Shown here: in pieces, positions 1-64,000 of the stretch
Layout: each line of letters starts with the position of its first letter
How positions within the stretch are numbered: the stretch's first letter is position 1
NCBI GenBank assembly: GCA_965645245.1
Contig: OZ287067.1
Coordinates: 868,001 to 932,000 of the forward strand
DNA length: 64,000 nucleotides
DNA from: Massalongia carnosa
Taxonomy: Eukaryota
Reading direction: 5' to 3'
Translations under genes and position numbers: made by a program
The notes under the pieces: model-generated
What the model was told of the DNA's origin: nothing
Seen by the model: the letters and a program-made list of their open reading frames with translations, nothing else
The model's database searches: none

Positions 1-102
1 TCGCAGGCCTCCTGCAGTGATTCCACGAGCTTCGTCCAGCCTCATCAAGCTACATGAGTACATCAAATCAAAGAAAGGTACCTCTGTAGAGAAAGTAGCA
101 TC

Positions 103-1782
103 ATGGTGCTGGAAATTGATACTCGAGGATGGATTATGGCGTGCGTGAGTGGAATAGGTATAGGACTTGACCATTGCATCTTATGCGGTCCTAACCCTTC
201 CCAGCATGCGTGTTTGGCTCGAGCATCATCTGCGTCGATCTACTAATACAACGAATACCGGGCAAGCGCAATTTTAGAATACAAGATAGCAACGCCTTTT
301 TATCGTCTTCCCTGAGCCTTAGTTTTGGAGTAATGGTAAGCCGAATGGTTCTATGCCCAAAGGCGAATCGGGTAGTTAACCGTGATATCATAGCTTTTCT
401 CATCCCTCTACAGTATGTACGGTCCCGATGAACGCGGCTAAGCCAAGGAGAAATGCTGAATTCGGCTCCCTTCAGGCATGTTACCTTCGGCCAGGAAATA
501 CTTGATTAGAGGAGGTCTCTCCCCCCAAGCTACAGCTTTCACAACTATCGGCTGTTTTCTGGGTGGGGTGATCTCAATTCAAGCCGTCTCTCGGCTTTTG
601 CATCATCATATTCCTTCACATGTGGTGGACTGTAGTCATACTCACGAGGATGAGGAGCTTGAAGACAGTACAAATGTACATGGCCATACGGACAATCATC
701 ATGAGCAAAATGGTTTTATGTCGGAGGTTTCCCCTTTGCTATTTCGAGAAAACTCTCATTTCAAACCGAAACTGCCGCAACGATCTGAATCTGGTCTTTC
801 GGAAATCACTCCGGGACCTTACGCACATCATTCATTGCAAACCCGGCTCAAAAAGCAAGTATCAAGTCTTGTCCTAGGAGGCAAAATTTCGTGTTACGAA
901 GGTGGCCCGTGTTTTGGCTACAGCGATCCTTGCGCTCAGGAATGTTTCAAGGTTATCAGTAGGAGTCCCACGGTAATCTCTAGCCGTCCCACAACCTCCG
1001 GTTCTTTGCGTCGACCCAGTGTGATTCGCAGTGCTACAGCGCCGTTTTCTCGCTCTCTGCAAGAGGGGCTTATGGGCGTGGATGAGGATTCCCCAATACC
1101 AGCGATACGATCATCGCAATCGGGATACTCAGCCCAAGTACTGCATCAAAGCCGAAAGGGCTATCAAATCCGAGGGATTTCTCAACCTTTGTTGGAAAAC
1201 CAACCCGACGACCTTGAAAACCATCGAAAGGGGGATACCCCGTCATCATCTAAGGCATCTATCGAAAATGATACCTCCCATTCCCATCATCACCATGTGC
1301 CTACCAACGCCTTTCTTGCGATTGGTCTCCAAACCTCCATTGCGATTGCTCTCCACAAACTCCCGGAGGGCTTCATCACCTTTGCGACGAATCACGCCAA
1401 TCCTCAGCTAGGTTTCACTATTTTCATGGCTCTCTTCATTCACAACATTACAGAAGGATTTGCCATGGCGCTTCCGTTGTACCTTGCCCTTGGCAGCCGG
1501 TGGAAGTCTATGCTCTGGAGTTCGCTGTTAGGGGGCATCAGCCAGCCGCTAGGGGCCGGCATTGCTGCTTTGTGGTTTCAAATCGCCGGGAGCAGTGACC
1601 ATGCTCCCGATGACGCTGTGTATGGGTGTATGTTTGCGATCACGGCTGGCGTCATGGCCAGCGTTGCTTTACAGCTGTTCTCAGAGAGTCTTGGTCTTAC
1701 GCACAATCGGAATTTGTGCATGGCGTTTGCATTTGTCGGCATGGGAATCATGGGGGCCAGTTTTGCTTTGACAGCAAGCTAG
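103..1782 (+). CDS. ZIP family zinc/metal transporter (Zrt3/Zip2-like), about 4 exons
   Basis: ATG at 103 (MVLEIDTRGWIMACVSGI). GT..AG introns join it to ORFs 210-431 and 478-1782. His-rich loops and ZIP TM4/TM5 signatures ALHKLPEG and FIHNITEG are present. Confidence 0.9.
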
Positions 1783-2715
1783 GCATCAGTGTGCATGGGC
1801 GGTTCGATTTTTTCTCATTTCATCTCATGATACGAGTATGCTATGGAGTAGACGGCGGTTCCCGAATATGGGAGTAGTGTAATGACGCATAGGAGGCTGA
1901 TTCATTATGAAACATCCCGTCTATGCTCCATGAATGTTTTCTCCTCTCTTCGAACCTTTTATGACGGGGGGCCGGCAACTGATCCTACAGTAGAATCCGA
2001 TCATCAAGCTGTGAAGATTCCCACTCTGTCTCTCTCTCGTGAACAGACTAGCGATACCTATATTACTTCATAACCCCCCGTCTAGTGCTTGACATTGTAG
2101 ACTCTTCATTCTATATCCTTTTACCTTGTCTTCCATCGCGTTTCTTGTTGTCTCGCCCATTTACCCTCCGCCCTACCGTTCGCTCTACCTTCCGGTCATT
2201 CCATCGTCCCATCTATCCATCCATGCACTAGTCTTTCTGCCTATCTCTATCTTTTTCTACCCACCACGATCCCGCGCGGACGCGAGAAAGCAAACGAGGA
2301 GATACACGCAACAGGAAAACCCGACTTTCCAGGCTGAAACCAAGCGTAGTTATGAAAGTAAAAGAAGAGGGGTTATGAGGGTCAATTAATTCTTGGAACT
2401 TGAAAGGAATGAGAGTCACCAAGAGCTTTCGCTCTCATTAGGGATGGATTAATGCCACAACACCGGCGAAATCGCTTTGAATGACGGCGTGTTCTCTACG
2501 ACATGAAGGGCATTCACGAAGGAAGAAAATGACCCTCGATGTTAGAACGGAATTGCCGTTATTTCAGTTATCCATTCACTTTTCTTTCTCTACGTTCCAA
2601 ACCGAGCCCGAATGGATGGCAAAGTCGTTTCGCGAGATGGGAAAATGAACTTTCGGGGCCTTTCAGGGATCTAATTGTTCGGAAGTGGCAGATTGCCGAC
2701 CGAAGAGAATTGGAT

Positions 2716-2975
2716 CTGGTTTTTTTGTTTTTTATTTTTTATGTTTTATGTTTTATGTTTTATTTTTTATTTTTATTTTTTATCTTTTATTTTATTTTAT
2801 TTTATTTTTTATCTTTTTTTTTTATTTTTTTTTATCTTTTATTTATTTATTTATTTTTTTATCTTTTATTTTTTTATTTATTTTTTTTATCTTTTGTTTT
2901 TATTTTTTTATTTTTTAATTTTTTTAAAATTTTTTTTTGGTTTTTTGGATCTTTTTTGTTCTTTTTTTTCCTTTT
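2716..2975. repeat. T-rich low-complexity tract (TTTTA/TTTAT-like)
   Basis: About 260 bp made almost only of T runs broken by A, G or C; it generates spurious Phe-rich ORFs. Confidence 0.9.
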
Positions 2976-3989
2976 TGCAACGGAATGGATGCGACAGGGC
3001 ACACTTGCATTCTTGACGCTGCCAGCACAAGTAACTAATTACGTATGTTTTACTTTGATCATTCCAAACGCAGGTCCAAGATCCAAAATATTTGCTCGCA
3101 TTAAGATCTATCAATGTTGTGATCGTTTGTCGACGTTTATCGACGTTTATCGATTCTTCACGGGTTTTCATGCAACACGACGATTCGATCATCTTCATTC
3201 CCAGGGCGGATGATGGATGAGAGATGAAGGATGAAGGTCAGGCTAATCCCACGGCACACGCTAGTCCGCATGAGGCATTCGTGATAAGCCTAACTGACGT
3301 TCAAGTGTCAAAGGTGTTAAGGCGTCGCTTTTGAGACCTTGCTAACGGGATTAGACGTTACTTAAACGGAACTTTGCCGTTGGCGGACATTCACTGAACT
3401 CCACCTCCCTCGAGGCCCGAGGGGCTATCGGTTGTCAATCATTCCTTCCCTCCCCCCCACAAATACAAATAATCATATATCGCGAGGCATTAACCCTCTC
3501 CGAAGTCTCAGACGAAAAGCTCCCCCACCCCCCCCTCCCCTCCAACCCCAACCCCCCCACCCCCCCAAAACCCCACCACCACTACACCCCCAACCCATTG
3601 GTGCCCTGGCTACCTACATTTCACTACAACCTTCCTACATACCTCTTCTGATCGTGTGGTTTGTGCCTCTCATTCCGAGTCGTATAATTCTCCCCTACCT
3701 ATGTCTAGTGCACTCGTAATTGACTGACTGTGAGCTCTCTTGACAGCATTGAAACTCACCTCCCACTCCGCTCCCAATCTGTGACAAAGAGCCGCCATTG
3801 CGTGCAAGATATCATCCGACGACCCACGCCGCGTATACTCCACAGAAAGGGGCACCTCACGGCTGCAGACTGACGATGCTCTAGTAACCTCTCCATCTGT
3901 AGACCCAAAGGCTCCCAGTGCTGAGGTCCACCGTCACTTTCCCGTCACTTTCCCTTCACTTGGCCGTCACTGACGCTTCATCCGAGCTC

Positions 3990-5582
3990 ATGCCGACCAT
4001 AAGCCTGTTCAAGAAGAAGCCGAAGGATCTCAAGGGTCCTCATGATTCACATTCGCCCAATTCACCAGTGGAAAGTTCTCCAACGACTTCGACGCTAGTG
4101 GGATACTTGAAAGACTCCATTGCCTCGTCTTCGTCCACCCATACACTGTCGTCTCATTCGCAAAGTAGTTCGACTCAGGGAACCGAGAGTGCGCTGACCA
4201 GCCAACCATCGTCGTCGTCAGGTGTTCCGCAGCAACCGCCAACGTCGGCACCGCGAACGACGACGCAAGAGCCGACAATGTCTCAGCCGCAACCCCAAAA
4301 CCAAAACGCCCCAACCATTAACAAAATGATTCATCTACCACAGACGGATGGGGCGGGTCAATCCCAGCCGGAAGGACGGAGTAACGGAGCAAGCGCACGA
4401 CCGATGGAAGCGAACGCTACCCCAGCGGTGCGGTCCACCAAAGGCAAATACACTTTGACCGACTTTACCATCCAACGGACTTTGGGCACGGGGAGTTTCG
4501 GTAGGGTGCATCTAGTGCAGTCCAATCATAATCATCGCTTCTACGCGGTAAAAGTGCTCAAAAAGCAGCAGGTGGTCAAAATGAAGCAGGTGGAGCACAC
4601 CAACGACGAGCGCAAAATGCTCCAGAAGGTCAAGCATGCCTTTTTGGTCACGCTGTGGGGAACGTTTCAAGATTCCAAAAACCTGTACATGGTGATGGAC
4701 TTTGTGGAAGGGGGAGAGCTTTTTAGTCTGTTGCGCAAGTCGCAGGTTAGTGACATTGATTATTTCACATATTATAACCAGAGCTATTCCCTTTTGGAGT
4801 ACATAAACTCACTGCACCAAAAGCGTTTCCCCAACCCGGTGGCGAAATTCTATGCAGCCGAAGTCACGTTGGCGCTGGACTACCTGCATTCCATGCATAT
4901 CATCTACCGGGACCTTAAGCCCGAAAACCTGCTGTTAGATCGGCATGGCCATCTGAAGATTACCGATTTCGGCTTCGCCAAGGAGGTGCCGGACATTACC
5001 TGGACTCTTTGCGGAACCCCCGATTACCTTGCGCCGGAGGTGGTGGCGTCGAAAGGCTACAACAAATCCGTTGATTGGTTTGTCGCGCATTGTTTGTCGC
5101 CGTCTGAAATGCAGCTCACAGCAACGCAGGTGGTCTCTGGGCATTCTGATCTTCGAAATGCTCTGCGGCTTCACGCCCTTCTGGGACGGCGGCTCGCCTA
5201 TCAAAATCTACGAGAATATCCTCAAAGGCCGAGTTAAGTACCCTCCCTACATCCACCCGGATGCGCAGGATCTCCTGCAGAGGCTCATCACACCCGATCT
5301 GACCAAGAGGCTGGGAAATTTGCACGGCGGGTCGAAGGACGTCATGCAGCATGCATGGTTTGTTGAGGTAACCTGGGACCGCCTGGCCAGAAAGGACATT
5401 GACGCGCCTTATGTCCCACCGGTTCAGGGTGGAGTGGGCGATGCCAGTCAGTTTGACCGGTATCCTGAAGAGACAGAGGCGTATGGTTCAACAGGAGAGG
5501 ATCCGTACGTTAACGGTGGTATCTTGGAGCGGGAAGACTGCTGACGGACATCAGGCATGGTTACTTATTCACGGAGTTCTAG
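3990..5582 (+). CDS. pkaC: cAMP-dependent protein kinase A catalytic subunit (PkaC1/CpkA-like), 3 introns
   Basis: Motifs [37 protein letters not shown] and an AGC C-tail (FDRYPEE). Introns at about 4746-4822, 5078-5129 and 5506-5554. Stop TAG at 5580-5582 after ..YLFTEF. The start codon is inferred. Confidence 0.95.
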
Positions 5583-6077
5583 GGGCGGAACATTGAGTAA
5601 AAGAGTCATGGCAGCAGTTCGATTCTTCGGGGCGAAACACGATGGACGGCGGATGGGAAAAAGCAACAATAGCATCCGCGACCCATGACTTGACGGGACC
5701 CGCGGACGGATGGGCAGGAGCAGATTTCCGGTTTCTCTCCGCCCGCGCAGACCAGTTTATATTTCTAGAGCTATATTCATGCTGTCTCTGCATCATATTT
5801 CGCCCTCGAATTCACGGGTGGCGAAGCATGACCGGATGGTTGCTACGCACTTCTTGGACGCTGGAGCTTTGGAATTGGACGTTTACCTTTGATTTTTTTG
5901 CTTTTGATTTTTTTGGGGGGTGGAAAAGGATTGCGCGCTGGGGCCGAAGGGCAAGCCAGCCGGACGGGTGGTAATGGGCCATTTTTTTCCTACGGACGGA
6001 GGAACGCTGGCAAAGGAAAGCAAGGGTTTCGGTTGTCTGGAGGGTGTTGAGGGGAACGCTCGGAAACATCAATGGTT

Positions 6078-6120
6078 TTAGGTAGGTAGGTAGGTAGGTA
6101 GGTAGGTAGGTAGGTAGGTA
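6078..6120. repeat. (GGTA)n microsatellite
   Basis: About 10 tandem GGTA units, read directly. Confidence 0.9.
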
Positions 6121-9100
6121 CCTTAGGTGGCTAGGAGCTGTACCTAACTAGGTAGCTAGCTATGCTGATCTGCCGAACTCGTTTTGGACCAGCCTTGATT
6201 TTCATTGCTTTGCGCTTTATCTGTTGTTGTTTGTTATAGCTGATTGATTGATGGGTGAGGTGCTTTTTTTCTTCTTTTCTTCTTTTTGGAAAGCAATTAG
6301 GGGAAAGCAGCCCGGGGGGGGGTATGGGAGGGAAAAGAGGCAGGGAAGGTAAGCTCTGTCTGCCTCAATTACCTACCTAACTATACAGGTAGGTAGGTAG
6401 CTGGGGGTTCACCCATCGTCCTACATTCTAGATTTTGTGTCTCCGCGGAGGGAAAGGGGTGTTTTCTTTTTCTTTTTGTTTCCGTGACAACAAGAATATT
6501 CGCACAAACGCAATATCACGAACAGGGGCCGGGGGATAGGGCGGGGCATCGAGATTTTTTCCTCTTTTTCTTTTTTTTCTTTTCTGTAAAGATGTAAAGA
6601 GAGGTTTACGAGTTGGGCGTTTGTCTTTGGGTTTTCAGAGGAAAAGGAAGGGGGGGGGGGGGGTTGTTCAGGGAGGATGGATGGACGAAAAGAGGAAGTG
6701 GAGAGCGAGCAGGTGAATGAGAAATGAACGAATGAAGGAGGAAGCGAGAACGAGAGCGAGAACGAGAGAGCGGTGGAAAAAAAGGGAAAAAGGAGAAAGA
6801 GAAGCGATGAGCGAAAGAAAGACAGAAAGAGAGAGAGATAGGACTGCTGAATGACGAATCGAGTAAGCGAGTGAGACGAACGGAAGGGATTGGAGGTATG
6901 TGTATATGTATATCTAGGCAACTAGGTAGACAGATAGACAAGACGTCCGGGCATTTCATTCCCGTTTTGTCCCATTTGTAACTTATATATCATCGCTCAA
7001 GCCTATCTCTTGTTTTTTTTTTTTTTTTTTCCTATTCCCATTTCTCTCAATCTATCTACACCCCCCCCCCCCCCAAATAACTTTCTCTCATCAAGAAAAA
7101 GAAACCGGAAAAACTAACCCGTGTGTGATTTAATTAGCTAGCTGGCTAGCTCATCGAACGTATAAGAGACATAAAGAAAAGGGGGGGGGGGGTAAATTTA
7201 CTTCTACTTGATCGTTTCGTGAATTTATGTATGTATGTATATATATATATTATTTTTTTTTTTTGGTTAGGTGGAGCAAGTAAGTAGCTAAGTAAGTAAC
7301 TAGTTGGTGTTTCCAAAACAATCAAGATTTTAGATCTCGAGTTTTAAAACCAAAACTTGGGATCCCCGGATCAAAAAAAACACGCACACACACGCGCGCG
7401 CATACAAAAAAAAGAAGAAAGGCAGAGGAAGAGACAGACGGACGGACTTTCCTTCTTCTTTCTTTTCTTTTCTTTATCCCTCTCCCCTTTTCTCAAAAGT
7501 CCTCCCCCTGTCAGTCAGAGCTGGTTAAAATTTTTTTTTAAAAAAACTAAGCGATGAAGGATTAATTGGGGAAAGAAAGGAAATAAACATTGATTGATAG
7601 GGGGGCTTGGCGTGTAGAGAAGAAGGAGGAGGGAGGAGGTCTGTCGATAACTGACTAGGCGGAGGGAAATAAGAAAAGAAGGTTGTATAGCTATCTGTAG
7701 TACGTATGTATGTAGGAGCGGAAGAGAGGCAGAACGGTTCAGCGACACGGTTTTTAGACTGTCCCTCCTTCCCAAGCTTCTCCTGCTACTATGTACCTCC
7801 TCTATCAAGTAACCCGCCCGCACCTGATAAAATACCTAGTTAGGTACTCCGTGGTCAAAAGGATATCTCTGACTTTCAACAAGTCAATCCACCCATCCAC
7901 CCATCCGTTTCAGCGGTCCAGATCAACGTATCAATCAACCCGTTAACGCCTAATTGAACTCGGTAATTATGTCTTTCTTTCTCGATTAAAGTAGTTGTCT
8001 AATTATCTCTCGCAATATTTCGATTTAGTTAGATATCATGCGATTTAAATCTCGAGAGCGTTACTTTATAGGATAAACTCAAATCAGAAACCAGAAATCA
8101 GAAATCAATTGAATGAAGATAAAAGATGAAGACAAAAGTCCCAATAGCGAATAAACGTAAATAGCACAAAAGCATATTTTGGGGATTCAGAATCCGAACA
8201 GGAGACGGTGACGAGAAAGAGAGATCTTTGAAAGTGATGCATTATGATCGACAGACGAACAGAATCTCGGAACTTAGGGAAATGTTCGCCTATAGATAAT
8301 CTTCAATTGAAGCGTTCACGTTGCGGATGATGGATGAAAAAGGGAGAGAGACATGATTACGATCGAATCAAACCAAATTAACGAATGAAAAGCAAAAGAC
8401 TTCCTATCAACCCGGAAAGAAAGCGTCTGTAGGGAAGAAGGGAAACGGGCTAGAAACGAGGGTTGGGTTTTGGAGTCGAGGAATAGAGAATAGAAAAGGC
8501 GAAAGGTAAACAATAAAGGTTGGATTAGAGGTCGATGATAACTAACTAGAAAAGAAGGGAAATATCCAGTGAGTGATCTTGCTCGCTTACTCTCATCCTC
8601 TTCTACCCTCCCTTTTCATATCAAAAACAATCTCAAATTGATGAAACTCGTTCACACTCGCCAGGTTTGTCAATCTCTCATCGTCACCATCTTTTCTCCT
8701 TGGTGTTACTTTTTCTTGTTAGTTATGTACTCTTTCTCCTTCTCTTCGTCACTCTTAGTCTCCGGTCAGATATATGCTTTTCTTGTCATTTTCAATATTT
8801 TCTCTTCCGCCTTACCTACCTTCCTACCTCTCCATCACTTTCGACCCTTCTAGTTCTTTTTCTGTCTTTCCTTTCCGCTTAGCCGAGGAAATAGAATCGA
8901 AATGGAAGGGGAGGATGGTGAAAGACCAAGACGCGGAGAGGGGTTTGCGACGGAAGACGACGAAGGAATGGATATGGACGAATGGATGGACGAATGGAAG
9001 GTTGATAGATGATAAAATCGGGAAGGTTTCTTATGGAATGAAAACGACGTGTAGGTTGACAATGTGACATGATGGGAGGGAGGGATTTAGGGTTGGAGCA

Positions 9101-11036
9101 GCACGGACGGGATTCTCGAAGGAGATAAACGCCCAGATAGGGGAAAAAAGCCTCCCTCCTTGTTGATCGACGTGTCTGATTAGGATCGTGGATGAAAGGT
9201 GAGGGGGGGGAGGGGTTCGAGTAGCAATTCTCTGGTTGAGGGGTTGGGGCGGGGGACGAGGGAGAGTGGAAGAATCGAGATGGTTGGCTACCTAAGGAAG
9301 CGTAAGATGGCTAGGCTAGGCTAGGCTCGGGTATCTACCTGCTTAAACCTTTTCAACATGTCTATCGCCAGATGGAAACGGCAAATGAAGAGGGAGACAA
9401 GATCGATGCTTAGCATTCCATCGACGCCTTTTCCCTCGTTCTGAATGAAAGCGGGGATCCGTAGGAAGGACGAGCGAAAAAAGACATGAGAATCTATCGA
9501 GAAGCGTAGACGTTTGTCATGCTGTCAGCGCAGCGAAATGTGATGTGGGGGGGGGGGGAAGGGGGAAGTACAGAAACAGGCAGGACTAGATGCCAAAGGT
9601 GAGAAATATAAGCCGAAGCGAGTACTTACTTTGTCCGCTGACCTACTCCTCTACCGACCTTATTACCCATACCTACTGCGTACCACCCTGGTACCTGCTT
9701 GGTACACATGAGAGATCGAGATGAACTTAGCATGCAGCGCCAGTGTATTATAAGATCAAACACCAACGGTACATACTCTGTTCTCTGTCCCTTGGCAAAC
9801 CCCTCTGTCCTATGTCTTGTATTTCATACGCTTACACTGGACCTTATCCTCTACATTCCCCAAGCTGCTGCGACGTCGAAGATTCGAGGCTCGTTTAAGT
9901 GCTGACACCCATACGTACGCGTGAATCACATTGGGACTAGTCCTCCCTCTGGGCCACTGTAGATCGTAGATATCCTACAGCAAGATCGCGGAGAGCTTGT
10001 CAGAGGGTGGAGAAAGAGGGGGAATCGTCCACACGGTTAGAGGATATCTCCCTTTTGGTCAGGGATGGAGTAGCGAGCCATGGTACCTTCGGAATGGGCT
10101 TGAGGAAGGGGTGAAGTGGATTTTAACTCCGAGCTTGTTCGGGCCTAGAAGAAAGGTATGATACACCGTTGGCGTTTCTATCTGATGGCAGTGTAGATTC
10201 GCTCTCCATGCTCTTCTCCGCAGTGCCACGGTGGGTGTAGATGGAGCATGAGCGATGATTTGAAGACCTGAAAGAGAAAACCGTCCGCAGGTTGAGGTGC
10301 GTTCGAGACGTTTCAAACCTTCCAGCACAGACTGATGCACCCAAATGTACTAAGCAATCGTGATGCCGGTGGAGTAGGATGGAACATGGCAGAACTAAAG
10401 ACTTGTGCGCATCCACGGTCTGCCCAAAAGCACCTTATCCGCCTCAAGAAAGAACTTGTGGAGGTGCCTGGCCCGAAGCGGTCCTACATTCAATCAATCG
10501 CAAGTCTGTAGGTGGTGCCGGACAGTCGAGCAATTTAAGCAGAGGTGTGCATTGCGCCTAAAGAACCGAAGGGTGGGTTGACAAACCTATCAACCTCAAT
10601 CCGAAAGGCGTGCTGACTTATCTTGAGCCGTTGCAGCAGATAAGCTTTAAGGCTGACAGTGTGCATGAGGTGCAAGTGGCGTGGATCGCGTCGAATCGGT
10701 CGATCGGATTATAATCGAGCCCCATCAGGGTTAATTCAAGAAGATTTCCGAAGGTGTAGAGGCGAAGAGCGGGTGGGAAAAAGCAATACCGAAGTGCCTA
10801 AGTATATCGAATCTCGATCCATATATGATATTCTGATCAAGGCATGCAGAATCCCTCCCAGAACCAAACCCAATTAACAGTGGAGACGTACTCTTGAGCT
10901 GATGATTGTTTGGATAGACGATGAAGAATCTTGCAATGAAACGCACTTGCTTCCGAGATCTACACGGTGTAGGATGGTTTGCTGCGAGCCAATTTGACGG
11001 ATTTGCCTGGAGCAGCGCGCTTGAGGGGTTTGCGAC

Positions 11037-13373
11037 TAGGGCTCTGAAATGAAACTTTCATGAAATTTTGCCTAACCCGATCGGGATGAAAGTTTCACTG
11101 CGACTTTCACGAGTGAAATTTTCATGGATGTTTTGCAGGGGGGTAGGCAGGGGGAGGGGGGGTGCGGGGGTGCGGGGAAAGCGGAAAATAGGAACGAGGA
11201 CATGCCAACTTGAAGATACTTGATTTAGCTATTAATCTTCATACAATCTCAAGTATCTCTGAGCCTGACCGCATCTCCCTCTATCGCTTGCCTTGCTGGT
11301 CGTTTCAACGATTTTACTGTCGCTGTTTCTTGCAGAGAGATTTCTTCCTGCAACAATCTGTCTTCCATCTCACATAGATCGTCTTCTTCTATGTCAATGC
11401 CTGCGAATTGTAGCTTCCTTTTGATTTCTTTCGGTCGGTTAAGAGTTCTTTCATTCAGATAAATAAACATCAGCTTATCCACGTTGATCGATGCCATGGA
11501 ATTTCGAGTCTTGTTCATGATCAAATTCATGACCGACCAACTTCTTTCTGCCAGCACTGAATTGCCAGGAAGCATCATTACCTTTCTGGCCAGCTTGCTA
11601 AGAATCAATGCAAAATGCTTGCAAAAATTCCAAAACAGCTCCGGTGTCATCTGATAAGTCCAACATTCTGAGTTTGCATGAAATCCATCTTCCTGATCTC
11701 GAAAAGCAAGCCATTGTCTCATGGCAACGATGCTATCTTCAGCATTCAGGTATCGAGCAAAGAATCTATGCATGATCGATGAAAAAGCATGTTCTGTAGT
11801 AACTCCGACCACCTTTATCGTACGATTTTGCGGAAGCAGAAGAGATGCAACCACATGAAGCTCTGTTATTTGACTGAGATATCTATCTTCCCAAACGACG
11901 TGAGCAATGTGATATAGATCCGCCTCACTGTCGCTTTCTTCTTCGGCCATCGAGTACAGATGAGAGCGAATGATATTCCAGTTATTTGTTACGGTGTATA
12001 GCTTATATCCCTCGGCTTCGGACATGTACTGAAGTTTATGAATGGGATTCAGTATCTTTTTGACCATGGTCAGTTTCTTCCAAAAGGAATAATCGTTGAC
12101 GAAACTTCCCAAAGGTTTATTTCTTCCCTGATCTATGCCTGGATTCTTCTGCTGAAAATAATCCAACAAGGCCTGTTGATTATTCAGTACTGAATTTAAA
12201 AGACCAACCGTCGTACCCCATCTGGTGAGAACGTTGAGAACCAAGGAACGACGCTGTTTGTATGCCTTCATTTGGTATTTCCATAAACTGGCTAATTCCT
12301 TATTTGATCCGCGAAAACTGATGACGATCAACAGAGCCTTTTCTATAACATCTGTAAAATAAGGAAATTTCAAAATGTCTCCTAACAATAGCTGCAAACC
12401 ATGACTATCGCAAGGTACGAAGAAAACATGCTTCATCTCTGCACTTTTCGAAATTTCCGTCCACATGACTCTCATTGTAGAGCACGTGTCGGTGCAGATA
12501 CAATTAACCCTTTCAAGCTGATTGTTGGTAGCATCCCTACATCCATTTATCACCCATTCAGCTTGTACGACTGCCGTCATTTTTTCCGCCACTCCGACAT
12601 CAGCTTTTAGCTGAAATCCTCCGCCACTAGAAGTAACAGATGTGGGAACGTGACAGCAGAGATTTATTACTCGCTCTTTTCGAATGTTGGCTGTCTCGTC
12701 GGTAAAAAAGCTGAGATGATTGCAAGCATTCAATTCTTGATTTATTTTGAATTTAACTGTTTCATAGGCTTCATCCAACAATCGTCCAGCCATCAGTCTG
12801 GCATGAGGGGGCTTGTATCCAGGAGAAAGAGCTTGAAATGCCGCAATAACATAGGGATTCTCGAAGTGGTTGAAGGGAAGATTTGTCATATAAACAGACA
12901 TCGCCGCCTCGCGATGAGCATGAGCAATTTGACTCTGGCTAAGGGGACGAATCATGGTGGTAATGGGCAGTTGGATTGATCTAGAACTGAACGAGGCATC
13001 TTCCTTCTTTGTTATCTTCTGTTTGTAGGCATCACATTGATCTAAATGTGATAGTCCTCTTACAGCATTCTTGGTAGTCTGCTGACCACAATGAATGCAT
13101 TGATGCTGAGGTTTTTTCAATCCCATGGTGATCACGTCTTTGAAATTCTCCTCAATTAGAGAATTTTTCTTTCTTCCACCGCGTTGAGCCATGAGTATAA
13201 AATAGGAAGATACCTTTAAATGTATGAGAGTGACTATCAAAATGAGGTATCGATCTATCTACAAGATATGTATATGTGCTTAGTAATAAATTTCGAAAAT
13301 TTCATGCTTGGCGCGCACACGTGATGAAATTTTCGTGCGACCTTATCAAAATTTCGAAATTTTCAGAGCCCTA
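11037..13373 (-). mobile_element. Full-length hAT DNA transposon (2,337 bp)
   Basis: 13-bp TIRs TAGGGCTCTGAAA (11037-11049) and TTTCAGAGCCCTA (13361-13373). Perfect 8-bp TSD TTTGCGAC at 11029-11036 and 13374-13381. Subterminal GAAATTTT repeats. Confidence 0.96.
11249..13192 (-). CDS. hAT transposase (BED-like Zn finger, DDE core, hATC dimerisation domain), about 647 aa
   Basis: Uninterrupted ORF with CIHC..H..C, FTDET, CTDTCSTMR, CDSH, TRWGT and C-terminal SVLAERSWS..RN motifs. Confidence 0.92.
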   Translation of the reverse strand: MAQRGGRKKNSLIEENFKDVITMGLKKPQHQCIHCGQQTTKNAVRGLSHLDQCDAYKQKITKKEDASFSSRSIQLPITTMIRPLSQSQIAHAHREAAMSVYMTNLPFNHFENPYVIAAFQALSPGYKPPHARLMAGRLLDEAYETVKFKINQELNACNHLSFFTDETANIRKERVINLCCHVPTSVTSSGGGFQLKADVGVAEKMTAVVQAEWVINGCRDATNNQLERVNCICTDTCSTMRVMWTEISKSAEMKHVFFVPCDSHGLQLLLGDILKFPYFTDVIEKALLIVISFRGSNKELASLWKYQMKAYKQRRSLVLNVLTRWGTTVGLLNSVLNNQQALLDYFQQKNPGIDQGRNKPLGSFVNDYSFWKKLTMVKKILNPIHKLQYMSEAEGYKLYTVTNNWNIIRSHLYSMAEEESDSEADLYHIAHVVWEDRYLSQITELHVVASLLLPQNRTIKVVGVTTEHAFSSIMHRFFARYLNAEDSIVAMRQWLAFRDQEDGFHANSECWTYQMTPELFWNFCKHFALILSKLARKVMMLPGNSVLAERSWSVMNLIMNKTRNSMASINVDKLMFIYLNERTLNRPKEIKRKLQFAGIDIEEDDLCEMEDRLLQEEISLQETATVKSLKRPARQAIEGDAVRLRDT

Positions 13374-16300
13374 TTTGCGACAAGACCAAAGGTCGATCAT
13401 CGATTTCAGAACGTTCTCGTATCGCCTAGAATTGAATAGGGTTCCTGTTCGGGTTAGCGTGGCTTGAAATTATGTAAACAGAATCCTTAAGCGAGTACAT
13501 TCCACGTTCGCAGTTGTAGATCTGGGGTAGCTGAATCTGTTGGCGATGACACCGAGTACTGGTTATACTGGTTATACTGGTTATACTGTACTCTACGGTA
13601 CTGTACTGCACTGTACAGAACAGCATAGGTCGTGCCCTTTGAGCTCGGGGTTCGGTGTTTGACGTACGTCCTTCGGTCTTCACGCCTTTCAAGCCTTTCA
13701 GGGTCTTTAGGTTTCCTGCTTGCCACTGTCGTCGGTGGTGGTCTTAGTCAAGTTACCTCTGGTAGCGGCGAACGCCATCCCGCTGCTGCGGAGATTTCCA
13801 GACGAGTAGCAGTCCTGGACTGGAATGGTAGTGTAAACTCTCCCACAACCCCTCATTACCCGAAATGTGTAAAAAGAAAACTTTTGGTATTTCAACCAAA
13901 GGAGCATTATCTTAGGAGTGTACCGAGTACCGAATATCGAGTAACTTACAGAGTGCGCGTCCCGAGCATCTCAATTTTTGTTCGGTCGCTGCAAGTAATC
14001 GGCCCTTTCTCGGCTTCAATCATCCTCCATTTCAATGGCAAATAGTCCTAAGGATGAATGGGAGAGATATGGGTAGGTACAGAGAGAGGATGCTTTGCCA
14101 CTAGAAAGCTCCCAAACATAAAGGCTTGAGAGGATATGACGGCACAAATTGCGCAAATCCACCAGTCAACAAATTTTGTGTGTTTGTACAGAGAACAGAG
14201 AACCGAGTAGGTCAAGACCACCAAATCCTCAGGTTTGGCTCATGGCTATGCGCATGCATGCAGCGTACTAAGTAAATACATCGGGTTTTTCGAGTGACAC
14301 ACGTGTACTTCGGTAGTTATGGTGATTCTAGGGATCCGTAAGGATTGGGATAATATCAGAGTGTTGGCGTTCAGCCACTCAGTTGCTCGGCAGACAGCCG
14401 AGTTTCTCACAGGCTGTGAACATCAATCTAATCGACGATAAGGTGGTGGAAAACGTCATGCGTGTGTGCATTCTCCGCCGTGTCATTAAGTCAAACGAAT
14501 TATAATTGAAGCTTTTTATCAAGGTATTAGGAGTACCGAGGACTAAAGTAATCACTCCTGTATCCGTAACAATTACGGTTTCTCACACCAGAGAGTGCAA
14601 TCGTATCGCAATCAACCAATCAACCAATCAATCAATCAAACAACGGCGAGGCGATTACAGAGTATGACAAGACGTTTTTCTCTTATCATACTTTATTTTG
14701 GTGCTGCAAATAATCTTTAGCGCGGTACAATACAGAGGTATCTTGTACTTACCTTATCAGCGAAGCTTCTCGACAGTCGGTCGGGATTTGGCGGCTCGTT
14801 TGTGCATGACGCTAGAGTAGCGCTAGAGTGACACTAAAGCGTTACTAAAGCGACACTAGAGAGCTTACAGATTAGGTGGTTAAGCAGCAGACCGGTTGAG
14901 ACGGTCCTGCATCATATTGGCGCCGAAAGCAAGATATTTTAACGTTGATTCCCAAATCATCACTAGTCCGTCAGCCATTCCTGAAAGCCCCTCTAACCAA
15001 GGGTCATGAAGCGGTCTGTTTTGGGAGTTGTCGAGTACTCCGTAGTGACCTTGTAGTTATTTATTCGTTGGTCGAGTTCACGTAAGGATAGGTTCATGCA
15101 TAGCGCAAAGCATCGTGCCTGATGGTTTGCATAGTCTGCAGCGCAGACTATGCAATAACCATGGCTTGGAGCATTCCTGTTATTGGTCTCGCCACGACAC
15201 TCCGTAATACTTAGTGCGTAATACGATACTCCGTACAGAGTGCCTGATTACAGCGCGCTTCTTGTCGACTTTCTGGTCTGATATTTGGTTGGGGGCTAGT
15301 TACCGAAGTGCGCTGTAAGCGAACACTGGATGATCCTCGAAACGGCCAAAAGAGGCTTGGCGCAGTCGATGCTTGTCAATGACGCCAGGCTATTCCTGGT
15401 TCCTTTGTACTTGCCTCCACTCCTCCTGAGCATGTATGATTAAGGTCGGCAAGGTAGGCAAGGTCGGCAAGGTGGGCATGGTGGGCATGGTGGGCATGGT
15501 AGGCATGGTGGGCAAGGTGGGGGGGCCATGGGTACGGGTTAGTCGTACTTACTAGCCGTTGACCTTGGAAAAGAGAGATTTCCTCATTTCTGGACCCGCA
15601 TTCTGCTCGTACGGATAGTCGAGCCGCTTAGGAAAAGATCCCCCCCCCAAAGTACTCGAAAGAAAGAAAATTACAAATAAAACAAATAAAAAAAATTAAA
15701 AAAATGCTATCCTCCTCTCCGCTCTCGGTCACCCCCCAATCCCGAAACACTTACCAACATAATCCTCCTTGTCCCTCTCTCTCTCCTGTTTTTCTTTTCT
15801 TAACCATCCTTCTCCCCTCCCCCTTCCCCCCTCCCCCTCCCCCACCCCCCCACCCCCCATCAAATCATCCTTCTCCCTCTTGAGCATTCCGCTCAGCTCA
15901 TTGGAGTGTCTGTCGTCATAGCTAGTTCTGCTGCGCCTTTGCTCTGCCTGTGGTTGAGCATTGTTTGGTCCCTTTAGCGTGTTCATGTTTCGTTTGCCCT
16001 TGTATCTTGAATCCGGAAGACACGGAGGAGGTGTTTTGGAAGAAAAGTCGAGTGGCTTTGTCCTGCCCTCTCGCGAACAATCACGACCGATTCACACCGA
16101 CCATAGCAATAATAACCGTGCACACAATTCACACCTCCCGCAAACACTCTTGACATACCATCCCGCCGTCATCCACTGCTCCGGCAAGATCTCGAGTGAC
16201 GAACCCTTCATTGGGGGAACCTGTACTGGTAAGTCAGGGTTCATATCACATTCTTCGTTTCGTTATTCATCATATGCTTCACTCCCCGGACCGGCTAAGC

Positions 16301-16496
16301 GATCACCGTGCTTCTGCTAACCATCAGCCTTGTCCTACAGTGCCATCCCGTCATCCGAGTCTAGTAGTCCGGACCTCTTCAAGCAGCCTTGGATGTGTTC
16401 GACAACTTGACATCACTTCCCTTTCACGAACTCCTTCGGAAACCCCCTCTCCTCCCTATTCAACCTCCACACTCCAAGGAATTTACCACCAAACAG

Positions 16497-18941
16497 ATGC
16501 CGTACACTCCACCAACCTCGCAATCCCCGGCTACGTCACGTCCCGAAACCCCTTCTCTCAGCCGTTCTCATTCATACAGCAAGAGCCAGCAGCAATATGG
16601 AATGCCACATGGACACACCGCCAGACCTGATCTCCCTCGCTCCTCCTCGTCCTATCTCCACAAACACCGAAGAAGCCCCTCGGTCTCGAGCCTAACCTCG
16701 ACTGTCTCAGACCCCGCATCACCATGTGGCGACCTTGTCCATCCGGAACTACCCAAACACCAAATCGAGCAGGAGCAGCAGCTCGTGAAAGCTACCCATC
16801 GCCAGCCTTCGGCTGTTCGGCCCATCGTTACCAACGGTTTGGTGTTCTCTCCTCCGGAGTCATCACAAAACTCGAGCGATGATGAGCTTAACAGCCAGAG
16901 AGGAAGAGTCAGGGAGCTGAAGAATTTAGCGGAGCTGCAAGCGGCCATCAGGATAATCGAACAACATCGGGTGAGCTCCCCGGATCGGACGGGGGAAGAG
17001 ACAAAGAAGGCACGAATTACCCTTGGGCTCGATAGGCCTTTAACGCCGATCTCATTGAAGGATTTCTTTGCAAAGCCGGAGGCGTCCCCTTTGCCTTTGT
17101 CCGTTGAAGCTCGAAAAATTTCACACTCCCGATCCTGCACGGACTCCAGCCCCTTCTTGGACATGAGTCTTCCGAAACGGAAATCACCCCCAAGCAGCAA
17201 CTCGGCAATTGACATGGACGACGACGACGACGATTTGGGGACCCGACCCGTGATGGTGCGCAAAAAGTCGGGCGAGTTGGTCAGACCGGCGCTGAGACCG
17301 GCGTCAGCAAAGAGACGACCTTCCAGCATGCCGGGAACGCCAACTTACTCCAAGGCCGTCCATTTTGACTCGCGGCTTGAGCATGTTCGACATTTTTTGC
17401 AGGTAGATCGGCCCTTAGCTGTCAGCGCTGGGTCCTCCCCGGTGGATTCGAGTTTTGAAGATGAGCTCGAGTTTCCGTTTGGCAATGATGATACCAGATC
17501 GAAATCTCCACCGTTCGAATGGGAAATTCGCCTGACTAACTTTCCTGCCGATTCCATGGAGAGGCAGGCGATGCCAGTCCGAGTGGAGCGTGTATATTTA
17601 TCATCCGACAACAAGAATCTGATTGGCGCTGTAGCAGCTCGTAATATTGCATTTCACAAGTTTGTCGTAGCGCGCTTCACCCTCGATTATTGGAAAACCA
17701 CCTCGGAGGTTGTCGCGGATTACAGCCCTGATGTGCGTCGGCAGCTAACTAGCGACGGCTACGACCGCTTTCTTTTTAGCATCAAGCTTGAAGACCAGGC
17801 CAATTTGGAGAATAAAACCATGTTCTTCTGCGTTCGCTACAACGTCAATGGACAGGAGTTCTGGGACAACAACAAATCCATCAACTATCAAGTGGACTTC
17901 TCCAAGCAAGCCAAGCCCCAGAAAGGTAGGCAGGGCATGCAAGGGAACAGCGCTCGTTCATTGAACGCCCTGCCACGAAGCAAGCCAGCGCCGACGTTTT
18001 CTTCACGACCCCGCTGCATAACCGGATGTCCCGATGATTTTACGTCTGGCTCATCATCTTGTGAATTCTTCTCGTTCCCGCAACCCTCGACAGCGGTGGG
18101 AGACTCTCCAATACGCTTTACAAACGTCAAGGCCGCCAATGACAATGTATCGGGTGTGCCTAGCCGTCGTATCAGTCCTGCAGGGCAGGCATTCGGCAAT
18201 CGCTATGACTTTGGTGCTTCGCTGTCGGCCACAATTTCGGCTGCAGGGACGAACGCGGGTGATCGTGGTGGGTTCCACTCGATGGAAGACGCCAAAACTA
18301 TACCCACGAAGCAGACCTCGTTTGCGCCGAAGCCGATGTCGTTTGCGCCGAGGCCAACAATAGCCTCGGTTGCCAAAACCACCGGTCAACCAAATGGCGG
18401 AGCGAGTCCACGGGACGAAGCCGACAAGGCAGCCGGTGCGCCTGGTGCCACCAAGGCTGCTTTTCAAGAGTCTGGTAAACCTACAGCGTTGACGGCAGGA
18501 AAACCTTCGGTGCAATCATCTTCGTATCACGAGTTGCTCGACAAATATTGCTTCGTACGTTCCAGGGTCGACAAGGAAGCTAAGGAAAACATTTGCTAAT
18601 TACTGCTGCAGTTTGGTTCTGGGAAACCTTCAACTCACCACCTTAAATCAAGTCAAGTTGATGGAGTGTCTGACGAGGGGCCCAAAAAGGAGAAGGCCGC
18701 TGTTAAATCACCCGTGCCGTCCAATCCTGCGTCATCCCAGCCTACATCCCCACATGCTGAGGAGCGCAACTCTTCATCCACTATCACCAGTCCACGCATG
18801 TCTCGATCTGCATCACCTGCCACTGGATCTGGGCTTGGTTCGCGGACTACTTCTCCAGTTTCCTTTGGGTATCCGTATCGACAAACCATGCAGAATGGAC
18901 TTTTTGCCGAGACACATACGCCAACTGCCATACGTGGATAA
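16497..18941 (+). CDS. Glycogen-targeting protein phosphatase 1 regulatory subunit (Gac1-like, CBM21)
   Basis: Starts MPYTPP. Has an RVxF-type PP1 docking motif KAVHF and a CBM21 region (NIAFHKFVVARFTLDYW..EFWDNN). One 3' intron at about 18554-18610 joins to ORF 18666-18941. Confidence 0.9.
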
Positions 18942-20129
18942 TCAAATCTGATCCACGCTCGTCCGGCTCTTTGCGCTGAAGTTCCGAACGAACTTGACAT
19001 CCTTGCAGTGTAAGCCGCACATTCTTGGTGGACCTAGCCGTTGTATCGGCCGGGAATGGGAAGCCTCTACTTGTAGCAATCAAGCATTGGGTGCTTCATT
19101 CATGGAAAGACTACTCTCAAAGATTACCCTGCCTTAGGGTACAGCCTAACTCTCCGTTTCAAAAACAAAAAGCCAGCTAGATCACGATTACCTGAATACG
19201 GAAACGATGGAGAAGACGTTTTACCTGTACATGAGCGGATTTCCCTTCCGCGGCTTTTTCTATCAGTGTCCACGGAGTTCGTTAATAGACTACTTAAACG
19301 CCTCTTCTACTTTATTTTCTTTAACCCGAGACAGCCCTTTTGATTCTCTATTCCGTGTTATTGGGTTAGGGAGGAAAAACTGGAGTACATCGGTAGCGAA
19401 ATCCGGCCGGTTTCGCTGTACATGATTTTAAGCCAGCGACGGCGTTTTCCGGGGAGTTTTGGTGAGGCAAGCCAAGACTCGCGTCTCATGGCGAACCCAT
19501 TCTAGCAAGCTTTGGAGATCAAACGGAGCAATCAAGACGAGAAACTGGATTGCGAGGCGAAAACAGCGGGTGGCTTTGTCGGGCGGGAAGTTGTTGCTTG
19601 CGGAATCATGATATTTCGAGAGGGGTTTTCACTTCGAGGATTGGAAAAAACAGCCAGGGGAAAATCAAAGTGCTTGATCTTCCTTTCACAAAACTTCATC
19701 TAGATCGAAACGAGATTTTTATCGATTAAAACTTCATACTATTATTGTTCGCCTTTCTATCCTCTTAGCCCTTCCCCCCACACCAGGCAGACGGACAGAG
19801 AACCCTGACCTACCCTTTGCACAACATGAATGATGAACAATGACTTTTCCCTCGCTCTTTAAAATCATCATCACCATCATAACAACAACATGTCCAAAAC
19901 CCGAAGCCACTCCCTCTCCTCTTCTCATGTACTCCCATCTATTCGCTCAACTTTCACCTCCCCTGCACGTTATTTCCAGAACAAGAGGAAACCCACCCAT
20001 CTCGTCGTTTTGAGAACTCGGAAAAAGAAGAAGGATGATGATGAATAGATAGATAGACGCTAGGTAAATATATATATATTATATACACCCCGAACTTAGG
20101 ATTCGAAATTACCGTTCCGGGACGGGAAA

Positions 20130-20290
20130 GGGAGCAGGGCCGCTTTAGAGGGAGCAGCGAGGGAGCAGCGAGGGAGCAGGGGGGAGCAACGAGGGAGCAG
20201 GGGGGAGCACTGAGGGAGCACTGAGGGAGCAGCGAGGGAGCAAGAGGGAGCACTGTGGGGCAGTGCAGGGGCGCAGCAGGTGGGAGCCTG
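20130..20290 (+). repeat. Subterminal GGGAGCA array, distal end of Starship 1
   Basis: 11 exact GGGAGCA copies at 20130, 20150, 20161, 20172, 20182, 20193, 20203, 20214, 20225, 20236 and 20246, then degenerate copies; 10-11 bp spacing. Confidence 0.9.
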
Positions 20291-20806
20291 AATTGGCTGC
20301 CCTGTACCCGGCTATAGCTGCTCGCATTATTTATGACGTTCGTCAGCACTGCTGCCTGGCTCAGCCTCCTGCTGCCTAAGTTAATCAATGGGCGAAGAGG
20401 AAGGGAAGAAAATGTGGCGTTTTGATATGAGATGACGGAAACACGCAAGTTGAAGCCAAAAATTTGTCTAGCACTAAAACGAAAGCAAAGGATCTTCTTG
20501 AATGAACATCAGATGCGGAAGTCGGAAGCCATATGGAGTATTCTTCGTGATGCTATAAGAAGCGCTATAACATACGATGTGTTATTTTGGTATTACTGAC
20601 CATGCGTTGCACTCATCGGGATAGATAGGTTTCAGCTATGTAGAGAGTCTATCGTGAGACTACAGCTGTCTGGCCCAGGGACTTCGAACTTGCTCCCATT
20701 GCGATCACAAGATAAGCCTGAATCTCCAAAGTGCAATTTATACAATGACAGAGCAAGGTGAGAAGAGAGAATGTCGACGCAACGCAGCTAAGGTTTTATC
20801 GAGCGT

Positions 20807-21205
20807 CTAAATTTTGCCGGCAGCACCATTCAAAATTTCGGTGAATTCCTCATAAGACGCATCCTCGGGAATTATCAAAACGGCAGCCTCAGCATGAGAG
20901 CCGTGTGTCCTGATCCAGTCTTTGATAGACTTCCGTTCCGCCTCGCTTGCAGCTTGCCATTTGAAAACATTTGCTTTCCTGGTGGCGCCTTTGGTTGCAC
21001 CTGGTCTGGTGTCGGGTATGGTCTTGGTTGTGTCGCTGAGATCGAAATGGAATCCAACATTCTTGAGTTCCCTCTGCGAGGTGGGCCACGTGGGTTTACC
21101 AGGTTTAGCTGTCGGATGAGTAAATTTCTGGGCCACCTTTTCGATGTTCTGCGGCTTGGTCATGAAAGAGACTGCACTTTTCGCAGCTCCTCCTAAACCA
21201 GACAT
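20807..21205 (-). CDS. Small hypothetical protein (132 aa), distal cargo gene
   Basis: ATG-initiated ORF with protein-like composition; no motif recognised. Confidence 0.55.
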   Translation of the reverse strand: MSGLGGAAKSAVSFMTKPQNIEKVAQKFTHPTAKPGKPTWPTSQRELKNVGFHFDLSDTTKTIPDTRPGATKGATRKANVFKWQAASEAERKSIKDWIRTHGSHAEAAVLIIPEDASYEEFTEILNGAAGKI

Positions 21206-21561
21206 GGTTGCTATGATTCTAGGGACCTGAGACGTTACAGTCAGACTTTGTGAATAGAAGGAATGGTGGAGAGCTCACTTGTCTGTTGCTGGTATCTTTT
21301 GGGGTTTCTGGGTTGAAATTAAGGCTGGTCTTTAGCCTCTGCTTGGGCGGTTGATCAGATGCATGTAAAGTATAATGGGGTTTGAGGCTCGGCAGCAGCC
21401 TAGGCAACCATAATGGTGATGTGTGAGTCACAAAGGCTAAAGAGGCGCAGACTTGGCCGCATCTGAGTTTGAGATCAGTCCAAATTGGGGATAGTCATAA
21501 TTGAGGCCTTTTATCCGGCGTTTTGTCGGTGCGTCATCCACCTTCAAATCCCCAGTTGATC

Positions 21562-23436
21562 ATGTCGTTGATAAATTTCACCCTTTCACGCACCATCCAA
21601 CTGACGTATCTCCGCAGATTCACAGTCGTATCATTATCTCCTCATCTGCACCGAAGTTGTTCGAGGGAGGCTCGAAAATATGCGCACATGGGCCCACCAG
21701 AAGATCATGCTTCTCCCAGTGACATATACGAACCATTCTTTCGGCATACTTCTCGGAGATGGATGTAAGCAACTCATACAAAGAATTGGCCGCGACCCTT
21801 CTAATACGGTTGACAAGCTTCAATGAAAAACAGCGCATGGCCGAGCGCTATGTTCGCTTCAATGTACCCGAATTGATGCGTACCGCAGCGATGGCGGTAG
21901 GAAGAGACAGATGTGTCGATATAATGAAGGTCACTGAAGGTGGTTTTAATAAGATATTTCTTCTTACGATGGATGATGGATACGAGGTGATAGCGCGGAT
22001 CCCTACACCTATCGCTGGACCGGCTCACTATACGACCGCGAGCGAGGTTGCAACCATGGACTTTCTCCGTGCTCGACTGGACATACCAACACCAAGGGTA
22101 TTTGCGTGGGCTTCCCGGGTTGGTGGCGATAACCCTGTCGGTGCAGAGTACATCATAATGGAGAAGATGCAAGGAGAAAGTCTTGCTTCCCGCTGGTTGT
22201 CGCTTTCCACGAAGGAACTCGCCGAAGTCATCGAGAAAATTGTAGATATCGAGAGTCGGCTCTTTTCAGCTCGTTTTTCGGAATACGGAAGCTTATACTA
22301 CAAAGAGGACTTGGAAGAAGAGGTTCGCGAGAATAAACCAAACGAGCAAAATGGAGTGGACCTTTTCTCTGGCCAATTTGATATCGGGCCTATCGCAAAC
22401 AGATCATTCTGGGCAGAGGAGCGGGACCAGATGACGTTAGACCGCGGACCATGTTTGTTTCCCCGTATATGTCACGCAATACTCTACTGATCGAACCGTC
22501 ACAGGGATTCGCTCAGAGGATTATTTGACCTCTATTGGCAAACGAGAGGCGGCTTGGACTATTAAGCTTGGACAACCACGGCATAGACAATTCTTTTTCT
22601 CTTTCTCGGAGCAAAACATCGAACCAAAAGATCATATCTCCTTACTTTCACAATACGGTCTTGTGGCCCCATGTATTGAACCTAAACAAGAAGGCCTTGC
22701 CTCACCAACCCTCCGACATCCTGATCTCCACCAAAGTAACATCTTCTTACGTCCACAATCAACAGACATACTTGGTATTATTGACTGGCAAGGTGCTTCA
22801 ATACTTCCGTTCTTTCTTCAATCAGGATTTCCTGTTTTTTGTGACCACAACTCAGGGCGTCCACAGACGTTGGAGAAGCCGAAACTCAGCGATAATTTTG
22901 AGGAGATGAGTCCCGGAGAACAGCAAGAAGCTTTGATGGACTTGAAGCATAAACAAGCAAACCTTTATTACACAGCGGCTACGGGACTGAAGTGTAAACG
23001 TCACATGGAGGCGCTTCGGCTACCATACCTTGACATGCGGCAGTATCTGATCAAGCAAGCTGGCATGCCTTGGGATGGTGATTTAGTTAACCTTCGAGCA
23101 GCCCTGATCGGAGTCCACTCTAAATGGGACGATCTTGTTGGAGAACGTGCCTGTCCAATTTCGTTCACGGATGAGGAAGTGCGATTTGCAATGCAAGAGA
23201 GCAGAGAATGGAACGAAGCCGCCGAAGTGCTTACCACGATAAGGGATACGCTGGGTATCGATGGAGAGGGTGGCACGGATCCTGAGAATTACAATCGTGC
23301 TGCGGCTCTCAACAAGGAATGGAGGATACAAATGCTAAAAGAAGCAAAGGCGGAGGAGAAGGAGCGAAGTTGGCAGATATGGCCATTCAAGGACGATGGT
23401 GACGACTCTAAAGCGCCCACAGCTGTAAATAACTGA
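21562..23436 (+). CDS. APH/Aim9-like phosphotransferase (kinase-like fold), 2 introns
   Basis: FFRHTSRRW spliced to FNE..RYVRFNV; EGGFNKIF, ARIP, SEVATM, catalytic HPDLHQSNIF and IIDWQ. Introns at about 21765-21817 and 22453-22504. Confidence 0.85.
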
Positions 23437-23783
23437 CTATTCTATATGCCTGTACTTTCGAAATTGTATAAGGTCAACAACGACAGTTTAGCTGCATAGA
23501 AAAACCCCCCGTTGAACGTCCTGCCGTAAGCCGTGTAGATGTGAAGGCTTTTAAGAGTCTGCAGGCGGGAAGCTAAATACGACGAAGCAACTCGATGATC
23601 CGGGAATAGTCAAGATTATCCGGATTTATAAATACTCGTAGACGCCGACGGAATTCGTTCCACGATTGGCGACTACCCCACCATTGCGTTGCTTTTATCG
23701 GCCTTATAATAGCCTCACTTTAGTACAAGATAGCTCTGCCATAGTATGTTCCTCTAGTGACAAAGTTTTATCGACCCCAAGCC

Positions 23784-26700
23784 ATGCTCTTCCGAAACGA
23801 CATGGCAGAAATTGATGCGTTAGTACACCTATTTTGATACAGCAGGAAATGATCTGACCCTACTTGTGTGGCAGTAAGCCTTGCTTCGATTTCAGGCGTG
23901 GGAAATGCAGATACGGAAATAGATGCAAGTTCACTCACGAGTCCAAGCCCACTTCAAAAGCGCCTCATCGCGAACCATGCCCATACTTTGGGACATCGAA
24001 GGGTTGCTTTAAAGGGCAGCAGTGCAAATTCTCGCACGAAATCGTGGCAGGTAAAAATGGTGCCACAACACAACCACCGCAGTCTACCGCTAGGCCACGA
24101 CCGCAAAGCGAACTCGAAACCGGCTTCCGAGAATGGACGTTCCTGATACCGAGGCAGAATACCCGGTTCCAAGTTGTGGAGGTTGGGAAGTTCTTCACAG
24201 TGGGCTGGGACCTCACCAGCAAAGAGCATACAGAAATTGGGCAACAGATTATTAAGAAGCTAGCAACTGAGGAAGGGCTGGCCATGATCAAGGCCCTTGC
24301 AGATGAAAAGCTCGATGGCGTCAAGCTAGAAGCGAGCCTGCGTATCTTTAAGGACAGAACGCTTCCCTTTTTCCGAACCATCTCTCACCCGGACATTCTA
24401 TCGTCCTTGATATTGGAGACACCGCTCGACACCATTTACACGTTTATTTTTGGCCCAAACGGTCGTCGTGCTATCAACTTGTTCAAATCTACGACTTCCG
24501 CTCTTGGAGCCCTTGCGCGGGAGGAAACAGCCAAAGATGAAGACCTGACGTCGATTGCGGTAACAGCGAGCTTAGCGGTGCTAGAGAGAATCGTGGAGTT
24601 AAATCAAAGCGCCCAGGTCATTACGGAGCTCACGTCGATTGTGAACGACTTTTCAACCTCAATCCCAGAACAACTTCTGCAGGCCGGAAGTCGAAGCTTA
24701 GCTCGTGTTCGCCAACGACTTGGTCTTGGAGCTGCAATGCCTTTGTCAGGAGGCCGCCCTCTAGAGCAGAAGAGCCATCGACCGGTCTTCGAAGTAGGTC
24801 AAGACCTTCCTGGCGCGTTGTCGGAGCTAGGTCCACGACACGACAACGATCACGCAAATATCTTCGACATCAAGATCCTGCCGACTACCGAAGAAATTCA
24901 ATCCCCCCGATTGGAGTATCTACCTTCGAGCGATCCTACGAAGCACCATCTTCCTGGTCTGGCGGGCTTACTCGACCGACAATTCAGACTTTTGCGTGAA
25001 GATACAGTCGGTCAACTCCGCGATGCAGTGCAGATGGAATGTAAGCGGCTTAACAAACCCCCTAATGCCCAACCGCCATCAAAGCGACAGAACAATGGCG
25101 TTCGAAATATCATCTATCACAATGTCGCTCTGCTTCGACTTGAGTTCGATCGGAAGAAAGGGCTCCAGGTTGTGGCTGAGTTTGACCAACCTCCCGCACT
25201 GGCGAAGAAGGGAGCCAAGGAGCGAGAAGAGTGGTGGAGGAATACCAAACAGCTACAGATCGATGCTTTTGTATGCCTTGTCTCTTCCACAGGTCGTGCT
25301 ATCTTCTTCTCTATTTGCGATCCTACTCCGACGCCTCCGCCAAAGAAGAAAAATGGTGAGGAAGAACGTGAGGTTCGATCAGCCGGATTTTGGAGGGCCT
25401 TCGATGAGCGGCCGAATCTTTTCAAGCATGCAGACCGAGCCACGTTAATGCTAAGCCCGGTCGAGGATGATTCGGAAGATGTCACTTGGATCAACAATCA
25501 CCTCGGAAAGGCTCACAAGCTACGACGGTCGCTTGTCGAGTTCCCAGGAATTCTACTACCGTCCTTCCGACCGACGCTGCAAGCACTTCAAAAAATGAGC
25601 CGCACCCTTGATCTCCCTTTCGCTCAATTTGTCGCCCCCGATACACAACATGCAGGAGATGTCGACATACCTGCCCCTGCGTACTCTCGCACGCCTGGCT
25701 TTTCCTTCAATCTGGAGACCTTGGCTGGAGGAGAGCAGCTGAGACTTACACCCGGACAGCCTTTCGGCGATACCACACTCCATGAGAAATCTACACTCGA
25801 CGATATGCAGCAGCTGTCTACCATAAATGCATTAAGAAGCTGTCTTGCGCTAATTCAAGGCCCACCAGGTACCGGCAAGAGCTACACTGGTGTCGCTATC
25901 ATCAAGGCCTTACTAAAAAATCGCAATGCAGCTAAGCTCGGGCCAATTATCTGTGTATGCTACACCAATCACGCTCTCGACCAGCTTCTCGAGCATCTAG
26001 TTAAGGATGGCGTAGAGCAGCTCATCCGTTTAGGATCGAGATCGAAATCAGAAGTTCTCCAAGACTTGAACCTCTACCATATATCAAAGGAAATCAGGCC
26101 CACGAAGGTTGAAGGCCATGAGAAATATCAACTCTATGAAAAATTAGATATCGCTCTTGATGAAATTGAGAAGCTCATGCCAGGTCTTCGGGATCCAGCG
26201 CGCTGGAGCAATATCAAAGATTACCTCGCAGGGCACCACAACGGTCACTTCGAGCAACTTTTCGGACGGGGAGTTGACGAGCATGGATTCCGGGAGGTAC
26301 GCGGTAAGAAGTTCAATATTTTGCATAGTTGGATCCACGGAGCGCCCAAGCGCATTGCTTCAACTCGCCCAGTCCCGGAACTTCTCGGTGTCAAGTTACA
26401 GGAGATGTCTGGCTCCGAAAGATTGGCGTTGCACAGGTACTGGGTCCGACAAAACACCATGGAACTCACCCGCAGTTTCCTACACGTTCTCGACTCATAC
26501 CGCCATATCAATGATTCGCTCAAAAAATGCCACCAGGAGCTAGACCTGCGTTGCCTACTTCGCGCACACATTATTGGTGTTACAACCACAGGCCTGGCAC
26601 GAAATTTAGATATCCTCCGCCGAGTGCGAGCAAAAGTGGTGGTATTTGAAGAGGCGGGAGAGGTATTAGAGGCACATACCCTCACCGCACTCCTGCCTTC

Positions 26701-29700
26701 CGTCGAGCATGCCATTCTCATTGGGGATCACGAGCAGCTAAGGCCCCAGATCAACAACTACGAGTTCCAATACGACAATCCTAGGGGTGCAAAATTCTCT
26801 TTGGATATCTCGCTTTTCGAACGACTGGTCCATCCTCAATCTGGTTATCCGCGGCTTCCTTACAGTTCGCTGGAGGTTCAGCGTCGGATGCATCCATCGA
26901 TCGCGGAGCTGGTTAGGTCCACGCTCTATCCTAAGCTGCAAGATCACCCATCAGTATCCACGTATCCAGAAGTCGACGGAATGCGGAAACGCCTCTTCTG
27001 GCTCGATCACAACAAGAGGGAAGATGCTTCCCCCTCGAATACAGTGCAGTCATTTTCCAAGACTAATGCTTGGGAAGTAGAGATGACAGCTGCTTTGGTC
27101 TCTCATCTCGTCCGCCAAGGAGTCTACCGGAACGAAGATATCGCAGTCCTGACTCCTTATCTAGGACAGTTGCAGAAGCTCAAACAGCGCCTACGATCCT
27201 CCTTCGCGATCGTGGTCGGTGACCGAGATCTCGAAGATTTGGAGGCGAAGGGACTGGAGGGTGATAGTGAAGAAGAGACGACTGCAAATCAAGGTAATGT
27301 TCGCAAGACAACGTTGCTGAACGCTTTGAGGATCGCTAGTGTGGACAACTTCCAGGGAGAAGAGGCGAAAGTCATTGTCATCTCATTGGTCCGGAGTAAC
27401 GACGAAAGGAAGTGTGGATTCCTGAAGACGTCGAATCGTATCAACGTCTTGCTAAGTCGCGCCCGCCACAGAATGTATATCATCGGCAACACACACACCG
27501 CACGTCCTGTTCCTATGTGGGATAAGGTTATCACGATCCTCGAGAACGACGGAAACATAGGTAATACTCTAGCGCTATGCTGCCCGCGACATAAAGAAAC
27601 CCCAATCGAGGTGTCGGAGCCCGACGACTTTTCTATCTTGTCGCCCGAAGGTGGCTGCAACAGAAAGTGTATCTCACGACTTAGATGCGGACATGCCTGT
27701 ATCAATAAATGCCACTCGGAACCGCTGCATAATGCTGTTCGGTGCCTGGAGCGCTGCCAAAGGGTCAAAAAAGGCTGTGATCACGCCTGTCCGAAGTTTT
27801 GCGGAGACCCCTGCGATTCGAAATGTCAAATCCAGATGCCGAATATCGCCTTGCCTTGTGGGCACGTTCAAACAAGTTTGGCATGCCACCTTGCACAGGC
27901 TCCGGAAGCTGTTCGATGCCATGTCTTGGTTGAAGCTGTTATGCCAGATTGCAAGCATACTGTAAAGGTTCGCTGCTGCGAATTTCCACTTGCAGCAGAT
28001 CACCCATGCAACGCTACATGCGGGGCCGCTCTCGGGTGTGGCCACGACTGTAAACGGATTTGCAAAAATTGCAACCCAAGAGGTGAAGACGGCCATATCT
28101 CGGAAATTAATCACGGTGTCTGCAAGACTCAATGTAGTAGACAGTACACCACTTGCAGCCATGCGTGCTCAGAGGCATGCCATGGGGATAAGCCATGTCG
28201 GCTCTGCTTGGAGCCGTGCGAAGTTCGGTGCAGTCACTCGCGTTGCAGTAAGAAATGCCACGAGCCTTGTGTGCCTTGCGTCGAAAACTGCTCTTGGTCT
28301 TGTCCACATCGCGGCGCGTGCAAATTGCCATGTGCGGTGCCCTGTGACCTGCTTCCGTGTTCCCAACGCTGTTCGTTGCCGCTCAGTTGTGGTCATGAGT
28401 GTCCTTCTGTCTGCGGAGAAATATGTCCAGAGGCCCGATACTGTCAGAAGTGCGCCGATAAGTCGGTGAAGGATACGATGGTTGATTACATCATGGGATC
28501 CACCTACGCCGAGATTGATCTAGACGAAGGCCCTTGTATTATACCATCTTGTGGTCACATCCTCACCTTAGAAAGCATGGATGGCCACATGGAGATCGCA
28601 AAATACTACATCATCTCTGATGACACCAATGGTGAGAACTCAATTATCGGATTGAAGTCGAGGTCGGTTCCGTTCTCGACCTCGGAGCTGAAAAACTGTC
28701 CTATGTGCCGTAGCCCTCTTCGCAATATCAATAGATATGGCCGCATAGTTCGACGAGCGTGGATCGACGAGGCGACTAAGAAATTTGTTGTTTGGGCAAA
28801 CGCCCAGTTTGTTCCCTTGGCCTCCAGAATGGAGCAGGCAGAGGCCAAACTTCGAGAATCCGTCACTGAAAAGCAAGCCCCCAAATCTCCGCTGCCTGGA
28901 CAAGCGGAGCTATCTTCCGCGCTTGACAAGCTTTCCCTCGAGCAAATTGGGCTTACCGGTTCTCGTGATCAACAGATAAAGGTAGTTCTCAAGGCCTGCA
29001 AAGCAAACCCTAGATACAAGGATGTATCATGGCTCCGCAATGAAATTAAAAGATTCCTCAAGGAAGTTGATGAAGCAGAACAACCCATTAGCCGCATTCA
29101 TGATCTCGTACAAGACGCGCGTAAACATCGTGGTGTCAACACCGAAATCATTGACTTGCCGTCCGTTCTTCAAGTCCACAACAGGCTCCTAGCAACAGTG
29201 CTACTCCTCCGTTGCGACTATGCCATACTCTCCGATTTCGTCACTCACGGCTGCGACATGGCTTCAGGCGGAAATCTTGGGAACGTGTGTCTCAACCTTG
29301 CCTCAAATCGAAAAGATTGCGAGAACCTAATGCAAGAGTCGCGATCCCGGCAACAACCGGCTCACGAAGTGGAGAGTCTCCTGTACTGGGCCCGCTTCGT
29401 CGCCCTTGAGCGCAGCCGCTCTGCCAGCCTCTCGGACGCAGACACGATCGCGCTCGTCGACCGCGCCCGAGACCAACTCCACCTCGCTCGCACCATCTGC
29501 AAAACCAACCCGGGTCAAACAGCCGGCATGTCGGAGGAAGTGTCCGCAGCGGAGAAAATGCTGCGCGACTCGACATTCTACGCGCCGGTGACGAATGTGG
29601 AGAAGGCGGCTGTGTACGCTGCCATGGCGCAGAGCTTTCAGGGTACGGGCCACTGGTACTACTGCGCCAATGGGCATCCGTTCACGGTGGGCGATTGCGG

Positions 29701-29827
29701 CATGCCGATGGAGACGTCCAGGTGTCCCCAGTGTGGGGCTACTGTGGGTGGGGCCCACCATCAACCTGCAGACGGGGTTAGGCGGGCAGAAGACTTGGAA
29801 GCGGAGTTTGGGAGGCGAGGCCGGTAG
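23784..29827 (+). CDS. ZNFX1/NFX1-type SF1 RNA helicase with CCCH fingers, NF-X1 Zn-finger array, RING-like region and C-terminal RZ-type finger (about 1,995 aa)
   Basis: Two N-terminal CCCH fingers. Helicase motifs QGPPGTGKS, EEAGE, IGDHEQL, DNFQGEE and NVLLSRARH. Cys/His-rich CGH repeats, CIIPSCGH..CPMCR, and terminal GHWYYCANGHPFTVGDCG..CPQCG. A short first exon starts at ATG 23784. Confidence 0.92.
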
Positions 29828-30945
29828 ATCTCGTTAGATGCTGGAAGGGTTGTCAGTGGTAGAAAGCCGATGCGGCGTTCTTGTTCCAGTCAAAAAAAGG
29901 GAGGGAAATCACTTGACCGGTGCCAGAGTGCCGCGATAAGCGAGGTGGCAGTAGGTCACATTCAGGCTGAAATTGCTCTGCATATGCAGAATCCCTATTT
30001 ACGCGTGGAACTCCAAGGAATGCCCCACCTCCTATCAAACCCTTCAACAAACTAGAGGTAATGTTCTGCATCCCGGTAAGATCTCCCCCATTTCCTTTCA
30101 AACTCATCCAACTCGAAGGCCGGCCGAGTGTGGACGTCATTGAAGCGATGACTGGGATGCACAAGGAGGAGGAAGGCTGACTTCGAAGGCAGCTCACAAT
30201 AGCCGAGGTAGGCGATGGAGTCAGGAAAGAGTCTAAATACGGCGTCACAATGCCGATGGTGAGGGAGAGATACAAGAGTGTAGTGTAATGTTCATTAACT
30301 CCCATCTCTCATGCAAGTCGATCAACGTAGGGAAAGTTCTCCTCGCGATCTGATCGATGCTGTTGCGCCGGAGTAGGATGATCGTAAATGGCCGGCTTTT
30401 ACCCAGTCTAAAAGTAGAACGATGTGTTTCAGGCGGCGGACGATCCCGATGACTCATTGAACAAATTAGGTTACTGTCGCAGCCCCAAAGCTGTGCCGCC
30501 GCCAAGGCTTCATTGCCTGCCAACCACCACACCTTGTGTCGGCGTGTTCATAACACCATCCCACAGCGCACCAGCGGCAATAAAGACGTGTGCCTCCCGT
30601 CCCCTCATTCCCAATCATGATGTCCCCACCACGAGCAAAATCGGATGTAAAGAGATATGGGCGGCAACCTTTGCTGGACCCATTGAAAACCCAAGGTAAA
30701 ATAGCCACCATACATTCCAAACCGTCCTTCAGCTGACAACCTACAGCAGCACAACCACGCGGTATCAAACGAAAAAAGTCGATTACGCCTGTTCGTAAGA
30801 GCGCACGTCTACAAGAGGGGAAACGCCTTTGTCAACAACCGGATATTCAAGAACAACTATTGCAACTTCCTTCACCGACCAGTCTCACGCCTGACAAAGA
30901 GGTATGTTCTACAATCCCTCGGCGTACAACTGCGACCACTGACTT

Positions 30946-32361
30946 ATGCCAAAGCGTCCACAGGAATCATTCAACCCTTCCAATCTAGATCGAAAGCGGA
31001 AACGGAAACGAAGTGAAGAGCTTGGACAGAATTACACACCTGAGGCCAAAAGAGCTGCCTATACACCTTCCGAACGCCGGGAAAGCCTTACCCGAAAACG
31101 TCAACGAACCTCACCTGCAAAACGTGCTGTTGCAACACGTACAGGCCTTCGTAGTGACACCAAGAACCGCGAAGTCAACCCCATCCAGCGTTGGATCGAA
31201 GAAGGAAGTTGGTCTGGAGGAAATTTCAAGCAAGACAGCAGCATGACTCATTCCCTTACCCGGAAGAGGTCGACTCCGTCTCTCAGCAAACATGAATCGG
31301 ATATAACTGGCGTTTCTTTAAGAGAGGGAAAGAACCCTCTCGTCAAGAGCCGGCGCTACGAGCAAATACTTGTATCTGCTGGCATTTATATGGATGATGA
31401 CGACAAGGTAGCCGCTACGAAAGAATGCAAGGCTCTATGCCAGACCCTACTCAATACGGACCAGGCAGTGCCTCATGATTCTCTCTTCAACGATGACTTA
31501 TTCAAAAGGGTTTGCCAAAGGATCCGTAATAAAAACGAAGCCAGGGTTGTCCGTGATCTCTTACCTCTCCTCGTTCCTTCCGCCGAAATTGTCTACCTTC
31601 GCGGTGCTACAAACCTCGAACATCTAATCGAAACCGTTGATGAAGGTTGGATCAAATCCATTCCCCTCGTCAAAGGTCCTCGCCCGCAGCCCGACTTTGC
31701 CGTAGGGCTCAGATCATCTGCATTCACCTCTGAGCAACTTAAGAAATTGCAACCGTCTATCGGTGATTGGCAGACTACATCTCGTCTAGTGGCTACAGAT
31801 GAGATGTATTTCCCATTCCTGACAGCGGAGGTGAAATGCGGCAACGAAGCACTCAACATCGCGGATCGGCAAAACGTTCATAGCGCCGCCGTCGCGGCAA
31901 ATGCTGTCGTCGAGTTGTATAGATTGGTATCGCGTCAAGACGAGCTCAACCGAAAAATTCTCACCTTCTCAGTTTCGCACGACCATCGGGCTGTAAGGAT
32001 CTATGGCCATTACGTTTTGATCAATGGGAAGGATACCTCTTTCTACCGCCATTTACTTCGAGACTTCAGTATTACCGATCAAGATGGCAAAGACAAGTGG
32101 ACTGCCTACATGTTCACCCTGAGCGTTTACAACGACTTTCGTCGAATCCATCACGACAGAATTACTTCCGCAGCTGATCAGCTGCCTGACCCAGAAGACT
32201 TCGCTGTAGAGTCCTTCTCCCAGCAATCAAACCTTGAGTCATTCGAACAGAACGATAGCCAGTTGACCGCCTTATACTCACAACAGACAGAGCCGGAACT
32301 TCCGTCATCTCAGACCTCTGAACCTGTGTTCAAAAAACCAAAGGGGAAAGGCAAGAAGTAA
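30946..32361 (+). CDS. Fungal PD-(D/E)XK-fold-like protein (DUF7924-like)
   Basis: PQPDFAVG, YFPFLTAEVKCG, ADRQN.HS and VRIYGHY motifs after a basic low-complexity N-terminus. The true 5' end may include an upstream exon ending at about 30901. Confidence 0.7.
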   Translation: MPKRPQESFNPSNLDRKRKRKRSEELGQNYTPEAKRAAYTPSERRESLTRKRQRTSPAKRAVATRTGLRSDTKNREVNPIQRWIEEGSWSGGNFKQDSSMTHSLTRKRSTPSLSKHESDITGVSLREGKNPLVKSRRYEQILVSAGIYMDDDDKVAATKECKALCQTLLNTDQAVPHDSLFNDDLFKRVCQRIRNKNEARVVRDLLPLLVPSAEIVYLRGATNLEHLIETVDEGWIKSIPLVKGPRPQPDFAVGLRSSAFTSEQLKKLQPSIGDWQTTSRLVATDEMYFPFLTAEVKCGNEALNIADRQNVHSAAVAANAVVELYRLVSRQDELNRKILTFSVSHDHRAVRIYGHYVLINGKDTSFYRHLLRDFSITDQDGKDKWTAYMFTLSVYNDFRRIHHDRITSAADQLPDPEDFAVESFSQQSNLESFEQNDSQLTALYSQQTEPELPSSQTSEPVFKKPKGKGKK

Positions 32362-32696
32362 TTGAATTATTGGGGAAACGAGGGAGTATATCTTCACAAG
32401 TCTTCAATCTTGCACTCGAGGCGGCCTTGACTATAAAGTTAGAGAGATGTAGGGTTTTACAATCGACGTTTTCAAGGTAATCATAGCATAATTCTTATAC
32501 ATCTACCACCACGCCAAGTCTTCTTTCAATCTCCCAGTCCCAAACCTATCATATAGCCCAGCCACATCATTATCGGAAAATTTTATGCCTCCCAACCCTC
32601 GCAGTACTGACATGTTCTGGGCTGCAGTCAAGGTGCGTCTGCCAGCAAGGGCGCGATATCCATTGTTTTCTGCCTCCTTGAGATCCACAGCTTGAG

Positions 32697-32783
32697 GCAT
32701 CCACAACTGGAAGCATCCGGAATTGGCGACATCCACAAATAGCGACATCCAGAAGTGGCGGCATCCAGAATTGGCGGCACCCA
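32697..32783. repeat. Short imperfect tandem array (about 16-bp unit, CATCCAGAATTGGCG-like)
   Basis: 5-6 imperfect units read directly. Confidence 0.6.
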
Positions 32784-33835
32784 TGATTAGTACATAAGGA
32801 CTGGAAGCTTCGGTATATATTTTATCAGGTCCCACTCATAATAGTAACGGTGTCAGAGTTGTCGATTGAGATAATAGTGAAACTGACTCAAGAAACATGT
32901 GCCTTATTATCATTTTTCGATCAAGGCCTTACAACGGACGCCCTCCCCAGCCTTTCAAAAGTCCGTTAAGCAGATGGCTGCGCCGCAAATTCTCACACTT
33001 TTTTAACAATTACGACATGCTTTCTGATAAGCCGTCTCAACCATCGCCACTCGATGTTGCTCCTAGGGATCCGCCTACTCGGGGAAGTGAGGAAGCAATT
33101 TTCGCTCCCCAAACAACCGGAAGCGCTCCTCCATACACTTCAGAGAGATCCTTCCATAAGTCAAATCAGCATTCAATTTGGGCTGGGTTTTGATTGGTCG
33201 TTTAATTGCCACGGTTTGGGAATAGGGATTCGGGTTAGGATCTTTTGACGGCTGAGGTAGAGGGTTGTATTGTTAAAGACCATTCTTGTCTATGCACACG
33301 TCTATAGCAATGGAACCAGTTCATGTCTTATTGTTTGTCCTGAGACACCCAATAGTATATTTTAACCCGTTTTGTAAAATTAACGGATATTTTGGACAAA
33401 GGAGGGGCAGGAGAGGTGGAAGCGGAAATCTATTGCAATTTTTAAGGACCTGAGAAAGAGAGAAGATCAGGGCATACATAAAAGCGAAAGCAACACCACC
33501 GAGCATCTAATTCTGGCATCTGCCAAAGCAACCTCGATCAATGATGAACGCACGACTCTCGACAGTGCTCCTAAATTGGCTTTTACACGAGTGCTCCAGA
33601 AATGACCCCCTCAGAAATTTGGAGTTCTTATATAGGGATCAATACACGAAAGAGACATCACCAAAAGGTCACTGTACGAAGAGTGCTAGAATTAGTCATA
33701 TACTGACCAATCTTCAGGTATGAGAGCACTTTACAATGAAGTCATATAAGACAGCTCGGACCATGTCTGCATTCCGACAGATTTGGCCTTCTCTCCTGCG
33801 TAAAGACAGAAAGTGCGGACAAATGGCGCTCCATC

Positions 33836-34474
33836 TTGACCGATCCATCGATGGCAATGTTACTGCACCAGCAAGACAAGAACGTTAATCAACTGCAAAG
33901 CATGTTGCAAGAGCGTTCTATCTCCGGTCGGGAGACCTTCGCCTCCACCATCACGCTCCTTACGACGAAGATAGGCGTTGTCGAAAACGAGGATGAGTTC
34001 TCATATGTTCGCACCGTTCTGGAGGTCTTCGTCCTTTATTCCATCACCACATCAGACTTCGCCTGGATGCGTGACAGCCGCGCTGCGTACATAGGGAGAC
34101 AAACCGAAATTATGTCAGAGATCACCTTCTTTCTTAGTCAAATACCTTCCCCTTTGGATGCTGGTTCAAGTGAGCATTGTCTTCGGTTGGCTGCGTTGCG
34201 GGAGAAGATATCGCGCCGCGAACACTGTCGCTCCGAGATCATTAAAATGATTGTCGAGTTGGCAAACACTCTGCCGTTAGATCTTCCATTCGTGACTTAC
34301 GACCACGAAAGTTCATCCCACCGGCTCAATGCCTTCAAATTTGTAAAAAATCTAAAACCTACCGGGTATCACTGGATTGCCATGGCTTACTGCCTTGCAA
34401 TAGAGCACAAGGACTACGATCCTCCTCCAGCATACGTCGATGGCTTAGGTCGACACGCTATCAGAATGGCTTAA
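33836..34474 (+). CDS. Hypothetical protein (likely last exon of a spliced gene)
   Basis: 212-codon ORF with helical protein-like composition, ending DPPPAY. The 5' structure is unresolved. Confidence 0.45.
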   Translation: MTDPSMAMLLHQQDKNVNQLQSMLQERSISGRETFASTITLLTTKIGVVENEDEFSYVRTVLEVFVLYSITTSDFAWMRDSRAAYIGRQTEIMSEITFFLSQIPSPLDAGSSEHCLRLAALREKISRREHCRSEIIKMIVELANTLPLDLPFVTYDHESSSHRLNAFKFVKNLKPTGYHWIAMAYCLAIEHKDYDPPPAYVDGLGRHAIRMA

Positions 34475-34774
34475 ACTACAGTTGGAAGGACTTGACAGAT
34501 TAGAAGCTAAACCGTTGACAATAGGTGGAGGGTAAAGATCTAAAAAACCTATCATGTCAGGCCAATCATAGTATTATCTTCGATGTTATCGTTGGCCATT
34601 TTTCTCAACTAAGATAGTCCAGTTTCATAATCAGTATAAATCAATTCAAGCAAATGAAGTTCGAAATCAATAGGTTGTACCTCCTTAAATTATCAGTCAC
34701 TGCACATTTTTGGACATGCCCTGACCTATTAAGCATCCCCTCTGTCTTTTCGGAGCAGCTAGCGGGTTGAGCGG

Positions 34775-35236
34775 GTAACGTCCGTCCCTGGGTCGAGAGA
34801 CGCACCCCGTCGAGAGACGAATCATAGGTACTTTGGATTCGGGCGACTCTAACTCTGTGAACGCATCGAAATTTCCCGTAGTTTCGTATCAATCTCGTTA
34901 TGCGGCCACTCCCGAGCACTCCTTACCCGGCTACTCCAAGAATTACGATCGCGTCGTCGCCTTCGCGCCCGGTTACTGAGAGCATCCTTTTATGGTGTAT
35001 CAAGACCCCTCGACCCATAGCACCACCATCGAGCTCTTTTCGCCTTTTGAACTCATAGGACGGTTGATCTGGGTTTCCCAATCTCACTACAATGTTGAGA
35101 AGTTATTGTCAGCCTTGTGACGGGCGTGGCGCTCTGTGTTTTATGGCGTTACCATATCGGTTGGTACCTCGTATTTAGCGATTAAGGATTCCTGGTCGGG
35201 GGAAGACATCTCGGTACATCCCGTGTAATAATTACG
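34775..35236 (+). repeat. Dispersed internal repeat, copy A (about 460 bp; inverted relative to 53323-53776)
   Basis: Begins GTAACGTCCGTCCCTGGGTCGAGAGACGCACCCCGTCGAGAGACG. Aligned by eye to the reverse complement of 53323-53776 along its length. Confidence 0.8.
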
Positions 35237-35420
35237 GCGTATCGTATCTTACATGATACGAGCAAGTCAGAGCCTGTGGCTGTTGCGCCTGTGGCTTTAT
35301 TACACGCGACTGTTGAGTCACACCTCTAAGCCATAAGCTCGGCCTGAGAACAGCGCTTAATGCAGAGAACGAATATTCCCCTTTCGCCGGAGACCTACGA
35401 CTACAGATATAAGAAGATCC

Positions 35421-35927
35421 ATGCCGAGTACCAAACCGCAAAGCAGACACACTATGACCACCCCGAACCCAAGCTCTCTCATTCCCTCAGAGTTCGATGA
35501 CGAGGTTGACGGCTCTGACCTCCCCTCCGGACACATATGGGCCTACCCATGCAAGCTTCTCTCATGTCCTGACTATGGCAAGTCCTGGCTGCTGCGAAGC
35601 AACTTTCTCGACCATTTGCAGGATCGAGTGGCACATATACCCACACCAGCGACACCTGCTGCACGTCGTTCGATTGAGCTAGCGTGGCGGTATGCCACTG
35701 ATCCCTATCTACCGCCTCGAGCGGCCCCAGGTTTTCGTTCCCAAGAAGATCCAGACGAGCAAGTCTGGGATTACGGGTTCAAAGATGATACCGGCAAGGT
35801 CATAACTGGCACGGGCACACTGAAGGAAATGGAAATACACAAGGCTGCACTGCGCCGGCAAGCGGAGGAGAAGGAAGGTAACGATAACGAGCACAACGAC
35901 TGCGAGAACGGTCACCGCAAGGCATAA
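35421..35927 (+). CDS. Hypothetical protein with C2H2-like Zn finger
   Basis: YPCKLLSCPDYGKSW..SNFLDHLQ..H pattern in a 168-aa ORF. Confidence 0.55.
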   Translation: MPSTKPQSRHTMTTPNPSSLIPSEFDDEVDGSDLPSGHIWAYPCKLLSCPDYGKSWLLRSNFLDHLQDRVAHIPTPATPAARRSIELAWRYATDPYLPPRAAPGFRSQEDPDEQVWDYGFKDDTGKVITGTGTLKEMEIHKAALRRQAEEKEGNDNEHNDCENGHRKA

Positions 35928-36439
35928 CAAGCACGGCAGAGGGATACTGAAGGCTGGTCTCTGTCTCCATTTGCCTGTCTTTACGACCACTGCGCCGGAA
36001 ATACGACGAGGATCAACTCTCTAACGATTACTATATATAGCAATAGCTAGCCACGTTCAGCATCCTCCGCTATCACATCCGCACCACTGGGGCTCTCCAT
36101 GGCTTTGGCGCAATCTCATCCTCCTCAACCTGCGCTTCACTCATCCGCGCCATTGGGGCCCTCGCTGACGCTTCGCTCATCTGCGCAACTTTGGCCTTTG
36201 GCTCCCCAAGCATTTCACGAATGTTTTCAAGCGTCCAGGAGCGTTATTCTGCTACGCAATCGAAGTCATTGCTCAAGGGCTGTGGCTAATGAGATCGAAC
36301 TTGTCCTGGTGGGTGGGGTAAAAATTCCCTAGGTGCAGAAACAAAGACTGCTGAGGATCGATTACAGTGAATCGCAAAATCAGCTTACGAATTTTACTGA
36401 CTTGGCTATTCTGCGGATTTCAACCCGCTTCATAGCCTG

Positions 36440-38407
36440 CTAAAAAGAATAATCTGAATCTGAATCGAAATTGTAATCTGGCTCCTCCTCCGTGGTCACA
36501 TCTATCGCACTGTTGACAGTTTCCCCCTTCTCCCACTGATCTAGTCTCGCCTTTTGCTTGGTCGTAAGTCTGAATCGCTCCTCATATGCAACCCGAGTCA
36601 CCCGCTTCGTACGGTACTTAAAAGTCCCGGGATGAGATACTACAAACATAAATGCATTGAAAAGGTTATTGCTGTCTTTCGACTCGTCTCCGAACTGAGT
36701 GTGCAGTATCAGATACAAGAGCTGGAAAGCTGTATCGCGGGCCAAGCTCTTATTACCGGGAATCGATCGTCTTTCCTCTGGGTCGTAGTCCGCTTTACCC
36801 ACTTTCAGATTGGCAGTTACCTCATTGATAGACATGCCACTTAGAACATCGACGTTGAGAAATTTGTACGTTTCGAAGAGAGTTCGGTACTGCGAGAGGT
36901 CGGTAGGCAGCGATCGGAAACATTGGCGGTAGCCCATTTCAATTCCTTTGAGAGCCATATCGAAATGTTTGATTGGCTCATGAATAAACTCAGTTGCTTC
37001 CGGCTGAGTAATCTTTTGGAGTCGAACAAAGGATGCGAAGTATGGTATCTTGGACACATTAACGCTGTAATCCATGTCTCCAATTCTGATTGTAGTTTTG
37101 AGATCATCTCCCGTGGTTCCAATCTGCAGAAGTCTCCATGTTAGCGCCATGGTCGTGATTGTTTTCGAATGTCGCTTACCGCAGACATACTCGCTTGCCT
37201 TTTTTGAGCAATCTTGGGTCCTTGTGTACTGTCATTTTGAGTGTCAGTGTCCGCTTCAAGGTTCTGAACATCATCCCATTTCGAATACAAGTCTTTCGGT
37301 AGCATCTCTTTCCTTTCAACCTTGCAGACCACCAACTTATCTCCCTCCACATTATACTTGAGGACAGCGTTACCCCCACACTCCTTCACAAGATTGATAA
37401 TTTTTCGAATCAGTGCTGCCAGTTTCCTCAGGTCATTCTGCTTGCGTTCTTCCTAACTCTTAATTTGGGCGGTGACATCTTCAACCACTGGTCTCTGAAA
37501 AGTACCATTCTGGTGGCTTGCTCACACAAGCTTAGGAGTTTGAGATACCCAGAGTTGTGGTGCAACCTCTTGAATCTCAAGGGACTTATGGAAGACTCGT
37601 GTTTTGATTTCAAGGGTTGATTCCAGCGGTACTACCTGGCCTTCCTCTTTGATCATCAATTTGGACCCAGTAGGAATAATACCAGGAGGATTGTTGGCTG
37701 GAGATATAGACAATGCTCCCACCATGCTAGCGATATCTTCCAGTGTGTGGTTCTTTGCTTTGGAAGAAGACGTCCTCGTGTCTGTTTCAACGTATCCGTC
37801 CGTTTCGTGGCGGACAATAAAATTCATGTCACTGAAGCGGTAGGAGATGATCCTGTGATGTCCAGTGCTACCGCTGACCTCGGTAATAGTATACGCTTTC
37901 TCGAATTCGTGACCAAAGCCTCTGAACTCTTGCGGTCCGATATACTCGATAGTCTTGGCCTCGTCACGGCTGAATATTGCGGTATTCTTCGTTATCTCGA
38001 TGTTTATGGTGAATGCTTCGAGCCCGTTTCTAGTGGAGCTAGGGTCGACAAACGACAGGAGCTTACGGATGTTGTTTCGGTCAGTAACAACATCAGTCCA
38101 ACGGATATCGAATGAAGGATTTGTGGTATACAATGCACGGAAAAGCGGTTCAAGAGGACTCTCTGGATGGCGAGCTGCATTCTGGGCAATGTAGATGAGG
38201 CCAGAGTCCTTTTTCAGCCGTCGAGAAACTCCTGGAGCTGACCAAAGAGCAGGACTGCCAGGGGACAGCGATTGTGGGATTGGTATTAGGTGCCTCAATC
38301 CAGTTATAAAAAAACAGGAGCTTGACGTCAGTGATTGAAGCCGACACCGGAGTTTCGAGTTCTCGGAGATCCAGGCGAGAGATCTCGGATACGCTTATAG
38401 GTGTCAT
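36440..38407 (-). pseudogene. Disrupted gene with Rai1/DXO-like PD-(D/E)XK nuclease-fold motifs; ORF 36440-37150 is probably its last exon
   Basis: YNWIEA..IAVPGSP, DVVTDRNNIRKLL, RHETDGY and LEIKT..PQLWVSQTP. Frameshift near 38280 and in-frame stops at about 37522 and 37455. A GTAAGC..GCTAAC..CAG intron near 37180-37125 links to the 36440 ORF. Confidence 0.6.
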
Positions 38408-38610
38408 GGCTGAAGCTGGGACAGATAAGGTGATCTAGAGACAGTGCTGAGAGATGAAATGACATGAAAGTGCGGGGTAGATGCAAGGCTTAAGGTCAAG
38501 AAAAGAATTGCTCCCTTGCCTGACTCTCCTCATATCCACGGAATTCTTTTCCATCAGTCCTAAATCAACATACTCTCAACACTCTCCTTCAAGCTGCAAC
38601 CATCCTCATC

Positions 38611-38796
38611 ATGCCTGGCAGAAGGAGGAAGTCCACTCTAAAGTCCACTCCAAAGTCCACTCCAAAGCCACTCAAGCCTTGGTCTATGTATTCATCATAC
38701 CATGATGCGGTGTCCGATTTGCTTGAAGAGCACGTTTTCTTCTTCGATTTTCACAGGCAACAATGTAACCTGGCACGGGGTCGTAGACACTTCTAG
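38611..38796 (+). pseudogene. Truncated N-terminal fragment resembling fungal zf-3CxxC-family proteins
   Basis: WSMYSSYHDAVSDLLEE..FFFDFH resembles the usual N-terminus of that family, but the Cys domain is missing. Confidence 0.35.
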
Positions 38797-39160
38797 AAAT
38801 CTGCCACTATGCGCCACAATCATCCTGAAGGCTATTCTGAAAGAGGGATAGCGGTAAAGTATGATTCAGTTCGATACAGTATGATGTAAGCACGCTACTG
38901 CACGCCAATGCGCACTAAAACATGACGCCACGTCGGGAGGCTGCCGAGCCCACCCTCTCCGCTCGGCGAAACTCCCGGAATGCATCTTTAAAGCCTGGAG
39001 CCATAATCTTTCGGAATGAGACTATTATATAATAGCTCCGAAATTCGAAGAGATAAAGATGGTTGTGATTAAGCAGGGGGTACACAGTTGAAGCAGCTCT
39101 CGTTGCGGTGGCGACACGACTGATAGCATTACATTCTTGGGTGAGAGATTGAGCCGAATT

Positions 39161-42100
39161 ATGTCTACTCCTGTTGAACGCCACGCCTTGCTACTCGAGC
39201 AGCTGCATCTGTCAATATGCTTACTTGGATTACTTGCTAAGCATCCAGCAAACCTTGATGAGCTAGTTCTTGACCACAAGGAAGCCTTCCTAGAGAAGGG
39301 TACCTCCGACAACGCTGATATTGGAGAAGGTTATCCTGAAGAGGATTTGGAAGATGTTGAAATTATCAGCGCTGAAGACGTGAAGGAGCGCAACCCCAAA
39401 GCTTTACGGAACAAAGTCCTTGACCGGCTGGCAGAAACACTGGCAAGATATAAGTCAGACCGCACAGTTAACAAAGGCCCTATTCTCGACCCAAAACATG
39501 TATCCAGTACGATGATGATTATAGACGAGGAACACAACAAGGTCAAGATTCTCTGCGCGAAGAATGAAGGGTTGGATCAGCATAACTCGACCGATGACAC
39601 AGATTTTCTGAGTTCTTGGAAGGCCTGCATGGAACGCATATCAAGAGAGGGTAGACTTATGTACTGCCAGTATTGCCATATTACTGTATGATAACATGAT
39701 ATAGGGGTCGCGGCTGAGAAAGATAAAGTCTACATGCTCGACATGATCTTGAAGTACCAACGCCCGCGAATCACCTATTATCTGAACAAACTTAGGAAAG
39801 CGTTGAGATTCGAAGAGCCAACAACATGCACAACTCAAGATAAGCGACCAAGACTCTCTGACGAGTGGCTTCAAAGGCTACCAGTTCTCCATACCCGCAG
39901 CTGGATCGACGACAACAAGAACGAATTTCAGTTTTCGGGCGCCTCACTTGATGAAGCTGAAAACATTTCCACAGCTGCTTTGTCTGCTCAAAGTCTGAAA
40001 AACATCAACGACGAGGTCGACAGCATCTTCCAACTAGTTGACCAGGTCTCTTCTTTGGGTGAGAACGAGGATGATCATTTGAGTCGGGAAATCCTCAAGC
40101 AGCTATTACCATCCTTATTTTCTGTCTGGCGATCTCTACGGTTTCAAGCATCAATCAAGGCACGTTTACATGCCCGATTTCAAGACTCACAAAATTCAGA
40201 AAAGAGGCAGCACGAAGCAGTTACAGCCCTGAAATTCCTTTGTCGAGTTTACTATAGTGTCGACGTGTTCATTCAAGCTGCTCAGAGCATGCCTATCTTC
40301 AAGTCTGTGGAGTGTATCCCAATACCTCTTCAGCCAGCGATCCCCACGAAAGCAACATCCAACTCCGTTCGAGCCCAAGCAACAACACTGGAAATTGCCA
40401 AGAGCCTCGGGCTCTATGTACGCGGTGTTGGCTGGCTTCACCATCTTGAAAATAAAGCCATCAAAAACAGCTTCCGCAAGCTTCGAGGAGAAAAATGTCA
40501 TGTTCACGCCGAAATTCAGCTACTGTCCCATCAAACTCAATTCTTTAAGTCTCGGCATGAAGATGGATGTGTACATCCCTACATTGGTTGTAGCAAGCTT
40601 TGTTGCTTACTCTGTTGGCTGTTGCTCCGAGTTCATGGCGCTTACCATGTCCGAGGAACCCACGAAACCATTATGCACCGATGGGAAATACCAGCGGTCC
40701 TTCTGACAGAAGCCTACACCGCTGAGTATCAGCCAATTTTGCAAGACTTTCTCGGTTTCATTAGGATGTTACTGCAGAATTTATTGGACCAACCCTTTCC
40801 TTTGAGACATCTTAGGCTCCTCGCCCAATCGTCTGCCGCTCTGTCTACAACGAAGACCGTACTGGATCGAGAAAAAGTCCAAATGGAAAAGCCACAGCTA
40901 AATATGAGGTAAGTAAACCTGCTACCAAAACTTCACCGGCTAACAAAACTTGCAGGCGACTGATGATGATGCCTATGGTCGGGGATGACGGACTTCTTAT
41001 AAATGACCTTTATGAGAAGCCAGGATTTGTCTCTGTCATGGGAGGATCGTTCACTAAGCCAAAGGAAATGTCCTGCGAGGATGCAGAAATATACAAGGAA
41101 AACCATATTCGGGTTAAGTTTGGATTGGAGAGGACCGATGAAATGCCCCCGAAGCAAGGCAAATTTGCCAAAACGTGTCGTCGTTGCCACCGGCGATCAA
41201 GCCTTCGCTGTTCCTCGTGCCGAAGTAATTATTGCTCGAGAGCATGCCAGAAGAAACATTGGAGCCGGCACGTTTTTGTTTGCAGGCTGACAAAGCGACC
41301 AAACGACGTTGACTACTTGAGAATCTTTATCAGGCAATGGTCCCATGCCACAGGAGATGAGTGGAGGCAATCCCAGACTCTGTCCGAGCTATACTCGGAT
41401 GATGATCTTTGCAAGACCTTCGGGTTCAATAATTGCGCCGAGCGCTACGACGTTGCCAAACTTCTCTGCTTCTACACCCATATGACGTCCAAACTGAGTA
41501 CACACGGAGTGCAAGTGGGAGTAGACGAAGGAAGTCTTGCTGATTACATGGCAGTCGTTGCAGAGCTGATACAATATGAAGGGAAGGAGACCTATCATAA
41601 CTGCCCTTGCTTTACTTGGTTTCTTCATCGACGGTCTTTTATTGACTGCGTAATGCCAAATTGGGCAGGCGACTTTGCGTATCAAGCAGCTGCATTGCGA
41701 CGGCTTGAGCATGCCCTTTCAATCGAAGAACGGGACGACGATGTCCACCCTCTCTCGATATCTGAAAGGGAAGTGCTGACTCTGTACTCAATATTGTTCC
41801 GAGACTTCAACAACATTCCTGGTCCGCTCACTTCAAAATGGCTCAAGTTTGGTTTCTGCTTTTGCACCAACCGTGGTCAGTCCATGGAGCTCGCAAAACT
41901 CTACGTTCAGCTAGCTAAGCGCGGGGCATCACTCGAGGAAATTGCAAGGGCTTATGAGGAAAAAACACTGCCTATTCTGATGAGACGCAAAGGCCTGAAT
42001 ATTTCAACTTTTCAGGCAAAGGGCATTGCTTTTCACTGCCCGGACCTCGAGGAGCTCGGCATATATCGTCTCATAGCTGAAGTCAACCACACGCTCTCAG

Positions 42101-42573
42101 GTCGTTTCTGCTACTGCCATCTTCCAAAACGAAACTGCCATCCAAAGTTCGAAACTCACCTAAGTCGAGAAAGTGACGGAGACTACGGATTTCACGGGAC
42201 CAATACATGGGAACGTTGGCAACTGTTTAATTTCTACAAACATGTCTTCGGTCACCAAAACTTCGATGCACGGAAAATGCAGGAGGCGAAACGACACCCA
42301 GACAAAGAAAAGCTTGATCAGTACCTCGACTCGCTTGTTCCCGATTACCGAAAGAACATAGGCAACAGAGTGCTAGGAGATATCATGTTCCCGAAGCTAA
42401 AGGCTGGGGTCAAATTCCCCAATGGTCGCCCGCCTTGTTGGTGCGTTATGCATGACACAATAGGTCCCGAGGGTTTGGATTGTTTTACATCAACATTGGT
42501 ATCGCAACTTCGAACAATAACCCAGGGCAATGAAGAGGATGTGCTCGAAGATAGCAATCTCATAGGTACATAA
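39161..42573 (+). CDS. OTT_1508-like nucleic-acid deaminase fused to MYND Zn finger and uncharacterised C-terminal domain (3 exons, about 1,100 aa)
   Basis: AKNEG motif, deaminase Zn motifs HVHAEIQLL and YIGCSKLCCLLC followed by RGTH..W, and MYND CRRC..CSSC..YCSRACQKKHW..H..C. GT-AG introns at about 39651-39704 and 40909-40955 join ORFs 39137, 39734 and 40963. Confidence 0.82.
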
Positions 42574-43461
42574 GGCGTCTACATTGCTTGCAGTAGTTTG
42601 CTATCGAGAGTGATATCGTGTTTGGGTTATCAATGACGATTTTCAAAGTTTCATGAGTCGCTTGAAGATGAATTGACTCTTTCTTTGGGACGAATCTACA
42701 GTTTGATCATCATTAGGTATAATGAATAAAGGATGAGGAGAATTGCTTACGGTAGCAGACGAGCGCAGCCTCGCGGCGTTTATAGCTAGCCTAAGATATC
42801 CGCAGTATGGTGCAGTTTAGCCTCGCGTCAGCCACAGTCCTAAACAGCCACAAAGCTTGCCAAATGATTATATAGCGTTAGGTGAAATTTTATTGTAATT
42901 AGCAAGAGAACGTGCGGGGTCGTCTCGTACTAACCAAATGTTGAATATCCAATCCCTACCAGCACAATGAACACCTATCAGTACGATGAACATAGCACCT
43001 ACGGCTGCCCTAGATGGACAGATCATCTACGGAAACCGTAGATGCCGCATTAGGCTTAGTCCCAAGATAAGATAAGATCACCTCGCTTAGAAGGGGGTGA
43101 CCAGTAATAGGAAAAGATTGCTGCCTAGCAACTCTTCATCCTTAACATCACGGTCATACATACCTTTATTATTACATAGCCATATAGCCATAGTCATATA
43201 CCTATTTCAACAGGTTATGAGCCCGGAAGGGTGCTATCGATTTAAACGAATCGAAGCTTTTAATCCGCAGCATCGCAGTGCAATCAGCTAAGCATCGTTC
43301 CTATTCAATGAATCGTAGACACATGACTAAATCTTTCTGTGTCTTTAGAAACGATCCCTTAAATCACATCAATCAGTTCTCTCTTCTGTACACAGCGATT
43401 TCTTGTCAGAAGCACAAAAACTGCGTGTTAGAAAGAGCATGAACACATTGATCGTACTACA

Positions 43462-44719
43462 CCGAAGCCCTCGGACACCAAAGAGCTTGCTAAGCTCGAT
43501 GGTCGAAGGCAATCAAGGCCTCGGACACCAAAGAGCTTGCTAAGCCCGATGGTCGAAGGCACTCAAGCCCTCGGACACCAAAGAGCTTGCTAAGCTCGAT
43601 GGTCGAAGGCACTCAAGTCCTCGGACACCAAAAGAGCTTGCAATGCTCGATGGTCGAAGGCACCCAAGTCCTCGGACACCAAAGAGCTTGCTAAGCTCGA
43701 TGGTCGAAGGCACTCAAGTCCTCGGACACCAAAGAGCTGCTAAGCTCGATGGTCGAAGGCACTCAAGTCCTCGGACACCAAAGAGCTTGCTTAGCCCGAT
43801 GGTCGAAGGCACTCAAGCCCTCGGACACCAAAGAGCTTGCTAAGCTCGATGGTCGAAGGCACTCAAGTCCTCGGACACCAGAAGAGCTTGCTATGCTCGA
43901 TGGTCGAAGGCACTTAAGTCCTCGGACACCAAAGAGCTTGCTAAGCTCGATGGTCGAAGGCACTCAAGTCCTCGGACACCAAAAGAGCTTGCTATGCTCG
44001 ATGGTCGAAGGCACTCAAGTCCTCGGACACCAAAAGAGCTTGCTATGCTCGATGGTCGAAGGCACCCAAGTCCTCGGACACCAGAAGAGCTTGCTACGCT
44101 CGATGGTCGAAGGCACTCAAGTCCTCGGACACCAGAAGAGCTTGCTACGCTCGATGGTCGAAGGCACTCAAGTCCTCGGACACCAGAAGAGCTTGCTACG
44201 CTCGATGGTCGAAGGCACCCAAGTCCTCGGACACCAGAAGAGCTTGCTACGCTCGATGGTCGAAGGCACCCAAGTCCTCGGACACCAGAAGAGCTTGCTA
44301 CGCTCGATGGTCGAAGGCACTCAAGTCCTCGGACACCAGAAGAGCTTGCTACGCTCGATGGTCGAAGGCACCCAAGTCCTCGGACACCAAAGAGCTGCTA
44401 AGCTCGATGGTCGAAGGCACCCAAGTCCTCGGACACCAAAGAGCTGCTAAGCTCGATGGTCGAAGGCACCCAAGTCCTCGGACACCAAAGAGCTTGCTAA
44501 GCTCGATGGTCGAAGGCGCTCAAGTCCTCGGACACCAAAGAGCTTGCTAAGCTCGATGGTCGAAGGCGCTCAAGTCCTCGGACACCAAAGAGCCCGCTAA
44601 GCTCGATGGTCGAAGGCACCGAAGTCCTCGGACACCAAAGAGCTCGCTAAGCTCGATGGTCGAAGGCACCGAAGTCCTCGGACACCAAAAGAGCTCGCTA
44701 AGCTCGATGGTCGAAGGCA
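43462..44719 (+). repeat. Tandem array of about 25 copies of a 49-51-bp unit inside the Copia 5' region
   Basis: Unit AAGAGCTTGCTAAGCTCGATGGTCGAAGGCACTCAAGTCCTCGGACACCA repeated head-to-tail without spacers. A degenerate extra copy lies at about 44820-44870. Confidence 0.95.
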
Positions 44720-45210
44720 AAAAAAGTATATTGCTGGCCCTGAGCGCCCCATTGGTTCAAAAATCATCAAAGCGTCAGTTTCACCCGTGGTTGAGTTCTG
44801 GACACGCAAAAAATACAAAATCCCTCGGACATCAAAGAGCTTAGTAAACTCATTGATCGAAGGCACAAAGACCTTTCTTTTTGGCAATTATGCCTCCTTA
44901 AGGCACTAGATGAGATTGTGCGGCAGTTGCCTCTTATTATTTAACCGGCCTAAGGCCGGTTAAATCAAATTGGAATAACCCTGCGCTCAATTTGCTTTTG
45001 GTCAATTGGACCCTTGAAAAAGCCGAAGTTGAAATTCTCATCATGGCAAACAAGCATGTTAAGCAAACAGGTTTCTCTGTTGAGACATCAGAGTGGACAC
45101 TGGCTAAGGAGGGACTGTTTTTTCCTTGTCTATAAGAAAGGTCACAGATCCACATTCTTTCAGTCACTACTAAGTTTCTCGCCTTGTTCAATTGCTCCCC
45201 ATTCTCCCAT

Positions 45211-48200
45211 TATGCCTATCATAGATACGTCACATCTTTTGGAGAAAGCCGAAAGATATTCGGCATGGGCAAGCTATACGAAGGGCATTCTGCTTAAGAA
45301 CAACTGCGAAGGAGCCATTCTGGAGAGTCAATCAGAAATCACCGCTGAAACCATCAAGGAAGGTTTAATACAAGCAGGCTTCGACGCCAAAGGTCTTTCA
45401 GTCAGCATCTTGGTAAAAGAACTGCGTGACTAGAAGAATAGACAGAAGGCCGAGATGACCAAGGCTATAGGAATCATTCACGGATTAGTTGCGGAGTGCC
45501 ATTACAGCCTCATCGACAACAAGAATGTGGCAGAAATGTGGAAAATCCTGAAGGATAGATTCCAAGATATAGCACCAATGAGCATCAGCGACATCATTCT
45601 GAAGGTTAGTTCCAAGAAGATGACCGACTTCGAGACGACCAGTCTATACTGTGCATATTACGAGAGCGCTTTAAACAAGATTAAAGGAATGCTGGACGAC
45701 AAGGCCAAAGTGGATGTGCATACCGTGGAGTTTATGCTTAAGGGAATGATGCTGGGTAACACCAGACGTCTATTCCCCATTGATAGCCCAACTTCGACGA
45801 GATTGAACATACGAAACCACAAACCTGTCGGAAGCAATGAAGACCATTATTGCTTATTATGTCAACATGAAAATCACCAAGGCACTTCATATCAGCACAC
45901 CTGACTCAAGAGGTCGAGCCCCATCAGGGAACTGCACCTTCTCTTAATGTGTCAAGAGAAAGAACACTCATCATTGGCTAGATACCTGTTTGCAGAAGTT
46001 TCCACAGTTAAAAAGACATAGAAGTTCGCTCGAATCCGGAAGAGCAAAGGAACAAAAGACTACCTCGTTAGAAACGAAGGCGGACTTATCTCATACATCA
46101 ACCAACATTCCAACGACCATTGACACTCCAGATTTGAGGATGCATTTGAGCAAAGTGGACGAGGACACCTATCAAGGACTGGACGTCATTATCTGTCAAA
46201 TCAAAACTCACTACATGGCTTGGAAGGCTTGGTCATCTCAACATAGCAACGTGTCGAAAATATCTGAAAACGCTAGACATAACGTACGATGACGATATCA
46301 ACCACGGTTGGTTTTGCCATGCATGCGAAATGGGAAAAGCCAAAAAGATATACAACCGAACACGGCAAGAGAAGGCCACAGAGCTCTTTCAAAAGATAAA
46401 CTCTGACCTAGTGGGACTAATCAAGCCATCAGGACTTCTTGAAGAACTTTACCTCTTCACTTTCACCTGTGATGCTAGCAGATACACTCATGTCTATACC
46501 GGACACAAGAAGAGTGAATGGTTTGATCACTTGTTGACATACTACAGCATGGCTCAAAACAAATCCGGAAAGGCTAAACTCATAAGCAGTTTTCGCACTG
46601 ACTTCGGCACGGAGCTTCGCAGTCACAAGTCAGACGTTTGGTCCTTGGAACAAGGCATAACGTTTGAAACAGCTGCTCCATACTCTCAAGATGAAAACGG
46701 AGTCGCGGAACGAATGGGCAGAACCATCATGGACATGACAAGATGCAGTGTCATTGCCGGAGACATTCCAGACTACTTGTGGGCAGAAGTGGTTCTAGCC
46801 ATGGTTCACACCAAGAACGTCAGACCAACCAACGCCTTAGCAGGTAAAACCCCGTATGAGATCTTCGAGAAGAAGTCACCTAAGCTGGATCACCTGAGAA
46901 TTCTCGGATCTACAGTCTATGCATTAATTCACGAAGAAGAGCGAAAAGGAATAAACAGCAAGGCTGCTAAATTTTCTCCGAGGGCTCAGAAAGGAATCCT
47001 GTGTGGATATGACAGAAGCACCATCTATCGCGTCTTTATGGAAAAAGACTACAAGGTCATCAGGGTCAAGGACTTACGAATTCATGAAGACGCCACATTC
47101 AAAGATGGGACCGATCTACCCTCGTACGACTCAACATATCATCAAGCAATGAACTCCAAATACGCAAACGAATGGAGTCAGTCTGGGTAATGGATGAGAT
47201 CAAAAGTCTGCTGGAGAATAAAACCTGGGATACATTACCTACCGAGTCCATGGAACCCGGACATATAGTCTTAAGTGGCAAATGAGTATTCAAGCTGAAA
47301 CGGGACGTAAATGAAAAGATCGTTCACTTTAAAGCCAGATGGGTTGTCAAGGATATCTCCAACAATACTGAGTAGATTTCGATCAAACCTTTGCATCTAT
47401 GGTCAAACAATGGCTTTTCGCTTGCTATTCGCGTTAGCTGCTCATCACTATCTGCACATCGAGCGACTGGATATAGTGACAGCTTTTCTGTACGGTCTCA
47501 TTATCAACTCATCTATGTCCACATGCCGAAAGGATATGACACAGCTGGCATGGTGTGTAGGTTGAACAAAGCCCTGTACGGTTTGAACAGTCTCCGCGTC
47601 CCTGGTATGAACGACGGTCAGCTTTTCTATTGAGAAAATTAGGATTGGAGAAACTCCACGCAGATCATAACATTTTCATCACACCTCAAGGGATAAAAGG
47701 ACACATTGTTACCTCTTTCGTTGACGATTTGAACATCATAGGCCCAAAGGGTTCCCCGATGATCACCGAAGTCAAGAAACAGCTCAAGCTAGCTTTCAAG
47801 ATGGTAGACATGGGACCAATCAGCTACTATCTAGGCCTTAAAGTCGAACGAGATCGAGTCAACAAAACTATAAAGCACTCCCATGCGAGAAGGCTGTCTC
47901 TTCATCAATGAATTTCAGGACTCCGACAAGGACATAAAGCAATATCAAACCATGGTCGGATCCATCACGTTCGCAATGATAGAAACCAGGCCAGACATAG
48001 CTTTCGCAACGTCCGTAATCAGTCGAAATGCAAAGAATCCAGGCAAAACACATGAAAGCGGCCAAACACATTCTCAGATACCTTAGCGGTACCAAGAATA
48101 GAGATATCACCTTCGACAAATAGCAGCGAAAATCCAACTGGGGTTATGTGTTCATGCTGAACAATGGACCAATAAGCTGGTGTTCCAAAAGACAAATAAC

Positions 48201-48591
48201 CGTCACATTGTCATCAACCGAAGCAGAGTATATGGCACTCACCTTAGCAGCAAAGGAGGCAACATGGCTACGTTTACTGATGACCGAACTCGGATTGATC
48301 ACTTCTGATGACGGATCCCCGACAATAAACGTGTTAAGAGGAGAAGGCACAATTGCATTGAAAGGCGACAATCAAAGCGCCATAGCACTGGCCAATAACC
48401 CCGTATTACACTCCAGGACCAAGCATATCGACATTCAGCACTACTTTATACGAAACGAGGTGCTAGAAGGAAGAATCGACCTCACCTATGTTCCGACCGA
48501 AGACATGATTGCAGATGGACTGACAAAAACCCTCACGCACGTCAAGTTCTTCTCCTTTATCAGACAGCTCAACATGGACAAACAGACATGA
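45211..48591 (+). pseudogene. Copia gag-pol remnants (gag, rve integrase, RT fragments, RNase H)
   Basis: Integrase SDLVG..RTDFGTE..ENGVAER, RT FVDDL and RNase [26 protein letters not shown]. Multiple stops, frameshifts and deletions. Confidence 0.9.
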
Positions 48592-49031
48592 GAGGTAAAG
48601 AAGTTCAACCACGGTTGAATCCACGATGGAAACAAGTACTGGTAGGACTTGAGGGGGGGTGTTGAATATCCAATTCCTACCAGCACAATGAACACCTATC
48701 AGTACGATGAACATAGCACCTACGGCTGCCCTAGATGGACAGATCATCTACGGAAACCGTAGATGCCGCATTAGGCTTAGTCCCAAGATAAGATAAGATC
48801 ACCTCGCTTAGAAGGGGGTGACCAGTAATAGGAAAAGATTGCTGCCTAGCAACTCTTCATCCTTAACATCACGGTCATACATATTACATAGCCATATAGC
48901 CATAGTCATATACCTATTTCAACAGCTTGATATTATAGAAATTATTTTCCAGTAAGACTGTGCCTCCGCTTGCTTGATATGATCTGACGTGAACCATTCT
49001 CAACCATCAATACCGAAAATAAAAGTCCCCT

Positions 49032-49080
49032 TAACATCCGTCCCTGGGTCGCGAGACGCACCCCGTCGCGAGACGAACCA
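49032..49080 (+). repeat. Dispersed internal repeat, short copy B (about 50-bp core)
   Basis: TAACATCCGTCCCTGGGTCGCGAGACGCACCCCGTCGCGAGACGAACCA matches the start of 34775 and the reverse complement of 53727-53776. Confidence 0.85.
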
Positions 49081-49950
49081 ACAATTTGGACATCTAAAAT
49101 CTCTCCCTTGCAAGTCTATGGAGATATGGTTGGTAAAGGACTTTTTTACAGCCTTTTCTCCTCCTGGACACCCTTCTTCAACGAAAATTACCGCGGTGTT
49201 GGTCATGCTGTCGCTCGTTCGGTTGACGCCATCAATTGCCGCTTCAGCTTTTTCCCCCTGCTAGATCACGGTCAGTCACATATTTTCGGTTTTCGGAACC
49301 ATACGTAGTAGTATGATAGTCCCATGAAGAAAGAATATAGCTCCAAGCTTTAAACATACATATAGAAGTCTCGCCGTGCAAGAAAGGGTGGCGACGGCCT
49401 CGCGCCTTGGGGCGATATTATAGCGTACCTTGGCGTGCATTAGTTTATCTGCTCAATACTGTATTTTTGGTATTATATCATGCCATCCCCTTTTCGGTTA
49501 GGATGACTGTGGCGCACCGTGGTAGGTTTCTAGAAGCGTCCATGGGGAGGCACGTGCCCACTTTCTTTGCGCCTAACTTAAAGGGGGTTCTTGGCGAGAG
49601 CGAGTAGCTTAGCGAGGGAAAGAGCCAGCCAGTGAGCCAAGTAGCATTACACATGCAGGTTCGCCTAAGATCTCACGCACTTACTATGGCAGTGCTTTAG
49701 TGCATGAAGCTAGTGATTATGGACCGCTACTTCCTGGCACGAGATCAAGCCTCATTCCGCCCGTATTGGCTGCCTCACGACCGGCAATTCTTGCAAACTC
49801 ATACTACAATCGACATTCTTAAAGATCCGTCGCCTTGGTTGCGAACTTCGACGGCCGTTTTCGATTCTGCAAAAAGTCTGCGATCGGTTCTTCACTTCGA
49901 CAATTCTCTTAGTTTGATCCGATTGAGAATACGGCTGCGCACAAAACACC

Positions 49951-52116
49951 ATGGAGCACCTCCTGTGTGATGAGGAACTACGTAGGCGACGTCCAAGTAT
50001 GGCAAGAGTGAAATGGCTGGGGTTTGACCACGATTCAAATGGCGAGTATGAAAGGGGCTCCATCCAAGAATACCCTCTGCGCCGAGGTTGGACCGCTATA
50101 GAGATCGATGATCTTAAGAAATGCAAATTGCCAAGTCATCGCTCACTTAAAGATTCCCTCGCTATGCTGCAAAGTTGGATGAGTCTTGGCCTCATGGAAT
50201 GCTTCTTTGGACAACCATTCGCCAGTTCCCTTTTTGTCTCCCAAGTTGGAAATACAGAATTCTTCCACACCAAGCACCTGCGAGGTTACATTGACGATTG
50301 GCAGACTCGCAAATTGCCTTCGTTCCCTCGCCTAGTGATGCTCATGTTCGAGGGTTGCATCACGGACGCCCTGGATGAGGCCCAATCTTGGAACCACCAG
50401 CTGGTCCTCACACAGCGCTTGTACAAAGACCGTAGCCTCTTTGCGGATCGTGCGCTTTTCGATTCGGTGATTCGATTGACTACATTAGTTGGGGAGGCTC
50501 TACAAGCTCTAGCGGAGAGATTTCCTACGTCCAGAAGCAGATTCGCTATGGGGTACGAATGGTTCATCTCAGACGGCAATGAACAGCGACTGCATACCCA
50601 ACTAGAAAGACAAGGTTGGTGTCCGTCAATATACAGGATTCTTATCAAAGGCCTCCGTATGCCATTGTCACTATTGGAATATGCTAGCCTCGTTCGACCA
50701 GCCGACGCAGACCTTCGTATGCACGAGCGCTGCTCATTGCATGATTGTGTAGGATACAATTTGGACAACAAGACGTATCGGACTGAGCACATCTTTAAAG
50801 GCTGCCAATGCAAGCCTTTCTTGTTGCCGTCCCTCTTGAAGACGAGAGATATTCTTCTCGATAACGATGTTCCACTTATCAATGGAGATGTCTTGTTACA
50901 ACGCAGCTCTGCAGAAGGCTCTGTGTCTCGTGCCGGCTCTGGTCTTCGTTACGTAGCCTTTTCTCACATCTGGTCTGATGGTCTCGGCAGCTGTACAGAA
51001 GATGGTCTGCCCCGGTGCCAAGTAGAGGCCCTATGCAATATGGCAATGGAAGTTGGGAACACGTCTCAATTCTGGATTGATTCTCTTTGTATCCCAAGAG
51101 ACGTTCGAACGAGGAAGCGAGCTATCTCACAGATGGCGAAAACCTATCGGAATGCGTGCGCAACGATAGTCCTTGATAATCGAATCAAGACATGCAGCGC
51201 ACAAGACACCAAAGAAGAAATCATGCTTACTTTAGCATCGTCTGTGTGGCAACGGAGACTTTGGACCTTACAAGAAGGTGCGTTATCTAATAGAATGTAC
51301 TTCAAGCTGGCAGACTCATTTCTGCACGATGGGACGCTCCTGGACAATGCGGGTCCAGAGGCGTATAAACCGATCATCAGAAATTGTATCTCACACCTGG
51401 ACAATATCAGTGCTTGGGCTCTTGTTGGTGATGTAACTATTGGCGCAATGCAACGCAACATATCTCATAGAACGAGCAGTACACATGACGATGAGGCTCT
51501 GGCAATGGCCTCTTTGCTAAATCTGGATGTCTCCGACATCTCTCGATTACTCGATGTCGACGGCGAGGAGCGGATGATACGCTTCTGGTCCATGGTTCCC
51601 TCGATTCCCCGAGGCATAGTAATACTGGGGGGCGCAAGAATTAAGCAGGAGCCATTCCAGTGGGCACCGAGATCGCTGATGAGTAGAGAAGATCAAGGAT
51701 CAATGGACAAAAGGGACGGGAGTGCGAAATCTACGTCAATGGGCTTGTTAGCGACCTGGTATATCTATACAGTCACAAAGGGCGTGCTTGTGAATCTCGC
51801 TGTCGATCAAGCTCACTTCTACAATGCACAGACGAGCGCTGTTCTTACTGTCTATCCCGATAAGGAACGCACAGTCGAACCATTTCACTGCCACGTGGAT
51901 GCGATCTTGTGTCTTGACAGCCTGCCAGTCAGCGACCGCGAGACAGCTGGTGTTGTTCTTTCATTCGTCAAGACGTCTGGCCGCCGCAAGGTATACAAGT
52001 ATGAGAAACTATGTCCAGTCTGCTTGCATGATAATGAGCCAGCAGAATTCATCAGATTTCTAAAGCAAGAAGAACAAACCGTCACAGGCGCCATGGAAGA
52101 GCTGGTTATATCTTAA
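49951..52116 (+). CDS. HET (heterokaryon incompatibility) domain protein, 721 aa
   Basis: HET motifs YVAFSHIWSDGLG, FWIDSLCIP, AISQMAKTYRNA..VLD and WQRRLWTLQEGAL in an intact ORF. Confidence 0.9.
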   Translation: MEHLLCDEELRRRRPSMARVKWLGFDHDSNGEYERGSIQEYPLRRGWTAIEIDDLKKCKLPSHRSLKDSLAMLQSWMSLGLMECFFGQPFASSLFVSQVGNTEFFHTKHLRGYIDDWQTRKLPSFPRLVMLMFEGCITDALDEAQSWNHQLVLTQRLYKDRSLFADRALFDSVIRLTTLVGEALQALAERFPTSRSRFAMGYEWFISDGNEQRLHTQLERQGWCPSIYRILIKGLRMPLSLLEYASLVRPADADLRMHERCSLHDCVGYNLDNKTYRTEHIFKGCQCKPFLLPSLLKTRDILLDNDVPLINGDVLLQRSSAEGSVSRAGSGLRYVAFSHIWSDGLGSCTEDGLPRCQVEALCNMAMEVGNTSQFWIDSLCIPRDVRTRKRAISQMAKTYRNACATIVLDNRIKTCSAQDTKEEIMLTLASSVWQRRLWTLQEGALSNRMYFKLADSFLHDGTLLDNAGPEAYKPIIRNCISHLDNISAWALVGDVTIGAMQRNISHRTSSTHDDEALAMASLLNLDVSDISRLLDVDGEERMIRFWSMVPSIPRGIVILGGARIKQEPFQWAPRSLMSREDQGSMDKRDGSAKSTSMGLLATWYIYTVTKGVLVNLAVDQAHFYNAQTSAVLTVYPDKERTVEPFHCHVDAILCLDSLPVSDRETAGVVLSFVKTSGRRKVYKYEKLCPVCLHDNEPAEFIRFLKQEEQTVTGAMEELVIS

Positions 52117-52729
52117 AACAATTTGCGTTGTTCCCCCATTGTTCCGTTTCTTCATACCTTGCCCGGGCAGGCATCGCCAAGCTTGAAGCCCGTGTTCGCA
52201 AGGAGCGCAATCGCGAATGTCCCTAGCTCAGAAATACCCTGACTTCTTTGAGGCTCAGGCGTGCAGATAGAAAATGTCATCAATGCATATGAAGCGGCAT
52301 TTGATACCAAATTTGATAGTGTGACGTACTAGGTGTACGCGGGCAGTAGTATACGATGTGAGATACTGCAACAACCATGCATAGGTGATTCCGACAGACT
52401 GCCGACGGGACTCCGACGGTAGTCCGACAGCATCGAGTTATGGAAGCACCTGGAATGAATTGGGGGCACCTATGCCAACAGCAGTAGGAGAGGTTGATTG
52501 AAAGAAAGACTAACTCTTGCCCCTCCATGGAGGTGGCAGAGTGCTATTATATAGAGATGACTTCCCCGCATTTGTAAATCAACCAATAGAGAATGAAGCA
52601 ATACATATAGCGCGCGACGAGGTTCCGACGGGCTTCCGACGGACCTCCGACGCGGCCCCGACCGCATAGATATCTCATTATGCCATTATACTCCATGCAG
52701 ATGCTCGCCACCATATGCTTGCAGTCTGA

Positions 52730-53050
52730 CGGTTACATAACAACTTAGGCAACCTTTACAAGAATCAAGGCAAGCATAGCGAGGCGGAGAAGATATATCG
52801 GCGGGCGCTGGATGGGTACGAGAAAGCATGGGGCCCGGACCATATATCGACTCTTGATACCGTCAACAACTTGGGCAACCTTTATAAAAATCAAGGCAAG
52901 CTGGTGGAAGCAGAAGAGATGTATCGGCGGGCGCTGGATGGATACGAAAAAGCATAGGGCCCGGACCATATATCCACACTCCGTACTCTCAATAACCTAC
53001 GTTTGGTTGATGCCAGTCGAGGTGGGCATATGAAAGTGGAAGAGATATAA
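52730..53050 (+). pseudogene. TPR-repeat relic typical of fungal NLR C-termini
   Basis: Two roughly 42-aa repeats NLGNLYKNQGK..EAE..YRRALDGYEKA(W/*)GPDHIST, with a stop codon and no upstream NOD domain. Confidence 0.8.
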
Positions 53051-53322
53051 TCGCAGGGGCTCGATAGAAGCGATGGAGTTTACGACACCAATCGGCATCC
53101 ACAATCGCCACCATCAACGGGGAAAGGCATCTTGAAGAGACTCAAAGTACGTATACGGAGGCGGGAAAGGGGCTTCACATAACCAAATTTCGTTATGCAG
53201 GGAGCTTCACCGCGCCGGGATGGGGTTCAATCAAGATGTTGTCTAACTTAGTCGCAATTCGGCGCAATAGAAAATTCGTAGCCACAGGCCTATCAGCCAC
53301 AATATAAATTGCGCTGTAAAGT

Positions 53323-53776
53323 ACAGTAATGATTACGCGGGATATGCCGAGTAGGGCAAAGGCTTCTTCATCGTGGCTTGGCAGTACCAACCGACGTGGC
53401 GACGCCGCATGTCATAGCGCCTCACAGCCGCCATAAGGCTGACAACGACTTTTCAGCGTCCCTATATGATTCTAGGACTAGGGTAAAGGTCATTCACGAT
53501 TTCCGACAGTGGTACAAGCTTAATGGTGGTCCTATGGTGGACGAGTGCTGTTATTCCACCAAAAGGGTTATCATCGTAAATTTAGGGGGCGGCGACGATG
53601 CGAATGTAAATTTCCAGTAGCTGCTCACAGAACCGTTCAGAATTGGCCGCATCACAAGACTGATGCAAAAATACGGGAGACTTCCATGCGTTCACAAATT
53701 AAAGTCGCTTGAAATCAAAGTACCTGTGGTTTGTCTCGCGACGGGGTGCGTCTCGCGACGCAGGGACGGACGTTAC
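53323..53776 (-). repeat. Dispersed internal repeat, copy C (inverted relative to copy A)
   Basis: Reverse complement GTAACGTCCGTCCCTGCGTCGCGAGACGCACCCCGTCGCGAGACAAACCACAGGTACTTTG.. aligns with 34775-35236. Confidence 0.8.
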
Positions 53777-54461
53777 TACAAATCCATCATCGTAAGTCAG
53801 CCAAGACCGGTCAAGTGTCTAGATGTGAGATTAATAAGGAGATTCCCATCTCAATTCTCGAGCAGAGAGAGCGGGGTCGGGAGCAAGATTGGGGAGCCAG
53901 GCATGGCTGCGTGAGCCAAGAATGGAGCAGGGTAGGTAGAAGTGGATTGGGGGAGCCAGAAATGGAGCCGGGGAGCCAGAAGCGGGGCAGGGGACTCAGA
54001 AGATTGGGGGAACCAGAAGTGGCTTGCATGTAACTGGTATCCACCTTAGAGACTACTAGCAAGACTAGAGTAGTGGGAGCCTACATATCATCGTCGTCGT
54101 CATCATCGGCGGAGCCAAGAGTGGAGGGGCGCGTACCTATTTTCGGGATTTCTGGAACGGATAATCTAATTAGTCGGTTGGTAGATTCTTGCATACCATC
54201 ACTGACCATATATCCAAACCCAGCCTTAAGAGATTTTCAGGTCGCCTAAGAGGATGATCAGGCAGCTGAAGTTCTTTGAATGGAATCCTCGAGAATTCCC
54301 AGTGTGGTACGCAAACTTAGTCTCATCGAAAGTCATTAGGTTATTGCATGCATATGATGCAGATTTTGGAAGTCAGACGCAAAGCTCTCCTAACTGGCTA
54401 TAACAGTATCTACCACATCTATACCCAGACTTGCTTGCTTATAAATAGGTGCAAAGACTCC

Positions 54462-55224
54462 CTATCCGAGGTGCTCTTCCATGGAGGTGCAAGCTAGCTC
54501 CGATTTTACCTGATCCAGAGCTATGAAAATCTTGTTCATTTCTCTGCAGTATCTGTCTGCATTGCTCTTTGACTCCTCAGCTATTAGCTTCCACTCACGT
54601 ATGTGCTTCTCGAATTTTCCATTGTCCATCTGCAGCTGCTGGATGGTGACTTTCAGTTCACCAGCTTCTAATTCAGCTGCTCGTCTCCTTTCTGACTCTG
54701 TAGCAACCCGACGTTCCCATTTGCTAATTTCGCGAGTCAATCTGACGTTGTCCTGGTGTAGGTCGTCAATCTTTGCCACAAAACTGACTTCCGGTCTGGG
54801 AAATTCCAGAAACTTATTAGGCAGTCAGCTGATCGTCGAAGTAACGAGAACGAGCAGCGCGTACAGACTTTCCCCCATCCTGTACCCGGGGTTCTGATTG
54901 AAACGGGGCCTTCCAGATAGCTATAAACGATTTATCGACACCATCACACAAATCCTTGAGCTGGCCAATCGAAAGATCACTGAGATTTTTCGAGAACAGG
55001 TACTCCTTTTCGTTTAGTTTTTCCCACGTATAAGGGTCATCCGCGTTGGTTTTGAGCCGCACCTGCGACGTCTCTATCACGATTCCGAGCCTTCTATCTT
55101 TGCTCGTGTCAGTAACGGCTGACTACAGAAGATGACGGCTCTTACAAATATGCGCTGATAGTTTCTCTCTGCATTTCTTGTTCCACTCCGTTCGCTTTAC
55201 ATTATTGGGTCGACGAGAGGCCAT
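54462..55224 (-). pseudogene. Coiled-coil hypothetical protein, probably disrupted
   Basis: ATG at 55224, a probable intron, then ORF 54817-55080 ending in tandem TAA TAA, followed by an out-of-frame heptad-rich ORF 54462-54779. Confidence 0.45.
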
Positions 55225-55705
55225 TTTTTCTTTGGATCGTTTGGAGAGTGAATTGATCAGAATTCCCAAAGGAGTTACCAGCTATTATTTTCAGTGAACT
55301 TGATGTCATCATTTAAAGAATCTGGGCATGAACAGAAGCTGGATTGGACGTCAGAAGCTTTTGACTCTTCGTGGGGCTCCAGATCTGGCACCCTCTCTTG
55401 GGGAGCCAAAATTGGAGCCCCAAATCGAAGGAACGGAGGTGAAAATCTGGACACCTGCGTTGATTGGAGGTTTTTTTCAATCCATGCCAAAGTCCTCCTA
55501 TTGTCACGAGCTGACTGTAGGCTGTGTAGACCTGCTTCAAAAGTATAGTCTTAGGGCCATCATCTCGTTGATGCGCAATAAATGGACCTGGGATTCGAGC
55601 GACGGCGGCCCGAATTTAGAGCCAGGACACAAAGTATTATACGTATTTAACCTGGTTACGAAATAACTAAGGCAGAAATTATCTGAGGTTTCCCCTCTTT
55701 CCACT

Positions 55706-56443
55706 TCACAACCACCACCCATCCTTTCCCGTTGCACCTATGTGACGCAAAGATCTCACGTTGAATCCAATCTTTTGAAAGTAATAATCCGATGGGTGTT
55801 CCGCACGCATGTCGGATTGTGACAAGATGAGACAGCATATATTATCCACCTGAGATAGTCGCTTTGCTTTTCCATTGATGCCAGCAATCTCATTATATTC
55901 AAGTCGTCCGAGCGCATGATTACGATGCTGCCAGAACAGATACTTTCCTTCTGGATGGCCGCTACTAGTAGAAAACAGTTTTTTCAAGTCTGGCAGCATC
56001 AAAACCTCTGGATCATTGAGCACAGCCTCAATATTGACGACTAGCCCACAGCCAATGCGGACTTCTTTGGTAGCCTCATCGAAGTTGTGCGGTTTGAGAC
56101 AGGAGAAGAATAACTGACGTAGTTCCTCACTCCAAGTGGTGAAATCTCCCGACATATCACCAGGCTGAAGTATCAGATAATTCTCCTTACCTCCCTTTCT
56201 CTGGGAACCGTGGTAGCACTTTTCCAGGTCATAGCCTATTAGAACGGGGTTGATGTGTCGGTGCTCTGCTTCGTCGAGCCATTCCTGACTTTGGAATATT
56301 AAGTCCCATACTCGTGCATGCTTGTGCTGTGCTGAACGAAGCCGAAAATGAAAGATCAGGGATGCGTTTAGAGCGGATAGCGATGATAAATTCTGTGCGA
56401 TAATGTCCCACACCTCTTGGGCCGGTTTATTCGAGAAAGGCAT
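55706..56443 (-). CDS. Hypothetical protein next to captain, F-box-like N-terminus
   Basis: MPFSNKPAQEVWDIIAQNL start resembles an F-box; the 3' end is uncertain. Confidence 0.45.
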   Translation of the reverse strand: MPFSNKPAQEVWDIIAQNLSSLSALNASLIFHFRLRSAQHKHARVWDLIFQSQEWLDEAEHRHINPVLIGYDLEKCYHGSQRKGGKENYLILQPGDMSGDFTTWSEELRQLFFSCLKPHNFDEATKEVRIGCGLVVNIEAVLNDPEVLMLPDLKKLFSTSSGHPEGKYLFWQHRNHALGRLEYNEIAGINGKAKRLSQVDNICCLILSQSDMRAEHPSDYYFQKIGFNVRSLRHIGATGKDGWWL

Positions 56444-56847
56444 TGAAGTTGAAACTATCAGGATGAGTCGTAGAGAGATAAGTCGAATGAGGCTGCAACG
56501 CAAAGGGGGGTCGCTTCGACTTTATATGCATTATCAACAATCAATGCGAGTGGGTAGCCAATAATGGATACCCCAGCCGGAAGTCGATGCCATATCTAGA
56601 AGTGGGTACCCCAGCCAGAAGTTGGTACTGTAGATATATCATTTGTGTAGACGAGAGGCTTGAGTGGTCGACAAATGCAACATGCTCAATTTTTCTATCT
56701 CATTAGGCCTGGTCAGAACCGGGGCTACGAAATCTCTCATCCCGCTCTATAGGTCGATGAAGCACACCTTCGGCTCTAAATTACTTAAAGGGCTGTGGTA
56801 GTCTCTTGTAGCTAAATTTCTAATTGCGAATGCGGAACCATCTCGTG

Positions 56848-59800
56848 CTATGATGGGGGAATAGCAGGCTGCGAAATGGACTCGTTGAGCAGTCTCGGGT
56901 CGATAGATAGGGGAAGGTCGGAGATGACTGACGCCGGCGTCGTGTCATCGAGTGCGGTCTCGTCCGAGGTCCAATCAATTGACGAAAGCGGGCTTTCAGA
57001 GCCTGTGAAAGATGCTGCGGACGAACTTCGCTTCTCCTGATTTACTACCGAGTCGATCGAAGGAAGAGAGTAACTTTGACTAAGGCTATTTTTATCTTCC
57101 AGTCTCACTGGTCCAGTCCGAACGATAATGTCGAGTGGCTCGAATATTGGCGAGTCTATTGTTTTATTGATATGCTTGTAAGAACTTTCCTCGTTCAGGA
57201 GGTCACAACGGTACTCCAGCTTGACGTTCGCGCCGGTAAGAGCCCTCACATTCAGAGAAGACTGACGTGTTAGGCGGCGCCTTTTGATCGGATCGAGCTT
57301 GATGCGCTCAACGCAGTGTACATCCTGACAGTGACACTGAAGATCTTGAATCGAGTCGAAAGAAAGTGCACAGCGTGGATCAGGACATGGGACTACCTTG
57401 CTTTCACCCGTTTCCACGGATCGGTTGTACCTGTCTTCGAAATGCCAGAAATGTTCTTGCAGGTGCTCTTTCCAGCTCTGTTTAACGAGGAACTGATGGA
57501 AACGTTTCGTTGGTGAGAGCTTCAAATCGAAGAGACAGAAGAGACACTGCCCAGCAGTAGCAAGGGTTCGGCGGAAGACAAGTGGATTGCATTGAACTGG
57601 GAGCGTCTCGAGGTCGGTGAGATGGCGTTGACAGTGCTCAAACCATCCGGTCCCACTGGTGATCCATTCGTCGCACTGAAAACAGAGCTCGGCAAAGCCG
57701 TATTTCCTTTCAAGGTCGCCCTTGTGGCAACGGTAAATATGTTCCCACCTATCGCCCATACTGATGCTGTAGAATCGAAGGGTGGTCAGCCAGTCCGCAA
57801 CAACTGAGCATATGGGAAATTAGAAAGGAGAAGCAGACGAACCGATCCATATCCCTCGCACATTGGGGTACAGGGCAACGACCGTTTGCAGGCCGCAAGC
57901 TTGGACGATAGGCTACCCGCGGATTTTCTTTGCACAACGTGATCATATCCTGAAGTGCGCTGCGGCCCTGCATACTGCGGAGGGGAACGTTGAGGAAGAG
58001 CAAAGACGCCAGCCGATCACGTGGCGGATCCAAACGGCGAATCCGGTTGAAGTAGCTTGGCAGACTTGCGACTTGAGGTGCTTCATCCTCCGTGGTTGAG
58101 GCAATCTTGCGTGGTTGAATCTGCTGCCATTTGCTGAGCTCCTCGGACACGAGCTGGCGTTTTCGCCAATACAGTTCCTCTCGTCGAGCCCGAGCTGGCT
58201 GGGCTTCATCTTCTAACGTGATGCCCCGAAGCTTCTCTCCCAGTATTTCGATCTCCTTGTTGATGGAGACGAAGTCGGCACAGTGATCCAGGTTGGCTTC
58301 GACCTTTGCGGGTAGCGATTGCAACAGCTGAGGATGGTGATGGAGCGATAGCCCGCGAAATCCTTCAAGATGGACGGTGCGGCGTTTTTTGTTCCAGTAA
58401 CTCGCCATACCGTCCACAGTGCTCAGCTCAGGCGCGTATGAGCCAAAGAAAGTATCTGCGTTGTTATGGCCGGCGAATTTCATCCTTTCGGCGATTGAGT
58501 AACCATTATCTTTAGCCGAGTCAGCGTGTCTCAATGGTCGTGGTTCGTCCGTAAGAACTTACCATCGGCTTTGACAAGGGCTTCTCTTCGAATATCATGT
58601 ATCCCAATATTTTCCTCGTACCCGGCGCGATGCCCCAGATCTACTGTCCGATTACTGAACGAGCCCGCTCCATGAATCTTTCCTGTGGGTCCATCCGCAG
58701 ATACTATCTGGAAAAAAGGTACACGAAGCATGTCCTTTTTGATTCGAAGATGGTGCAAGGACCCATCCGCAGGTGGTGGAATCGCCTCGATCTCTTCGAA
58801 AGACCCATAGTCCTGGAAGGCATCATCCGCTAGGGCGATTGCCATCAAAGGTAGCACTGGGTTCGCAAATAGTGGCTCCATATCCTCATACATGCCATGC
58901 TGTGGCCTAGAATCACATCAAAACAGTCAGCAAGGATTGCTCTCAACCATGATCCCGAAGATTTGGACAGTGAAGTAACCTTTTATGCGGTGTTTCCGAA
59001 AAGCCTTTTGCGTCTCTTATGACTCGCACACCAATTTCCGCCTCCTCCTTTTCATTCTTGAAGATGACAAAGTCGATTGTCTGCTCGCAGCGTAAGCGCG
59101 ATGCTCGACTGCTTTCTTGGTCGGCAGTGCCTTATAGGATCAGTCCACTTACCTCATATAGTAGTCCACGGCCGGAGCCTCTGCGCATGTTCGATTTAAA
59201 ATACTCGCCTACTCGCGCCGACGAATAGATGAAAAGCATGTAGGCAGCGTGATCCTGGACGAGGATCCTTCCATGTCTGTATTGATGCCAATCCTTCATC
59301 CACATGTGTTTGATCACGATAACGAAGTGGTTCACTGTCATGAAGTGCCGAGTTCGCCGAGTTGTTGAAAGGTTGAACTTCTTGCGTAGCTCGGTTTGTA
59401 TGTACTTGTAAGATCATCAGCCCCTGCAGGTAGAGAGGAGGAGCAAATCGGAGACCGGGTACGAACAAAAAATGTAGACTCCGACACGTCAGGAGGAATC
59501 TTGTCGTTGCCAGGCCGCCGTTTCCAACCGGCGCCAAAGTCTGTCCATTTCTGAAGCATATAGTACATAGATGGTTCCTTCTCACCGGCACAGCAGCCGC
59601 GCACAACACCCTCCATGAAGTGCTTTGTCGTTTTCAAATGGTGGGGGCTTGCGCCAGGGTTTCTCCTTGCATATCTGTTCCAGCAAAACGAGACACAGTC
59701 AGTGAGAATTTTGCAGGACTTCGTAGCAATAGGGAGAGATGTGGAGACCTACTCGTCCCAAAGGACCAACATTCGGTTATAGTTAACTTCAGTACCGGAC

Positions 59801-59913
59801 TCGATGTGCTTAGAGACCGTATCGCCATCGATATCGGCGTTATTTAGAGACTCATGGCCATTTGATTCCGCATCATCGAAGAACTGCGCCGCAGTCCTCT
59901 TCTGCTTCACCAT
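56848..59913 (-). CDS. Starship captain: DUF3435-type tyrosine recombinase, 7 exons, about 880 aa, apparently intact
   Basis: ATG at 59913 (MVKQKRTAAQFFDD). The spliced path gives tyrosine-recombinase catalytic motifs SSARVGE (R), RDAKG (K), HDIRR (HxxR) and AGH..FFGSY (H, Y), then C-terminal C2H2-like fingers (CPVPQC, CFQC..HC..H, CPDPRC..HC..H). No stops were seen. Confidence 0.9.
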
Positions 59914-60265
59914 TGGAGACGAGGTAAAGGGGGAAATTGTAGCTAGACAAAGCTACCCTGGCCACTGAGGCGTATACAGCGAAGAGAGAAAGAGAGAGAG
60001 ATATGCAGAGTGGATATGAGATGATAACGTCTATAATGACGCGCTTGGTACACTGACGGGTTACTGCAGGACGCAGGCAACTAGAAGTGAAGGTAAAGAG
60101 TAAGAGGAAAAGAGCAAGAGGGCAAGAGCAGAAGATAACATGGTGGGCGGTCGGTGGAGCCATAACCGGCTCCTCTCTGATCAGCATCCAAAACAGGCTG
60201 ATTGGACGCTTTCGTTTAAACTTGTAAGAACGCATTAGCAGCTAAGGAGTAGGAAGTGGCTGAGG

Positions 60266-60387
60266 GGGAGCACGGGGGAGCAGAGAGGGAGCACGAGGGA
60301 GCAATGAGGGAGCAGGGGAGAGCAGCGAGGGAGCATGGGGGAGCAGAGGGAGAGCACATCGACGAAACGGGCGTTAGCGGGGGAGCA
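60266..60387 (+). repeat. Subterminal GGGAGCA array, captain end of Starship 1
   Basis: 8 exact GGGAGCA copies plus 2 GAGAGCA variants, mostly 10-11 bp apart. Confidence 0.9.
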
Positions 60388-60443
60388 AAGCGGCGGCTCC
60401 TTAGTCAGCGACCGATCACGTGTTGGCCTGGGTTCGGGGATGC

Positions 60444-60461
60444 TATATATATATATATATA
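60444..60461. repeat. (TA)9 microsatellite between the two Starship ends (putative target site)
   Basis: Sequence reads ..GGTTCGGGGATGC-(TA)9-GTTTCCCCGAACC.. Confidence 0.9.
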
Positions 60462-60956
60462 GTTTCCCCGAACCCAGGCCAACACGTGACCGTCTGCTGA
60501 CTCAGGTGCCGCCGCTTTGCTCCCCCGCTAAGGCCCGTTTCGTCGATGTGCTCCCTCATTGCTCTCCCATGCTCCCTCGTTGCTCTCTCCTGCTCCCTCG
60601 CTGCTCCCCCGTGCTCCCCCTCAGCCACTTCCTTCTCTTGAGCTGGTAATGCTTTCTGACAAGTTTAAACGAAAGCGTTTATCCAGCTCGTTTTGGATGC
60701 TGATCAGAGAAGAGCCGGTTATGGCTCCACCGACCCCCCATCGTGTTGTCTTCTGCCCTCACCCACTTGCTCTTCCCTTCTTCCTCTTCCTCTCCTCCCT
60801 CACGTCCAATTGCCTGCGGCTTGAATACGATACTGTATACGTTGTCATCTCAACTGCACTCTACAGATTACTGCCTCTTTCTCTCTTCGCTGTACACGCC
60901 TCAGGGGCCAGGGCACTTTTCTCTAGCTACAGTTTCCCCCCTTTACCTCGTCTCCA

Positions 60957-62023
60957 ATGGCAAAGAAGAAGAGGACGGCGGCGCAGTTCTTCGATGATGC
61001 GGAATCGCATGGCCTGGAGTCTCTGAACAAGGCGGACATCGATGGCGATACGGTCTCCAAGCACATCGAGTCCGGCACTGAAATCAATTATAACCGAATG
61101 CTGGTCCTTTGAGACGAGTAAGTCTCCACGTCTCTCCCTGTGGCTACGAAATCCTGCAAAATCCTCACTGACGGTGTCTCGTGTTGCTGAAACAGATACG
61201 AGAGAAGAAACCCTGGCGCCAGCCCTCATCATTTGAAAACGACAAAGCACTTCATGAAGGGGGTTGTACGCGGCTGCTGCGCCGATGAGAAGGAACCGTC
61301 GATGTACTACATGCTCCAGAAATGGACAGACTTTGGCGTCGATTGGAAGCGGCGATCGAGCAACGACAAGATCCCTCCTGACGTGTCGAAATCTACATAC
61401 TTTGTTCGTATCCCGATCTCCGATGTGCTCTTTCTCTTCATCTGCAGGGCCTGATCATCTTGTCAATACATACAAACCGAGCTACGCAAGAAGTTCAACC
61501 TGTTCACGGCTCGACGAACTCGACACTTCATGACGATGAATCACTTCGTTATCGTGATCAAACATATGTGGATGAAGGACTGACATCAATACAGACACGG
61601 GCGGATCCTCGTGCAGGATCACGCGACCTATATGCTGTTCATTTACTCGTCGACGCGAGTGAGCGAGTATTTTGAATCCAACATGCGCAAATGCTCCGAC
61701 CGTGAATTGCTATACGAGGTGAGTGAATTGATTCTTCGACTCATTGTCGATCAAGAAAGCGGTCAGTGATCGTACTGACGTTTCGAGCAGACAATCGACT
61801 TCGTCGTCTTCAAGAATGAAAAAGAAGAGACGAAAATTGATGTGCGAGTCACAAGAGACGCAAAAGACTTTTCGAAGACACCACACAAAAGATTGCTTCA
61901 CTGTTCAGATTTTCGAAATCGCGGTTCAGAGCAAGCCTGCTGACTGTTTCGATGTGATCTAGGCCACAGCATGACATGTATGAGAATATGAAGCCGTTGT
62001 TTGCGAACTCAGTGCTACCTTTG
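60957..62023 (+). pseudogene. Second captain tyrosine recombinase, pseudogenised and interrupted by an LTR element
   Basis: Starts MAKKKRTAAQFFDDAESH. TGG->TGA stops at 61110-61112 and 61581-61583. SSARVGE has become SSTRVSE. Homology stops abruptly at 62023. Confidence 0.9.
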
Positions 62024-63761
62024 TGTTACGACCCTAGTAGGGATAGGACATCCTACTATGGATCGAACAGTTAAACCGTTCTGGGTTTGGACCCAGCGGG
62101 AAGCTCACCTGGCTCACTGGTGAGCAAGGCGAGCTGGATAGCTCACCTGGCTCACTGACGAGCAGAGCGAGCAGGTGCTCATCGAGCTCACGAGCGAGCA
62201 GAGTGAGCAAGAACTATATAAGTAGCGAAGATTCTCTTATGAAAGCTTCGTGTTCAATTCTCTTTATCATCTTAACTTCATAGTTACAATCTACTGCATT
62301 GACGATTGTTCTCATTTACGTGAAGCTATTCTCGTTGCATCTGACGAACACTACAGATCGCTCTATATAAGATCAAACATTTCTCGCGTTTGAAACATCG
62401 AAGAAGACGCGTAGCACTTTGAACATTTTTAAAGATGTCTGTATCAGATCAACGAACTTTTACTTCAAGCATCATTGACAACACTCAACATTAAACAACG
62501 ATTATCGATGACGACAAAATCAAAATCAACAAATCTGACGTATATCACGAAGATCGTAATGAACTGAACGATTGATTCACACAGATAAACATTTACTTTA
62601 TTTTTAATAATGTTTCAACAGCAAAGAAAACTTTATTCGCATCAATCTTTTTTAAAGAAAAAATCGAAAAATGATTCAAATCATTTCTGCGCAAACATTT
62701 AAATGATGACGAAAATCTCGAACATGTAATCGCGCGTTATGATTGTTTCAAGATCGAAATTCGAAGAATCTTTGAAATCTTTAATGAAGAAAAAACAGCG
62801 AAAAGAACAATACAACATTTGCAACAACGAACGTCTGCGACGAAATATGCAGCACGATTTCAAAAACAAGTCAATTTAATGGAATGAAACGACGCAGCTT
62901 TAATGATCATGTATAAGAAAAATCTTAAAAACAATGTCAAGAATGAATTTATGAAATGAAGCGAAGACATAAACAGTTTCAAATTCTTGATGAAAATCGC
63001 GATCGAATTCGACGACAAGCTTTACGAACGTGTCATGAAAAAACGTTACAACGATTCACGCAGAAATGCGAGCATTTTTGCGAAATCAGTTGATTATCGC
63101 AGAAAAGAATCACATTTCAGAAATAATATCGATAATTACGATATCACGTTTATGAAATTGAATTCGACACAACGACGCAAGAAGATCAACTCTAAAAGAA
63201 ATAAAAAAAACAATAAAAACAACAAAACGTGTTATTCATGTGACAAATCGAATCATTTCGCGAAAAATTGTCGATCAAAAAACTTAATGCAACGACGACA
63301 GATCAATGTTACATTGAAGAAAGATTCTGATGCATGAAAAAAAATAAAAAAGAAGAAAATCGCAAGAAACATCGAGAATTTTTTGAATTTCAGCACAGAT
63401 GACGAATACTTTCATGTGAAAATTCGAAAAAAATTACTCGAAATGCTCAATGAAAAAAAATCACACGAGACATCTGCGACGACAACGCAATTGAACGAAA
63501 CAATCAAAACGACGATTAAATCATCAACATCGTATTTTAAACAAGAGAATCAAGACGAATGTGAATGAATCGAATTAAAACGACAGCAGTTCGACGAAAT
63601 GATTGCAGAATTGAATCGAATGAACAGAATTTCTTGAATATGAAATATGTTCAATCAATTCGAAAAAATTTTCGAAAAACGCATGTTCGAGCGCGACTCT
63701 CAATTAAAAGAAATAATTGAAAAAACATTGAAAAGCACAATCTCGCAAACAAGTAATATTT
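62024..63761 (+). mobile_element. Ty3/Gypsy-type LTR retrotransposon, 5' part (LTR about 62024-62416 plus heavily mutated gag)
   Basis: TGTTACG..CGTAGCA LTR termini. A gag-like frame starts at about 62435 with a zinc knuckle CYSCDKSNHFAKNC and many stops. The Gypsy call rests on gag resemblance only. Confidence 0.75.
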
Positions 63762-64000
63762 TGTTGAATATTCAACTCCTACCAGTACTGTCATGAAATG
63801 CCTCCGACCTCACCACGTGCCTCTATCACGTGCCTTGATCTGATGACTACTCACGGACGTCGTGCCATGCCTTCGGGACCCTCATATCATTCTTCGAATT
63901 CGCCGATTACTGATCATTAATCAGCCTCGCATTGATGTTTGATGTCATGGAGTGACTGGGCACCTGCCAGTTAGTTCATTGAATCAACCTTAGCTGCTTG
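63762..64000 (+). mobile_element. Copia-like LTR start nested in the Gypsy element
   Basis: TGTTGAATATTCAACTCCTACCAG resembles the start of the 42939 LTR (TGTTGAATATCCAATCCCTACCAG). Composition returns abruptly to CC/GG-containing sequence here. Confidence 0.6.

Follow-up and report, generated by a model that had tools for sequence, protein, structure and literature searches.

Starships are thought to carry adaptive genes within and between fungi. To our knowledge, few Starship families have ends and targets that have been defined from many insertions. Those of the Pezizomycotina generally have an inward-reading DUF3435 tyrosine recombinase gene, the captain, as the first gene at one end, tens of kilobases of unrelated cargo, short terminal inverted and direct repeats, nested transposons, and cargo that varies between relatives (Gluck-Thaler & Vogan 2024, PMC11162782). 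All these features are seen in the element described below, named A; it differs in that no DUF3723, ferric reductase or patatin gene was detected in it.

Three individual Starships are compared here on the basis of excerpts from the papers describing them. Hephaestus of Paecilomyces variotii is experimentally mobile (Urquhart et al. 2023, PMC10104507). Direct repeats of Starships arise from homology of the element termini to the target (PMC10104507); Hephaestus has such a repeat, and the same is proposed below for the TATATA of A. However, the Hephaestus target is TTAC(N7)A, whereas the proposed target of A consists of TA repeats, and the phased subterminal arrays of A have no counterpart noted in the available sections of that paper. 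Enterprise of Podospora is a giant tyrosine-recombinase transposon with a short-palindrome target (Vogan et al. 2021, PMC8092012), and in this resembles A. It also has solo ends and new copies inserted beside old ones (PMC8092012), like the family of A, and its captain has a zinc finger (PMC11162782), the captain of A having C2H2-like motifs. It differs from A in the target CTACCT||AGGTAG and the repeat RGGTAG, and no terminal inverted repeats were found in it according to the same excerpts (PMC8092012). Tangerine of Xanthoria is, like A, a Starship of a lichen-associated fungus with nested transposons (Tagirdzhanova et al. 2026, PMC13486527). However, it has a size of 85-102 kb, a captain 1390 bp from the end, direct repeats of 4-5 bp, and DUF3723, patatin and NLR genes (PMC13486527).

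Phoenix- and Prometheus-family Starships share with A a bias for AT-rich targets (PMC11162782). In these families it is a matter of regional AT-richness, often within other transposons, whereas A has a defined TATATA or (TA)n core. As far as the excerpts describe these elements, A is not Tangerine, from which it differs in size, captain distance, repeats and gene content. Nor does it show the family features of Hephaestus, Enterprise or Tangerine, being set apart from the described targets and repeats by ends of TATATA plus CCCCGAAC and a captain at 530 bp. The core CCCCGAAC was not found in those supplementary tables of PMC11162782 that were available.

Ends of the element and of its relatives

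In the window, i.e. the whole analysed stretch of 64,000 nt of Massalongia carnosa contig OZ287067.1, element A spans positions ~20086-60443, or 40.4 kb (Table 1). It is probably a Starship-type cargo transposon mobilised by its own DUF3435 tyrosine recombinase. The cargo is unrelated to transposition, the captain comes first among the genes from the 5' end and points inward, and TATATA lies outside both ends, with CCCCGAAC..AGG inverted at both. The kind of element is real and has precedent, as relatives at many other sites share the end structure. A Starship-type element of ~40 kb with readable ends had been proposed in a first-pass annotation of this sequence, and the motif at both ends, the TA tracts and the uninterrupted captain bear this out.

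Table 1. Features of element A and its right flank (window positions)
Feature	Positions	Strand	Details
Left TA tract	20068..20085	.	(AT)6 T (AT)2 A; last TATATA proposed as shared core
Distal terminal motif	20086..20100	+	CACCCCGAACTTAGG; inverted-repeat core CCCCGAAC
Distal array	20130..20288	+	12 GGGAGC(A) repeats, spacing mostly 10-11 bp
Possible phosphotransferase (APH-like)	21723..23433	+	two adjoining frames; weak PF01636 matches (E 8.6e-5, 2e-3), below curated cut-off
Superfamily-1 helicase (AAA_11/AAA_12)	23858..29824	+	1989-aa frame; C-terminal RZ-type zinc finger; PF13087 3.5e-40, PF13086 6.7e-24, PF20173 3.5e-24
DUF7924 protein	30943..32358	+	PF25545 3.4e-95
OTT_1508-like deaminase domain protein	39695..40909	+	PF14441 3.1e-17
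MYND zinc-finger protein	40816..42570	+	PF01753 3.6e-6
Nested copia-type LTR retroelement	42939..48925	+	gag, rve, RVT_2; LTRs identical over 224 bp
Nested transposon	49034..53772	.	49-bp terminal inverted repeats, TTA duplication
HET-domain frame	49927-52113		inside the nested transposon 49034..53772
TPR repeats	52730-52954		inside the nested transposon 49034..53772
Coiled-coil frame	54465..54824	-	120 aa, conserved; downstream of captain, same strand
Captain gene	56848..59913	-	seven exons, product 883 aa, no internal stop
Captain exons	59913-59753, 59674-59467, 59404-59153, 59080-58980, 58906-58563, 58509-57843, 57766-56848	-
Captain-end array	60265..60392	+	8 GGGAGC repeats, oriented as in the distal array
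Captain-end terminal motif	60427..60443	-	G-CAT-CCCCGAACCCAGG; plus strand CCTGGGTTCGGGGATGC
(TA)9 tract	60444..60461	.	common to two head-to-head captain ends
Element B	60462..62023	+	inverted decayed copy of captain end; 84.9% identical to A; two in-frame stops
AT-rich LTR retroelement	62024..64000	+	starts TGTTAC...; zinc-knuckle gag PF00098; GC 0.36-0.37

The distal end of A reads TATATA-CA-CCCCGAACTTAGG and the captain end, on the minus strand, TATATAG-CAT-CCCCGAACCCAGG. On both strands of the window the motif CCCCGAACNNAGG occurs three times versus 0.06 expected, a count reached in none of 100 shuffles. All three matches are situated 2-4 nt from TATA, and the combined motif and TATA pattern is found three times versus 0.01 expected. 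These statistics rule out a chance origin of the terminal motif. The imperfect terminal inverted repeat of the first-pass annotation, adjoining a TA tract on each side, corresponds to CCCCGAAC, inverted at both ends and conserved in the family. Both ends of A also contain phased GGGAGCA arrays in direct orientation, which had been missed. The copy number of the distal array differs between copies (joints at 20103-20269), and phased TGCTCCC arrays of 4-15 copies are present at 14 of the 15 related captain ends.

The terminal 742 nt of A match 29 of 41 related loci, the first ~100 nt being the best-conserved part of the captain end. In 19 of these 29 loci, representing 15 distinct metagenomic sites, the homology starts at terminal base 1-2; all 15 sites have the form TATATAG-NNT-CCCCGAAC, with unrelated outer flanks. 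Two more distinct sites (L028/L034/L035 and L021) have 5'-truncated ends without TA. At the other end, the homology is lost right at the outer border of the left TA tract (20068-20070) in 26 rock-metagenome contigs, two contigs from another run and one from a lichen metagenome. The flanks of the 26 rock-metagenome contigs show little agreement among them, and the depth is ~3900-7900 at the distal terminus vs ~840 for the flank. Only one other distal-type end was recovered as sequence, in L012, beside TATATA. In total, the family has 17 complete captain ends, and the distal end is found against dozens of different flanks. Multiple copies with differing flanks are an indirect sign of transposition. 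Members of the family are present in metagenomes from lichens and rock, and the named relatives come from black yeasts and lichen fungi.

All complete ends examined adjoin a TA sequence: the 15 distinct metagenomic captain ends, the three in the window, and numerous distal ones from the rock metagenome. In this respect the TA-microsatellite target suggested earlier stands; the constant part, however, is a TATATA(G) core and not a long microsatellite. One could suppose that the TA tract is a terminal microsatellite of the element itself and that insertion is not TA-specific. Indeed, no complete captain end deviates from TATATAG, the TA run has a length of only 6-8 nt at seven of the 15 sites, and the phase of the left tract breaks just before the last TATATA. 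On the other hand, the runs at the other eight sites are 10-17 nt long, and their length and interruptions are site-specific, as expected of target DNA. Moreover, tracts of (TA)>=5 are otherwise infrequent, with 15 in 322 kb of related loci; the window has three, and two of them are the ends of A. We consider this explanation unlikely. The two views are not exclusive, since the repeat of Hephaestus is common to the termini and the target in the excerpts cited (PMC10104507).

The left flank contains genes for a ZIP transporter, a protein kinase and a CBM21 protein, the last in agreement with the gac1 assigned previously, and also low-complexity T- and C-runs. The change in sequence character reported at the left boundary is modest, with a GC content of 0.46-0.54 on both sides of 20086. 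A 4755-nt lichen-metagenome contig (15471-20198) covers the junction between host flank and element. The 28-nt host flank had no matches in the metagenome contigs. No empty allele was found in the four runs examined, where the flank is joined to nothing but element ends. Recent mobility of A is therefore unproven, and the description of A as recent and possibly still mobile is not supported.

The captain gene

The captain starts with an ATG at 59913, 530 bp from the end at 60443, and reads inward on the minus strand, through six GT..AG introns of 53-78 nt. The first-pass annotation had placed an apparently intact recombinase at about this distance inside the right end, and had named it a DUF3435 captain; the uninterrupted reading frame and the homologues agree with both statements. 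From residue 1 onward, the product aligns collinearly with an 880-aa protein of Exophiala oligosperma (62.6% identity over 776 residues).

The DUF3435 assignment rests on homologues, because the only direct Pfam match of the captain itself is that of exon 5 alone, with 19.6 bits, below the cut-off of 25.8. All four homologues tested pass the same Pfam model at 60-65 bits, and residues 155-487 of the captain align over the full length of a profile built from the DUF3435 segments of these homologues. Among the proteins found with captain exon 6, 18 of 28 have a precomputed PF11917 assignment. Residues R187, K232, H344, R347, H370 and Y380 fall within blocks conserved among the homologues; by their order, they would be the catalytic R-K-H-R-H/W-Y of tyrosine recombinases. 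For the catalytic domain, a sequence profile compared with solved structures gave only XerA, at a non-significant E of 0.08. Residues 606-728 contain three C2H2-like motifs, C-X2-4-C...H-X3-4-H, and the family profile has weak matches to solved C2H2 proteins (E 0.002-0.07).

The coiled-coil frame matches 19 loci, in seven of which it has full length and no stops; in L001 it is stop-free but covers residues 1-69 only. Genes for DUF3723, ferric reductase, patatin-like and NLR proteins, which are frequent but not obligatory in Starships, were absent from the 100 frames scanned (29 + 68 of A and three of B or the flank). The sole NLR-like gene, a HET plus TPR gene, lies inside a nested transposon of A.

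Cargo, nested transposons and the right flank

By their domain names, some cargo genes (the helicase with the RZ finger, the deaminase, the HET/TPR gene) suggest putative roles in conflict or defence. Pieces of the cargo from 20501 to 31791 are present in the rock metagenome; the seven full-length-aligned contigs listed differ by 0.3-4%. This bears on whether the mobile unit could be a Crypton-like captain module of less than ~10 kb, with the end at 20086 belonging to another copy as a solo end, and the intervening genes being host or unrelated DNA. All that the related loci share with A is ~6.8 kb beside the captain end (60443-53776, plus 49031-48924), and no empty site is available, both of which would fit such a module. 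However, in the sequence examined no long locus has a distal-type end within ~7.9 kb of the captain end, and therefore the family members are longer than that. Further, there is no other CCCCGAAC-plus-TA end between 20100 and 60427, and the recurring cargo pieces come from the metagenome where the distal end has many flanks. A small module is thus very unlikely.

Two nested transposons, both overlooked in the first-pass annotation, interrupt A; one of the two is linked to a rearrangement. For the transposon at 49034..53772, eight of the ten loci shown have a clean empty site (CCCC-TTA-CTAC); the remaining two (L008, L011) have a similar inverted repeat at this site. The copia-type element, in contrast to its identical LTRs, has no 5-bp target duplication (CCAAA vs GCTTG), and the missing duplication marks a rearrangement junction. 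The family synteny ends at the copia edge, and the next >=2.2 kb of backbone, common to ten related loci, has no counterpart anywhere in the window, the cargo of which is otherwise unrelated to that of the loci. It follows that A may be rearranged or chimeric, and its left and right halves may come from different copies. With no empty site found, the earlier description of A as complete is not supported.

In the extreme case, A would be a dead or chimeric relic, in which ectopic copia recombination joined the distal half 20086-42938 to the captain half 48926-60443 of another copy, so that the 40 kb never moved as a unit. The copia junction, the missing backbone and the unrelated cargo all fit this explanation. 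However, A has both ends in the appropriate type and orientation and an intact captain, which would in principle allow even a chimera to be mobilised; and PMC11162782 reports a rapid turnover of cargo within Starship families. A relic is a real possibility, if not a probable one.

The right boundary is not with host DNA, as had been assumed. The right TA tract separates two elements, because the third motif match (60466-60478) starts an inverted copy of the captain end, the decayed element B. The arms 58846-60455 and 60450-62023 are 82-89% complementary. The captain of B is interrupted in exon 5 by the LTR retroelement, which runs off the window.

A proposed recombination site

The arrangement of the ends may be compared with attP of phage lambda, where a short overlap lies between inverted core sites and arrays of another kind of site lie to either side. 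In outline, A has a similar set of core sites, overlap and arm arrays; there is no sequence relation, and the arm repeats of A are many, phased and in one orientation. By analogy, such a layout suggests a recombinase with two putative DNA-binding specificities.

We infer a circular intermediate, a crossover within TATATA, arrays bound by the C-terminal C2H2-like fingers of the captain, and present-day activity. A circular intermediate has been reported in a preprint (bioRxiv 10.64898/2026.09.21.753150). The recombinase would excise A as a circle with the junction GTTCGGGG-(AT)GC-TATATA-CA-CCCCGAAC, in which two inverted 8-bp core sites frame a TATATA overlap, with phased GGGAGCA arrays of a single orientation on either side. 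Integration would be a strand exchange in a target TATATA or (TA)n, leaving a TA core at both junctions. Because each junction would retain this core, the element ends would themselves be targets, which would account for A lying head-to-head with the older, decayed copy B. Tentatively, then, the family may have an attP-like site of inverted CCCCGAAC cores around TATATA with phased (~10.5 bp) GGGAGCA arms read by the captain fingers; the captain would bind two kinds of sites, integrate into any TA microsatellite and re-target its own ends, producing arrays of elements.

If this reading is true, the family would be the first among Starships to reveal, from sequence, both its complete site architecture and a simple, programmable target. 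With many captain ends, a simple TA-repeat target, conserved core and arm-like sequences and a C2H2-finger captain, the family would provide a concrete, bench-testable model of site recognition and possibly a basis for a TA-targeted integration tool. Its occurrence in lichen and rock metagenomes, with relatives from black yeasts and lichen fungi, is relevant to the proposal that lichen-associated fungi exchange Starships.

Boundaries of the element and its captain gene

Element A, the Starship-type element of about 40.4 kb, lies between two TA tracts, with its distal end on the left and its captain end on the right. The host flank reads ...CGCTAGGTAA up to position 20067. The motif CCCCGAACNNAGG has three matches on both strands of the window, compared with 0.06 expected, and every one of them is 2-4 nt from TATA (three versus 0.01 expected); none of 100 shuffles of the window gave three matches. 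Three tracts of at least five TA units are present in the window, two of them being the boundaries of A. These counts exceed chance, and thus the bounded ends beside TA tracts, noticed in the first-pass annotation, are real. The third tract, at 7238-7260, lies in the host flank and is empty of any element. No empty site for A was found, the host 28-mer 20040-20067 having no matches in metagenome contigs. The rock metagenome run has almost no coverage over host positions 12001-20004 and the lichen metagenome run has none over 21339-24006; absence from these intervals carries no inference on strains or alleles.

Features of element A and its boundaries
Feature	Position	Strand	Description
Left TA tract	20068-20085		18 nt, between host DNA and A
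Distal terminal sequence of A	directly inside 20085		CACCCCGAACTTAGG
Captain-end terminal sequence of A	60427-60443		CCTGGGTTCGGGGATGC
Right tract	60444-60461		(TA)9, adjoins captain end of A
Captain exons	59913-59753, 59674-59467, 59404-59153, 59080-58980, 58906-58563, 58509-57843, 57766-56848	minus	seven-exon model
Nested copia-type element	42939-48925		LTRs identical over 224 bp
Nested 4.7-kb unit	49034-53772		49-bp terminal inverted repeats, TTA duplication, HET-domain frame and TPR repeats
Cargo			possible phosphotransferase (weak match)
Cargo			1989-aa helicase with RZ finger
Cargo			DUF7924 protein
Cargo			OTT_1508-type deaminase
Cargo			MYND-finger protein

The region 60462-62023 repeats the captain end in inverted orientation, the arms being 82-89% complementary. 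This copy, element B, is 84.9% identical to A; its captain has two in-frame stops and is interrupted in exon 5, at 62024, by an AT-rich LTR retroelement. Thus the right TA tract divides two head-to-head elements, the intact A and the older, decayed B. The initial placement of a TA tract beside the captain end stands, and B, immediately beyond the tract, had been overlooked. A foldback or assembly artefact as the source of this palindrome is ruled out by the 15% divergence of the arms and by B having stops and a retroelement of its own.

The retroelement (62024-64000; GC content 0.36-0.37, many stops, a remnant zinc-knuckle gag) looks like a target of repeat-induced point mutation. Decay of this kind is missing from A and from the hAT copy in the window. 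The latter is an open transposase frame of 669 aa (11252-13258, minus strand) with DUF659 and the hAT dimerisation domain. Its depth in the source-like public run is ~23,000-27,000 versus ~840 nearby, and thus the hAT family is high in copy number.

The captain model was built by six-frame reading and tblastn with homologues. It has six introns of 53-78 nt, all GT..AG, and an 883-aa product free of internal stops. The product aligns with an 880-aa protein of Exophiala oligosperma from residue 1, with ungapped splice joints (62.6% identity over 776 residues). When single exons were compared with Pfam DUF3435, exon 5 alone gave a match, at 19.6 bits, under the cut-off of 25.8. All four scanned homologues pass (60-65 bits), and PF11917 is present in 18 of the 28 proteins retrieved with captain exon 6. 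A profile made from the DUF3435 segments of the four homologues aligns end to end with captain residues 155-487. The catalytic residues of tyrosine recombinases follow a set motif order, and R187, K232, H344, R347, H370 and Y380 of the captain fall in conserved blocks in this order. The early assignment of the captain as a DUF3435 tyrosine recombinase is therefore supported through its homologues. The C-terminal third contains three C-X2-4-C...H-X3-4-H motifs, and the family profile has a weak likeness to solved C2H2 DNA-binding proteins (E 0.002-0.07). The starfish supplement, in its accessible part, does not list the locus tags of these homologues.

Element ends across the family

Querying metagenome contigs with captain exon 5 yielded 41 related loci, 29 of which match the terminal 742 nt of A. 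Of these 29, 19 are homologous to A from terminal base 1 or 2 onwards; they represent 15 distinct sites, as three sites recur in several assemblies. The contig stops short of the terminus in six loci, and the first 49-90 nt are missing, with no TA, in four (two distinct sites). These end-truncated copies are L028, L034 and L035 (about 4580), with one common flank in three assemblies, and L021 (about 4590).

At all 15 complete sites, TATATAG-NNT-CCCCGAAC runs on into (Y)NA(G/A)GC(C/T)A(A/G)CACGTGA. The outer flanks of these sites show no relation to each other or to the window. The TA run at the captain end is 10-17 nt long at eight sites and 6-8 nt long at seven. The best-conserved stretch of the captain end is its first ~100 nt. 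Within it lies a CACGTG palindrome, 9-10 nt inside the CCCCGAAC core, that is invariant in the window (60415-60426) and in all related captain ends; this palindrome might serve a host factor or form a piece of the recombinase site.

The distal end was studied by mapping public runs onto window positions 12001-32000. Homology is lost at 20068-20070, where the host flank gives way to the TA tract, in 26 rock metagenome contigs, whose flanks agree little, in two contigs of the source-like run and in one of the lichen metagenome. Depth is ~3900 over the distal terminal bin and 7864 at 20104, compared with ~840-880 over the adjoining host and cargo. A lichen-metagenome contig of 4755 nt spans the junction from host position 15471 to element position 20198. 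In locus L012 (4440-4500), only TATATAGTAATATATAGC parts the distal-type end GTTCGGGGTG of one element from the captain end of another. The two elements may lie in tandem, or the pair may have arisen by insertion into the end of an element.

GGGAGC(A) repeats, mostly 10-11 bp apart, are present at both ends of A, with 12 at the distal and eight at the captain end. All are on the plus strand, and thus the arrays are direct repeats, despite the inverted terminal motifs. Such repeats, from four to 15 with matching offsets, occur in 14 of the 15 related captain ends; those of the fifteenth have G-to-A changes. The number of repeats differs from copy to copy. The C2H2 fingers of the captain might conceivably read these arrays.

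A shows the defining Starship features open to testing. None of the common Starship auxiliary genes was found among its scanned frames. Its ends are unlike the TTAC(N7)A of Hephaestus (PMC10104507) and the RGGTAG palindrome of Enterprise (PMC8092012), as described in the accessible parts of these papers. Tangerine, given in the available text as 85-102 kb with the captain 1.4 kb from the end (PMC13486527), also differs from A, and identity of the two is ruled out by size, geometry and gene content. AT-rich targeting is known in the Phoenix and Prometheus families, and the supplementary tables of PMC11162782, in their accessible part, list one element with a 'tatata' direct repeat whose downstream partner is annotated 'tataaa'; CCCCGAAC was not found there. 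A narrow search of the accessible literature on Starship captains with microsatellite or subterminal features, with the captain clades of the Tangerine supplement outside its scope, found no description of this family. A is a genuine, well-bounded Starship, belonging to a multi-copy family with TA-repeat cores; the initially suggested completeness and possible present activity are unproven.

Cargo, nested transposons and rearrangement

The source-like run covers 24007-31343 at 1.4-3.5 times the depth of the flanks and contains contigs ~88% identical to this region, indicating that the helicase and the DUF7924 cargo have diverged paralogues elsewhere in that genome. The copia-type element lacks a 5-bp target duplication. 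Its 5' LTR and gag are separated by an extended array of tandem repeats, each 50-51 bp long (43438-44790). The 4.7-kb unit yielded no transposase domain and has the appearance of a non-autonomous transposon bearing an NLR-like gene. A clean empty site for it exists in eight of the ten loci compared; L008 and L011 have a like inverted repeat at that place or at nearby TTA sites, with different interiors. A third copy of this inverted repeat with ~130 nt of subterminal sequence (34776-34852), for which no partner end was found, is probably a fragment.

The window and the loci have in common only ~6.8 kb beside the captain end (60443-53776 and 49031-48924). A 120-aa coiled-coil frame in this region matches 19 loci and is full-length and stop-free in seven; in L001 it is stop-free but partial. 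When 53776-56900 was compared in six frames with eight loci, all frames were about equally conserved, with no coding signal besides the coiled-coil frame. The 271-aa frame at 55709-56521 (best Protein Atlas score 0.87, no family) is a lead at best. Synteny with the loci ends at the copia element, and the following 2.2 kb or more of backbone, common to ten loci, matches nothing in the window. Together with the missing copia target duplication, this indicates that A is rearranged there; it may be chimeric, made up of parts of two copies.

A possible mode of excision and insertion

A circular intermediate has been reported for Starships (bioRxiv 10.64898/2026.09.21.753150), and their flanking repeats are described as homology between element termini and target (PMC10104507), both in the accessible text. 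A would be excised as a circle carrying GTTCGGGG-(AT)GC-TATATA-CA-CCCCGAAC, the junction being expected as ...GTTCGGGGATGC-(TA)n-CACCCCGAAC.... On the circle, two inverted core sites would enclose the TATATA overlap, and each arm would bear a phased array. Each captain end has its own G beside the TA run, with GC bordering (TA)9 to one side and G to the other, which argues that the G is part of the element and that the exchange occurs inside the TA run. If strands were exchanged within TATATA or (TA)n of the target, each junction would be left with a TA core and, keeping it, would stay a target. This would fit the head-to-head arrangement of A and B as well as the possible tandem pair in L012. 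The predicted layout of a core with arm sites recalls attP of phage lambda and is the lead of greatest interest from this analysis.

Follow-up and report, generated by a model that had tools for sequence, protein, structure and literature searches.

Captain recombinases of Starships must recognise element ends separated by tens to hundreds of kilobases. In the 64,000-nucleotide stretch of Massalongia carnosa DNA analysed here (the window), both ends of such an element carry regularly spaced copies of GGGAGCA, which raises the question of what these arrays do. We propose that they are cis-acting protein-binding sites through which the ends are recognised and synapsed, with the captain as the most likely protein to bind them. 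From the sequence we consider this reading probable, and it makes the arrays a concrete, mutable candidate for the end signal.

Anatomy of element 1 and its captain

Window positions 20086-60443 are a 40.4-kb Starship with an intact captain recombinase (element 1; minus strand, captain at the right end and read on the minus strand). Its Starship traits are large size with cargo, direct repeats at the boundaries, imperfect inverted repeats and a captain that faces inward. The cargo includes a ZNFX1-like helicase gene (23858-29827, plus strand) with AAA_11/AAA_12 domains and an RZ-type Zn finger, homologues of which lie near the distal ends of a 49-kb sister element and at C1:1131647, a HET-domain gene (49927-52116, plus strand), and MYND, deaminase-like and DUF7924 genes. 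A copia-type LTR retrotransposon with identical 224-bp terminal repeats, rve and gag fragments and a 51-bp minisatellite is nested within the element (42939-48928, plus strand).

The captain gene (56848-59913, minus strand; seven exons, 883 amino acids, open frame) is the first gene inward from the 5' end, with its ATG 530 bp inside the element end. The protein carries catalytic-type motifs (R187, K232, H344, R347, H370 and Y380) and four C2H2-like motifs at residues 567-728; no CHROMO domain was seen in it. DUF3435 is weak in one captain exon (E 0.0005) and significant in full-length relatives (E about 1e-17). One exon is 71% identical (158/221) to EHY57132.1, its nearest classified relative, which is listed under fam06 (Enterprise). 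This sequence match is a strong indication, by nearest classified relative and not by tree placement, that the captain belongs to the Enterprise family.

The element is flanked on both sides by TATATA (20080-20085 and 60444-60449) as a short direct repeat. At the distal junction, the TA run (20068-20085) has a TT break at 20079/20080, and TATATA abuts the element, as it does directly at 21 of the 31 distal-type ends in the 52-Mb genome. These ends, together with 14 captain-type ends in the same genome, have the element 1 termini in common. At the other junction, a (TA)9 run (60444-60461) is shared head-to-head with a second element. At the distal end, the imperfect terminal inverted repeat reads CCCCGAAC (20088-20095, plus strand), a candidate core-type site; its columns are 87-100% conserved over the 31 ends, in part because the search motif itself selects for them. 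The captain-end half reads GTTCGGGG-A-NN-C (60432-60443, plus strand) and contains a hypervariable doublet (60441-60442) with seven different forms among 20 ends. CCCCGAAC thus stands on the plus strand at 20088, on the minus strand at 60432-60439 and again on the plus strand at 60466. The outermost motif had been described as inverted, which is true of the captain end in the window but not universal: several captain-less copies retain the array with a degenerate motif. Between array and junction lies ATCACGTG (60415-60422, plus strand), a candidate host bHLH site of the Cbf1 type; this RTCACRTG box is present in 19 of 25 captain-type ends.

A search for empty sites with the flanks of four of the 13 distinct metagenome insertions (L090, L091, L098 and L109) gave no match in the 52-Mb genome. 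For window positions 15000-24000, no contig from four sequencing runs joined across the distal junction and no circle junction was found; run X1, which has a different allele of the flank, carried the distal end to 20198 and was without cover over 21.3-24 kb.

Phased arrays at both ends

At the distal end, an outermost GGGAGCA (20130-20136, plus strand; 27 of 31 distal ends have one at the same offset) precedes by 20 bp a phased array of 10 units (20150-20252, plus strand). The exact sites follow one another at 20, 11, 11, 10, 11, 10, 11, 11, 11 and 10 bp, the last nine being the intervals of the array itself, just as the sequence-only reading had it. At the captain end, nine units, including two GAGAGCA variants, alternate at 10 and 11 bp (60266-60356, plus strand), about 350-440 bp upstream of the captain ATG, in the captain promoter region. 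The outermost GGGAGCA (60381-60387, plus strand) is 31 bp from this array, with 61 bp from the start of its GAGCA to the TA run. With the variants included, the intervals over 60266-60387 are 10, 11, 10, 11, 10, 11, 10, 11 and 31 bp, and exact GGGAGCA copies give 10, 11, 10, 11, 21, 10 and 42 bp, confirming the 10-11 bp period and the shared plus strand proposed for this end. At both ends the units, (G/A)(A/G)GGGAGCA, lie on one strand with a 10.6-bp period; the repeat consists of about 9 bp (RRGGGAGCA) and 1-2 free bases. GGGAGCA occurs 32 times in the window against 7.9 +/- 2.6 expected, a number reached in 0 of 100 shuffles.

Element 2, whose captain end occupies 60462-60618 (minus strand; CCCCGAAC at 60466-60473, GTCACGTG box at 60483-60490), was also said to keep the array. 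It does so on the minus strand at 60518-60618 with the same spacing, as an outer site (60518-60524) and seven units (60549-60618; intervals 10, 11, 10, 11, 10, 11 and 31 bp). Its captain (60957-62023, plus strand) is broken by a stop in exon 1 and truncated near 62024 by an LTR retrotransposon.

Arrays mark element termini in the genome and in metagenomes

A genome scan for phased arrays had been proposed as a way to further ends and non-autonomous derivatives, and it yielded both. In the 52-Mb genome, 72 phased triples collapsed into 24 loci, 24 of which lie at element termini, with the captain-type terminus pattern used for this assignment partly written from those same loci; the half-turn-shifted pattern gave two triples and the reversed pattern none. 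Twenty-three loci are within about 205 bp of the terminus and one is at 730 bp, because of an insertion. Arrays common away from element ends, which would have spoken against a role at the ends, were therefore not seen, and all termini examined abut TA runs. A 17-base captain-end pattern with two mismatches was dropped as too loose (173 matches versus 133 in the control).

Absence from related ends would also have weighed against such a role; of 26 metagenome relatives that could be assessed, 22 have a clear captain-end array. These have 13 distinct flanks at the same terminus, every one starting with TATATA. The relatives examined are all close (captain-end DNA 72-88% identical), so that shared ancestry accounts for part of the array conservation. 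Upstream of 23 other captain loci in the 52-Mb genome, mostly of one related family and with true termini mapped for only part, no phased array of any 5-mer was found; the best chain score there was at most 2, versus 8.5-9.5 for the arrays described here.

Element 1-type ends, both with arrays, also bound some ten elements that lack a captain; these measure 0.2-12 kb and contain unrelated genes. Two (C10 and C3) are 81% identical from end to end. The pairing of ends into a 9.5-kb element at C15 was discarded, its right end being a separate fused remnant. As related copies and small gene-carrying derivatives have retained the arrays, these are probably docking sites for end recognition in movement. 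The arrays had further been suggested to give the ends directionality. Elements sit in the TA runs head-to-head (in the window and at L116) as well as in tandem (L057, L062 and L103), and hence the arrays do not dictate which way round an element faces its target.

Constraint on the units and a candidate reader

Over 240 units, picked by a 3-base anchor only, the core holds 1.0-1.5 bits and the linker 0.05-0.16 bits; for the three arrays in the window, identity is 0.77-0.84 in the core and 0.17-0.25 in the linker. Uniform decay accounts poorly for this contrast (P <= 0.003, in a simulation with a simple star model that ignores CpG hypermutability). Distances between unit pairs cluster at multiples of 10.5, with a best period of 10.6. 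Distal ends have a site at +48 in 27 of 31 cases and at +68 in 25 of 31, and 7 of 31 have fewer than three sites. GAGCA lies 61 bp from the TA run in 14/14 metagenome ends tested and 61-62 bp from it in 9/14 genome captain-type ends, the other five being at 33, 41, 43 and, twice, near 63 bp; two of 16 captain-end matches were distal arrays matched twice, which were taken out of the distance count and kept in the column statistics. Genome ends that depart from the usual offsets or have few sites may be dead.

The earlier interpretation as binding arrays, perhaps read by the captain's zinc fingers, stands in its first half: judged from sequence, the arrays behave like selected binding sites, being end-specific, core-conserved, at a fixed offset and kept in relatives. 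The second half fared less well. The C-terminal Zn region, modelled at pLDDT 93, is predicted to fold as one compact unit, unlike tandem C2H2 arrays, and is conserved and common to hundreds of proteins (421 representatives). The modelled region had no match as a whole to tandem C2H2-DNA structures (TM <= 0.2), and fold comparison gave no clear match (best Z 4.1; no Foldseek match at E <= 0.001); the last finger resembles a classical C2H2 (E about 0.001). A full-length relative, P0009, gave a poor model (pLDDT 39).

Alternative explanations

The main rival to end recognition is that the arrays enhance captain expression, as a homotypic cluster of transcription-factor sites of which the distal array meets the promoter only in the circle and raises expression there. 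In all intact relatives the captain-end array, which adjoins the RTCACRTG box, does lie about 350-470 bp upstream of the ATG. In Hephaestus, 3' sequence raises captain promoter output in circular form, although the effect required at least 699 bp of 3' DNA (10.64898/2026.09.21.753150). We regard an enhancer as unlikely: both arrays persist in captain-less elements, where there is no captain to express, and it is the distance to the junction that is fixed (61 bp), whereas the array has anywhere from 6 to 15 units towards the gene.

Less likely still, a host architectural protein or a nucleosome on the arrays could shape the ends, the captain touching the terminal inverted repeat only. Nucleosome-positioning and bending signals likewise show a 10.5-bp period over some 100 bp. 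Element 1 moreover has no shared accessory gene beside the captain, homology with the 49-kb sister stopping at window position 56731. A host factor with a 9-bp site should, however, leave phased clusters elsewhere in the 52-Mb genome, where the scan detected none, and a specific 9-bp core exceeds the needs of a dinucleotide signal.

That the arrays are neutral minisatellites, expanded by slippage and carried along with the ends, is already improbable. The variable unit number, visible 21-bp duplications (L002/L076) and the closeness of the relatives would all fit slippage, but divergence is limited to the linker instead of being uniform across the unit, missing units leave gaps of 21, 32 or 42 bp and not arbitrary ones, and the same unit recurs at two otherwise unrelated ends. 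We give least credence to G-quadruplexes of the G-rich strand as an aid to cleavage or regulation, because G-runs of at least three (147/190 distal units, with 7-8-base loops) are broken by the commonest substitution, G2 to A (34/190 units), and the AGCA half is at least as conserved as the run. Hairpins predicted at the ends were no better than in shuffles (z +1.0 and +1.4), with a folding tool that has no quadruplex model.

Proposed role of the arrays

The best explanation is that the arrays define both ends in a lineage of Enterprise-family Starships that target TA runs in lichen-type fungi. At each end, a DNA-binding protein, most likely the captain, would load as several protomers along one helix face and bring the element ends together, while the captain catalytic domains would work on the inverted CCCCGAAC sites that flank TATATA. 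The excised circle would join captain-end array, core and distal array into one asymmetric attP-like site, able to recombine with an array-less TA run. With the recognition signal in the ends, captain-less elements could move in trans; and as the arrays are direct repeats, deletion between them would give single-array remnants of about 0.2-0.3 kb.

Only tentatively do we extend this to a joint reading. The captain would be a eukaryotic heterobivalent tyrosine recombinase whose Zn C-terminal domain polymerises on phased arm-type arrays, while a host bHLH protein, bound to the RTCACGTG box, would bend the arm towards the core in the manner of IHF in lambda. The arrays would control excision versus integration. 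The end module, about 0.2 kb long, would by itself act as the frame of a mobile cassette: it would pick up single genes (NLR-like, HeLo, P450, kinase) and carry them into TA microsatellites, where the cassettes come to lie in tandem or head-to-head.

The candidate end signal consists of a 9-bp motif, its period and fixed junction distances, on an element with an intact captain, so end recognition and directionality are directly testable in existing mini-element and starmid assays. Since the motif finds ends without an empty site or a captain, it also reveals captain-less gene-carrying derivatives missed by captain-based pipelines. A TA-microsatellite-targeting recombinase with ends of about 200 bp could serve gene delivery in fungi.

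Comparison with known systems

The Enterprise family, family 6, is defined by captain phylogeny and not by target (Gluck-Thaler and Vogan 2024, PMC11162782). In the openly accessible Starship literature, to which our search was confined, we found neither phased or subterminal arrays nor targeting of TA microsatellites nor assays of end binding; the ends reported there have 2-16-bp direct repeats and occasional short inverted repeats only. Element 1 shares with the Enterprise family a first gene encoding a DUF3435 tyrosine recombinase with a C-terminal zinc-finger region, a short direct repeat, a palindromic target and orphan ends scattered in the genome, as for bufo and schoutedenella. Its target is a TA run instead of RGGTAG or 5S rDNA, targets being stated to vary within the family, and the lack of a recognisable CHROMO domain in its captain is a further difference. 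The ends of the type Enterprise element (the Enterprise/Spok block) were reported without structural features (10.1101/2020.03.25.007153), in contrast to the phased arrays at both ends of element 1 and its many captain-less gene-carrying derivatives. The template for our model is Hephaestus, with captain-driven, footprint-free excision, a circle and a mini-element moved in trans (PMC10104507); circular intermediates have been shown for it (10.64898/2026.09.21.753150). Hephaestus belongs to a different family and targets TTAC-N7-A, and the accessible parts of these reports do not mention internal repeat arrays.

Lambda-type bacterial integrases have few sites per arm and an N-terminal arm-binding domain, whereas the ends described here carry 7-15 phased units and neither sequence nor model of the captain singled out an arm-binding domain. 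Arm-type sites are established for these integrases (PMC2817482). Like lambda Int, IntDOT and Tn916 Int (PMC2817482, PMC5812530), element 1 combines a tyrosine recombinase with inverted core sites around the crossover and, as far as sequence anatomy goes, repeated sites inside the ends at fixed asymmetric positions around the core; with Tn916 Int it also shares AT-rich targets. In Hermes, subterminal sites bound by BED zinc fingers are established (PMC10368747). Hermes, unlike element 1, is a DDE cut-and-paste element with 4-bp sites that are scattered and of mixed orientation. Both have short repeats inside the ends, at fixed positions from the tip and asymmetric between the ends; in Hermes they are read by the zinc-finger domain of the mobilising enzyme, and in element 1 the captain is the candidate reader.

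Element 1 and related Starships in the genome

Element 1 is a Starship bounded by TATATA hexamers (window 20086-60443). The captain, a DUF3435 tyrosine recombinase, is encoded by its first gene, which lies on the minus strand and starts 530 bp in from the right end. Six GT-AG introns give an open frame of 883 aa, with R187, K232, H344, R347, H370 and Y380 within tyrosine-recombinase-type motifs, and with four C2H2-like motifs. One captain exon is 71% identical across 221 aa to EHY57132.1, which is assigned to fam06, the Enterprise family, in PMC11162782. Judged by this similarity, element 1 very probably belongs to the Enterprise family. Relatives of the captain are present in Stereocaulon, Gyalolechia, Puttea and Exophiala and in a lichen metagenome, a distribution suggestive of a lichen-type ascomycete.

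Element 2 starts at 60462, head-to-head with element 1 across (TA)9, and its probable far end at C1:1131647 fits by orientation and by an identical kind of helicase cargo. Its captain is broken by a stop in exon 1 and by an LTR retrotransposon that cuts the gene at about 62024; the mutated, AT-rich gag-like ORFs of this retrotransposon (62300-63760) show a G-to-A pattern that differs from classical RIP. A 49-kb sister element (C1:3079918-3128920) carries a captain 95% identical in the searched exon. The genome (G000; 52 Mb, 25 contigs), in which the window is C1:868001-932000, is unusually rich in Starships; about 20 more DUF3435 captain loci, mostly of one closely related family, were also seen, and a further, distant type of captain is present four times.

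Further insertions were observed in the window. A hAT transposase ORF of 669 aa (11249-13258) has a near-identical copy within the 49-kb sister element. An LTR retrotransposon of copia type (42939-48928), whose terminal repeats are identical, is nested in element 1 and contains a 51-bp minisatellite of 25 copies (43465-44719). Dispersed inverted repeats in the cargo (34775-35167, 49032-49080 and 53384-53776; arms of 49-78 bp, 72-94% complementary) are probably small non-autonomous transposons. Sequencing run X1 showed another flank allele with the distal end (15471-20198), with cargo at 21.3-24 kb lacking cover; it may represent a deleted or different element at that site.

Phased GGGAGCA arrays are specific to element ends

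The sequence-only reading had proposed that phased GGGAGCA arrays at both ends are candidate captain binding sites, and its stated facts on the arrays were all confirmed by a recount in the window. The window contains 32 exact copies of GGGAGCA where 7.9 are expected, a count reached by none of 100 shuffles. The distal array, at the left end (20150-20252), has intervals of 11, 11, 10, 11, 10, 11, 11, 11 and 10 bp, with a single site 20 bp outward. The captain-end array (60266-60356) lies on the same strand and alternates between 10 and 11 bp, two GAGAGCA variants included, with a single further site 31 bp outward. The outermost motif, CCCCGAAC, is in opposite orientation at the two ends, and element 2 keeps the array on the minus strand, as the mirror image of the captain-end array.

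A genome search for three units at 10-11 bp spacing gave 72 matches, compared to 2 for a half-turn-shifted pattern and 0 for a reversed one. These form 24 loci, all inspected and all located at a distal-type or captain-type terminus, with the captain-type pattern partly derived from the same loci and the assignments at C2:3200073 and C17:1333599 degenerate. The arrays are thus not common away from ends. The distance to the terminus is at most about 205 bp in 23 loci and 730 bp in one, because other sequence is inserted there. The converse is weaker, since 24 of 31 distal-type ends have at least three sites. An upstream scan of 23 other captain loci in the genome for any phased 5-mer, unbiased as to motif, gave best scores of at most 2; the window's ends scored 8.5 and 9.5 and its other tiles at most 3. 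Two captains that belong to a different family have 4-5 imperfect GGGAGTACTCCC palindromes in their upstream DNA (L125:1569-1685 and L126:1349-1465), some spaced 31-42 bp apart.

Captain-less derivatives and persistence in relatives

The scan also recovered further ends and, as anticipated, non-autonomous derivatives. Captain-less elements of 1.9-12.4 kb with both end types are located on C1, C2, C3, C5, C10 and C17 (L062, G000:C17:525314-533552; L058; L056-L057; L059; L055; L060; L061), two of them in tandem on C17. Their cargo is unrelated, comprising HeLo, an alpha/beta-hydrolase-NACHT-ankyrin NLR-like gene, P450, kinase and ankyrin. Over their full length, the copies on C10 and C3 share 81% identity, an indication that they moved as a unit without a captain. 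In three remnants, each about 0.2-0.3 kb long (L148, G000:C3:216400-216900; L063, C3:2866700-2866980; L069, C15:1786230-1786410), a single merged array is accompanied by one terminus of distal type and one of captain type, the outcome expected of deletion between direct repeats. The remnant at C3:216550 lies inside a junction between two ends of opposite orientation.

Arrays are likewise present at the ends of relatives. A metagenome scan yielded 34 loci, several of them one insertion in different samples and 8 without upstream DNA. Among the 26 assessable loci, the captain-end array was clear in 22 (20 intact, 2 GAGTA-mutated), a decayed trace in 2 and missing in 2. The loci have 13 distinct flanks, all beginning with TATATA. 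Identity across the captain end is 72-88%; with relatives this near, the comparison tests persistence rather than deep conservation. The metagenome contigs with this identity (L090-L123) have flanks that do not match the M. carnosa genome, and captains in Exophiala (among P0007-P0012) are 71-73% identical; horizontal spread among lichen-associated fungi is possible from these similarities.

Signs of selection on the array units

Units were chosen solely by a 3-base anchor plus a neighbouring unit 10-11 bp away; across the 240 obtained, information content is 1.0-1.5 bits at the remaining positions of the core and 0.05-0.16 bits in the linker. Unit identity in the three window arrays is 77-84% in the core versus 17-25% in the linker, a contrast that uniform tandem-repeat decay yields in at most 0.3% of simulations under a simple model. 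Pair distances sit at multiples of 10.5 up to 100 bp (best period 10.6), and unit count varies, frequently in 21-bp steps. Distal outer sites occur at offset +48 in 27 and +68 in 25 of 31 ends. The captain-end outer site lies 61 bp from the junction in 14 of 14 metagenome ends tested; among 14 genome ends, the distance is 61-62 bp in 9 and 33, 41, 43 and twice about 63 bp in the others. The proposal of protein-binding arrays is therefore well supported at the sequence level.

In 19 of 25 captain-type ends, an RTCACRTG box (window copies 60415-60422 and 60483-60490) stands between the array and the junction. It matches the site of Cbf1-type DNA-bending bHLH proteins and is a candidate host bending site.

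Candidate reader and proposed mechanism

The captain is the likeliest candidate for the reader of the arrays, being the only protein of the element on which captain-less copies could draw, and given that the arrays are confined to element ends. Its Zn region, common to 421 representative proteins (DUF3435 match in 11 of 16 long ones tested), has conserved Cys/His positions and was modelled as a compact unit (pLDDT 93, pTM 0.84). Comparison of the model with tandem finger-DNA structures gave no whole-domain match; only the last finger resembles classical C2H2. The main rival, in which the arrays act as an enhancer of captain expression, we regard as unlikely.

As protein-binding sites, the arrays would each accommodate several protomers along a single side of the helix and bring the two ends into synapsis; in a circle, the arrays would flank the TATATA core and form one polar attP-like site. 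We consider this scheme somewhat favoured. Element orientation relative to the target is not fixed, with both head-to-head and tandem junctions present. Neither an empty site nor a circle junction turned up in the flanks of four metagenome insertions compared with the genome or in reads over the distal junction, and the position of the crossover therefore comes solely from alignment of the ends. On the outer side of the distal TATATA is a TT break (window 20079), where T is found in 19 of 31 distal ends, and the doublet just inside the captain end (60441-60442) is hypervariable, with 7 kinds among 20 ends; both may reflect a mismatched overlap region.

Comparison with known systems

Subterminal repeats that bind proteins are well known from other mobile elements, and phased arrays at Starship ends are therefore not a new category. 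In the sections of the Starship literature consulted, only short direct and inverted repeats are described at ends (PMC11162782; 10.1101/2020.03.25.007153; PMC13486527; 10.1101/2021.12.13.472469; 10.64898/2026.06.16.732702; 10.64898/2026.01.28.702382; PMC12289983; PMC13004909; PMC12153272). The ends of the type Enterprise are stated there without terminal structural features (10.1101/2020.03.25.007153), whereas phased arrays are present here. The NAR supplement has one automated TATATA direct-repeat annotation, aspory8. Studies of other systems describe clean excision and movement via a circle for Hephaestus (PMC10104507; 10.64898/2026.09.21.753150), asymmetric arm sites for lambda-type integrases (PMC2817482), subterminal repeats read by zinc fingers for Hermes (PMC10368747), and AT-rich targets with non-matching coupling sequences for Tn916 (PMC5812530). 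The doublet and TT break at these element ends recall the coupling sequences of Tn916/CTnDOT.

What the first reader, a model, noticed from the sequence alone, without database searches (positions are those of the whole stretch)
21562..53050. Cargo resembles a mobile defence/conflict island
Seen: one element carries a ZNFX1-like helicase, an OTT_1508-like deaminase-MYND fusion, a HET effector, an NLR-type TPR relic, two PD-(D/E)XK-like genes, a possible zf-3CxxC fragment and a kinase-like protein. No metabolic cluster was recognised. Known: HET and NLR-TPR proteins act in fungal non-self recognition and cell death, and ZNFX1-family proteins act in RNA silencing and antiviral sensing. Inferred: a eukaryotic counterpart of a bacterial defence island, with antiviral, allorecognition or element-maintenance (toxin-antidote/drive) functions.
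Basis: partly seen in the sequence, partly recalled or inferred. Interest (0 to 1): 0.75.

Follow-up and report, generated by a model that had tools for sequence, protein, structure and literature searches.

The report
Giant transposon ferrying immune-like helicase
A 40-kb fungal "Starship" transposon carries an intact RNA helicase–ubiquitin ligase like the human antiviral protein ZNFX1, which seems to be passed between unrelated lichen fungi, plus a shifting mix of other conflict-type genes; no defence function has been shown.

Summary
The stretch is the cargo of a Starship (about 20086-60442, minus strand) with an intact tyrosine-recombinase captain, inserted in a TA run. Confirmed and uninterrupted: ZNFX1-like helicase with a complete RZ E3-ligase finger, OTT_1508 deaminase–MYND fusion, standalone HET, DUF7924 (restriction-endonuclease fold), APH kinase-like gene. 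The TPR, zf-3CxxC and second nuclease-like genes are relics, and a 6-kb copia element was missed. The set is not a fixed island: the OTT_1508 and HET families are not Starship-enriched in this genome (0 of 14; 4 of 34, p=0.085) and no close copy flanks 76 related helicase loci. The helicase is the recurrent passenger: 3 of 5 other RZ loci lie inside or beside termini of this Starship family. Its clade is 73-94% identical across unrelated lichen fungi, conflicts with taxonomy, is under purifying selection (dN/dS about 0.19), is spliced in RNA libraries, and has changing RNA-immunity-like neighbours. The resident chromosomal RZ copy has a premature stop. HET/NLR cargo is known, and such helicases appear unremarked in a published cargo table. 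Best reading: a mobile hotspot of immune-like genes centred on a horizontally moving ZNFX1-like sensor-ligase. Antiviral function is inferred only.

The parts
20086..60442 (-). Starship element, about 40 kb, inserted in a (TA)n run; exact ends ambiguous by a few bases
   Evidence: Inverted terminal CCCCGAAC motifs and GAGGGAGCA subterminal repeats (I9); terminal pattern has 19 genome hits vs 0 for the control
56848..59913 (-). Captain tyrosine recombinase (DUF3435), 7 exons, about 880 aa, open frame, R-K-HxxR-H-Y present, first gene about 530 bp from the 5' end
   Evidence: 91% DNA identity to the sister captain. The catalytic consensus is recalled
20807..21208 (-). Small conserved unknown gene near the 3' end
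   Evidence: 89% aa over 101 residues in the tandem sister locus; L029; RNA contig of a relative
21759..23436 (+). APH/phosphotransferase kinase-like gene, 541 aa, intron 22453-22504
   Evidence: Pfam PF01636; model; intron spliced in RNA run X21
23802..29827 (+). ZNFX1-like SF1 RNA helicase: 2 CCCH fingers, helicase core, Cys-rich stalk, C-terminal RZ finger; 1989 aa; intron 23819-23874
   Evidence: intron spliced in RNA run X20; dN/dS 0.18-0.22 in 6 of 6 comparisons
30617..32361 (+). DUF7924 PD-(D/E)XK-fold nuclease-like gene (PQPDF...AEVKC), about 545 aa, 2 introns
   Evidence: introns spliced in X19/X20; about 60 loci in the genome
33384..34474 (+). Unknown gene shared with the sister element
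   Evidence: 84% DNA identity; no Pfam hit
35361..35927 (+). ORF with one degenerate C2H2-like motif (by eye), no Pfam hit
36440..37150 (-). Unknown conserved ascomycete protein, BTB lead
   Evidence: Atlas 0.93, BTB in 39% of members; also in L032
37144..38407 (-). Pseudogene of a 'GGPS-like' family with a RAI1/DXO lead; one frameshift and two stops
   Evidence: 94% aa to an uninterrupted copy in L032; atlas RAI1 0.89, 49% of members
38611..38772 (+). N-terminal relic of a Zn-ribbon 3CxxC gene; the finger is absent
39161..42573 (+). OTT_1508-like deaminase (HAE...CCLLC) fused to MYND, about 1100 aa, 2 introns
42939..48928 (+). Nested Ty1/copia LTR retrotransposon, broken frames, LTRs 96% alike, 51-bp tandem array 43465-44719
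   Evidence: 98% copy at C1:958977-962000
49951..52116 (+). Standalone HET-domain protein, no NOD domain
   Evidence: PF06985 E 1.8e-10
52730..52990 (+). TPR relic of NLR type (about 2 repeats, then a stop)
54465..56443 (-). Two unknown genes downstream of the captain (a coiled-coil ORF and a ~245-aa ORF)
   Evidence: no informative Pfam hit
34792..34818 (+). Repeated motif GTCNCGAGACGCACCCCGTCNCGAGAC; other copies 49048-49074 (+) and 53733-53759 (-)
   Evidence: 3 of 4 genome-wide copies lie in this element
60462..62023 (+). Decayed 5' end and captain fragment of a second family member, head-to-head in the same TA run
   Evidence: I1-I5

Best explanation
A TA-targeting Starship acts as a mobile hotspot for immune/conflict-type genes that turn over quickly. 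Its recurrent passenger is a lichen-fungal clade of ZNFX1-like helicase–RZ ligases that moves between unrelated lichen fungi. SHOWN: the element, an intact captain, an intact helicase with RZ catalytic residues, repeated linkage to Starships, discordance with taxonomy, purifying selection, and splicing of relatives' transcripts. INFERRED from human ZNFX1: the helicase binds foreign or aberrant RNA, which switches on RZ-mediated ubiquitination and RNA clustering, giving the host anti-mycovirus or anti-TE surveillance. The element would persist by supplying a gene that resident loci keep losing. The deaminase–MYND, HET, kinase and RAI1-like genes are independently captured modules of similar flavour, not parts of one machine.
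For: Outside the window, 3 of 5 RZ loci lie within 60 kb inward of Starship markers covering 4.9% of the genome (p=0.001). In metagenomes, 3 of 12 groups at >=70% identity have a captain, DUF3723 or FRE in the flank, vs 0 of 31 more distant groups (Fisher p=0.018). Identity over residues 300-1250 is 94% Wetmoreana, 89% Xylographa, 85% Letharia, 84% Vezdaea, 77% Endocarpon, while the resident copy's best database hit is 65%. Wetmoreana-Xylographa is 95%, and a Teloschistaceae clade is rejected, p-AU 9e-5. RZ Zn ligands and the Cys/His pair align with RNF213. Neighbours in other loci: OTT_1508, Piwi fragment, dsRNA-type C2H2 array, dynamin, CbxX-like AAA, DUF3638. A distant helicase-AAA paralog at C20 also sits head-to-head with a GGPS/RAI1-like gene. 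The resident RZ copy on C2 has an in-frame TAA at a conserved Lys. OTT_1508 relatives act in Neurospora antiviral editing (PMC12754623).
Against: There is no functional data. RNA evidence comes from contigs of other organisms, not this genome. The other Starship-linked helicase copies here are truncated, frameshifted, stop-bearing or relics, so retention is not strong. The sister element also carries non-immune genes (SIR2, RSN1-like, PhyH, RecQ-like helicase, kinase). OTT and HET are not Starship-enriched. Only 5 of 597 catalogued Starships have AAA_11/12 helicases in the held, cut copy of the table. Counts are small, the captain list is a capped lower bound, many species labels come from MAGs, and paralogy with loss is not excluded. 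ZNFX1 relatives also act in small-RNA silencing (recalled), so the target need not be viral.
Confidence: 0.5

Rival explanations
1. Neutral junkyard: Starships simply collect fast-evolving accessory genes (NLR parts, kinases, REase-fold genes, TEs). The defence look is a by-product, and the helicase hitchhikes without benefiting host or element.
For: Three relics plus a nested copia in 32 kb. DUF7924 (about 60 loci) and HET (35 loci) are common genome-wide. Other mobile helicase copies have decayed. Near-identical helicases sit in different neighbourhoods. PMC11162782 reports rapid cargo turnover.
Against: dN/dS about 0.19 among mobile copies; spliced transcripts in RNA libraries; at least two independent helicase lineages (54% identical over the helicase core) sit at the same family's termini; RNA-immunity-like neighbours recur.
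Confidence: 0.27
2. Selfish maintenance: the cargo protects or spreads the element itself. The DUF7924 nuclease, HET or deaminase would be a toxin and the helicase or kinase the antidote, or the helicase would shield the element from host RNA silencing.
For: A DUF7924 lies about 1 kb downstream of the helicase in the window, the sister element, L030, L033/L041 and L078, from more than one subfamily. DUF7924 lies downstream of captains far above chance (13 of 59, p 2e-9). Its nuclease fold and motif are intact. Spore-killer genes are listed among Starship genes of interest (PMC9156397).
Against: Most DUF7924 loci have no RZ helicase nearby (2 pairs within 15 kb). Most close helicase loci lack DUF7924. 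The sister keeps a DUF7924 beside a broken helicase. No toxicity or segregation data.
Confidence: 0.13
3. A coherent, co-regulated multi-gene defence island, possibly switched on through the repeated CGAGACG motif.
For: 3 of 4 genome copies of a 27-bp motif lie in the element, and the fourth lies just upstream of another HET gene. Helicase+OTT_1508 (L034/035/037/048; Penicillium s08578) and helicase+3CxxC+DUF3638 (Pyricularia s09315) recur elsewhere. Run X4 holds near-identical pieces across the whole 19.9-39.9 kb stretch laid.
Against: Those OTT genes are another subfamily (31% identity). The window's own OTT-MYND and HET gave no hit at E<=1e-6 in 76 flanks, and neither is in the sister element. 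Gene order is scrambled in L032.
Confidence: 0.1

Closest known systems
Starship transposons (PMC9156397 passages; PMC11162782 passages and supplementary table S7; Tangerine PMC13486527 parts 1-3 and section 11)
   Same: Captain first at the 5' end, terminal repeats, variable cargo, nested TEs. HET/NLR cargo is already described (also PMC13562431 passages). AT-rich targeting and captain HGT between lichen fungi are reported. S7 lists AAA_11/12 helicases in 5 elements, OTT_1508 under 7 element ids and zf-3CxxC in 2.
   Different: No DUF3723, FRE, PLP or full NLR in this element. It has a (TA)n target with repeated insertion at its own ends. A recurrent, horizontally shared ZNFX1-like clade is not discussed in the texts searched. 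The captain family could not be assigned.
Human ZNFX1 / RNF213 RZ-finger E3 ligases (bioRxiv 10.1101/2025.10.14.682297, passages)
   Same: SF1 helicase, Cys-rich stalk and C-terminal RZ finger with four Zn ligands and the catalytic Cys/His.
   Different: Fungal protein with N-terminal CCCH fingers, transposon-borne and multi-copy. The ARM and Miz domains were not tested; no activity has been shown.
OLD-ZAO antiviral RNA-editing module of Neurospora (review PMC12754623, parts 1-2 of 3)
   Same: OTT_1508-like deaminase with an intact HxE...CxxC centre.
   Different: Fused to MYND, and no adjacent C2H2 gene with an editable UAG was found.
Bacterial defence islands / MGE-borne defence hotspots (search listing and abstracts only)
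   Same: A mobile element with variable, co-located conflict-type genes. The helicase core scores against Mokosh MkoA (E 1e-68), probably as a shared SF1 family.
   Different: No gene here is a validated defence system; 12 of 13 proteins scanned had no PADLOC hit; clustering beyond chance is shown for only 2 of 4 families tested.

Membership tests
Starship | [quoted passage not shown] | tested here: met
   ATG at 59913, about 530 bp from the terminus; PF11917 hit weak on one exon (E 5e-4); spliced model
Starship | Catalytic R-K-HxxR-H-Y | tested here: met
   SARVGE, RDAK, HDIRR, AGH, SY in the model; consensus recalled
Starship | Terminal inverted repeats / target repeat | tested here: met
   CCCCGAAC at both ends beside TA runs; 19 vs 0 hits
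Starship | Empty insertion site in another genome | not testable with these tools
   No relative genomes held; X22/X23 hold next to none of the words, which is no proof of absence
Starship | Auxiliary genes DUF3723, FRE, PLP, NLR (common, not required) | tested here: not met
   Only a TPR relic among the ORFs scanned; DUF3723 is present in the sister element
Starship family (Tardis, Prometheus, Tangerine etc.) | Placement in the captain phylogeny | not testable with these tools
   No family HMMs or reference captains available
ZNFX1 | UPF1-like SF1 helicase core with intact motifs | tested here: met
   GPPGTGKS at 668, FEEAGE at 930, GDHEQLR at 956, VDNFQGEE at 1162; ZNFX1 is the best PDB hit
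ZNFX1 | RZ finger with Zn ligands and catalytic Cys/His | tested here: met
   residue roles
ZNFX1 | NF-X1 finger stalk, Miz domain, ARM region | tested here: inconclusive
   Cys-rich repeats are visible but no NF-X1 Pfam hit; Miz and ARM were not modelled
ZNFX1 | RNA-activated E3 ligase activity | not testable with these tools
   Needs biochemistry
OLD-ZAO module | OTT_1508 deaminase with HxE-CxxC | tested here: met
OLD-ZAO module | Adjacent C2H2 gene with a premature UAG | tested here: not met
   None of 8 single-TAG-interrupted frames in the element is a zinc-finger gene; no C2H2 Pfam hit
Fungal NLR | NACHT/NB-ARC linking effector and repeats | tested here: not met
   HET stands alone and the TPR is a relic
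PD-(D/E)XK nuclease (DUF7924 gene) | REase fold plus catalytic motif | tested here: met
   pLDDT 97; BpuSI Z 8.8 (rmsd 3.9, 153 aligned); DrdV Z 8.4 (3.3, 138); top hit mitoribosomal chain Z 10.8 (4.8, 218); many REases follow. Z values are modest
RAI1/DXO-like nuclease (GGPS-like gene) | REase-like fold and motifs | tested here: inconclusive
   Atlas lead 0.89; no PDB sequence hit; single-sequence fold failed, pLDDT 36
Defence island | Co-occurrence of defence-type genes beyond chance on mobile elements | tested here: inconclusive
   RZ 3/5 and DUF7924 14/59 enriched; HET 4/34 and OTT 0/14 not
Defence island | Demonstrated protection against viruses or mobile elements | not testable with these tools
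   Needs experiments
Spok-type toxin-antidote drive | Spok homology, killing and resistance | not tested
   No Spok reference was compared

The most novel reading that the evidence does not exclude
Lichen-forming fungi of different orders and classes share a Starship-borne pool of RNA-directed immune genes. Its core is a ZNFX1-like RNA sensor–ubiquitin ligase, joined variously by OTT_1508 deaminases, RAI1-like nucleases, 3CxxC fingers, Argonaute, dynamins and HET/NLR effectors. It replaces resident copies that have been lost, so Starships work as true eukaryotic defence islands, and guilt-by-association around this helicase would reveal new fungal antiviral genes.
Probability: 0.3. Interest if true: 0.82.

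Novelty: new variant of a known kind. Interest (0 to 1): 0.55.

Why it matters
Bacterial defence islands became a discovery engine for immune systems, and no equivalent has been established for fungi beyond NLR/HET cargo. An intact, expressed, horizontally moving ZNFX1-like helicase–RZ ligase gives a concrete, single-gene test of whether Starships spread antiviral immunity. It would also show whether RNA-triggered ubiquitination of the ZNFX1 type exists in fungi. Its neighbours (GGPS/RAI1-like, DUF7924, DUF3638, OTT–MYND) are ready-made candidates.

Tried and rejected
- Fixed multi-gene cassette: rejected.
- OLD-ZAO pair: no partner found. The RAI1-like gene's stop beside the deaminase was considered as an editing target and rejected, because the gene also has a frameshift and a second stop.
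- RAI1-like gene: fold failed; PDB sequence search empty.
- OTT exon: no PDB hit.
- Foldseek on DUF7924 gave only mitoribosomal chains at E<=0.001; the REase call rests on the wide search.
- Family termini were not found in the 76 metagenome flanks.
- The DUF7924 HMM from alignment A1 missed the divergent L030 copy that Pfam found.
- The dN/dS row for the captain's last exon (1.14) was out of frame and is disregarded.
- The first tree is the quick tree of 66 rows, with one representative per chosen locus; L092 and L098 dropped out. The Teloschistaceae test was run after that tree was seen.
- Read depth was not used to rank genes. Bins without RNA cover and the zero shares of X22/X23 are not evidence of absence.
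- Earlier-findings look-ups returned nothing.
- Paper searches linking ZNFX1/NFX1 to fungi, Starships or mycoviruses found nothing relevant; two searches listed no paper on a fungal Starship defence island. The library lacks most subscription papers, the Tangerine supplement could not be read, bioRxiv supplements are closed, and the NAR supplement is cut.
- No complex prediction was run, as no binding is claimed.

Full report
Setting. The window is G000:C1:868001-932000 of a 52-Mb, 25-contig fungal genome. The homologs of its cargo point to a lichen-associated ascomycete; the host's own lineage was not established. Host genes (ZIP transporter, PKA-like kinase, CBM21 protein) and a hAT transposon fill 1-19 kb.

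The element. Inverted GAGGGAGCA arrays at 20158-20221 and near 60300-60600 and terminal CCCCGAAC motifs beside TA runs bound an element of about 20086-60442 on the minus strand. The pattern TATATAYWNCCCGAAC occurs 19 times in the genome and 0 times in the control, so this is a TA-run-targeting family. The first gene is a seven-exon DUF3435 recombinase of about 880 aa with an open frame and the catalytic residues (consensus recalled). A decayed second member lies head-to-head in the same TA run. A sister of 49 kb, in tandem with a 12-kb member, lies at C1:3.067-3.129 Mb. No empty site could be tested.

Gene check. Intact genes are the APH kinase-like gene, the ZNFX1-like helicase, DUF7924, OTT_1508–MYND and a standalone HET. 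The fusion is real as a family: 10 of 23 longer homologs carry both domains, and a second copy lies on C20. DUF7924 folds (pLDDT 97) like restriction endonucleases, with modest Z values of 8-11. Three genes are relics: the TPR piece, the 3CxxC N-terminus and the GGPS-like gene, which has a frameshift and two stops against an uninterrupted copy in L032 and only a RAI1 lead. A 6-kb copia element separates the deaminase from HET.

The helicase. Its best solved relative is human ZNFX1 (E 7e-102). Its C-terminus aligns with the RNF213 RZ finger and keeps the four Zn ligands and the Cys/His catalytic pair described in bioRxiv 10.1101/2025.10.14.682297 (passages). Six RZ loci exist in the genome. They are the window copy, the sister copy (lacking the first 244 residues and frameshifted), a copy ending about 260 bp from a family terminus (48-51% identical, one in-frame stop that may or may not be intronic), a relic about 470 bp from another terminus, a relic near a DUF7924, and a resident copy among housekeeping genes on C2. 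The C2 copy has an in-frame TAA at a conserved lysine (a sequencing error is possible). The window copy is thus the only clearly uninterrupted RZ-bearing one. Two more distant helicases without an RZ hit lie on C20 and C9; the C20 one runs into CbxX-like AAA domains and faces a GGPS-like gene.

Mobility. Over residues 300-1250 the helicase is 94% identical to a Wetmoreana protein, 89% Xylographa, 85% Letharia, 84% Vezdaea, 82% Peltigera, 77% Endocarpon and 73% Lambiella; non-lichen fungi start at about 63%. The resident copy's best hit is 65%. In the tree the lichen clade is strongly supported but scrambled: Wetmoreana pairs with Xylographa (95% identical), and holding six Teloschistaceae rows together is rejected (p-AU 9e-5). 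Taxonomic ranks are recalled, and MAG mis-binning or hidden paralogy remain possible. dN/dS is 0.18-0.22 in 6 of 6 pairs. The 76 metagenome loci form 43 groups at 97% identity. A captain, DUF3723 or FRE lies in the flank in 3 of 12 groups at >=70% identity and in 0 of 31 below that (p=0.018). The marker queries came partly from those same loci and flanks were at most 10 kb. Four more close groups share window cargo such as APH, DUF7924 or the GGPS block. Other neighbours differ from locus to locus: OTT_1508 of another subfamily, a Piwi fragment, a dsRNA-type zinc-finger array, dynamin, AAA, SIR2 and DUF3638.

Expression and distribution. Contigs from RNA libraries of other organisms splice the helicase's first intron (X20), the APH intron (X21) and DUF7924 introns (X19, X20), and X21 covers nearly the whole helicase. 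Run X4, labelled a different organism, has pieces in 30 of 30 bins, many at 99%+ identity. No RNA from this genome was found.

Island test. The window's own copies were left out. Markers were 23 captain loci and 26 family termini (capped lower bounds), and 60-kb windows cover 4.9% of the genome. RZ 3 of 5 (p=0.001) and DUF7924 14 of 59 (p=8e-7) are enriched; HET 4 of 34 (p=0.085) and OTT_1508 0 of 14 are not. The sister shares the captain, the helicase, the 33.4-kb gene and a different DUF7924; the tandem member shares the small 3' gene. Neither has OTT, HET, APH or the GGPS-like gene, and the sister carries several non-immune genes. Other family members hold HeLo, HET, P450 and NACHT-type ankyrin or WD40 genes. 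So the flavour recurs but the set does not.

Literature. HET/NLR cargo is established (PMC9156397 and PMC13562431, passages). PMC11162782 (passages; cut supplement) lists, among 597 elements, AAA_11/12 helicases in 5, OTT_1508 under 7 ids and 3CxxC in 2. One Pyricularia element has an NF-X1 helicase, 3CxxC, DUF3638, dynamins and NLRs. The main text never mentions helicases. Tangerine (PMC13486527, parts 1-3, section 11 and term search) reports captain and cargo HGT in lichens but no helicase or deaminase; its supplement was unreadable. A Peltigera preprint has no such terms. OLD-ZAO (PMC12754623, parts 1-2 of 3) shows that an OTT_1508 enzyme can be antiviral, but no ZAO-like partner exists here. 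PMC3239186 (passages) suggests defensive roles for sporadic eukaryotic deaminases of this kind. Searches found no paper tying ZNFX1-like genes to Starships.

Verdict. This is a bona fide Starship whose cargo works like a loose, fast-turning defence hotspot; it is not a demonstrated or fixed defence island. The distinctive, apparently unreported part is the horizontally moving ZNFX1-like helicase–RZ ligase. Odds: RNA-directed host defence with turnover 0.5, neutral accumulation 0.27, selfish maintenance 0.13, coherent co-regulated island 0.1. Interest 0.55.

Noticed in passing
window 34792-34818, 49048-49074, 53733-53759; G000:C16:502297-502323; L032:2746-2761: A 27-bp tandem CGAGACG motif has 4 genome copies, 3 in this element. 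Two lie upstream of HET genes, and in L032 one sits at the edge of the GGPS-like block. It may be a regulator site or the end of a small cargo-shuffling unit.
   Followed up: partly
window 60443-62023; G000:C1:3079921: Family members insert into the TA run at each other's ends (head-to-head here, tandem at the sister locus), and many are mini-elements of 2-12 kb.
   Followed up: partly
window 11037-13373: A hAT transposon with an intact 669-aa ORF is 99% identical to a copy nested in the sister Starship, so it moved recently.
   Followed up: partly
window 43465-44719: A 51-bp tandem array of 25 copies lies inside the copia element.
   Followed up: no
G000:C21:751801-753935 (L114): A ZNFX1-like N-terminal piece lies directly upstream of an OTT_1508 deaminase, a possible fusion; a paralogous deaminase is on C19.
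   Followed up: partly
G000:C9:987073-991062 (L106): An OTT_1508 deaminase lies about 2 kb upstream of a HET gene on the same strand, echoing the window's order once the copia is set aside.
   Followed up: partly
G000:C20:943.5-952 kb (L146): A distant ZNFX1-like helicase running into CbxX-like AAA domains sits head-to-head with a GGPS/RAI1-like gene.
   Followed up: partly
window 39161-42573: The deaminase–MYND has a patchy range: 98% in Protoblastenia (61% of the query), 83% Lachnellula, 78% Amniculicola, 70% Glarea, suggesting cross-class transfer.
   Followed up: no
L033, L036, L038, L041, L045-L047: A large DUF6606/DUF3638/DUF3645 gene lies head-to-head with the helicase in three groups of loci.
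   Followed up: no
window 62226-63760: An AT-rich, mutated Ty3 gag relic truncates the second captain region.
   Followed up: no

Follow-up and report, generated by a model that had tools for sequence, protein, structure and literature searches.

A head-to-head pair of related Starship-type elements on a (TA)9 tract in Massalongia carnosa, probably formed by two separate insertions

The window analysed here, a 64,000-nt stretch of Massalongia carnosa DNA, contains an imperfect palindrome: a left arm (58846-60443) and a right arm (60462-62023), inverted homologues with 85.1% identity, lie on either side of a perfect (TA)9 tract. Read outward from the centre, the global alignment of the arms has 1321 matches, 232 mismatches (166 transitions and 66 transversions) and 53 gap columns. 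Collinear inverted-repeat blocks found in a repeat search of the window tile 58846-62023 and, together with the alignment, bear out the original description of inverted arms of about 1.6 kb set only 18 bp apart. From the centre outward, both arms hold the same 24-nt terminus, then a phased GCTCCC/GGGAGCA array and a leader, and finally the 5' exons of a DUF3435 captain gene. The terminus, CCCCGAACCCAGGCCAACACGTGA, has just two copies in the window, one at 60416-60439 (-) and the other at 60466-60489 (+), against a chance expectation of 0.00, and period-21 arrays lie at 60262-60357 and 60549-60618. Homology between the arms ends sharply at about alignment column 1606 (window 62023/62024); because an LTR insertion cuts the right copy at this point, the 1.6-kb arm length is not the natural limit of the homology. 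We refer to the elements to the left and right of the (TA)9 tract as L and R.

Table 1. Features of the two elements and of the palindrome that joins them (window positions).
Feature	Position	Strand	Size or identity	Basis
TA-rich tract (AT)6(TA)3 flanking the L tail	20068..20085	none	18 nt	
L tail: linker CA (2 nt), TIR, GGGAGCA array	20086..20252	+		pattern match, TRF, L009 tail homology
L interior (cargo)	20253..56847	none		Pfam scans
AAA_11/AAA_12 helicase with RZ finger, in L cargo	23858-29827			
DUF7924, in L cargo	30943-32361			
OTT_1508-like deaminase, in L cargo	39695-40912			
zf-MYND ORF, in L cargo	40816-42573			
Nested copia-type retroelement, in L cargo	~42.9-48.9 kb			
HET-domain ORF, in L cargo	49927-52116			
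Intact captain gene of L, predicted DUF3435 tyrosine recombinase	56848..59913	-	883 aa, 7 exons	homologue alignments and GT-AG sites
L captain exons	59913-59753, 59674-59467, 59404-59153, 59080-58980, 58906-58563, 58509-57843, 57766-56848	-		
L head: leader, array, terminus, 4-nt linker	59914..60443	-		
(TA)9 tract, perfect, palindrome centre, common to both heads	60444..60461	none		bridged by 279-nt read contig
R head: linker GTTT, terminus 60466-60489, array 60549-60618, leader	60462..60956	+		
R captain 5' part, pseudogene: exons 1-4 and start of exon 5	60957..62023	+		
Hypermutated LTR retroelement inside R captain exon 5: TG-starting LTR, gag, CCHC knuckle	62024..64000, runs off the window	+		Pfam, composition
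Inverted-repeat block I1			527 nt, 82%	
Inverted-repeat block I2			480 nt, 88%	
Inverted-repeat block I3			240 nt, 87%	
Inverted-repeat block I4			173 nt, 88%; 0 nt between arms	
Inverted-repeat block I5			108 nt, 82%	
Inverted-repeat block I7			66 nt, 89%	
Inverted-repeat block I14			21 nt, 95%	

The captain of L is the first gene of its element and reads inward from an ATG 526 nt from the terminus. Judged by its sequence, it is a predicted DUF3435-type tyrosine recombinase, with a Cys/His-rich region at its C-terminal side. Exon 5 alone, a fragment query, matched PF11917 (DUF3435) with 19.6 bits (E 4.8e-4; cut-off 25.8 bits); the homologue P0009, 63% identical to the L captain over 776 aligned positions, matches the same profile with 64.5 bits (E 1.2e-17), and a precomputed table lists PF11917 in 18 of 28 homologues. 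The best named homologue belongs to a Gyalolechia MAG. Exophiala homologues are also among the matches and, as a lead only, fit the captain clades common to Lecanoromycetes and Chaetothyriales that are reported in the available text of PMC13486527.

With boundaries drawn from family homology, L is a predicted complete Starship-type element of about 40.4 kb (20086-60443), and TA tracts flank both its head (60443) and its tail (20086). At the tail, an 8-nt terminal inverted repeat, CCCCGAAC, was found by pattern search with 0 mismatches at 20088-20095; TATATACACCCCGAAC and the GGGAGCA array together occupy 20080-20252, the array itself (20148-20252 by TRF) comprising 12 GGGAGCA motifs spaced 10/11 nt apart. 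The head array at 60262-60357 has 10 GCTCCC motifs, and the head linker, read inward, is GCAT. At both ends of L the motifs alternate between 10 and 11 nt spacing and stand in direct orientation. The L tail shares homology with that of a mini-element of about 205 nt, consisting of a head plus a tail, in metagenome loci L009 and L020, which itself has TA-rich tracts on its flanks. To the left of the TA-rich tract bordering the L tail the DNA is host-type, with ZIP transporter, kinase and CBM21 ORFs. A far end built of TIR, TA and array had been predicted for the second element, whose tail falls outside the window; that structure is present at the end of L (20068-20252).

Pfam scans of 50 ORFs (31 + 19) gave no match to DUF3723, patatin (PLP) or ferric reductase (FRE), which, like NLR genes, are common but not obligatory auxiliary genes of Starships; a HET-domain ORF was the only find. 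The scanned ORFs ran from stop to stop, so that split genes could escape. The second scan, of 19 ORFs, added copia RT fragments only.

R is a dead and probably older relative of L that runs in the opposite orientation from 60462 beyond the window end; with its tail outside the window, it could be a head fragment only. Its head array has 8 motifs, two fewer than that of L. Two in-frame TGG>TGA stops (61110-61112 and 61581-61583) fall at positions that are Trp in L and in seven relatives, and the captain is broken at 62023/62024 by the LTR retroelement, a multi-copy sequence whose other copies in read contigs diverge exactly at this junction; one captain is thus intact and the other carries stops and an LTR insertion, as originally described. 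The R-specific C>T/G>A changes are concentrated at CpC sites (36/153, versus 20/501 other sites; odds ratio 7.4, p 7e-12), with only 6/170 CpA and 0/145 CpG sites changed, and the bias is absent in L (7/122 CpC sites changed). The LTR element shows dinucleotide ratios to expectation of 0.16 for CpC, 0.32 for GpG and 0.46 for TpA. From the CpC-directed changes and the CpC-depleted element abutting them, R decayed in place, through a process that acts like RIP in another sequence context. Classical RIP was rejected as the cause, its CpA preference and TpA excess being absent; a CpA context is reported as general for RIP-like defences in the part of PMC12543289 available to us. In the read data, run X21 has a loose end at 60458 that leads into AT-rich sequence and may represent another copy or a haplotype without R, and R-arm cover is absent from run X1.

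A 20-mer from the terminus, a query that did not include the TA tract, found 35 metagenome loci that collapse to 20 distinct flanks. At all 20 of these sites a TA tract of 2-9 units and a 4-nt linker lie directly outside the terminus, and the flanks are otherwise unrelated. Among the 18 distinct sites offering 1.1 kb or more downstream, 14 carry a captain homologue, and in 13 of these it starts 489-543 nt from the terminus; the other four informative sites show a family head but no captain over the next 3-4 kb. The linkers differ between L (GCAT) and R (GTTT), and since GTGT recurs in the similar elements L015 and L031 at different sites, the linker seems to belong to the element. Loci L006 and L014 have a common flank and different interiors. 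Away from heads, tracts of at least (TA)5 are met roughly every 50 kb (5 tracts in ~267 kb of window plus redundant loci). The TA flanks at 20/20 sites suggest captain-mediated integration into (TA)n tracts, and the (TA)9 tract at 60444-60461 would have served as target and crossover sequence. A second head-to-head pair exists at L028, where (TA)9 separates a family head from a degenerate head in inverted orientation; a near-copy of the L028 head (219/222 nt) has an ordinary flank in L010. The uniform TA flanks and this second pair favour the original reading of two elements that meet at a TA tract. A preference for docking beside residents did not emerge: chance could account for one head-to-head case in 20 unbiased sites.

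Chimeric long reads are a classic source of palindromes, and we weighed whether a fold-back chimera, or else an erroneous join at a repeat, had produced this one; no single contig listed in the read-contig comparison spans the whole 6-kb stretch, and the read data contain 'opposite strands' joints near the centre with sides of 32-41 nt. A technical fold-back would give identical arms, however, and these differ at 15% of positions as well as by indels. A 279-nt contig rebuilt from k-mers of run X19, which is probably the source sample of the assembly and so tests the assembler rather than the biology, crosses the (TA)9 tract (60352-60630) with 0 differences at depth 452, the single-copy depth of the neighbouring contigs (448-456), and run X22, which has another organism label and comes from another study, likewise contains exact pieces specific to L and to R. 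The junction predicted from the assembly is real, and an artefact is scarcely credible. The termini might instead belong to a Tc1/mariner-like transposon with TIRs, TA duplication and MITE derivatives, the DUF3435 gene being a passenger: the short terminal inverted repeats are flanked by TA, and the mini-element of L009/L020 resembles a MITE. Yet the inverted repeat is just 8 nt, the flanks are tracts of 2-9 TA units and not a single TA, the captain keeps its steady distance from the terminus at 13 independent sites, and none of the ORFs scanned in L matched a DDE transposase of this kind; the DDE-type matches were limited to the integrase of a copia element within L and to a hAT beyond its ends. 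We regard this alternative as highly improbable.

A further alternative is a local inverted duplication, in which breakage or template switching at a TA tract prone to cruciform formation copied the head of a single resident element in inverted orientation and the copy then decayed in place. The symmetry axis does lie inside a foldback-capable (TA)9, the R arm is a pseudogene, and a tree of the 1.6-kb termini weakly joins L and R as sisters (branch length 0.009, support 81/73), so that phylogeny alone is compatible with a common local origin; in that tree L007, L009, L014 and L024 share the terminus only and sit on long branches, and lineage inference rests on codons. Across 259 codons of captain exons, L and R differ with Sd 63 and Nd 38, giving dS 0.545, dN 0.065 and dN/dS 0.118 (values that depend on exon limits set via GT-AG sites and homologue alignments), a ratio matching the 0.10-0.13 among intact family members. 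A copy inactive ever since a local duplication would evolve neutrally. Branch dN/dS is 0.07 for L (32 synonymous, 8 nonsynonymous changes) and 0.27 for R (28 synonymous, 29 nonsynonymous), but 25 of the 29 nonsynonymous changes in R are G>A or C>T, and with this burst set aside the counts on the R branch fall to 18 synonymous and 4 nonsynonymous. The captain exons thus appear, from their codons, to have diverged under purifying selection. Moreover, L033, with an unrelated metagenome flank, is nearer to L (90.5%) than R is (84.8%) and is 86.8% identical to R, and shared derived states are split effectively three ways (L+R 13, L+L033 12, R+L033 8 sites). Because an element elsewhere is as close to each arm as the arms are mutually, divergence preceded insertion. 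The linkers differ, and the arms are separated by 66 transversions and 53 gap columns, not solely by the C->T/G->A changes named in advance as the mark of a duplication. Taken together, these data make a local duplication very unlikely and uphold the view that two related elements, each bearing a captain, inserted independently and meet at a TA tract.

We conclude that the locus very probably holds two Starship-type elements of one family that were placed head-to-head by separate captain-mediated insertions into a TA tract, R first and then L. The L and R lineages diverged as active elements elsewhere, and each would later have integrated into a (TA)n tract by captain-mediated recombination. 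R probably arrived first; CpC>TpC hypermutation would then have struck it, creating both stop codons, and an LTR retroelement would also have inserted into it. L would later have entered the TA tract bordering the R head. That the degenerate element is the older one agrees with the original prediction, the order being read from differential decay only. Because (TA)n reads alike on both strands, either orientation would be possible, and the outcome here was head-to-head. The palindrome is a by-product of this two-insertion history. A further-reaching version, in which stacking is programmed in a TA-microsatellite-targeting Starship lineage, the flank TA tracts beside putative captain-binding arrays seeding neighbouring insertions in either orientation and an intact captain being able to invert or co-mobilise composites, strikes us as unlikely.

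As described in the available text of two papers (Gluck-Thaler et al. 2022, PMC9156397; Gluck-Thaler & Vogan 2024, PMC11162782), Starships have a DUF3435 captain, cargo, short direct repeats and sometimes TIRs. L resembles them in its captain, first at the 5' end and reading inward, its size of tens of kb, its mixed cargo with nested retroelements, and its short TIRs and flanking repeats. The same text reports further parallels to the locus: AT-rich insertion sites for the Phoenix and Prometheus families, nested and tandem Starship insertions, and a captain-killing LTR insertion. L differs in its insertion site, a (TA)n tract where that text speaks of AT-rich sequence in general, in its phased subterminal motif arrays, of which that text makes no mention, and in the absence of DUF3723, PLP and FRE matches among the scanned ORFs. 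A lichen-associated comparison is Tangerine of Xanthoria parietina, which, in the portion of PMC13486527 available, is 85-102 kb long and known from a single locus; its captain lies 1,390 bp inside the end, its direct repeats measure 4-5 bp and its TIRs 10-12 bp, and it carries DUF3723, PLP and NLR genes. Like L it is captain-first with repeats at its flanks, TIRs and nested retroelements, which in Tangerine are RIP-affected; the family described here differs in a captain 526 nt from the end, TA-tract flanks and at least 20 insertion sites.

A literature search for a head-to-head pair, a microsatellite target or a non-autonomous derivative of Starships returned nothing relevant. Bacterial integrative elements with a tyrosine recombinase stack in tandem (accretion) at a shared attachment site whose core borders a resident relative, and an intact element may process a neighbour's ends. 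Bacterial accretion is head-to-tail owing to its asymmetric core, whereas the arrangement here is head-to-head on a self-complementary (TA)n core.

The pair shows that elements can stack in opposite orientations when their target is self-complementary, and the resulting 3-kb imperfect palindrome might be prone to inversion or breakage. By analogy with the arm-type sites of phage integrases, the phased subterminal arrays could be binding sites for the captain or an accessory protein, and the natural head-plus-tail derivative of about 205 nt delimits sequences that may act in cis when the captain binds and recombines. Comparing the mutated resident with the unmutated newcomer dates CpC-directed hypermutation in relative terms. 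Starships are described as hard to annotate and without conserved structural features in the accessible part of the starfish paper (PMC11162782). The family of L and R is an exception among them, with a directly searchable conserved terminus and a strict TA-tract flank, and because it has such conserved structural features its mechanism is testable.

The head-to-head pair of Starship-type elements is real, and the original prediction of it was essentially right. An inverted-repeat search of the window delimits an imperfect palindrome at 58846-62023 tiled by collinear inverted blocks, including a 173-nt pair without spacer and others of 240, 480 and 527 nt, with 82-88% complementarity. Aligned outward from the centre, the arms of the left (L) and right (R) elements are 85.1% identical (1321 matches, 232 mismatches and 53 gap columns), bearing out the predicted inverted homology around an 18-nt TA tract, and their similarity ends abruptly past position 62023. 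A 24-nt terminus lies 4 nt off the tract on each side; these two copies, one per strand, are the only ones in the 64 kb, where chance would yield none. Inward of it, both arms carry a period-21 GGGAGCA/TGCTCCC array, then a leader, then the first exons of a gene. A 279-nt contig rebuilt from public run X19 spans 60352-60630 with 0 differences at depth 452 (single-copy neighbours, 448-456), which speaks against misassembly, although X19 is probably the assembly's source sample and the match therefore tests the assembler only. Run X22, from another study, also holds exact L-type and R-type pieces. A technical fold-back is ruled out by the 15% arm difference.

Coordinates of features in and around the paired elements
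Feature	Position	Strand	Details
Palindrome centre	60444-60461		perfect (TA)9
L head array	60262-60357
R head array	60549-60618
L tail array (GGGAGCA)	20148-20252		inward of third terminus match
L tail flank			(AT)6(TA)3, 18 nt, just before third terminus match
Host left flank of L			reads ...GCTAGGTAA up to TA tract
L captain	59913..56848	minus	7 exons, 883 aa, stop-free translation
LTR repeat in R captain	from 62024		begins TG; 36-37% GC; Retrotrans_gag E 7.9e-4, zf-CCHC E 3.4e-4
Deaminase domain ORF (OTT_1508-like)	39695-40912		L cargo; E 3.1e-17
Nested copia-type retroelement	~42955-48713		in L; rve, SH3_retrovirus, RVT_2, RVT_3
Identical short repeats	42955-42992 and 48676-48713		probably LTRs of the copia element
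51-nt tandem repeat	43465-44719		about 25 copies, within copia element
hAT-type transposase ORF	11249-13258		DUF659 + hAT dimerisation domain; host flank, outside L

Large minus-strand ORFs left of the centre have 28 homologues, 18 of them with PF11917 (DUF3435); named captain homologues come from Exophiala, Aureobasidium, Aspergillus, Geoglossaceae and a Gyalolechia MAG. The L captain, whose exon model derives from homologues and GT-AG sites, aligns end to end with the homologue P0009 (63% identity over 776 aligned positions). Against the DUF3435 profile P0009 scores 64.5 bits, and exon 5 of the L captain by itself scores 19.6 bits (E 4.8e-4). The R arm holds exons 1-4 of the same captain plus 21 codons of exon 5, with TGA codons at 61110-61112 and 61581-61583 where the L copy and seven relatives encode Trp. 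The repeat that cuts this gene is multi-copy in public runs, where its other copies part from the window sequence exactly at 62023/62024, confirming an LTR insertion, which sets the length of the palindrome arms. One captain is therefore intact and the other carries stops and an LTR insertion, as had been proposed. Run X19 also contains, at single-copy depth, a second copy of the captain 3' half (57656-58900) that differs at 19 of 225 nt and has small indels around 57782-57833; this may be the rest of the R captain, on the far side of the LTR insertion and past the end of the window. X22, whose organism label is a different one, has a contig in which an exact L-type captain piece at 58950 runs into LTR sequence 62328-62576 in reverse, so that these two repeats are arranged otherwise than in the window.

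The first 20 nt of the terminus are present in 35 metagenome-assembly loci, which, oriented on the motif, reduce to 20 different upstream flanks. Immediately outside the terminus, every one of the 20 carries a 4-nt linker preceded by 2-9 TA units, with unrelated sequence farther upstream; because the query excluded the TA tract, the TA flank is an independent result. The linkers found were GTTT, GTAT, GTGT, GATT, GCAT, ACTT, TATT and TTTC. Since similar elements at different sites have the same linker (e.g. GTGT in loci L015 and L031), we assign it to the element and take the TA tract to be the target or direct repeat. A captain homologue is present in 14 of the 18 sites having at least 1.1 kb downstream, the other four having the head alone, and in 13 of those 14 its start lies 489-543 nt from the terminus. 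Family-wide, GCTC[CT]C motifs sit at near-fixed offsets (53, 84, 95, 105, 116, 126 and onward) within the first 200 nt of most loci, alternating by 11 and 10 nt, or about one helical turn; the L arm has ten, the R arm eight and the L tail twelve. Every head aligned on the motif has a CACGTG box at positions 17-22. Loci L006 and L014 have a common upstream flank and first ~57 nt of head and then differ, L006 having its captain 1.8 kb in and L014 having none within 4 kb; either separate haplotypes or a chimeric assembly join at a repeat could account for this.

The string TATA-N4-CCCCGAAC matches the window exactly at three places: both heads and, on the plus strand, 20080-20095. In two loci, L009 and L020, a ~205-nt element consists of the head terminus, one continuous array and an end matching window 20080-20200, with a TA-rich tract on each side (L009:4001-4205, stored strand, and L020:1425-1629, reverse complement, both in head-motif orientation). 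The third terminus match, its array and this homology together identify 20086-20252 as the genuine tail of L, which is about 40.4 kb long. The termini of L are inverted and its head and tail arrays are in direct orientation. Its interior holds a large helicase, DUF7924, a deaminase-like ORF, MYND and HET ORFs and the nested copia-type element; DNA left of 20068 carries ordinary-looking genes. The ~205-nt miniature resembles a naturally arisen non-autonomous derivative and is a candidate minimal substrate.

Under a local inverted duplication R would be a copy of the L head, dead since it was made, and arm differences confined to C>T/G>A changes had been named as the sign of such an origin. The arms differ by 166 transitions, 66 transversions and indels, including one 21-nt array unit, so C>T/G>A changes do not make up all of the differences. 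Across 259 captain codons, L and R show dS 0.545, dN 0.065 and dN/dS 0.118 (intact family pairs, 0.10-0.13), far from neutrality (binomial p 2e-19), and they differ by 13.2% in exons and 20.1% in introns. Polarising the changes with seven relatives puts 32 synonymous and 8 nonsynonymous ones on the L branch and 28 and 29 on the R branch, 25 of the latter 29 being G>A or C>T; leaving out G>A/C>T, R retains 18 synonymous and 4 nonsynonymous. By these counts, the gene stayed functional in the R lineage through most of the time since the split from L, and a transition burst followed. Selection on transposons acts via transposition and does not hold a resident copy at its own locus, and a copy dead since a local duplication cannot yield the pattern seen in R.

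Relatives point the same way. Locus L033, whose flank is unrelated, shares 90.5% identity with L and 86.8% with R, compared with 84.8% between L and R; shared derived sites number 13 for L+R, 12 for L+L033 and 8 for R+L033. The L/R/L033 trio is fully supported in the tree, and the branch uniting L and R is just 0.009 long (support 81/73). We thus regard local duplication as very improbable and the proposal of two related, independently inserted elements as upheld. If the insertions were independent, the DNA right of 64000 should hold the remaining R captain exons, after the LTR element, and then a tail with the sequence ...GTTCGGGG, bordered on its inner side by a TGCTCCC-strand array and followed outside by a short linker, a TA tract and host DNA.

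R-specific C>T/G>A changes affect 36 of 153 CpC sites and 20 of 501 sites elsewhere (odds ratio 7.4, p 7e-12), and both R stop codons are GpG>GpA changes; in L such changes have no CpC bias. In the LTR element of R, over 62024-63780, CpC stands at 0.16 of expectation, GpG at 0.32, CpG at 1.92 and TpA at 0.46, with TpC and GpA in excess. From this distribution, R underwent the same mutagenic process as the retroelement, and L was spared. The simplest order would be R, then its LTR insertion, both before the arrival of L, and we think it likely that both predate L; the alternative is that L escaped by chance. This contrast in decay makes the predicted sequence of an older element followed by a relative the probable one. 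Classical RIP is CpA>TpA, whereas the change in the R arm and LTR element is CpC>TpC (GpG>GpA); a 2025 survey, in the part available, describes a CpA preference as common to RIP-like defences (PMC12543289).

The arrangement recurs in locus L028, where a family head faces an inverted degenerate one across (TA)9 (3900-4060, head-motif orientation, reverse complement of the stored locus). The degenerate head has the terminus, a ~465-nt insertion and then head positions 21-173, with no captain within 3.3 kb; the element facing it is identical at 219 of 222 positions to L010, a locus whose flank is ordinary. The idea that TA tracts serve as docking sites stands insofar as TA borders the terminus at all flanks. 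Since L028 is the one head-to-head case among 20 unbiased sites, and, away from heads, tracts of at least five TA units turn up roughly every 50 kb, we do not claim preferential docking beside residents, and the adjacency may be due to chance. AT-rich insertion sites, nested or tandem insertions and a captain-killing LTR insertion are on record for Starships in the parts of the reports available (PMC11162782, PMC9156397). Tangerine and other lichen-fungus captains were described in 2026, and as far as the available part of that account goes their elements differ in architecture from the present family (PMC13486527). In our literature search, no account of a head-to-head pair, a (TA)n tract target or miniature derivatives came up. 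The chief value of the finding lies in defining a Starship lineage of unusual tractability.
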